Below, one piece after another: positions 1 through 64,000 of a stretch of DNA of 64,000 nucleotides. The stretch is taken from assembly GCA_023231475.1 (NCBI GenBank), contig JALJEE010002349.1:1-64000 (forward strand), written 5' to 3'. The translations under genes and the position numbers were made by a program. Below the pieces are notes generated by a model. The model saw nothing but the letters and a program-made list of their open reading frames with translations. It was not told the origin of the DNA and searched no databases. Source of the stretch: Seison nebaliae (taxonomy: Eukaryota). Position 1 is the first letter of the stretch; every line of letters begins with the position of its first letter.

Positions 1-202
1 CCAAAGTATGAGCCTGGCTAATAGCTTGGCTCGAGCTTTGTATGTATAGGACTCTTATCATGTCTGGATTTTTTTTTTCCATGATGTATAGAGGACTCGA
101 GTTTTTTCACTTTGGACTCACGGATCATAATCACAGCACTAGATATGTCTCGTCTCATATCGAAGTCTCTGCCGATATTATTCAAGAAATGTAGTTAGTG
201 AG

Positions 203-431
203 GAACGACAGACAATTCGGAGACTCGACAATTCGGACATGTGCCAATTCGGACATGCGACAATTCGGAGACCATTTTTAATACTGTAGTGAATAGAAAT
301 ATTACTTACGATAACGTAATGACAAAAGAAGTAAATTGAAAAAAAAGTATTGTCAAATTAGTACGTAATGTCTAATATATATTATGGAAAAAAGTCTCCG
401 AATTGTCGAGTCTCCGAATTGTCTGTCCCCC
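203..431. mobile_element. Non-autonomous Mutator-like MITE (229 bp) with repeat-containing TIRs and a 9-bp target-site duplication
   Basis: Left end gacagacaattcggagactcgacaattcgga is the reverse complement of right end tccgaattgtcgagtctccgaattgtctgtc. Internal gacaattcgga subrepeats are present. Flanked by gttagtgag (194-202) and gttagcgag (432-440), a 9-bp TSD with one mismatch; this length is typical of MULEs. Confidence 0.85.
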
Positions 432-469
432 GTTAGCGAGACGGAAGAATAATTATATCCTACTCACCA

Positions 470-960
470 TTTCATGATCATTGGGCAAATGTTTTATATC
501 GCTAAAAATCTTTCGTTAACTATTTCCTCTTCATACCCAACGAATAATAAACATAAGTTTGCTTTTCTTGTTAGGTAATCAAAGGTTTGGGAATAAGATC
601 TTTTATTCTAAACATCATATCTCTCTCATAAACATTGACTGAATAAGTTGTTTTGATTTAGAAGAATAATAAACAAAACTCTTATCCATCCCCATCTATT
701 TACTCTGTTCCTCTCTAAATAGTTCTCCAGTCGATTAATAGGAACAAACGAACATTTATAATACATTTTTAGATATTTACAGTTCTTTCAAGTTTCAAAT
801 CTCCAAATCGAATCTGGTTTCTGATTCTATATGTTTCGTAAATACAATTCACTCAAATTGGGAAGATATTTTCTTTCGTATCAAACTTTTATTGAATGTG
901 ACTTCGTCAAAACATTTTTTTCCACAAAATGCAGAATATCCACTCAATTGATATGAAAAT
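470..960 (-). pseudogene. Possible decayed LRR-type coding remnant
   Basis: The minus strand gives LRR-like fragments KYLPNLSELYLRNI* and LKEL*ISK, broken by stops and a frameshift. No intact ORF. Confidence 0.25.
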
Positions 961-1146
961 TTGAACAAGCATTAAGAAATACTATATGATAAATTAGAAA
1001 TCATTTTTAATCCGCTCAAAATTAGATATTCGGCACAATGCTTGAAATATGCACAGAAAATAACAATTATCTCTCACCAATTTTTTAAATTTCTATTTTA
1101 TATAAAAAATATTTATTGTTATTTCTCGGTTATCAATGAGGTAGCC

Positions 1147-3206
1147 GGACAGTTCTACTCCTTTCTTAAAATTTCTTTGGACAGTTTTACTCCGTTTTAA
1201 GAAATTACGGACAGTTCTGCTCCATTTTTCTTGTTTTTGGACAGTTCTACTCCTATTTTTTTATAAAATAGGAAATTTCTACTCCTTTTCCTAAAAGTAT
1301 GGACAGTTCTACACCTTTCTCTCAAGAGATTTTTACATAAATCTAATCGCATTCGTTGAATTTTAGAGCCAGTTGTAAGTAAGTTCATAATTTCGTATAA
1401 TTTTTTTCTTAACAGAATGAAAGACATTTTTTTTTAAACGAAATAAACAAAATTAAATTATAAAATCATCGGTCTGCATATATTTGGGAAACACAGTGGA
1501 AAAAAGTGGAAAAATTCCTTCCATCGAAAGTTTTTAACGTCGATATTAAAGTTTCATCCTTCTTAATATCGGTCGCTTTCCTCCTTTCAAAAATAAATGG
1601 TACGGGGGTTTTCATATTTGAAGCATTTAATTAACGCATTTTCAAAAATATTTATTGAACGTCTATTCAGAAGGATTAAGTACCTAGTACTTAAGACCGT
1701 TATTTTTTCCCTCAACTAAATTGTTTGTTCGATGAAGATTGTTAATCGTGCGGTTGAAATTATTCCACAATTTAGGAGGGAATCTTGCATTTTCCAAAAT
1801 ATAATTATCCTCAAAGTACTCATATATTAGTTTTGTTTCTTCTGGTATTTGATTTTTTTAATAATAAAAGCCTGTTCAATGCATTGAATAGGTATGAACG
1901 ATAAATGGATCAATACACGAACTTCCGATTTGAATTGTTTGTCACTGTAATATGGTCCTCCAAAATTAAATTCGTTCAATTTTCGTACCATACTTTGGCA
2001 TAAATGAGAGAAGCATCCGTAGATTTCATCGTTTCGAAATACTTCTTTTATTGCACATATTACTTATTTTTCAAAATCTGGAATGATTCTGGAACGATTC
2101 CAAATTTTTCGATTAAAATCTTAACGATTTCAATATAAATAGATTTTCGTCAATTTTTCATTAAGATCATAAAAACGGTTATCAAACAGTCATTTAATAA
2201 CACACCTAATGGGTATAATTCATAATAATTCTCCGGATATTTCTTAAATGTACCGTCCATAAAGAAACGTTTCTGCTTCAAATGAGTTTGTTCAATTTCG
2301 TTAGAATAATAGTTCGAAAAGAATTCTTTCTTAATTGATTCATCATATAATTTGGTTACTCTTTTCTTATGTAGATACCGACGGAGATTTCTCTTTTCTG
2401 AATTTAAATTGACACTTTAATAATGTCTTTACATAATAATGTTAGTCGACGATTGTCCCAAATTTCATTTGGCCTTACATTTGCCATCGTAAGCTCTTGA
2501 ACAAAAATAATTCACTTTCCCCGACGAATAAGTTTTTCTATAATATAATATGTTATTATCGTAATTAATTGCCCTAATTAATTCGATGTTTCGACTTCTG
2601 TACTCTGAAATCGTGTGAAATCGGCCCATTCTGTACTCTACTGAATGATGTTGTGAGATTAGATGATCTGCGAATTTTAAACGTTCGACAAGGAAGGAAT
2701 TCTGGAGGTGAAAGATATTGTTGCAAATCTTCTTCGTTTTCAATTTTTAACATTGACATCATATTTTCTTGCATGATATTATCGAAATTAAGCTAACTTT
2801 CTAAGAATTTTCAATTTGACAATAATCTATCATTCCATTTTTTTAATAGCCTCATTTTTAGGCATCAGCACAGAAACACTAACATTGTGAATTTAAAATT
2901 GATTAAATTAATAACAAAAAGTAGAGTAGAGGTCTCTTAAACATGTTTTCTTAAAAAAATATAATAAGCAATAGAGCTGGGTAAAAAAATCTCTTGGGAG
3001 AAAGGTGTAGAACTGTCCATAAAATTTCCAAATTGAGTGTAGAACTGTCCACATTTTTAGGAAAGGGAGTAGAAATGTCCTATCTTATAAAAAGCAGGGA
3101 TAGAACTGTCCATAAAGAAAAAAAATGGATTAGAACTACCGTATCCGAAATTTCTTAAAAAGGAGTAGAAGTGTTCATCGAAGTGAAAAAAGGAGTATAA
3201 CTGTCC
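1147..3206 (-). mobile_element. Degenerate Mutator (MULE) DNA transposon with long tandem-repeat TIRs (Phantom/Foldback-like)
   Basis: TIRs at about 1147-1337 (ggacagttctactcc units, ~30-bp spacing) and about 2981-3206 (ggagtagaactgtcc units). Inner ends cacctttctctcaagagattttt and aaaaatctcttgggagaaaggtg are near-complementary. The interior carries transposase remnants. No TSD found. Confidence 0.85.
1690..2620 (-). pseudogene. FLYWCH + MULE DDE transposase pseudogene
   Basis: Minus-strand fragments in the expected order: FLYWCH-like YYRKTYSSGKVNYFCSRAYDGKCKAK; first catalytic D in FFMDGTFKKYPENYYELY (~2250); second D and CxxH in IPDFEK*...IYGCFSHLCQS (~2000-2085); catalytic E in RTNNLVEGKNN (~1700-1730). 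In-frame stops and frameshifts are present. Confidence 0.85.
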
Positions 3207-4211
3207 TCAAATCATCTATGATATTGAAGAAGATATCATATTTGAAATTTATTAATTATCCAATCTTTCTTCTTTAATTTTGAGTAAAGAGAAGAAAAAC
3301 GGTTTATGAAAAATGCTCAATAATTATGTAGTTAAGAAAAATGTTTTCTTTAGGAATTGCGACATCTATTTTGCGACATCTTGAAAAGACCTATTCAACG
3401 GTATGTTCCTTTATAGATATAACATAAGAAAGTTACTGAAAAAGCAAAAATGAGTTCAAAGTGCAATTACTTTTCCTGTTTGACGAAAAGTTGAAGGAAA
3501 AATGGTGTTGAATCCATATCGATTCAAAATTGCTTAAATATGGATTGGAAGAGTATTGTATGCATAAAATATAAAAAAAATTGCTATTTAACATTTCCTG
3601 AAGAATTAGAACAATTCATCATCATACTCACTGATTCTACATCTAGTTTACATCTTCCGAATATGTAAAATGATTTATTCCCACTTAAAATTCACCGTTA
3701 AATCTGGTTAATTTATTCCGGAAGAAAATGAGGGTTTTCCCATGGAAATACCGATGAATGTGACACATCAATCTGTCCACTTCTATTCACACGAAAACAA
3801 TATTAGTACAAAATTAGGTTTTTATTCAATTCCACTACTTCACTCCAGTGAATGAAAAAAGAAATTTGTTCTATTAAAGAAAACATGTATCGTCCATGAA
3901 AATGTTTAGTGTCGTTGAAATATGACGAATACAATGATTAGTGGAAAAATGTTATTTTGAGTAGAATAATTAAATTAGCAAAAGAAATTATTCGTTGTAA
4001 ATGTCAAAAGAAAGATAATATTATAATTAGAGAGAATTGGTATTTAGCGAGATCGTTATAGATGCGGATGAATGAGAACGAATGATGCACTATTTCTTCT
4101 TCTAATAATAAGAATAATAAGATTCATGTATTATTAAAGGACTACTATAGTGAAGGACATGAGAGGAAAGACAAAGAGGAAGTATTCAATCGAGAAGGAA
4201 AGAAATCATTT

Positions 4212-7143
4212 TTATAATCGAAGCAATTCAAGAATCTCTTTTGGCTTCTTCTCATCTCCGAAAGTATGAGAGAAAACATTTAATTGATTGATGAAATCAA
4301 ATGGTTTCTCTTCCACTTCGCCCAATGTGAAAGGAACCTTCAATCCGTCTTCATCTTTTTTCGCACCATTCTCATTCACATCACTGAATACATTCACATT
4401 AATTCGTGGCATCCATTTCTCGTTGACGATATATTTATATGCATATTGTCCAGGTACTGACAGATACATACTAATCTTCCATAAATTTTTACTTTCGTCC
4501 CATTTCATGAAATATTTCCTCTCCCAATCATCCCATGATCCACATAATTGAACAATTCCATCCTGATAATTCCATCAGACAACAAATCGACAATTTCCCA
4601 AAATTTCAATTTAATTAATTGAAAAAATTAATTGAATAAATTATTAAAAGAAAAAGCAATTAGGACTAAGGGAAAATGAAAGAAGGAAACTTTATCGGGA
4701 TTCGTATCACTATCTTTGAAATTGAAGATGACATCAACGATAGACACGGCATGAAAACCAGTCATAGATGTCAGACCATTGGAACACGATCGATCCACAA
4801 CGATTTCTTCGTAACAATCGCTGTAGGCAGTGAATGAATTGCCTTCATTAATTTGAGTTCTTTTCTCTTCGATGGTTGACGAGTCGTTTCGATTTTGTTC
4901 CGTTAATAATTGTTCGATGGATGTGCCATCATTCATCAATTTCCCAGCGATACTATCATTCGTACTTGACGATAAAACATCTCCAGCAATACTTGTACTA
5001 ATATCTCCACTACGAACGAAATTCGAGAGACTTTTGTCTCGTCTACTCAATTGTTTATTTCGTTGACGATTATCAGTAGAAGAGATGGATGTAGTTGATG
5101 GAATTGTTTTAGATGACAATTCTTTTTCTTCTTTCAATCCTTTCGATAACGATAACGAATCGAGTGATGGTAATAATTCATTGAATCGATCCATTCGCTT
5201 CGATTGTTTCGCTTTATATTCTTCAATAATCTTCTGCGCATTATCCGTTTTCGTTGGTTCACCTCTCAATTTGGAATTGATGAGATCATTCCCTTCCAAT
5301 TCCTCTTTGTGTCCATCACCAGTGATTTGTGTGAACATTTCATCCAATTTCTTCTTCATATCTTGATTATCATTTTTCAATTCACACACGAAATTTGTAG
5401 CGAGAGATCTCATTTGTTCTTTGGCGTCCAACAAAACTTTTTGAATCTCTTCTCCATTTTGTTCAATTCGAATTTCTTCTTCTTCTCTCACAGACATTCT
5501 ATCAAAGGTTTTGATGAAACTCGCCTGTCGTACGTTTCCTATCTCTATTATCAGATATTTATTCTCTCTAGTCTCCTCAATAGAATTTGAATGAAGAAGA
5601 AAAAAAGAATTGTAACGACGTCCAATCTTATTCAAACTTTACGCTTCAAAAGAATTAACAAGAAATAGTTTAAAAAAGTGTGTTAAGGAATTACACTCCC
5701 TCTATCTCGGCAACTGCACCAAAAAACAAAAGAAGATTTTTTTTTAAAATTATTTCACGTTCTTTGAGAAGATGATGACGATCTATTCTTCATTTTCGAT
5801 TTCTTCGTAACAATATTGGAAATGGTCGATGAGAAATGTCCTCTCACCACATTCATAGACATTCCTGGTGTTAAAGTTTTCAACGACGAATCTGTTGATA
5901 TCGATGGTGCTGATACAGTGCTCGAAGTGATTTTTCCTTGGAATAAATCGTTCGATTTCTTATTTAAAAAATATTGAAGATCGCTCAAATATTTCATTTT
6001 CTCATTCATCTTCTTTCGTTGTTCGTATATCGAAGTGTCATTCATTCCTCCTCCTCGAGAGCCCGACATATACATCTTCCAATTATTATGATTGTTCTGA
6101 TTCACTTCCACCAACTCTATATTCCGAAAATACATGTTCATCCAATACTAAAAAGAAATTGAATTCCCTACCAAATCTTTCTCTTCCTAACATCTTTCGG
6201 TGCTCGATATGGATTCAGTGCATATAAATGGAAATTATCTTTATCTACTTTCCATTCCTTACCAGGATATCTCACATATCCCGTTTTCGTCGTCTCATCA
6301 AACTGATATTCCACATCAGCTGGAATGGTAAACGGAAAGGCTGAACATTCATTATTATTCGACAACGGAAATAATTAGAAGAAACCTTTTCGATATTTAA
6401 TGTAATATTCATAATCCTTCGTAGTCGAATTGGCAGTCAATCCTCTGTGTTCGGGGAAATCGAATTAGAAATTTCAACGAAAAAGAATTTTAAGTTTTAA
6501 AATGGATAAATTTAAAAATGCCAAAACAATTTAGTTAAAAATTGAAAAATTCCATAAAAATAAATTGAAAATTGAAAAATTTCATAAAAATAAATTGAAA
6601 ATTGAAAAATTGCAATAAAAATAAATTGAAAATTGAAAAATTGCATAAAAATAAATTGAAAATTGAAAAATTCTATAAAAATAAATTGAAAATTGAAAAA
6701 TTCCATAAAAATAAATTGAAAATTGAAAAATTCCAAAACAATTTAATTCAAAATTGAAAAAGTCCATAAAAATAAACTGAAAATTGAACAAATTCAATGA
6801 AATTAAATTGGAACATTTTTTAAAGTTAAAGAAAAAATTAAAAAATTATTTAGTTATGGAGAATATTGGCAGGAGAAATATTAGAAGACTAATAACCTGG
6901 ATGGTCGTTGTCCAGTAGTTAAACGGTCCATAATCTTATCTACAGCTTCTCGACGTCGTTCTTCAGAACTTGATAATTCAGTAACTGATTATGACAAAGT
7001 TAAATTAAATGTGGAAACCGTCTGTTGAGCACGGTGAGGACGATGAGAAAGATTAATGCGACAAAAGCAGTTAAGGAAATTATTCCCGTGACTATGATGA
7101 CTGCTGTCTTATTATTATTTGTTAATTCAGTTAATGCTCCCAT
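4212..7143 (-). CDS. Multi-exon protein with a central coiled-coil/low-complexity region and a C-terminal AMPK-beta-type glycogen-binding domain (CBM48); 5' exon structure uncertain
   Basis: Splicing ..DTNPDK|gtt..cag|DGIVQLCGSWDDWERKYFMKWDESKNLWKISMYLSVPGQYAYKYIVNEKW rebuilds a CBM48 (GSxxxW, YKY, W motifs). Upstream ORFs 4628-5635, 5755-6141 and 6168-6365 can be joined by short introns. Candidate start MGALTE at 7143. Confidence 0.65.
6527..6810. repeat. 30-bp minisatellite (about 9 copies) inside an intron of the CBM48 gene
   Basis: Unit aaaataaattgaaaattgaaaaattccata repeated with few substitutions. It produces the spurious FFNFQFIF ORFs. Confidence 0.95.
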
Positions 7144-7362
7144 ATCTCATTGACATTAGTTATGGTATAATAAAAAATATGAAGATTCAATCGAAGACAA
7201 CGTTTAATAAAAAAAAACTGAAGGAAAAAAAGAGAAAAGAAAAAAGAAATTCAAATAAAAACTGAAACAGCTTCTTTAGTTCTTTTACATTTAATTTCCC
7301 AATTGCTCAATACATTTCTATCTCAGTTTCTCTCCCTTCTCTCATCTTCCTCTTTCCCTCAT

Positions 7363-8610
7363 TTATCCATGAACTTCTCCAGCTTTTCCCGAAACCTTCA
7401 AACAGACATGAAAAGATAATTAAATCTTCATTAAATTAATTAAAAATTTAACTCTTTTAAAATCATTCATATTCGTCGTTTCGACTGTCGTTCCAAATAA
7501 AGTCAATTCATCAATTTGTGTCTCATCTGAATCATCTAAATTATCTTGGATGAAAATCTGAAGAAATTTTATATATTTCCAAATATATTCAAATTCAAAC
7601 AGTGATACTATTGACTCGTTGAAATTTGACAAATTTCACCAAAATTAATTCGTCTTCAAACGATTCTTTCGTTAATCTATTCAAATTAATTAATTCAATT
7701 CTATTAAATGAAAAAATTGGATAACGTAAATTCTTGAACACATTTATTATTTTCAGCGTCATCGAAACTTAAAGTTTTTAATTGATTTAAGAAGATTTTT
7801 ATAGTTTTCGGACCATTAGCTAGAGAGGAAGAAGAAATTGAATATTTTAAAAAATTTTTTTAAAGGAAACTCGATGGAGCATTAATTTTGAAGGAATGTA
7901 ATTTGACTGCTTGTGTAAATGACAATGTCAATAAGAGCTACAAAAAGAAGATAATATATAAGATATATAAAGAATAGAAAAAACTTGATTGTCACAATCG
8001 GAGACGAGAGATTCATTTTTATTGAAAAGACATTTCCAATTCTTTTCATCTTTCTCATTCAAACATTCACTTCTTGTCTTATCAATATATGGCATTAAAT
8101 CAATCTATCATTCTTAAATATGAAATGGAAAAGTGGAAAAATTATAAGGAACTTGTCCAGCTATTGCAGCGGCGGCACCGGCTTTCCCTGCTATTAATGG
8201 ATCTCGTTTCTTTTTCGATTCACTTTCCGTATTTAACCATTTTTTCAGACGTTCCTCCAAATCCGGTTTTACACCAGCAACCTCTTCTAATAATTTCCCG
8301 TCTCTTATAAATATGATAGTTGGCAATGCTTTCACACTGAATTGTTGAGCGACTTCCTATTTTCATAAAAATTTTTATAAAAATTTCATCGACAAATTAT
8401 AGTCTCATTACTAACAGCTGTCTCGTCGACGTCGAGTTTGAGGAAAGTTGCTTCCGAATATTTAGTCGCCATATTCTGCATTATTGGTGAGAGAATTTTA
8501 CAAGGACCACACCACGAAGCAGAAAAATAAGCGACAACTAAACGATTACCTGCAGCGACCAATTCCAAAGGAAATTGCTCATCAGTCTCAATATACTTCA
8601 ATTGACTCAT
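7363..8610 (-). CDS. TXNL1: Thioredoxin-like protein 1 (thioredoxin + PITH domain), 8 exons
   Basis: WCGPC active site. The spliced PITH domain reads DLMPYIDKTRSECLNE..LVSDCDNQLLLTLSFTQAVKLHSFKINAP..GPKTIKIFLNQ..LSFDDAE..VKFVKFQRVNSITIFIQDN..TTNMNDFKRVSGKAGEVHG*, matching the TXNL1 C-terminus. Seven introns, all GTT-AG. Confidence 0.95.
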
Positions 8611-9291
8611 TTCGTGAAGAAAATATTAGAATGTTAGGTGGAAAATTTAGGTTCTTTCATTCACACTATGATCTGTGGGAGAATTTAAAATGAAAATTTA
8701 AATATTTAAAAAATTTAAAAAAAAATTTAAATCTTAAGCTTTTAAATCAACAATTTTTTGGATTACTCTCATTCTTTTTTTTACATATTCATTCATTTTT
8801 AGTATTCGTATGACAAGTTTGATATTTGTAAGAATTCTCTTATTCCATTACACTCCTTCATTTTAATTATATTTTCTACATTCTTTTCTCTCTGATCAAT
8901 GTAATGTGGAAATGTTATTGTTTCGAGAATGTTCACCAATCCCGTTCCATTTGAAACAGGAAGAGGTGAAATGTGTCAATGGGAACCTGTTGTTGTTTGG
9001 AGATTTAAAAGACGAATGAAAATGATATATTATATTTCATTTTTTTTCCCATCGTCCCATAGTGGAGTGAGGAAGTTATGTATAACATTTTGAAAAGTTA
9101 AGCATAAATATCCATAGAGATTGAGACAGCTTAATCCGGTTCCTGGACCATTGCTTTTCCTAACACAAATTTTTTTTTCGTCCAAAATAATTAATATTTC
9201 TTTTTTCCTGCAAATAATTCATTTGAACAAAATTAGATTTTCTGTTCGATAATTATTAAATCTATCGATTTCGATTTGTTCCAGTGAAATT
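8611..9291. promoter_or_regulatory. Short divergent intergenic region between TXNL1 and XPO1 (probable bidirectional promoter plus 5' UTRs)
   Basis: Head-to-head start codons about 680 bp apart. No specific motif identified. Confidence 0.4.
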
Positions 9292-12200
9292 ATGGTGATT
9301 GACAATGGAACTAATAATTCCTCATCAGTTCAACCATCTCAGATGAGTAATGAAGCTGAGAATATTAAAAATAAATTATTATCTCAAGATCATCCAGATA
9401 TCGATCTGTTGGACAAGATTACTGACACGATGTTGAACGGTAGTGGAGAAGATCAGAAGAAGGCGGAACAGATCCTCAAATTAGTGAAAGAAGATAATGA
9501 TTCTTGGCTTCAAGTGGATTGGATATTGTCCAATTCAAGAAATAATGGCACGAAATATTTCGCTTTACAAATTCTAGAAGAATTAATTAAGGTTCGTTGG
9601 AAGATTTTGCAACCTCATCAAGCCCAATCCATCAAGACATATATTGTCGATCAAATTTTGACTTGTTCCAAAAACGAGAAATTACTCGACGATAATCGAA
9701 CTTTAGTGAATAAATTAAATTTGATTTTAATTCAAATTCTCAAACACGATTGGCCAGAGAAATGGGAGAATTTCATCGGTGAATTGATCGGTTCATGTCA
9801 TTCCTCCGAAACGGTTTGTGAGAATAATATGGAAATTTTCTCATTGTTATCGGAAGAGATTTTCGATTTCTCCTCCGAATCCATGACACAATTCAAAGCG
9901 AAACATCTGAAAGAATCGATGTGTCATGATTTCCAAAAAGTTTTCGAATTATGTCAAACGATTTTAGATCGTTCCTCAAATGTTCAATTGATCAAAGTGA
10001 CATTGAAAGCGTTATTGAATTTCCTCATTTGGATTCCCGTCGGTTATATTTACGAGACGGAATTAGCCGATAAATTGATCACTCGATTTTTACCAGCCGA
10101 TATATTCCGTAATTTGACGATGAGTTGTCTTACGGAAATTATGGGAATAGAATCGATTTATACACAACAATATTTGGTCGTTTTCAAAAAGATGATTCAA
10201 TTCCTTCAAGGATCATTCGAATTGAATGAACGTGATTTAGGTCAATTGAAAAAAGTTTATGAATCAGGAAATGAAACTCAACAACCATTCATTCTTCAAT
10301 TAGCCTTATTTTTAACGACATCATTAGGTAAACATTTCGATGATTGGAATAATTTGATTGATACACCTGATTCTGTACCAGCTCCATATATTCAATCAGG
10401 TGACACAATTCTCGCCTCAAAACATGACGACATTCACGATTATATGATTTATGCATTTAAATTATTATTACGAATCTCTTATATCGAAGATAATGAGATT
10501 TTTAAAATTTGTCTCGAATTTTGGAATCAAATTTTCCTCAAATTTTTTCGTATAACTCAAAAATCACCATGGAATACAAATAAACCGTTATATTCTCCAA
10601 TGGTTGATGTTTTCAATCGGATTAAAGGAAAAAATATGGCACCGATGCCACAAACCGTTTCTCGATATCGTCAAATTATCGATCAAGCGAGAAGATTAAT
10701 GATTGAGAACATGTACAAACCGGAGGAGGTTTTAGTTGTAGAGAATGAAGATGGTGTTCCTGTACGAGAAGTGATGAGAGATACGATCTCTGTCAATATT
10801 TATAATTCGATGAAGGAGACTTTAGTTTATTCGACGAATTTAGATGTGGTTGAAACGGAAATGTTGATGTTGGAAAAAATGAGTAAACAAGTCAATGGAA
10901 GTGAATGGTCATGGAAAAATTTGAATCGATTATGTTGGGCGATTGGTTCAATTTCAGGAGCGATGGCAGAAGAAGATGAGAAACGTTTCCTCGTTTCAGT
11001 CATTAAAGATTTATTGGGATTATGTGAATTGAAGAGAGGAAAAGAGAATAAAGCAATTATCGCCTCTAATATTATGTATGTGGTGGGACAATATCCAAGA
11101 TTTCTTCGGGCACATTGGAAATTCCTGAAAACGGTAGTGACGAAATTATTCGAATTTATGCACGAATCACATGAAGGAGTGAAAGATATGGCGTGTGATA
11201 CATTTTTGAAAATTTCGATGAAATGTAAAAAAAATTTTGTTATCGTACAACCTGGTGATCTTCGACCATATGTGTATGATGTGGTGGAAACGATGAAAGT
11301 AGTGACGAAAGATTTGGAATTAGAACAATTACAAACATTTTATGAAGCAGTCGCTTATATGATTGGAGCAGATATTGAATCACCAGATATTATCGTACAA
11401 TTATTTCTCGAATCGACAAATATCGAATTGACGAGAATGGTAGAAATGATAATGAGAAATTCGAGAGATTTATTAGATTTCAACGTTCTCACTAATCTCA
11501 TTCATATCATTAAGATTAATGTGAATACAACGAAAGGAATGGGTCAAATTTATTATTTACAATTTCGATCAATTTATAAAAAATTAATTGTGTTATATTC
11601 TAAACTTTGTGAATTCCTTCATAGTCATGCTGTCGTTATGAACGGTCCGAAACCATCAACAGAAGATGAAAATTCTTTATATCTCTACAATCTCCATTCC
11701 GACATCCTTCAACGAACACGAACATTAAGACGATTAATTTTACATACAGTCAATATTTGGTTGCCAAAAGTGCCCAGAGATTCAAATATTAATCAATTGA
11801 CAGATATAATGAATGAAATTTTTGATACTATTCTCGCATATTATAAAGAATCAGATCCCGTAGCTAAAGATGCGGAAGTGTTAGATACTCTTCGCATCTG
11901 TATCATTGTGTGGGGAAATCAAATGGAAGCGAAAATTTCGCAATTTATGGATCATGTATTCGAACCCACCATCAATATGATTTCGAAAAATTATCATGAA
12001 TGGCCAGATCATCGATCGAAGTTTTATGCATTTTTAGCAGCTACCGTCAAAGATTGTTTCCAAGGACTACTTCAATTCTCTGATGAACAATTGTCATTAT
12101 TACTCGATACCATCAGTTGGGCGTTAAAACATACAAATCGAGAAATTGGCGATTTGGGATTGGATATTTTACAGAAATTACTCCATCATTTCATCCAATG

Positions 12201-25500: not shown

Positions 25501-28500
25501 GATGGTAAATGAAGGAATCATTATCGAATATTTATGTACGTCCAACGGAATTTATTTATTTAATCTTTTGTATGAAATTTTTTATAAGAAAATTCTCGTG
25601 ACTGATATTCGATTGTTGACACAGGAAGTTTGTTTCACTTGTTTTCCTCTTATCACAACACCAGCATCATCTGGAATCGATTTATATGCACAACAACAAC
25701 AACAACAACCGTTCGCAACGTTATTATCAATCGAATCGAAGAATATTCACGAGAATAATATTCGATATCATTTAATGAGAATACCAATCGATTTCGATTC
25801 GATTGAAGCGATTCATGTTTTCTCACCATCGTTCTACGATACGACGAAAAGAAAAACTATCGATCATTCATTATCAATCATTCCATCGACTACCAATAGT
25901 GCTGGTACAATTCTATTGAGTTTTCCCATAACATCGATCGGATGTTATTCGATTGAAATTCAATTAATTCCAAATTATTCGAATGATGTTTGGAAGAAAT
26001 GTGTCGAGTATCTTTCGGAAAATAATTTGTCGAAATTGGAAAATTTTAAAGAAATTCAAATGAATTCTTTCTTCTTACATGATTCCATTAGTGCTTCTCA
26101 GAAAGAGTTATGGCAAACCGTTCCAATTCCTTTTGCACATTCGTCCTACGAATTTATGAATTCCATCAGACATGTCGATGAGAGTTTAGATGAGAATGAA
26201 GAGACATTACCATATCGAGGAAATTTTTATGATGAATTGGAGAATGAAAGAAGATTGAGATTTTCAAGAGATGTCTTTGATGATATCGAAGATACGTTTA
26301 ATGATATTCATTTGGTTTTCAATGAATTCTTTTATGGCGATAATATTTCCAGTCCAACATCTGACGATAGTTCAGTCATTTATAATGATATCATCGAACA
26401 ATTTCAACAATTAACAAACAATTTCTTCTTTCGCAATTATTCCACTTTCCATTTGAGACATAACATTCTCATACAAAATTCTGATTCCATATCAAATATT
26501 TATTGTGGATTATTCTCGTTGGAGAATACGGAAATAATTAAATTGTCTAATTATTTCGGAATTAATACCGTTGGTCTTGGAACGAAATGCGAAGAAAATT
26601 ATCTTTTAATATTTGGAGAAAAACCGAATTCAATTGAATCAGATTCCGATTTTCTCGAATTGAAATTAGACGAAATTTATGATAAGGAATCTGGAAAATT
26701 CTATTCGGATTCGAACGGTTACAAAGAGAAAAGCTTAATAATTTATGATGAGAATGATGATATTTTATCTCACGAATCATTGAGGGAATTGGCACCAGAT
26801 CAATCGTTCGCTGTGGTTTGTAAAGTGAAGAATTTCGGTTGGTATTTTACGATAATTTTCTTTTTTCAAATCGTCATTTTTTTTAGGAGTTTATACTTTC
26901 GAAATTTATAATGACACTTCCTTAGAAATCAATTCTCCATATACTTTGTTCATTACGAGAATTGTGTCAAATGTTGAAGATGAATCAGTTAATAATTTAA
27001 TTGAAGAAACTAGTTCGACAGTTAATGTACTTAATGTTGCGACGATTGTTGATGAATCGAATGAGATGATGTTAAAAGAGAAGTCTCCAAATGATGAAAA
27101 TGAATTGATGATCTTACCATCAAACCATCTACAGGAAAAGAGAAACATTTCAATGAAATCTTTATCGTCTGCTAATTTGTTATCTAAAGTTGATGAAATT
27201 GAAATGGATTACGATAATTTGAATGGAAAAAATGAGAATAAATTGTGCAATTCTTTGACTTGTATCAGAAAATATAATCCGAGTATTTTGACGGATGTCC
27301 AAACTCAAACGGAGAAGAAAATTGAAGAGAAAGAAGAATTTGTGCTAGATAAATGGAATTCGTTAATAGATTATGTGGAAATAACAAATGTACATGATGT
27401 GCAAGTGGGAGAGATTGCACATTTCATTATCAACATATCCATCAATAATGATGAGGTGGATGTGGAAGAGAAACCATTAGAATTACTACTTGATTTATTT
27501 CGTCATGGATTCTTTGAAGTTTACATTCTGGATAAAGAGATGAATTGTCTTGTTCACCAATTAGAATCGACAAATAAAGCGAATTATTTGGAAAGAGTCA
27601 AAGTGAAATTCCGTCCGATGTTAGTTGGAGAGAATATGATCAATTTGAAACGGAAAAGTTTCAAACAAATGAAGAATATTTATAGTATTCCATTCCATTC
27701 GTATGATATCGATCTAGTACGAATTGCACCACGTTATCCACACAAATTGTATTCAGTTCCTTCGAATTATTTGAATAGTAAATTATCTTATGATCCGGAT
27801 AATGTTTATTTCTTCGTCAATACGTCGTTAGCTGGTAAGGGAGAGTTGAATATGTGGATCGAAGAGAAATGTCAATCCAGAAATGGACGAATTAAACGGA
27901 TTTCTATGAACATTCGACAACTCAACAATGGATCGTGTGAATTATATTTTCCCGTGACAAATGATGGTTAGTTAAATGATTTTATTCAAACTTGATTGTT
28001 CTACATATTTCAAATGAATTCTTTATGAAATTATATGAAATTTAATTTATCATCATTATTATGATCTAATCAATCACTATTGAGTGAAATGAAATAGCTT
28101 TTATTATTATATTGTCAATTGAATTGACCGTCGTCTAATTGAAGTGATTCTATCGAGTTCGAGTATGAACATAATGAACTTCATAAAATTTTATTGTTTC
28201 GGAAGTAAATTAAAATTTCATTGTCTAACCATTCTTTACATTCTCGACATGTTACGATCAGTTATTTAATTAATTTCCATTCTGACTTACTTCGACATCA
28301 GATGGTGATTGGTGAGAAGAGTCACTTAAGAAAGATTTATAAGCAGATTTTCACCAACATTATGAAATCCGATGATACGATGAACGATGTTAGCTCGAAA
28401 ACTTTCTCAATCTTACCATCCCAATCAACTAAATCGATTGAACCGGATAGTTTAGATGTGAGTGATTTGTATAAGACAAACGATTCAACCCCGTCAAAAC

Positions 28501-31500
28501 AAACTTATACATACGTCGTCATTCAACGGAAACAACCCGAAACATCTCATCATCATCGTAATAAGAAGAATGAGAAAATTATTGATAAAACTAATTCAAA
28601 TATGACAAATGTTAATCCTCAAATGTACAACACTAATTTCAATAACAACAACAACAACGAGAATTGGAGGGAGAAAGAAAATGAAGATTTGAGGCGAAAG
28701 GAAATGGTCGATGGAAATAATGTAATGATTTGGCGAAATAATGAAAAGGATGTTGATGTTGTTGTCGTTGATGAAATTGTTGCGAATTTAAGCAATAGGG
28801 AAATGGATGAGGAGAAGAATGTGGAAAATCAAAAATCATTAACAATAACAACATCATCATCATCTACATCAAAACCGACAAGCAAATTTTCGTTGTCATC
28901 GTTAACAACGTCCGCCACGAGTCTTAGTGAGGAAGTAAATCCTATTGATTGTCATAATGAGTACGATAGAATCTTTTCAGAAAAAGATGGTCAGTATCAG
29001 TATATCTTTCTGACAGATTTATCATTCATTTATCTGTTCGCCATTCGACTCGTCAAAACTTCTCATAATCCCATTTAATTTATCTTCTAACTATTTCTGT
29101 GTTGTTCAATGTCCACAACTTTCTTCATCACTTTAACAAGTAGACGAGTGTTAATTTTTCTTCTTTTTTTGTGCATCAATTCTCCGAATGACGTCAGATT
29201 GAAATTTGTTTATTTTTAATGTCATTGAGTTATTTCTTCCCTCTTAACTTTTATTACTTCGATAATCGGCGACTATCAACTTTCATTGGAAGTGCTTTCA
29301 TTCGTTACATCTATATATCATCCCTCACTTCCAATTTCCATCATCATGATTATTAATGATACAATTATTTTTCACTTCTTCTCACCCGTTCAATCCGAAT
29401 ATGAAAGTATTTGACATCTTCAACCGAGACGCGTCGAATAGAAGAAATCTCTAATTAACGCCCAAAGAGGCGAACGGAAAATTTCAAATCGAAATAAAAG
29501 AAAACTTTTCAAACCGTTCTTCCCTTCGTTCTTTTTCACTAATAGAATTAGGATTAGTGAAATTTCAATTTTCATCAGTATTTTCCCCCCATTCTCATAT
29601 TTGTTGTATAAACAATAATGAAATGATAATCTATTCATACCTAAATACGTTCAGGTCATTTGAAAAGAATTTTATTCAATTTCAAAACTTCCCCAATTAT
29701 ATCCGCTAATCATCGATTATTATTAAAACTTTACTCTACTCATATCTCGTCTCACTTCTCCTCTCTCCTCTCTCTGTTAGCACAATATAATGTGAATGTA
29801 ACATTCAACGATCGGCATTTACTTGGATCACCATTCACTTATCATCATCATCATAACAACCGTTCAGACGATAATAGTCTTAATACAGAAATGTATGAAG
29901 AAATTCCTTCAAACCATCCACCAAATAACGAATTAGAATTGGAGGACAATCGTGAACCTTTGTCTCCTTCATTCCGACCAAATCCGCCCACCATGTCGCA
30001 ATTAAACGACAACGAAGATCGATCAATTTGCAATGAGAAATGTTCAAATTTTTCTTCTTTCTCCTTTTCCCTAATCAAATGCTAATCCATAACAGATATC
30101 GGGGACGATTTGAAAGTGTTTGAAGCCGATACCAGAATTAGTAAGTATCATTTTCATTTCTTTTACTTTGACGATTTTCAAATCGATTTGACAGAAACTG
30201 CTATTAAATTTTTTTGCTGATTTTCTATTAAGTGCTTCATTGTCTCTTCGAAATCTCCTTTTAGCTGATATACTTACTGATTCAAACGAAAATATTTATT
30301 TAACAATGCGCATTATATCAGATCGATGTCCAATATCTCGCGTATCATCAGTCAATGAAATTCTTTCTTCGGAAACGAATAAAAGGAATTCTTATTTCGA
30401 TCATTTCTATCGACAATTCTATAAAGAGAACGATTGCTATCATCTAAAATTAACACCCATTCCAAATAATAAGTTGCCTCATAACAATGCTAATATTAAT
30501 AATAATAACAACAATAATTTGTTAACGGATTCGAATGAATCGGTTAAATCTTATAAGATTTCTTCAATTTTAGGTTTGTTCTTAATTTTGCTAAATTTTC
30601 AATTTTATTCAAAATCAAAATTTTTTGATCAAAACAAATTTTTATATTTTTATTTTTAATTAGGCGATTCCGTAATAGACAAAGAGAATCAGATTAATAA
30701 TTTTGATGATAAGAATCATACCAATCATCTTCCAACAACCAATCCTAACAACAACAACAACAACAACAACACAAATGAAAATCAAAATGATCCGATTGTA
30801 AATCGAATGAATTATTCGGAGAATAAACTCGTCCCAACCAATGATGAAGTTCAAGTGAAAGTACCAAAATCTTCATTATCACGTCAATCTGTTCGTAACA
30901 AATCAGAACATCGACCAAATCATCATCATCACCATCATCGACGTCAACGATCGAAGCCGGAGAAGAGAGTGAGAGAGGAAGAAAATGCAGCGAGTTCTGA
31001 TGATCCGTTTGACGAACAGACGTTCCAAAAGAAGAATCATTCAGATGTCGCATCATCAATTCATCCATATAGTAATACATCCAATGTTTATTATCGTAGT
31101 TATAATCCGAACATACATGATAGTATTCGTTTAGTTCCGAATAAAACATCGGAACGATTCGGTATATCTAATTTGATCAGTTCTCAATATTTGCCCGTTG
31201 GTGGACATGTGAAATTGATAAGTTTAAATTAAATTCATTTTATATAATTTCATTTAATTCTTTCTTTCTCCAGTCACTCACACCGTTCCGATTAAAGTTC
31301 AAATATTGAAACAAGTTCAAGCACAATCATCATATGTCAGTTTCCATGCTAGACCGATGAAATTGACGCAAGAAGCAGATAAATTACAGAAAGATGGTAT
31401 TAGTATCGAACAAACGTTTGTTGAATTTACTGCTGAACCGATTATACCACCATCATCATCATCATCATCGTTACATGTAACTTCTGCATCGAAATTACCA

Positions 31501-34500
31501 TCATATATTCTGGAAGTTTTCAATAAACATACGAAATCTCATTTAAGAGGTTTTCCATCCCCATTTTTCACAATCAAAATTCATCTAATTAATTTCCATT
31601 TTATGATATTCTTTTTTTCAGATTCGCCGTTTATGTTTCATTTGTTTGATCCGAAAAACGTTCCACGAATTAGTGGACTACGTCAATTTATCTCGTCTCA
31701 AGATTTCAAGTTCTCCGTTGAGACTTGTCATTTGAAGCAATTATATTTAGATACTCTGTCGAAAAACAATTCAAAGTCGACCGATAAACAAAATGCAGAT
31801 CAAAATATCAATTCTGGTGATTATTCTGTTAAAGTTCCATTAGAAGTATATAATTCATTTCCAACATCTGTTACATCACAACTACCACCTGATTTGACTT
31901 ATGGAGAATTGCATACCATTTGGAAGATTTTAGACTTGCCAGACAAGGCGCCACTACCAAATCGATCAGATCAACAAACGAATACGATTCCATCAAAAGA
32001 CGACGTACAACCTCCTGTCGATCCCAGGAAATATATAACAGCAGCAGTTTATTATGGAGATCGCCGTGTACCTGTTCGAATGTCGCTTCATCAAAAAAGG
32101 AAAAGTGCAATTAAAGTGCAAGTGAAACCGTTCAGCACAGGATTGCATCATATCGAATTTTTGTGTAATCAGCGACCGATATTTAAATCGCCCATCAAAT
32201 TGGAAGTTTATAATCCATATGCTGTGGAAACGAATGAAGTATTGAAGAGTGATGGGAATTATTATACGACTGACGATATTTGTCAATTACGTGTCAATAC
32301 GATAAATGTATCGAAAAATCTCCGTTTACCTGTTCCAGCTTTCGATATATTTCATAGTGAAAAAATTCAAAAATGTCAAAATGTCAAAATTAAATCGATG
32401 AAAGAAAGAAATACGGAAAACGATTTCAAATATTTTCCGACCAAATTCACCGTATCTTTCCTACCAGAATATGGTTCGGGAACATATTTAGTTTATGGTT
32501 ATATCGCCCAATATCCTGTGTCAGAACGACCAATTGAAGTTATTGTGGTTCCGGGAACAGTGGCAGTTGAACAAAATTCGTCAAGTTCATCAATTGCATA
32601 TTTCCATGAATATAATGCGTCGATTATTCATCCGAAATATGACGACGAAGAAAATACCGAACAAATTTTGGGGACGGAAATGGAACAGAATCAGGAACCA
32701 GAGGAAATTGAAGGAATAGTTGAAGCTCCAATTCTCAATAGTCGTCCACCAGATAATGAAATGGAGAGGCAATTAAAAGAGACGGAGAAGAAAAGAACTC
32801 CGTTAATTCGAAGTAAAACTATTCGTCCTGAAGATGATGGTGAATATGAGAAACGTGAAACAGACGATAAATCAACGACTGCCATTTATCATGAAGATTA
32901 TCGATCTAATGATAAACTAGAAAGAGTAGCGCCACGTTCTTCTAAATTAACATTTCGTTCTCAGTCGATGATGGAAGATAAAAATTGTTTAGCAGTTGAT
33001 GATTTACAAACGGATTATGGTGTGAAAGGAACTAAATTTCCGTCGACATATAACGAAGACATTATACCGGAACAATCTCAAGAAAGATCGGCTCATGTTG
33101 TTGTTGATCCAAATAAAGCCGGTGATCATTATGATCGTCATAAGAAAGATGCTCAAAAGTTAAATAGAAGTCTATCGAATGACATAACGAATCCGAATCA
33201 TAACAATAACAATAATTGTTATTTGAAGGAGATTCGTGAAGAACGAAAAAAAATTAAAGTGAAACGTTTACCGAATAATATGGACATAACAACAACCGCA
33301 ACAACAACAACAACAACAACATCATCGTCATTGAATCATAGTATGAAATCATCACGAAAGATACCTCGAATTAAAGTGAGATTACACCGAAAATTGATCG
33401 CTATTAATAAAGAAAGTTTCTTACAAATAGTTTCAAATGATAAATTGACATCAGAAAATATTAGTGCTGGAATACGTTCCATTAATCTATTGAAAGTGTC
33501 TTTCCTCATTAGTGAAGTGCCATTGTCGTGGAGGAATTTCCGAGAGACGTCCAACGAAAATTTGAAGGAAATTGTCAAGAAACAAATTCAGCGACTTTTC
33601 AAATTGAAAAATTTCAAAGTTGAATCTAGACCGAAATTATCGCAAAACAATAATTTCCATCACGTCACCATATATCTGTCGACATCTGATAATAATATGA
33701 GAAAACGATTAAATCGAACTATCACTAAATCGATGAATAGTGTACGCGATTCATTAGCACAACTCATTCTACAATATAAAGAAAATGATTCTTTCTCCAC
33801 TACACCAATTATTCCACATTTCAAAAATAATGCTCTTGTTTTTTATGACGAGAATGATATTATGTTATATGTGATCGTTCCTGGTAGTTTGAATGTGTCA
33901 CAAGAAGGTATTTCATATCGATATTCAATCACATATGATTTTATAACCAATTTTTTTGGGAATTGGTATAAACTCAACTTGTTTTCATATCAAATTCATT
34001 CATTAATCATCAATTTTGAATTGGAATTGTTTTAATCAACTAATTTACCATTGAAAAACTCTCGAAATGATTTCTAATTATTTTCTCTTTTTTCTCTTTG
34101 AAATTTAAATTGTTTTCAGGTCCAACCGGAGAACAACTACCTTCAACCATTACGAAACAAGACGACCATACATTTTATGTTTCATTTACACCGATAACTA
34201 CAGGTTTAATTTCATTTAGAAGAAATATTATTTTTTTTATATCGTTCAGGTGAACATGTTGTGGATGTCTCCTATAACGGGGTTGGAGTGAACGGTTGTC
34301 CTTTCAAAGTCAACGTATTCGATTCATCGATTGTACGTACTCATAATCTTCCCGAACGTGTTCTCACTTATACTGAAAATGAATTCGTTGTCGATACTAA
34401 TCAATTGTCACAAGCTCCGATTGATGTCACTTTATCATCACCGAAGAAGAAACAAATCAAATTGAGATCGACTGATCATGGACAAAATAGTTGAATTTCC

Positions 34501-37040
34501 CTAAAATTTTCCATCATATTTTTCTTTTTTAGAATCGTTGATGAATAGTCGATCCGTTTATAAATTCATCACTGAAGAAGTGGGAGAATATGAATGCAAT
34601 ATTTCTTATGGGAATATTCCCATTCCTAATTCATCATTCACTATTTTATCGGAAGATAATCGATTGCCAACGGCTCAAGGTGAAGGATTACATTTCGGTA
34701 TTATTCACAAACCGGCCAACTTCACAGTTGACACTCATCAGAAAGATAAAGACTCTCGTTTACAAGTTCCTTTATTTTGTTTCAATAAGATTCTTTAATA
34801 TTTGTTTTGAATAGAGACGTGAGTTGAATGTAGTGGCGGAAGGACCACATTCTTTAGCGAAAGTTCATTCAGAATTTGATTTGAAATCTGGTTTATATCA
34901 AGTGTCATATGTGCCAGTAGAAAGTGGTAATTATAAGATTCATGTGAAATATAACGGTTAATATCATTCCGATTAATTATGGATTATTTTAAATTTATTT
35001 GAATCGTTTAAATTCGAAATATTTAGAACCGAAAATTTAGTTTAGTCTCATCGTAAATTCTTTTTCTATCAAATTTTTTCACTGAGAAATTCCTGCTCGA
35101 AATTTCTTTAGCTATTTCCATTTCGTTTCATCACATTCATATATGCTAGAAATGAATTAGGATTTGATTGAATTGTCTAATTATTTTCTTTTCCAATAAT
35201 AGGAAGGGCAATTCAAGGCTCACCGTTTTCTCCAATAATATTTGATCCCGAGAAATGTGTTCTACCAGCGAATCATTCACGTTCATGGCAAGAAGTGACA
35301 ACGAAATTTTCTCAAATGTATGTGAATAAGGAACAAATCTTTTATTTTTATAGTATGGAACGTAGTAACAATACGGCAATTCGTGCTAATGTTGTCAATT
35401 CGAAGAATCAACCTATTTCATTTAATATGACTACTGTTCATCAGCAACGTGCGTCACAACTCCGATTAACACCACCACCTGGTTATCAATTGTATGAAAT
35501 GTCTTTCGTACCGAAACAAACTGGAATGTATACGATGAGAATATTTTGGCGTGAAATGATGTTATCATCTTGTCCGATTATGGGGACAGCTTATCCGGGA
35601 AAAATACCATCAGGTAATCCTGATTTAGTTACGTTGCGAGGAAAGGGCTTAAAAGAGGCTGTGGTGAAACAAACGTCAGAATTTGTGATTGATGGAAGTC
35701 AAGCTGGAGTGATGAAAGAATTACCGAAAATTACTCTTTCTTCACCGTCCGGTGAATTGCCAGTTCAAATTGAAAGTTTGAGAAATGAGAAAAATGTTTA
35801 TATTTGCAAATATATTCCGCCCGTTTCTGGTGCTTATATGTTGTCGATTCAATGGGAAAATAAATTATTGAAAGGATGTCCGTTCGCCATTGCAGTGAGT
35901 GATCCAAATCAGATAAGTATTAATGGATTATCAAAGAATGATCTTGGTGTTCTGACGATGAAATTAGGCCAAGAAATGAGAGCGAGAATTGATACGAGAA
36001 GAGCCGGTCCTGGAGAACTTTCCGTTCGATGTGTCGGTCCTACACAACCAGCTCAATGTGAATTACAAGATCATGGCGATGCTACGTATACTTTACTTGT
36101 CCAACCGAGAGAATCAGGTAAACATGTTCTCCACATCAAATATTCAGGATATCATGTTCCTGGCTCGCCATTTGTATTGAAAGTGTCACAACCACCACAA
36201 GAACCAGATGCAAGCAAAGTTTATGTTCATGGTCCTGGTGTTGAACATGGTGTGTTGAATTCATTCCAATCTCATTTTATTTGTGAAACGAAAGGTGCCG
36301 GTGCCGGTCAGCTGACAGTTCGTGTACGTGGGCCGCGTGGTGCTTTCCGTGTTGAAATGCAAAGAGAAACACATAAAGATAGAACAATCTCTTGTCGATA
36401 TGATCCGGCTGAACCAGGAGATTATTTAATAAATGTGAAATGGAGTGGAGTTCACGTACCAGGATCGCCGTTCCATGTTCATATTTTGGAGAAGATTGAA
36501 GATTTGTCAATTTTCCTTTATGAGAATAATTTACCAATTCCACAACATTATCAACAAATAATTTCGAAATTACCAACACCAAATATTTTAATTCAACAAC
36601 GAAAACTTCATCAGAAACAATTGAGTAATGTGAATTCGTCTTCCGTTCAAAGGATAAATAATTTCGATACACAAAACAAATTAGCACAACATAGTATGGG
36701 TGATATTCTCGCTACGTCCCAACATCAATCCAGACGAATGATTTCCAGAAATCCTTCAATCACTGCTTCTTCCAACAACTTCGAACAGATAACAACAAAT
36801 CAACGGAATAATATGTCAGGTGTCCAACAACGTTTCGCCAGTGTCGATGATCATTATAATTATAATCGACCACGATTATTAAATCATCATCATCAGAAAC
36901 AAACCTCTTTTCTCGGAAGTAATAATGGAAGTAATCTGTCAATTAATGATCAACGTAATTTCCATAATGACCTCCAACATAATCGCACACAATCATCTTA
37001 TGTTCCTAAAATCCGTGATTCTTCTATGCCACAAACGTGA
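13946..37040 (+). CDS. jbug: Giant filamin-repeat protein of the jitterbug/FLN-2 type, many exons, no detectable CH actin-binding domain
   Basis: Many filamin Ig repeats (IDASEAGDGNLEISI, YVPT..HRCNIKFNDVTITGSPF). The terminal repeat FICETKGAGAGQLTVRVRGPRGAFRVEMQRETHKDRTISCRYDPAEPGDYLINVKWSGVHVPGSPF resembles the jitterbug C-terminus as I recall it (orthology unverified). Linkage of the 5' exons at 13946-15040 to the repeats is inferred. Confidence 0.8.
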
Positions 37041-37602
37041 AAATATTATTGGTCAAATATCTTGAGAGCTCAAACTATTAAAATCTAATTCTATTTATTT
37101 CCCTTATCCTCCTGTCTTTAGTATCTAATTCAGTTTTTGATTGTTCCAAAAAATTCGAATTTCTATTCAAAAAAATTGCTTTTAATTAAATTATTTTATT
37201 CGTCAATTAATCAGAAATGTCGATGCTTCGATGGAATATCTTAATTTATTTTCTATTTAAATTTATGGACTTTCTGATTTCTTCCATTTTACATTTCTTC
37301 TTACCATTTTATTCCTGTTCTGATTATTATGCATATTTCTCCACCAAATGGAATTATCAGAAAATGATTCAATTCGTTCTTTTTATTAACAACTCTCCAC
37401 GCATTCTTTCTATTTCCTCTTACCCTTTTTAGTATACTTTTCAATTAAATTTATTTCCTTCAAATATTTTCGAATCGGATCGTATCGTTTCTTCCTATTC
37501 GATCTGAATCCCATTAATATAATTCGACATAATTCGCCTTCAACTCCATTTCCATTTTCTTCCCCAAATAATAAAATTTCTTTAATAAATCTACTTTGTT
37601 AA

Positions 37603-38606
37603 ATGAATAATAATACCGTTCTGATTAAATCTCAATTCTCTTCATTCTATACCAATCACACAACCAATGGAATTGTTTATAACGGAATCTTACCACCATT
37701 ACCATCAAGAAGACCATGTCCCACCCCAGAACAGATCGATACATCGACCAGACATCGTTCTTTCAAACCGTTTCATCATAAAGTTATCATTAAAACTGAA
37801 AGTTTACCGATCATTCATCATAAACGGAAATTCAACAAACGTGAAAATGAAAAAAGGAAAATTCTTCCAAAAATTAAAATTCGAAATGTTAAAAAAGAAA
37901 AACGATTAATTTCAAGAGAGAAGAAATTATCTCATTTATCAGAAAGTTCCACAGACATTTCGAAGAGTTTAAATAATTTGAAGAAAATTGAAGAATTGAG
38001 AAAACTGCAAAAATCGTTCGATATTTATTATGTGAATAAAGACAGGAAATTGTTAAACGATAAATTGATAAGTCAAATGAAAAATGAAGGAGATTTTAAT
38101 TTGAGTAAAGTTCAAGAAATTTCAAGAGAATCATCTCCAAACAATGATGAAATGGAAGAGATTCATAATAAGGAATATCAATTGAAATTGATGAAGGATT
38201 TAAAAGAATTCTCGCAACAAAATTTACGTTCCGTTCAAACGAATTACAAGAATACTTTACCTACAGAACGAAGTTAATTTTTTTTCAGACAAAAAATGAT
38301 GATGAAATAATGAGATAAAATTAGTGGCAGACAAATTGATAAATAAATATTCCCATCAGAAATTATGATTATTGATTTTTAAAATTATTTTCTTTTTTCT
38401 TTTGAACCTATCGGAAAATAATAAGAATTATTTTTTAATTTTTAGATATTATCTTTGAACGACGACTGATGACTGAGAATTCTGCTAAAAATACTGTCAA
38501 GTTCACAGTCAATATAAAATCATTTGCTTCAAACTTTCAAAGAAATATGCGAAAACTCTTCACACATGCGGTGCCAGTGGAGGATGGAGCAGCTGGCTAT
38601 GAGTGA
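37603..38606 (+). CDS. Hypothetical basic/coiled-coil protein, 2 exons
   Basis: The 224-aa ORF ends at a phase-1 donor (gaacgaa|gttaat). It splices in frame to ttttag|at att atc ttt.. ending AVPVEDGAAGYE* at 38606. No recognisable domain. Confidence 0.55.
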
Positions 38607-38955
38607 ACATATTTACTAACATCATACTCAAAATGACTTGATATTCTTCTCTCACTTCCCAGAAAGTATGTTGTTGAAAATTCTTCAAATTAAATAATAA
38701 GAATTTTCAATTAAATTGATACACCTACTTAGACATACGTAGCATCATGTGAATAGAACGAAAATAATAAAATAATTCAAAAAAATATTTCAGTTATTTT
38801 CACTCATCAAATATTTTCCTTTTTCGATCTTTTTATTTCTTTTATGAAGACAACTATTTCTCACTTTCATTATTCATATCATTCATTATAGACAATGGTC
38901 GATTAGGACGATCATTTTATTTCGAACGAATCACTCCCTAATCTGAAGCAGTTTA

Positions 38956-40200
38956 ATGCCGTATGAACATTCACGACATCTTACCTCGGACGAATTCATC
39001 GACCAGGTCTTCAGTTCAATTTCTGCTGAAGATGACAATAATAATGAGAATAAGAAATTATCGAAACGATATGAGGAGAATAATTACTCACAAGGAGAAT
39101 ATGTGTCAATTATACAGAATCGTTACAGTAAATATTATAGTCGGGATTATTATAAATATCAATCCTATAGTTGTTGCAGTTGTACAAGTTGTCGGACATG
39201 TTGTTATCAATTCATTCATTCATCAATCGATAGTAAACGATTATCGAAAGTTTATTATACAGTATTGAAAGTATATTCGTTGCAGAAGTGGACGAATATC
39301 GTTCTCTACATCTATTTCATTATTGCGGTGGGTCATATAATTTTAGGTTTATATATCGATCAATGTCCAGCCGAACCCAATTTACCTTTTTACCATTTAG
39401 TCGAAGGTTTCATTCAATTCATTCTACTCGTCCGCATTTATGAGAGGAAGAAAGAATTAAGTTCGCTCAATAACAAATCGGAAATACAAGAAAATAAAGA
39501 TAATCGAATACAACCTTTGACGAATATGAGAATGAATATGAGAGAGAAAGTTGATACGATAAAAAATATTAGCAAACAATATTTGACAGCCACCAAACAG
39601 TTCAAATCATATTCCAGAGGCAACCGTCCACCATACGAACAATTAATCGAGTCAGCAATTCATCTACCCGAACATAATTTCGAAAAAATCTGTCAACATT
39701 GTCTTCGACGACGATATTTGATAAAATTTGGGAAGATATTGGAGACGGCGGCGACTAAACAGAAAGTGAATTTTAATGGGAATAAATTATTAATCAATAA
39801 GAGATCGAAGAAGAAGGATTTGGTTGATCAATACAAGCGAAAGAAACGGACAGTAAAAGTGAAAGTGAGAGGATTAATTTTTGTGGATTCGATAATATTA
39901 ATCTTAAAATTGGCTTGGTTCATTTATGGGAACATTTTATTTTGGAAGTTGTTCATGCAATCAAATTTAGAAGAAAGAATGACAATTGAAACGCCGACAC
40001 ATTGGTGTTCACCTGCCTTCATCAATTCGACGCTTTTTCATATGGTTTTCGTTTATTTCAATATCGTCGCTTGGATACTTGTCATCAGTTTAACATCATG
40101 TTACGTTCGACAAAAAATTCTGAAATACAGAAAAGAACAAAATATTTTTTTTGACACATTAGATATCGATACGGAATCAGATGACGCATTTACCGATTAG
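38956..40200 (+). CDS. TMEM272-like four-TM membrane protein, intronless
   Basis: Four hydrophobic segments with family-like motifs LGLYIDQCPAEPNLPFYHLVEG, LAWFIYGN and HWC, plus a long basic loop between TM2 and TM3. Confidence 0.7.
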   Translation: MPYEHSRHLTSDEFIDQVFSSISAEDDNNNENKKLSKRYEENNYSQGEYVSIIQNRYSKYYSRDYYKYQSYSCCSCTSCRTCCYQFIHSSIDSKRLSKVYYTVLKVYSLQKWTNIVLYIYFIIAVGHIILGLYIDQCPAEPNLPFYHLVEGFIQFILLVRIYERKKELSSLNNKSEIQENKDNRIQPLTNMRMNMREKVDTIKNISKQYLTATKQFKSYSRGNRPPYEQLIESAIHLPEHNFEKICQHCLRRRYLIKFGKILETAATKQKVNFNGNKLLINKRSKKKDLVDQYKRKKRTVKVKVRGLIFVDSIILILKLAWFIYGNILFWKLFMQSNLEERMTIETPTHWCSPAFINSTLFHMVFVYFNIVAWILVISLTSCYVRQKILKYRKEQNIFFDTLDIDTESDDAFTD

Positions 40201-43200
40201 AACTATCAATTTTGTATTGGATAGGCGAACTAATAACATGTAGTGAAAACGTGTCATGGATGATTTTTTCCTATCATTTAATGGATTAACTTTTACAAGT
40301 AATCAATATGAGATTGGAAGATTACTCGGTAGAATTGTACGATAATATTCATGGTATGAATGAAACGAATAAGAACTTTACGAAAATTTCAAGAAAGTTT
40401 ATCGTCCGAAATTTCACCCCGAAAATGTTTCGGGCGGATCAGTGAATATTATTCGGATTTTTTTCTCACGAATCTCGTCGTTTCTCCATCGATCGAAGAT
40501 GATGAATTTATATGAATTCTTTTTAATTTTTATTTTCGTAATATTGATTTTTATATAATAAACATTTTTCATATTAATTTTTTTTCCCGTCATCAAATTC
40601 TTCAATAGAGAATCGACGGGATGTTTAGTGGAGTTTAATAGTGGAATAAATCGAATAATAGGAAGAAAGTCAATTGGAGATTTATGTTTTGGTTGTTCAG
40701 CAAATATACATGCTTATTATAGTCGGAATGAGTGATGGTAATCGATGAGAAATCGAATAAATAAAGAAGAATTGATCAATAATTGTTGTTTGGGAACTGA
40801 CTGAATGAGATATGAGTTGATGGAAATGATAATAGAAAGATTATAATAATATTAGTTAATCGATAATAAGTCGTAACAAGAGAACAATATCGATGTATGA
40901 CGTCAGATATTTGTTTAAGTTCATATGAAAATCAGAAATATTTTCATGAATAAATAATTTTTAATAGACGAATTTAATAAGAAAGATTCCTATGTTTAGA
41001 AATATGTTTAATTCATTTCCAACTTGAGAGAGTTACATGAGAGAGATTAAATCGTTATTCTTTCTTCTATTCCACTTGAATTATGATTCCATATATTATA
41101 TTGTGGTCATCCATTCAAAGATCAATAATAATAATACGCAACGAAACATCATCATAATCGGTAGAATAATCGGAATTGACAGAAGATGTAAATCGAACAA
41201 ACGGATTCTGCGAGAAAAACTATGAGAATTTTTCTCAAGCCGAACACGTTTCATTTCTAATAATGATCGTCCATCTTTCTGAAACTTTTGAAAGCCAAAA
41301 AATGAGAACGTTCAATTTCCGTTAAGATGTTTCTTTAATTTCCTTTTATTTCCATCCTCTTCTTTTATCAATTTCATCTTTCTAACTTTCATCTCTAACA
41401 CTATTCTCTAAATACATGTCTCTTCAACTTCATGAGATATGTCCGTATCAGAATTTCATCCTTTCTCAATTCAACGTGAGAAAAAAGTCATTAAAAACAA
41501 CTTGTAATTATTCGTGAAGATGTTCCATTTTGAAATAATATTCGTCTTCCTTCCCTTCCTTCTTCCTTCACTTACTAATTTCCCTTCATAAGCGTGTCCT
41601 AATTTGTCAAGCAACTTCATCATATCGATTTTTCTTGAAGAAAATGAAAACTATTTTAGTTGAGTGGTGAAGTGGTATTAATAATTTTCATTCGTTATTT
41701 TTCTTCATATCTTCGCCTACTTTCCTCCCAGTCACCTTTGCGAGGGGAAAGATATGTTTCGAAAAAGGTTTCATTTCACTCAATTCACTTTTCTCGCTCA
41801 TCATGTTATAGAGATCAATTCAATTATCTTAACTTGTATGATTGATGAGAGTAAATAACAGAATATCAATATAATTCCTTTCATCACATATTCCTCATAT
41901 TATATGGCACCTCGACAACATCTAGACTGGGATCATATTAATAAGATGTAATTGAAACTGTACGAACGTTCATAAAGCAGAACATCGTGTTGAATGAGGT
42001 TAAGATGATAGTATTGAATTTCGACGGACAGTTCTTGGAGAAAGTATTTATTTCGTTTGGAGGTCATCCACGAAGAAGAAAAATGTTCGAGGTTAATCTA
42101 CATTCTATTGAGGACTCGGGTGGAAATGAGTGGTGCATATCATTTCTATTTATCGTATGGAAGAAAGAAGAATCGAATCCACAATTCCATTTATTATTCT
42201 CCATAAAAGAACGGAATAAATGCTTCCATCCTCCAATAACATGTTCAAATAGACAATTATATTATAAACCTCAAATGGAACTCTTCAGGTCAATAATTTC
42301 CCTTCAATCTCCGTCGAAAGTACAACATCCGTTAAGTATCAGAAGTTCGAGTTTATTTGGAACACGATCGAATTCGTTTCTTATTAAAAAATGGATTTAT
42401 TTTCCCTTAACAATATCCTTGCTTACTACTATGTACTATTCTTCCCTAAACATTCTATCAATAATAGGAAATACGTATCGGATATCCGTCCGACACTTGG
42501 TCGAAGAACATCATTGGAATAACTGACCATTATCAGAGTAAACTATTCAAACATGTAATTGAGGAGATCTACTCATCTATTTAGAACAGATAAGGAAAAC
42601 AATAAGAAGAAAAAGATGATTAGAAGCAAATCCTTTCAATGTTCTCAATCGAAGAACTTATTCGAAGTATTCGGATGGAAACGTTCGCACGAGTACATTC
42701 CTGAAAGAAATGAAACTAATCGATTTATTCATTTTTTAGAAGTCTTATGTTTTGTTTCTCGTTTCGTTTCAACTCTCCAATAATCTCACCGCCAATCTCC
42801 TACAAGAACAAATATTACAGAACAACAACAACAATCTGTTTGTAATTCGTTCAAAATTTTCATCGTCGTCGTCATCAATCCTCTCATCAATTTCCATATG
42901 AAGAAGAAAGAAATCATGATAAATTTAAAATTCACTATTCTTCTTCATTCCCGTCGATGGGAATGGAAGAGAGATATCGATGATGAAATAGAGATTCCTT
43001 TCAGTTTTTTTTCTTTTGTCATGAAAAATTAACTTCTTTCTCTTGAATAGAAAACGTCATAGTTTAAGTTGAAGTTGAAGTATCGATCTAATGCTAATAT
43101 GATGTCATATTTCTCTTCGTCTTCGTATTCATTTAGGTCAAAATGGTTGACGCAATTTCTCAGATTCGACGAGAAACCATTTGTACGATATATATGAAGA

Positions 43201-44607
43201 GAAGATGAATTGCATCAAATACCTCGTCTCATCAGACGAGAATATATCGAAGTGTTTTCTATTTATAAATTTATTCATCATTCTTATAATCCGACATCAT
43301 CTTAGAAACTGAATGAGAGATAGTGAATAATCCGATTTCCACAATATGATTTCTTTCAGAAATATGTAAGTGTCAAAATCAGTTTGGAAAGGACCTAGAT
43401 CTTATTATCAGTTACTTGTAGGCTGAATAGAAAAGATTATCAGAGGAGAAGGTTGCAATTAAACTTTCTGTTTTCATTCATCAGATTTGTCATTGTGGTG
43501 ATATAGTGGAACTGGGTTAAATTAATCAGAACTTGTTGTCTATGAGAAGATAGAAAAGAAGGAGAGCATTATTCACCACGTCCAATTGTCCTTTAATCCC
43601 TAATTGTTTCGTTATTATTGATAACTTCACCATCCATCCACACATGGATAATTTGGATGAAACAAGAAAATGTTATTTTCTACAAATCACATTATTCTTC
43701 TCCCCCAACAACCATAATCATACAATCGAAATCGATGAATGATATTCTTTCTCCATCCATTCCATTCCGGCACATGTTCCAACGACACTCACTTAATGGA
43801 AATTCCTGTTTTGAACAATTCCAGCAGCAACGATTATCCTGCTGAAATGGAATGAAAGAGATAAATGAGAGATAAATATCAATTTATAGTTCAAGTAAAA
43901 TAACTTAATTGATAAATCTTTTGTATTCGACGTGGAATAATTTCAAATAATATAGGAACAATATGTCATAATGGAAAATGTGGACAAAGTATAATCATAT
44001 CGGAACATTTTCCTTAACGATTCTGTCATTCCTTCCAATATTTATCGTGTTCTCTCAAAACTTTATTAGGAATCATGTCATCGATACTTTTGTATCGAGG
44101 CAGAGATTCGTGAGATTCGTTCTTTTCGATTCTTTTTATCTTTTCTTCTTTTTCCAAACGGAACTATCCAGCTGAAGAGAAATATTAAAGTTTTTGACCA
44201 ATGGTCACGCACGTTTTGACTTTCTCCATGATTTAATTATGCTATTCCATTCTTTCTATGGGATGTGGATGGAATCAATTCTCTATCTTTCTTGTCTTCC
44301 GAAACAAAACGACGATGATTCAATCATCCCACAACAAATATTCAGTCACGATCATTTAAAAAAATGGAACATTTTACATATTTTGACTTTAACTACTCAA
44401 AGAACGTCGATATCAGGTCACTCTATGTCCACTCGCCTAATTGCTTTCAGTTCCTATTTAATGCCACAGGAATTATGTCTCAATCAATCTTATTCATTCC
44501 AACATTTTCCATTTTCTTTCTCCATTTTTGAATTGTTTCATCTCAGATCTTTTTTTCATCCCAAACAAATTTACAATTTAGAAATATCCAGTTTCCCCTC
44601 ACCAGAT

Positions 44608-47624
<3,017 letters not shown>

Positions 47625-48027
47625 AGAAACGATCGTCCTGCCTACTCGAAATATCGGGAAAGATATCACAATATATTATCACACATACACACACAAATGT
47701 TAACGAAAATAGTCAAACCAGAAGAATTTTGTTCAAATAATTTTTATTAAACATATTTCCAAATTGAGCTCGTTGTCAAATTTGTGAGAATTACATAGAT
47801 ATTGTGAATTATCAAATTGTCCGTAATGTAAATATTTGATTTGTCTACTTCATTCTTCAAATTCTTTTTCATTCATACAAATAATTATTCTTTCATTCGT
47901 TTATTATTCTCATCAATCTTTTCTACTCCTTTTCTTTTTCCTTTTCCTTTTCCATTTGGTTTCAGTTCAATCCCATGTGGCTCATTTATGTTATGAATCA
48001 TCGAATAATTGAGTCATCTCTTCTTAT

Positions 48028-49384
48028 TTACAATAAATTGTTCTTGTATTTAACATGTTGTTGGAAGATCCAGCCCACGTATTGAGCCACGTTCATATTA
48101 ATCGAATAACCGTTACAATTCTCATGACCAAAACTAACGATACCTAATTGTAAACTAGCGTTATTCGTATGAATAAACAAGGCCGATCCACTATCACCCG
48201 AACACGTGTCTCTCTTATCCAACCAATTATTATAGGAAGTACAAAAGGTTTTCCTGTTATCCTCTCTCAATTGTGGAACGCACAAATGAGATGGTAAAAT
48301 GTATAAAATCGTTTGACGTAGATCATTTCCATAATTTACGAATTTATCATCTGAAAAATTATTTGAAATTTAAACATATTTTTCAAATTTTTCAAATAAG
48401 TCCCAACTTGTCACACCGTAACCATTAACGATAATTTCGTCGTTATAATGAGATGTAAGATCGAAAATTTTCTCATCAAAATTTAAACAGATTAATTGAA
48501 TGATTGTCAAATTAAACGGTTGTCGAACGGAAACGAGAGCAATATCATCTTTGACGATTTGATTCCGATTCTTATTGTGATAATGTTGATAAATGAATGA
48601 TTGACGTTTATAATCATACAACTGATTTTCATGATAATCACGATGCTGAAATCATAAGAATTCGATATTTGAAAAATATTTAAAAACATTAACAATTATT
48701 ACTGATTCGATTCGTTGCATTTCTTCGTACAATTGGAAATTGATGGCGGAAACATAAACTTCACCCTTAATCGTTTTCGCTTCATCAAAACAGTGAGCTG
48801 CTGTTAAGATCATCGTTGGTGTAATGAGACTACCACCACAAATGGTGTTGTTGATATTGAGCAAAACTTCCCATCCATTGGCATTTGTTGACCAACCACC
48901 AACAATGCGTTTCCTCCTAATTCGTCTTCTTCTCCTTCGTCCACATCCTAAACAATTTTCAAAAAAAATTCAAATAAAATATGAAACTGTATTCGCAATT
49001 CAATCCAGTATATCCGGAGTAACATCTGCACATGATTAATTGATTGTTGATCATAGTCAAATAACCATTAGGAGAACAATTTAAATTATTCAATAATTCT
49101 TCAGGACAAAAGGAAAAAAATGTGAATAAATAAAAATTCGAAAATAAAATGTCACTTGTTTCACAACGAACACCGGTGGTGTGAATTGGACAAATACATT
49201 TGGTTTGTAGTAAATTCTCTTGACAATGACCTCCATTCTCACACAAATTCCTTGTGCAATTATAAGTCAATCGAACTGTGATTAGAATAGTAATTGATAT
49301 AATCACAACGAACGGAATTGAGCAGACTATATAACGACAGATTGGTATGGAATTCTCACTCTTATCATTCCAATTAACAATCAT
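48028..49384 (-). CDS. Type II transmembrane trypsin-like serine protease with 2 EGF-like domains, 5 exons
   Basis: N-terminal signal anchor IVCSIPFVVIISITILITV; EGF CENGGHC..CICPIHTTGVRC; activation site RRKR/IVGG; catalytic triad in TAAHC, DDIAL and RDTCSGDSGS (S1 Asp present). Confidence 0.88.
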
Positions 49385-49837
49385 TGAGTATTATTCTCTA
49401 TCAACACTCTCCTTGGGAGAATGATGTATTTTGTTTCATGTAATAAAAACTAAATAATTTGATCCGTAATTTACAAATGGATTTGTTGATTATTTAACAA
49501 ATAGACGATATAAATCGACGTGATTAACAAATGCATTATTTCGCTGCTTTCCTGCGTCGTGCCAATAGCGAACGAATTGTAAATTATATTGATTAGGTCG
49601 ATATCGTCTTATTTCTTCAAGTCAACATAAATAATTTTATGTAATTTATTTTTAATCAAATTAACTAATCAACTGATAAAAGAAAAAGGGGAGTAGTGGT
49701 ATATTAAAATAGTTTTTTTTATTCAATTTAGAAAGAAAATGGAACGAAACAATTTTCTCCTTTCATTCGATGAATGAAAGAAAATAATTTTTGATGTGGA
49801 AATTATAAACGAATAAGAGAAAATTAGAATAATTCCT

Positions 49838-50454
49838 TCAATTATTAATTTCATAATGACATCGTACAGTCATTTTCCCTTGTACTATAAAATCGGATGC
49901 AATTGCCAGTGCACTACAAAATTGTGCATATGACCTTTCATTTATTGAGTGACATCATTGAATGAACATTAAGAATGATTGTTGGAAAGGAAAGGTAAAC
50001 CTTTGGAATAAAGAAAATGTGCATATCGAATCTTCTCCGATATTTACATTTGATGGCAATACAATTGATCCACCTGTCTGCCAAAACAAAATAAAATTAC
50101 CAAATTACATTTTTTTCATAATGGCGACACATGTGAATGGAATGGAATACATGTGGAATAATGATAAGAAAACGAATTTTATTTATTCATCAGTTCATTC
50201 AAATACCAATAATAACTTCTCCATAAATTCCGTATATGATTCGACGCATATTTGCCATGACATCATTCTTCGTCAATAGATACTTGTCATTCCATTCAGT
50301 GGATTTGCTTAAGAATAAAAATAAATTTGCTTTCAGTACAATACTTTCTTCGAAATACAAATACCAACATTTTCACTTGAACTTCTACGTCTCCATTCTC
50401 ATCCACTTTCCCTTCTTGTCTTCTTCCCGACATTTGGAGTGGAACGATTTTTTC
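49838..50454 (-). CDS. Putative small multi-exon gene of unknown function (absent from the ORF track)
   Basis: Phase-compatible exons ..NLFLFLSKSTEWNDKYLLTKNDVMANMRRIIYGIYGE|gtt..cag|TGGSIVLPSNVNIGEDSICTFSLFQR|gtt..aag|SYAQFCSALAIASDFIVQGKMTVRCHYEINN*. The 5' end is unresolved. Confidence 0.35.
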
Positions 50455-51324
50455 TAAAACTACTCAACTTTTCCAAAAGTTAATAAGCTCTAAATCTAAC
50501 ACATATTCATCTTCATTATATACCATATTCTTCATTTATTAAAAACACCGAAAACCTGAACATTCAAATAAGAATGTTATTAACAAATTAATTTTTGTAA
50601 AAATATCGTAATTTTTCTTCACACAAAACTCACAGATCGTTAACTTTTGTTCATTTCCTGTACCATTATTCGAATTACTAATTTTATCTTGTTAAATTTC
50701 GAGGTGCGCATCCTTAATGAAGGGAATGGTCAATAACATTAATAATAATAATAATAGTAACGATGAAACTAGTAATTTTGAGAATATTTTACGAAAAATG
50801 TTTATCTCTTTTTTATGTAATAAAATTATATATTATTACATATTTATCCCAAACTATATTTCGCATATGTATTTCTATGTATTCCATTTCCTTTCTAATT
50901 TACTCCGAAGGAATTTGAATTTATAATAAATAAAAAGAATAAATTAAAAATTTTTCATTAAATCATAACAAAATAATGGGAATTTTAAAACTTAAATTAA
51001 TTGATACAATGATAATAAATTATAATTATTAATCCTTCGAAATATTATGGAAGAGTAATGGAAGATAATTTTGAAGTTGAAGAACGATGTACACGAAAAT
51101 ATGCAAACAATTGACAATTTTTTTGGTGAATATTTATATTAGGAACCATTCAATTAATTCAGTTCAATTTGATTATGTCATCATAAGATAAAATGGAAAT
51201 TAAGTCACGTTTTTCAATTAATGTATTTCATGTTAATTGTCATTTGTTGATGAATGAATTGAAAAACATCAATTCCATTAATATGTGGAAGAAAACAAAA
51301 TAAGTATTGGAAAGTGAAAATAGA

Positions 51325-53946
51325 ATGAAGAATTCAACATGTCACGGAATACCGAGATTACTTGATGCAATTTATGGTAATCCAAAAATTAAACGTCGAA
51401 TAACTTTATGGTTATTATCCGTAATATCTGGTTAAGTTCATTTTAAAATATTGATTAATTTAAAAACATTTCATTACTATTAAAGCAACTGGTTTAATGA
51501 TCGTGTTAGTGAAAGAGAACTTAAAAGTTTACATTGCCAGAGATGTGACTTACCAGGAGGAATTGACGAATCATTTGACTTTACCTTATCCATCAATAAC
51601 ATTTTGTAATTCTAACTTTTATAATCGTTCACGATCAATGGACGATGAAGAAAAAGCGAAAATAATTCACGCTTCTTATCTTTCCCGAACATCGTTAACG
51701 GTCGACAACTTCAATGAATTGCATAATACTGATAAACGACAAATATATCTATTCGAATTATTTATGAAATTGATGGAGAAAGATCTGAATGATTTGTATG
51801 AATTGGAATGTCTATCTTCAAATAAATCTGGAATATTAAATGAATTCCATTGTGATGGATTTGAAACTGTTGGCAAAGTGAGTGTATCTTGTGCGTTCTC
51901 TCTCGTTATAGTCATGAGAGTCATCATGGATGACGATCCATATTTGACCACTTTCGGAAACACAATTCTGAAAAACAAATCTCTATGGAGAAGTTACATC
52001 TGTACACAATTTCAAAATGATGAAATACAAAGAGAATATTGTCATGAATCCATCAAGTCCTATAGTTACATCGATTATCAAATGAAAATTTATGTAAAAA
52101 ATTTCAAATATTTCATTAATAACAAATGTTTCGATATGAATGATAAAATTTTAGACAATTATTTCTTTCAACATAATGTGGTCGAATTGAAGAATTGGGA
52201 TTATATCATGGAACTGTTCTCATTTGATCAGGAAACGTCGAAACAAGCCGAACCGAAATTAGCTGAATTGCTAAAGATATTCTATCGGAAAAAGGGTCCG
52301 GATCATCTTTTTGTTAGTAGTACGGAAATGATATTAAGTGAAATTGTATTCCCTACAAATGATACATCGCTTGAAGCGGAATTCGGTAGGGAAATAAGAA
52401 ATCTCGTCAAATTCAATTTCACGAACGAACTCGATCGACAACTAAAATATCATGCAAAAGCATTAGCTCTGTATTATTTCATTCGTTTCAATGAACCTTT
52501 TGTCGTAAATGGTAAATCTTTTTAAAATTAATTTAATTTCAAAATTTCTCTCCAGGACTCGGTGATCCGCAATATTCGAACGATATTAATTACAATATAA
52601 CGGATTTGTTTTGGGATGCTGAGAAAAATAATTTCCTATTAAAATGTCGAATCAATTCATTAATTTGTGAGAAATCAGTTTGTCCATTTTTTATTCAAAA
52701 ATTTTTCAAAAATTTATTTTACGATATGTTCTTATAAAAGTATATCATTTATACGTATACTGGACTGGGGAAGTGCCTTCAATTTAATGGTAGAGGAGAT
52801 GAGGAATTATATCAGAGTATATTCGAAGATGACGAATTGGAATTCGTTTTCGATTTACATTCTTATGAAATCGACGATACTGTACGACATTTTACAGAAA
52901 ATACGGTTTTATACCATTTTTCTAACAGTAATTCCCAAATTAAATAATTCTAATATTAACAGAATGCATTAATTATGGATATTCATGGAAAGAATGAGCT
53001 AAAGTTTATGACCCAAACCGTCTTACCAATCGAGCCTGGGTATAGTACCGAAATTGTCATTACGCCAACACATCAAGACAATAAACAACGTGTTCGATTG
53101 AAATATGGGAAAGATTGTTCGAAGATGAAGAAGAATTGGCCAAAAAGTTTCACGGTTGACAAACTCTTTGAGACATGTAAACGTGAGTGTATGTTGAATA
53201 ATATTACAAGTAAATTCCATTGTCAGCTGGCTTTGGGCCAAATTAGTTCGGGTTATAATTTAAATGTTCAATTTTGGATTGCATTTAATCGGATTGTCAT
53301 TGAATAGATTTGGACTATTGTGAGAATAATCGAACGAAAATATTGGAAGTGAAGACGTTCAGAAATAATTTTGATTATAATTCCTGTAATTGTATCGAAT
53401 CGTGTTTCACCATCTCCACATCGATAGAACTATCGAAATCAGATATTGACCCGTCGCAAATTTTAAGAAAATATCAAACATACATTCTAAAATGTTTATT
53501 CGACAATCGTAATAATCGAACAGTTTAGTACAATTTTTCTGGAAAGTATCTCATGGAATAATTCTGCATTATGTTGAAAAGAAACTGAAAGATTTGAATC
53601 TGAATAAATTAAGTAAAGAATGGGAGGCGGTAGCGAACAAGTATTGTTTGAATCGTGACAATATCAAGTTTAATATTTTATTTGAAATAAATCTCCTTCT
53701 TCTTATGTTAACTTTAGAAATAATATTGTCATGTTGAGAATTCGATTTACAAGAGATACGTTGATGGAAATGAAAAGTATTGAAGTGATGCCCATCATCA
53801 CTTTGGTATCAAACATTGGCGGGGTGATGGGACTCACTTTTGGTATGTCAATAATAACTATAGTGGAAATTATGAGTATTTTATTGAAAACTATTTGGAG
53901 GAAACTGAAAGAGAATGAACATATTTCGAAAGAATTACAAAAATAA
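51325..53946 (+). CDS. DEG/ENaC (amiloride-sensitive sodium channel family) subunit, at least 8 exons; true start may lie upstream
   Basis: N-terminal STCHGIPR (HG motif), TM1, YPSITFCN, GKCLQFN, Cys-rich CKREC..CNCIESC, and TM2 LVSNIGGVMGLTFGMSIITIVE (GxS selectivity filter). Confidence 0.9.
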
Positions 53947-54045
53947 TTTTTGAATTATAATTTCTTTATGAAGTTGTGATCGTCTAAACTAAACGTGGAG
54001 AAATAGTAAAATGAATGGCAGTTGTTTCTTTTTTAAATGTTTTGT

Positions 54046-57000
54046 TTATAAATTGAAATGTTCGTAACGTATTCCTTGCACCAGATAATTACCTGGGGGT
54101 CTCGTTCTCAATATTTTCACTCCACTTCGGGATTGATCTGACATTCACGAAATAATTTCAAATAAATTAATAAAGTCGAATGTTTAACGTGGATTAAATT
54201 GATTTTTCTCATTGAACTTCCCAAATTGAACGGGTAATTGATCCGATTTCTTTACTTTGAAAACCATGATTAACATATCATCTGGTTTCCGTTGACATAC
54301 CAGAGCCTGTTTAGTCAAAGCTTCCGCAATTTGGTTCGGCGATTGGCTACCCTAATCCGAGTAGAATTAAATGAATTTGCAAATTAATTGAATTAATTAA
54401 AACATATTTCTTCATTACTTCTTCCACTTCGTTATCGTACAAATTGTCATATAAACCATCAGTCGATATTATAACCACATCGTCTTGTTTTGCAGTAAAT
54501 TCATCAAAAGAAATATCATCCAAACTACGATGAATGAAAAAGAAATTAAAATGAAGCATTTTCAAAAATTTCAATATGAAACTTTATAGCCGAATATTTA
54601 ATACCTTGTTCCATCAGTTCACGATGCCATGGATAAATATCAACTTGTTTCGGACAATCGCCATTCTTTCCTTCTTCGAACGATTTGAAGATGATACCTT
54701 CATTTTGGCGATATACTCGGAAACCACTATCGCCTACATTCATTGTGCACAATTTACCAGTGTCCTGATTTAATGTGGCAACCGATAAAGTACAACTTCC
54801 TGTAAAAAAGAAAAAATTTTAAATAATTAATTTAAATAATAAAATTAAATATATAGACGAAAAATTATTAAAACCATGAACGGTTCCTTTATCCATGAGA
54901 ATTTTAAAGGAATGAAGTAAGAGTGATTTGGGATCATCTTTATGATATCCATGATGTTCGATAGCGTTCCCCATTTCTTTCATTAATTCTGAGGGGAAAT
55001 CCGCAGGATTAAATCCGATGTCAGCATTACCGCTGGCACCGTCAGCTATTCCCATAATAAAGCCATCTCGTGTATGAGCTAAATATCCGGCATCATCACC
55101 AAATATTCCTGTTTCGATATTGTAATTTCCCGGTTTGATGTTGTACTCATTTTTACCAATTCCACAAACACCAAATTCCGCTTGGAAATATTTTCCTTCA
55201 GGAACTGGTGGCAATGGTGTTGGTTGTGCAATTACACTATCGTTGTCATGACCACCCAGCAGAATTTTATTACGAGATTTCGATTTCTTTGTATTAGAAG
55301 ATCTTCGTTTCTTCTCTTTATAACCGATCGGCAACGGTGTTGATACTGTTGATGGTGTTGATATGGGAGTTTTCGGATTTTGATAATTTAAATTGGAAGA
55401 ATTATTATTAATCGATGACGTGTCATTTGTAGTTGCTGTAAAAGTGGATGAAGTGACAGTTGTCCTATTTGTCGTTGCTGTATTAGCTGTCGTATTTTCC
55501 ACCAAATTTCCAGTATCGTTCACGTAAAATTTTTGTTCCTCAGGCACTCGAGATTTGCCGTAGAGAATTCGGTTGTAAATTTTTTCATTTTCCGACATGG
55601 TCGTCGGAACGCCAATGTCCAATTTATTCATTTTCTTCACGATTTCTAAAGCATTGGCTATGGCATATGGATCTTCCGCTCCCGTTGTGTCACTGCGAAT
55701 AGTGAACTTCTTTCCGTCTTCTTCAAATTCGTGATTTGCCGTTGTTCGAATTTTTGAATAATCATGATTGATGGTATTTTCAATGGAAGTGTTATTAGTG
55801 GAATTATTGATTTTTGGAATATTATTTATTGAATTGACATTCAACTTATTCGTAACATTCTTCCCATAATTTTCTTGATAACTGTTGTCCATCGCAGTCT
55901 CATCTTTATTCTTATAAATTTCCTTATTGGAATTTATGAAATTTTGAATTGCCAAATTCGAATCATTATAAATATTATTTGTGATGTTATTGTTGGAAGA
56001 ATAATTGACATTATTCGTGAACGTTGACGTATCAAAATTTCCGTTATTTTGATAATCATAATTATTATTATTATTATTGTTATTCGTTATATTTGTTGAA
56101 TAAGATTGAGCATATCCATTTGATGAATTTTCATTTTGATAATTCGGAATATCATTACTACTATTATAATTAGAGATTGAATAATCATTTCCATAAGGAT
56201 CGGTATTACCGAATTGATGATTATCGTAATTAAAATTATTGCTGTTATTATAATTATTGTTATTATAATTATAATTATTGTTGTTGTTGTTATTGTAATT
56301 GTAGAAGTCGTCAGTAGATTGGCTTAACGCTCCGTAATTATTTGGATATGTATAATTATCGTTGTTGGATTGGTGAGACCATTGATTATCATAAAGATCT
56401 GTTTGATTTGTTTGATACATTACTTTATTTTGTACTGATGACGGATACGGTTTTCTTGATGACTTGCTACTCATTATATTCGACGAAGAATTATTAGGAG
56501 AATTATTCGACAATATTAATGATGTATTGTTATTTAATACATTAGTGAATTGTTTGGTCTCTCTTACGTAGCTCTCGATTTTTTCATTGGTAGCCGCTAT
56601 ATGTCCCTGAGATATCTTTTCATCATTATTATTCAACTGTATTGTCTTGTGGGAGAAAGGTTTGGATTGCTTGTGATATTGATTGTAGTCGAAATCCAAT
56701 TGAAGTTCTTCAATTTTCACATTATTATTCTTCTTCAACAACTTATTGTCAGTGTACAATGCGCTTTGAGGAGTTGAATTACCCGTATATTCTTTCCAAT
56801 AATTGTTGTTCATTAAATAATTTTTCGACATTTTCTTTTTGTGTGGTTTATTGAAACGTGACGAATTTTTACTCTTTAACTTTTTCTTATCAATCGGTGT
56901 CGTTGGTGTCGACAGGAAACTCTGCGTTGCGTTCTCATTTCTCGAAGTCGACGTTCCTTCTTTACCTTCGTAATGAATTATCGTACGGAAATAATCAGAT

Positions 57001-57695
57001 GCGGAAAATGAATTTTATGATATTTATCTATCTATCTCAATCATCGAATTACGAGCGTGGACACAATTTTCTCACATTCTCACTCAACAATCAGGCATTC
57101 TCGTTCAACACACACACATTCTTTGCACACGTCAATTCGTTTTCGTATCGAATTCAGATATCTTCTTATTATTGTCTACATTCTCATCTCATTCATTGTA
57201 CAAAATTAATTCAAATAATAATTCAAATAATTATTCAAGTAATAATTCAAATAATATTTTAAAATACCGTCAATTGAATTCGTCATAGCTTCATCGAATG
57301 GTTGAAATTGAGCTTGAATATTTTCATTGTAATTTCTCAATTCATCCGCTAAACTTCGGTCTCCATTGCTACTAATTGATGAGTAAACGACAATTAAAAG
57401 TATTAACAATCCGACAATTTAAATTATTGACAATTCGACAATTCAAATTATTGACAATTCGACAATTATCGATGAGAGATTTCGTCATCGAAAGATGATG
57501 AAATTTCAATTTAGAAATTATTTCTTCAATCACTAACTTAAAAATTGATGTACGGCCAAGATTGATATGATCGACATAAAAAGAATTCGAATGAATAACT
57601 GAATTGTTCGGATGATTTGCCCTGCCACCACCGGCATCAAATGCCAAATCGTTTGCCAGATCCTTCAAATAACTTGTATCTCTAATTGATGGCAT
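54046..57695 (-). CDS. PPTC7/PTC7-like PP2C phosphatase with a very long Asn-rich low-complexity N-terminal extension
   Basis: PP2C/PTC7 motifs FGDDAG, MGIADG, GSCT, NVGDSGF, STDGLYDNL and KPDD are rebuilt by splicing. Upstream exons from 57695 join in phase. The stop is at 54184 if unspliced, or at 54046 via one more GTT-AG intron. Confidence 0.8.
57207..57260. repeat. 12-bp tandem repeat (about 4 copies), intronic
   Basis: aattcaaataat-type unit repeated; gives the NYYL/QIII peptide repeats in the ORF track. Confidence 0.8.
57387..57468. repeat. 24-bp tandem repeat (about 3.5 copies), intronic
   Basis: Unit cgacaattcaaattattgacaatt repeated; gives NCRIVNNL repeats in ORF 57372-57695. Confidence 0.85.
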
Positions 57696-58314
57696 TCTGA
57701 CGTATCTCTAACTCATAATCTAATTTGAATTATAATGTGAACACAAGTAAATTGTGAGGAAGGAATATTAAACGAAATAATTTCAAATTTCTTAATTTTA
57801 ATAAGAATACGAAAGTGTTAGAAATGATCAAAGTGAACGATAAAATTGTTCATTCTCATCAAATTTTCAATAGTAGTATAGTTCGTTAAATCACTTTCCA
57901 TAACAGACTATACTACATTGACAAGGTGAGAACAGTATGCTCATATGACAAATTCAATGATGACACATTCTCACCTCCCATATCGCACTGTTACAACATC
58001 CATGTTAGTTAAGAGTTCTATTTGATTTGATAACAATGCTTCCCTTTTTCAATCTCTTCTTCAACATTTTACTTTCAATCGAATTTCATAGATTCGATCT
58101 GTTCAACTAAAATTTCTATTGTCTCAATAAGTAGACGAGTTTTAACTTCGACAAATTTGAAAGAAATTCAAATCACAATCTTTCATTCAACAATCTCTTT
58201 TGTAAACTGATGGTGATCGTGAGAATAATTACTCACTTTTCACTTCACATTCTCGTTATCAATAAAATTTATTATAATTCATCTCATTAAGTCTTTATAA
58301 AATTATCAAAGAAA

Positions 58315-61300
58315 TTATCTGTATGAACTCTTACTTATTGCATTGCGAGATCGAAGTTGTTGTTTGATAACCGGAACTTGAAGATCCTGTTTCTTCAAAC
58401 GATATTGTCGTTGTTTATGCCTCTCTATTCTCTCCTCATTCATCTGTTCATTATTCTTATTTACAACCAACACATTATGAGCCTTCTTATACCGATTATC
58501 TAATAATTCTGCTGGTAAATTGAAATGATTCAATGTCGAATGAGACATCAAATCATTTTGCTGTGTCTTCTTCCCTTGTAATTTCTGGCGAAGGAACGTA
58601 TCTGAATCCGAATTAAACTACACAAACAAAATTGAATCATAATTCAATCAAATTAATAATGACCTTATCATAGTGATTAAGATTGGGTAGTTTTTGCGGA
58701 CCTTGTTTCGATTTGTACAATTTCAAGTTATTATCTATTCATCATCATCATGATTCAATTTAGATTACTATTTTGATAATCAACAAAAGTAGAACTTGGA
58801 CGTCCCATCGTCTCATTATTCGTCTTGTGATGAAGCATCATGTTCGTACTTGAACTCAACAGATTTCTCTTGAGATCATTATACTTTAATTTATCGTGTG
58901 ACTGTTTCTTTATAAATTTGAATGTATATTCCTTCGATTTCCGATTCTCTTTCGACTTGTTCAGCGATTTGCTTTTTAAGTCATTCGTTGGAAGATGGTA
59001 GACGGTCGACGAATTATCGTTACTCAGATCAGTGTTATTCAGAGAAATATTATGATCCATTATACTACTCTTGTTATCTATCATCATCATTCATTATGAG
59101 ATTTTAATCAAATAATTGAAAATTATCAAACCATCAAAATAATTGAAATATTGAGATTTGGTAGAGGTGGAACTGAAATCAAGATCCTTACTCGAATTAG
59201 CCAATAATTCCAATTCTCTCTCCCTCCGATTCTTCTCATCATTCAACGATTGAATGTCACTGTCGATCTGATTGAAATAATTCGATTTGTTTGCCCATGA
59301 ATCTGTATCGGAGTTCTGCAAATTATTATTGATCGATAATTTACTGTTTGTTAGACGATTACTTGGTGATTGTAATGCATTCATTAACGCTTTCGTATGA
59401 TCCGTTGGAATTGACACAACAATCGGATTGTTATTACTTTTACGTGACTTTGCACTTCTTTGTTTAACTTTCGACAATGTCCTTTGTTTTAACGACGATT
59501 CCGTTAAAAATTTATCTTCCATTGTCAATGAAGACTTTTCTTGTTTACTGTCACAAATACTACTACCCACTCCACTATCTTGTGTATTACTTAATGAATT
59601 ACTTATCGTTAGTGATTTCCTGCAAAAAAAATTTTAAAAAAAAATTTAATTTAAGAAAAATTTTTAATAATTAAACTTTTTTTTCAATACATCAAAGAAC
59701 GGATGTTGTAACGCTTTCGTGGCACTTATTCGACTAGCAAAATCATATTCTAATAATTCATGAATCAGTTCCAAGTATTGGGAGGTGATGGTGGATGGCA
59801 ACAGGTAACTGAATCCCTTACCTTCCACGTGATGGAAATTGAGGTCCATGCATCGTGTTTTACTTAATAAAAGCCTAATAGACATTTCGCATGAGCAAAA
59901 TTCAAATTAACTATTTAAGTTTGTTAAGAAATTTGGTGGACGGAGTGCCGAACACTTCATGAATTTTACCAATTTGATCCAATTCATTATTACCGGGAAA
60001 CATTGGACGGAGACTAAATTATAAATTATAAATAAATCAAAAATTTCAAATCTCAAAAAATTTTCACGAGTTTTCTAACGTTGTAATTTCGAACATAACA
60101 CAACCAATACTCCAAATATCCATTGGAAATGAATAACATCCATCAGTCAGAAGACATTCAGGTGCACGATACCTGCATGGGAAATATTCAATAAATCTTC
60201 ATTCACAATGTACTAACCATCTAGTCGAGATATATTCAGTATACGGATAACCCGCCGATATCTGTTTACACGATCCGAAATCTCCCAATTTCAACTTGTC
60301 ATTCGTCTGACGAATTTTCGTGAGAAAAAAAAATGAAAAAAAATTTGCAATAAAAAAAAACATCTAATAAAATATTTTCAGGTTTTATATCGCGATGAAA
60401 TATTCCATGACGGTGCATATGATCCACTGCACTCACCAATTGATAAGTCAATTTCCTAATGGTTTTAATCGATAACAATGTATGTCTTTCTATGAATGAT
60501 GAAAGTTCGATATTGACATATGAAAATTGGAAATGAATTGAACTTCGTACAAATTCGTACAAATTCCGTTCCATTAATTCAAAAATGAGGTATAGAGTGC
60601 CATGTTTACGGTCGTAGATAACTTCATATAAATGCAAAATATTTGGATGTCCTCGCAATTGTTTCATTGCTTGAATTTCCCGCAATTGTTTCACCTGTTC
60701 CACACTTCAACCATTCCGAAAAGAGTTTTATGAAGTCAATTAAAAATTTTCGAAACTTTTCATATTTTTGCCTCATCCGTTTGCAAGCACAATAACTATT
60801 GCTAACGGTATTGTAACATTTGGAAACTTCGGAAAATGTACCATCTCCAATCTTTTCGATGACATTATATTCTTCAAGAAAACATGAAATTATTAATGAA
60901 ATTTTCAATTCGTATCATAATTTTTCCTCTTATTTATGAATTAGTCTAATGGAAGTAATTTGGAATGAATATCGTTCAAAAATCGATATCTATCAACTTT
61001 ATGATTAAGTTAAGAGAATGCTTTCCTTTGAAGACACTCTAACTACTTTCACTGTTATTCTTCCTACTAATTGTGTAGTGGACAGGAAGCTAAAATGAAA
61101 AATGAGTCATTTTTGGTCCATTCTCTCTCATTAGCAATTCTATCACTAACAAATTGAGAGTATTGTAAGAGACTAATACGTGACGGGATTATGGAAGAGA
61201 AACCTGAAATATTTAAATAAGATGACTTATTGAAATGTGCCTTATTCTCGTTCTTTAACAGATTCATATAAGAGCGCAAATAAACGTAGAAGATTTCCTC

Positions 61301-62143
61301 TACGTAATTGGAGAAGTTGAAAGAATTTTTTTTGCAGAAAGAATTAATAGAAGAAACTATTATTTTTGGTTAGTGGACAATCTTCAACGTGATGAAGAAT
61401 ATCATGATTTTCTGTGTATTATTAAGAGAAAATAAACATTCCAATGAAAATATAGAAGATGAAGAAGTAGATGATTTTGGTTAGAATAAACGGAATCTTC
61501 ATTCGACCTTCACTTCTCACTTTCTTTCCTGTAAAACAATCGATTTATTCATCTCCCTCATTCCCGATGTTATCGAGAAGCAAAATTTCCATTATAATAT
61601 TCTTGTAATCCTCATAGAACGAATGACGTTATCGCTTTCATATTCTTCCTTCCAATTCTTCTTCTTCTTCTTCTTCTTCTATTCAATCAAACTTTTTCTT
61701 CAATTCCAAAACCATTTTCACAATAGAATACAATTAAACGAATAACGCGAAATAATGAAAATCAAACACTTACAACCGAACAAATATATTCATTATTCAC
61801 GCAATCCTCCTACTCCCTTATTTACCAATGTACACTTTAATCTTGTTGCTTATTTCGTTTCTGGTCTCCGCTATTTCCTCCTCATTTCACTTTCTCTACA
61901 GATCCTGATCAACTCTACCGAATTCATTAAAATTGAACTCAATTACTTAAGATAAAGACGGAAATTAAATCATAATTAATAATTGTATATTATACAATTA
62001 ATGAAGTAGCAAAATTCTGTTGAACGATTTTCGAACAGAATTTAAATTATCGATGAAAAATCTTAAATTTTTTTTCTTAATTCCTCACAGTTCATTGTCA
62101 GCTTCATTCATTTAATCAATCACTTACTTTACTAACTATCCAT
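58315..62143 (-). CDS. MOK: MAPK/MAK/MRK overlapping kinase (MOK/RAGE), about 12 coding exons, first coding exon only 7 nt
   Basis: MDKYNVIEKIGDGTFSEV, LREIQAM, FHRDIKPENILL, LKLGDFGSC, YTEYISTRWYRAPECLLTDG and FPGNNELDQIGKIH match MOK. ATGGATA|gttagt at 62143-62137 splices in frame to 60871. A long low-complexity tail follows the kinase domain. Confidence 0.9.
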
Positions 62144-62860
62144 AATTGTCTTCATTTCTTCCACCATCAATCGTTACCGGATTGTGATATATTGGACGAG
62201 GAAACGAGTGAGAACCAAAATAATCATTTAATGATTTAATACAAAAAATTTTATGGCGACTATTCTCCATTTCTTTCTTTTTCGCTCTAAGGTGTTTTTC
62301 TTTCATTGTTTTTATTTTAATTTGAATCGACAAGAAAACTTATCTAGAATACTATCATCCATCTCAATAATTATTTAGGGAGAACAAGGTCAACCTAATA
62401 ATAATTCGCCTCCAGGTTCCCCTATTACAAAACGCACTATATGCCATATCTCGAAGAATTCCAATTAAAAAGGATTGGTTGGATACATTGTATGTTGGAC
62501 AACAATTCCTTCATTTGACATGTGTAACGATTATTAAAGAAATTTCATTTTATTATAATAAATTTTAATTTTCAATTTATTTATTTTGATTATCAAATTT
62601 TAGTTCAATTCATATTGTTATTAAGAACTAATCTCGTTTATTATTGGAAATCGATTAAATTTTCTTTTTTAATCACTTAAATTAAATTGATGGAAAACAA
62701 GTTCATAAGTCGTGTGAACATTGTCGTCAAAATTAGATAACAGTTATTACTATAGTTATAAGTAACTTGAAATTAATTTGAATGAATTAGGAAGAAAAAA
62801 GAAAATGTAAAATATTTCAATTTAAATTTTAAGTTTCTTTCTAAAAAATTTTGACTAAAA
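62144..62860. promoter_or_regulatory. Short divergent intergenic region between MOK and SUGT1 (probable bidirectional promoter plus 5' UTRs)
   Basis: Head-to-head start codons about 720 bp apart, with an AT-rich core. Confidence 0.4.
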
Positions 62861-63724
62861 ATGGTGAAATTGACGGAATTAATCGAAAAAAAGTTTTCTT
62901 TTCTAGAATATTCTTCTCATCTGTGAACTGAAATTTTCAGATTAAAATTCTCTCAGACAAATGAAGAATTCACCGTTGAATTGCCTTTTGACGACATTCC
63001 AAAGAATGACTTAAAAATAAAATGTCGAACAGATCAAGTTTTTTCTGAAATTTCATTTTTCCATTACATAAATTCAATTAGATTGAAATTATTAATTTGG
63101 GAACGGAAGAACGAAAAATTTTAAAGTTGTGGGAAGAGATCGATCAATCGTCTGTGCAAATTGAAAAGACAGAAAAAGAAGTTTTTTTCTACAAATATTT
63201 AAAGTCTCGAAAATTCTCTCGAATCTTTCGACTATTAGGTGAAAATTAGTGGTAAAAAGAAAAGTGGTGGGTTATGGGAATCTTTAGAAAGTTTCATTTT
63301 GAATTCAAAACTCTATTAAATTGGATGAATTTTAAAAGAAACGAATACTGAAAAGGCCACTATAAAATCGATGGATTATGATAAATTCAATAAAATGGCA
63401 AAAGAGATAGAGAAGGAGGAAGAGACAGAAACAGGTGAAGGAGATGAAGCTTTGACAAAGTTTTTTTCTTCTTTTTTCGATTCTTTTAAAATTTTTGTTA
63501 AAGAATGTTTCGTAAAATTTATGCAGATGGATCTGATGAACAAAAGAAGGCAATTCTTAAATCATTTGTTAACAAGATTGTTTTGAAGATTTCTTGATAA
63601 TTTTCTAATTGTTTAGAGTGAGTCTGGTGGGACTGTTTTGAGCACAAATTGGAATGAAGTAAAGAATGATAAAGTGGAAGTGAAACCGCCAGATGGTATG
63701 GAATATAAAGAATGGGAGAAATAG
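62861..63724 (+). CDS. SUGT1: SGT1 co-chaperone (CS + SGS domains, no TPR), 7 exons
   Basis: The spliced product contains a CS-like region ([30 protein letters not shown]) and the SGS signature [56 protein letters not shown]. Six introns, all GTT-AG. Confidence 0.93.
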
Positions 63725-64000
63725 TTTATTGTGGTAATTAATATGAATAATAATGAATGAAACAGAAATTTTATAAAATAAAATTTAAAACGAATTTTTT
63801 AATTTAAATTTTTTGGCTTTTACTCAAAATTTTTTAAATTATTTTCTTGTTTTTCTCGAAACAACAACATTTTCAACGTCAACATAAAATGGATTGTGAA
63901 GTAATTGATTTGTTTCCTTCTGATATAATTGGTTTTAATTAAATTTAATGTAAAAATTTGAAATAAATTCTCCGAAAGAATTTCTCATTACTCGACGGTT

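Follow-up and report, generated by a model that had tools for sequence, protein, structure and literature searches.

Introns in a 64-kb stretch of the genome of Seison nebaliae start almost exclusively with GTT. Placed from RNA joints, from donor-blind alignments and by eye, 58 of the 61 introns in this window (the whole 64-kb stretch analysed) have GTT donors. The change of donor code is strong, real and apparently unreported, and it is found in an intron-rich animal. The window is eukaryotic with 31% GC, and the products of three of its genes (XPO1, MOK and TXNL1) are about 100% identical to named S. nebaliae proteins. Seison is a seisonid rotifer, grouped with the acanthocephalans and next with the bdelloids (PMC8351084).

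The rate at which T follows GT in the window is 0.392, and 58/61 lies far above it (p=2e-20). Interiors of the short introns are 49% T and 33% A, and the +3 count is also far above a rate of 0.50 (p=2e-14). The finding covers one 64-kb window and a small control set. Of the 61 introns, 10 are supported by RNA, and 24, in the EGF-CBM14, protease, DEG/ENaC and PP2C-like genes, were placed by eye. Among introns resting on RNA or donor-blind protein alignment the GTT share is 36/37, and it is 27/28 for the donor-blind alignments of TXNL1, XPO1, MOK and filamin alone. A worst-case tally, in which every doubtful non-GTT case (11225, 10328, 19104, 33908, 5758, the ambiguous DEG intron and the GTA at 48702) is counted against the rule and extra ab initio GTT calls are left out, still gives 57/67 GTT (85%). 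Real non-GTT exceptions exist: gtcatt in MOK is one, and gtgaca, gtaaat and the GTA at 33908 probably are as well.

Introns of the window gene by gene

A spliced aligner was written for the purpose, which demands GT or GC at the donor, AG at the acceptor and nothing else, and gives the donor no score; the introns aligned to proteins, as distinct from those at RNA joints, were placed under this GT/GC-AG rule. The introns and donors are as follows.

7363..8610, minus strand: TXNL1-like gene (thioredoxin + PITH), 7 introns, 7/7 GTT, donor to acceptor 8415-8357, 8152-8105, 7984-7938, 7870-7820, 7725-7677, 7600-7558, 7452-7396
9292..12863, plus strand: XPO1 gene, introns 12527-12602 and 12674-12719, both GTT
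17729..35202, plus strand: filamin-like region, 8 consensus donors from homologue alignments, 8/8 GTT, at 17729, 18188, 18386, 23345, 34204, 34490, 34766, 34957
33908, plus strand: likely filamin exception, GTA, ab initio only
44607..47624, plus strand: EGF-repeat/CBM14 gene, 11/11 GTT, by eye via EGF cysteine spacing, donors 45479, 45661, 45824, 46000, 46168, 46460, 46638, 46805, 47037, 47195, 47352
48028..49384, minus strand: EGF-trypsin protease gene, by eye, with Pfam Trypsin and the ab initio model, donors 49155 GTG (gtgaca), 48987 GTT, 48693 GTT, 48407 GTT
49935..50216, minus strand: short unnamed gene, introns 50216-50078 and 50000-49935, GTT, X2 RNA joints
51327..53946, plus strand: DEG/ENaC gene, by eye, with Pfam ASC and the ab initio model, GTT donors 51431, 52678, 52906, 53252, 53668
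52512, plus strand: DEG/ENaC exception, GTA (gtaaat), in-frame GTT alternative at 52485
53494 (GTT, 35 nt) or 53453 (GTC, 71 nt), plus strand: ambiguous DEG/ENaC intron, outside the tally
54352..54874, minus strand: introns of a PP2C-like domain, donors 54874, 54582, 54403, 3/3 GTT
58318..62155, minus strand: MOK-like kinase gene, 11 introns, 10 GTT (62136, 60756, 60543, 60361, 60217, 60079, 59911, 59676, 59131, 58795) and one GTC (gtcatt, 58663)
62861..63978, plus strand: SGT1-like gene and downstream intron, 7 RNA-shown introns, 7/7 GTT
62893-62940, 63038-63081, 63181-63238, 63291-63338, 63460-63503, 63568-63616, plus strand: the 6 SGT1-like introns, GTT
63932-63978, plus strand: intron downstream of the SGT1-like gene, GTT, X2 RNA joint

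The junctions of TXNL1, XPO1 and filamin rest on protein alignment. The TXNL1-like gene, with Pfam PITH and Thioredoxin, was aligned donor-blind to the named protein P0122 over 297/297 residues. Both XPO1 introns were recovered donor-blind with 5/5 other-species homologues; the first 644 residues of this frame are 100% identical to a named S. nebaliae protein, and full-length matches from other animals show 40-43% identity. For each filamin segment the 20 best alignments were compared, and a donor seen in at least 5 of them was taken as consensus; the homology search found no consensus intron in segments 25300-28100 and 29600-32600. For MOK the donor-blind alignment gave 9/10 GTT plus gtcatt, and the first intron (donor 62136; 1265 nt, GTT) comes from the ab initio list and direct reading. 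Single-exon searches with MOK and TXNL1 matched only S. nebaliae's own named proteins, at 100%, and these two genes thus stand without an other-species anchor.

In the EGF-CBM14 gene (Pfam EGF, CBM_14), 4/11 donors were called as well by the donor-blind ab initio model. The PP2C-like donors were placed by eye and called too by this model; the single exon searched gave no Pfam match, and we take the PP2C label, as a presumed one, from the sequence-only reading that preceded this work and from motifs. The SGT1-like label is likewise presumed from that reading and a motif. In protease intron 3 (48693) an in-frame GTA alternative at 48702 is preferred by the ab initio model.

Before counting, three non-GTT gaps that the alignments showed in frame within open reading frames were dropped:

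11225-11803, 579 nt: GTA, from P0001, in-frame and inside an open reading frame
10328: GTA, appears with 2/5 homologues
19104: GTC, across a poly-Q stretch

In P0001, the named XPO1 protein, 193 conserved residues are lost through such a GTA-started gap, which is backed by none of the homologues. Gene models built on standard donors may thus err in S. nebaliae, and this gap is an example. Calls made by the ab initio model only (about 10 GTT, with two exceptions, 33908 GTA and 5758 GTG) were also left uncounted. The model is noisy: it produces antisense shadows, and its picks at 59941 and 60244 are wrong against the protein alignment. It was used solely for the like-for-like contrast of window and control.

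The sequence-only reading had traced 51 introns and called them mostly GTT. Its counts were reproduced for TXNL1 (7/7), XPO1 (2/2), MOK (10/11), the SGT1-like gene (6/6) and EGF-CBM14 (11/11) and, by eye, for the protease (3 GTT and gtgaca) and the PP2C-like domain (3/3 GTT). For DEG/ENaC, 5 GTT donors and gtaaat were recovered and the seventh intron became ambiguous. Filamin, said to follow the same rule mostly, does so at all eight consensus donors.

RNA joints and bdelloid-like control loci

Run X2 counts as spliced RNA solely on the ground that its contigs lack GT-AG stretches present in the DNA-like runs X1 and X3; the run records list no RNA run. Nothing from run X6 could be placed on the window, which carries no information. 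X2 belongs to the same study as X3-X5, and the best DNA runs may be the window's own source and are not independent of it. Among the 15 joints listed of 45, X2 holds 9 clean GT-AG introns, every one GTT, of which 7 lie in or after the SGT1-like gene and 2 in the short minus-strand gene. The remaining 6 of these 15 are either long jumps of a repeat type or joints that include other letters. The SGT1-like joints occur in X2 and are absent from X1 and X3. A further X2 joint, with 3 differing letters, matches the MOK intron 60079-60014, also GTT. RNA joints are thus GTT in 10/10 cases among those listed (p=9e-5 on their own), without a shift to nearby GTA or GTG sites, and at these ten the window's GT and AG termini go together with removal from RNA.

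A Rotaria XPO1 scan served as the control, from which 80 loci were fetched. Seven genomic loci are 89-95% identical to Rotaria XPO1, with 27-34% GC and introns of 42-67 nt; we call them bdelloid-like by this similarity. Their XPO1 introns are 10 GTA and 2 GTT of 12 distinct ones, and the GTT share differs from that of the window with a Fisher p=3e-8. Well-anchored XPO1 introns in 16 of the 80 loci show A 27, T 3 and G 1 at +3 among 31 distinct position-donor pairs. With the donor-blind ab initio model at a posterior of at least 0.9, the window gives 26/33 GTT and 7/33 non-GTT, and five bdelloid-like loci give 5/32 GTT and 23/32 GTA, the 32 calls including one near-duplicate pair. As these loci are equally AT-rich, have equally short introns and mostly use GTA, neither composition nor method is the cause of the bias, and AT-richness was rejected as an explanation. 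The sequence-only reading had reached the same view on the premise that A and T would be favored equally at +3; the view stands on the excess over background, and the premise fails, as intron interiors hold more T than A.

The window XPO1 intron 12674-12719 (phase 0, at residue 1022 in Rotaria XPO1) shares its position with an intron of a control locus (L046) that has a GTA donor. This old intron, at least, therefore appears to have been converted to GTT (n=1).

Could the rule have been produced by hand annotation or by a gene predictor, with the true donors at nearby GTA or GTG sites? The 24 introns placed by eye would allow this, as would the named proteins P0001, P0121 and P0122, which probably annotate the same assembly as the window, and the 7/33 confident ab initio calls that are non-GTT, though these include antisense shadows and picks known to be wrong. 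Against it are the RNA joints, the other-species alignments that, with donors unscored, arrive at GTT in both XPO1 and filamin, and the GTA donors that the same methods yield in the control loci. We consider an artefact very improbable.

Relaxed donor recognition, with T-rich mutation or drift filling +3, or an intron-making element that ends in GTT, might also produce such donors. The T-rich interiors and the donors that are often simple T runs agree with this. The bias is confined to +3, though, with 95% T there and 49% T at +4, and the bdelloid-like introns again speak against it. The 17 short TXNL1 and MOK introns, the only ones compared, showed no similarity to each other beyond that of shuffled sequences (best pair local score 12, shuffled maxima 11-16), and the position shared with L046 argues against newly made introns. 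This origin is improbable.

All the above support the view that the Seison lineage reads its donors by a different rule than the usual GTA/GTG. Of the earlier claim of altered donor reading in the lineage, it is this part that the RNA joints, the +3 specificity and the GTA donors of bdelloid-like loci bear out.

Donor anatomy and candidate mechanisms

Donor bases were counted by hand over the 61 introns. T stands at +3 in 58; +4 has T 30, A 23, C 5 and G 3, which is the background of the interiors; +5 has T 20, A 19, G 14 and C 8; +6 has T 26, A 25, C 7 and G 3; and +7 has G in 2. On the exon side, -1 is A in 30 and G in 20, and -2 is A in 32 and C in 6, with an exon-end AG in 7/61. GTTTG occurs in 4/61 and GTTTGT in 1/61. 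The 14 donors with +5G exceed the interior G of 0.09 (p=9e-4), and p=0.049 is obtained with G taken as 0.144; +4A and +5G show no significant association (p=0.12). The 13 donors with +5G counted in the sequence-only reading were found again by hand, and its remark that the textbook donor is absent holds, GTRAG-type donors being 0/61. Apart from an almost invariant U at +3 and a modest +5G, the donors carry little signal.

Many donors are plain T runs. Minor (U12-type) introns have a strict GTATCC/ATATCC-type donor; 0/61 carry one, and this type was rejected. Two metazoan donor classes are set out in PMC11732430, and since GURAG is 0/61 and exonic AG 7/61, 54/61 donors fall outside both.

A near-absolute need for one base at one position would point to a base pair. 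The standard U1 5' end has U or pseudouridine facing +3, as printed in PMC4856993. Since standard U1 would set this base against +3U, we propose that the U1 snRNA 5' end of Seison carries an A opposite +3, which would let the GUU core pair without a shift of register; we put the chances of this proposal at about even. A single U-to-A change in U1 would restore pairing at +3. The normal register is suggested because G is enriched at +5, not at +6 or +7. As there is otherwise little to pair with (+5G 14/61, exon-end AG 7/61), the U-rich introns of about 50 nt would probably be defined across the intron, helped by U-binding proteins such as TIA-1/Nam8. TIA-1 and Nam8 have a role as U-binding splicing helpers. 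The change would have come after the split from bdelloids, with older introns converted to GTT.

Several points stand against a changed U1. There are real exceptions to the GTT rule, and the donors are without the strict +4/+5/+6 consensus that goes with the U1 change of Entamoeba. A standard U1 is kept by the majority of lineages reported to have atypical donors and by Fritillaria. In the window itself nothing, snRNAs included, was matched by Rfam at gathering level; a sub-threshold SNORD37 match (E 0.075) inside a coding exon is taken as chance.

With U1 standard, +3U might instead be enforced later. The U6 ACAGA(GA) box could do so, either by a G-U wobble at the G in its middle or after a base change in U6, and so could alterations of proteins or of modifications (U1-C, LUC7, SNRNP27K, METTL16, snRNA m6A). 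A standard U6 ACAGA gains pairing when the donor is GUUUGU, and the U1-C of Entamoeba is highly diverged (both bioRxiv 10.1101/2022.06.08.495308); donor choice can be settled at the U6/U5 stage (PMC11732430), and in Fritillaria the splice code changed with the U1 sequence unchanged (bioRxiv 10.1101/2025.08.15.670264). However, selection driven by U6 would put +5G, a strong G-C pair, first, and it is present in 14/61; the METTL16 and SNRNP27K effects described in PMC11732430 act at +4, not +3, and +4 is at background here. As +5G is weak and +4 unconstrained, this explanation fits less well; we regard it as the main rival, less likely than the changed U1.

A standard U1 could also demand U at +3 if its pairing were shifted by +1 or bulged at +3 (A|GUUAAGU-type). 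Such registers have been demonstrated at human sites (PMC4856993). They predict both +3U and -1A, the latter seen in 30/61. The diagnostic G is at or below background at +6 (3/61) and +7 (2/61), and the G peak is at +5; -2C is 6/61, and +4A and +5A are at background. We think such pairing very unlikely to account for the donors.

Under the changed U1, Seison would be the first animal whose U1 5' end has been rewritten. After the bdelloid split, GTR donors would have given way to GTT throughout its intron-rich genome, leaving a signal of roughly GUU plus a U-rich tract. For this wider reading we set the chances a little below even.

Comparison with known donor systems

In animals the pairing of U1 with the donor is regarded as almost fixed, and changes of the donor code have so far been linked with protists and fungi that have few introns. 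About 90% GTT donors in an intron-rich animal make the re-coding of thousands of introns, and the question of which part of the spliceosome yields, open to test, as close relatives with the standard code exist (the bdelloid-like loci). Our literature search found no report of GTT-dominant donors in Seison or any animal; supplements and subscription journals were outside its scope, and a prior mention is possible. In the accessible text of the Seison genome paper, supplements excluded, "splice" appears once, in a homeobox method (PMC8351084).

Several known systems share features with the Seison donors. Like the metazoan classes of PMC11732430, Seison uses GT donors of the major spliceosome. 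The shifted or bulged human donors (Tan et al., PMC4856993; Roca and Krainer 2009, cited there) allow or need +3U with a standard U1, but they are rare and need G at +6 or later, whereas +6G is 3/61 in Seison. Fritillaria borealis is an animal with a genome-wide change of the splice-site code, with odd splice sites and a strictly conserved U1 5' end (bioRxiv 10.1101/2025.08.15.670264); there the terminal dinucleotides change, whereas Seison, seen in one window, keeps GT-AG and is altered at +3.

At +3 the Seison donors behave like those of Entamoeba, which has GT-AG introns, a near-universal +3U and an AT-rich genome, and whose GUUUGU(U) donors go with a co-evolved U1 pairing segment, ACAAAC, a double change that restores pairing (Roy and Bowser, bioRxiv 10.1101/2022.06.08.495308). 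The same source describes a separate compensatory change in Mastigamoeba and notes that most lineages with atypical donors, as the yeasts, Giardia, Trichomonas, Micromonas and Thecamonas, kept the standard U1. Near-exclusive GTT, called unusual in the sequence-only reading, is so in an intron-rich animal, but near-exclusive GUU with a co-evolved U1 was known from Entamoeba. The Entamoeba donors are strict, with 88-90% GUUUGU and 97-98% GUUUGN, whereas in Seison GTTTGT is 1/61, +4 is unconstrained and +5G is 23%; Entamoeba is intron-poor, and the host here is an animal whose genes have 2-11 or more introns each. As the strict GUUUGU and the intron poverty both fail, we do not file the Seison donors as the Entamoeba type. 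The novelty is a near-exclusive GTT in an intron-rich animal, in a low-information form of the donor.

Exon ends and acceptors of the GTT introns

The final exon base before the intron is A at 30 of 61 introns and G at 20 of 61, and in TXNL1 none of the seven exons has G as its final base. The exonic AG usual at exon ends is weak across the window. At the other end of the intron, AAG acceptors are common, occurring in 8 of 29 introns (SGT1-like gene, short gene, TXNL1, MOK and XPO1) and in four of the nine clean joints from run X2, the sequencing run taken as spliced RNA. The 3′ splice signal may be relaxed too.

GTA sites in MOK and XPO1

A textbook GTAAGT lies 9 nt within MOK intron 1, past the GTT donor (window 62127-62136, minus strand), and its use would give rise to an in-frame stop codon. 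The GTT donor is the one that the named protein implies.

The named XPO1 protein P0001 (956 aa) lacks 193 residues owing to a 579-nt gap with a GTA start at window 11225-11803 (plus strand). The reading frame is open throughout this stretch, and all five homologues align over it in spliced protein alignment. The gap is probably an error of the gene model, or possibly an exitron.

Other features of the window

950-3500: reading frames in fragments, with recurring short words of the GGACAGTTCTAC type in the flanks
4212-4574, minus strand: glycogen-binding AMPK1_CBM domain of a neighbouring gene (E 1.4e-9)
6512-6790: tandem array with a unit length of about 30 nt, in the interval from the 3′ end of TXNL1 to the adjacent gene
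13844-37040, plus strand: filamin-like region, about 23 kb, with recognisable filamin repeats
37603-38600, plus strand: sub-threshold thymosin/WH2-like match in a neighbouring gene (E 1.7e-4)
49901-49938, 50255-50259, 60130-60142 and 60596-60658: second contig set of run X2

The fragmented frames at 950-3500 look like a decayed transposase, with MULE/FLYWCH-like motifs. Long divergent low-complexity insertions, such as a 1178-codon frame at 23375-26911, separate the filamin repeats.

The second contig set of run X2 is diverged, with many differing letters within exons. It is consistent with the two strains of Seison nebaliae described in PMC8351084.
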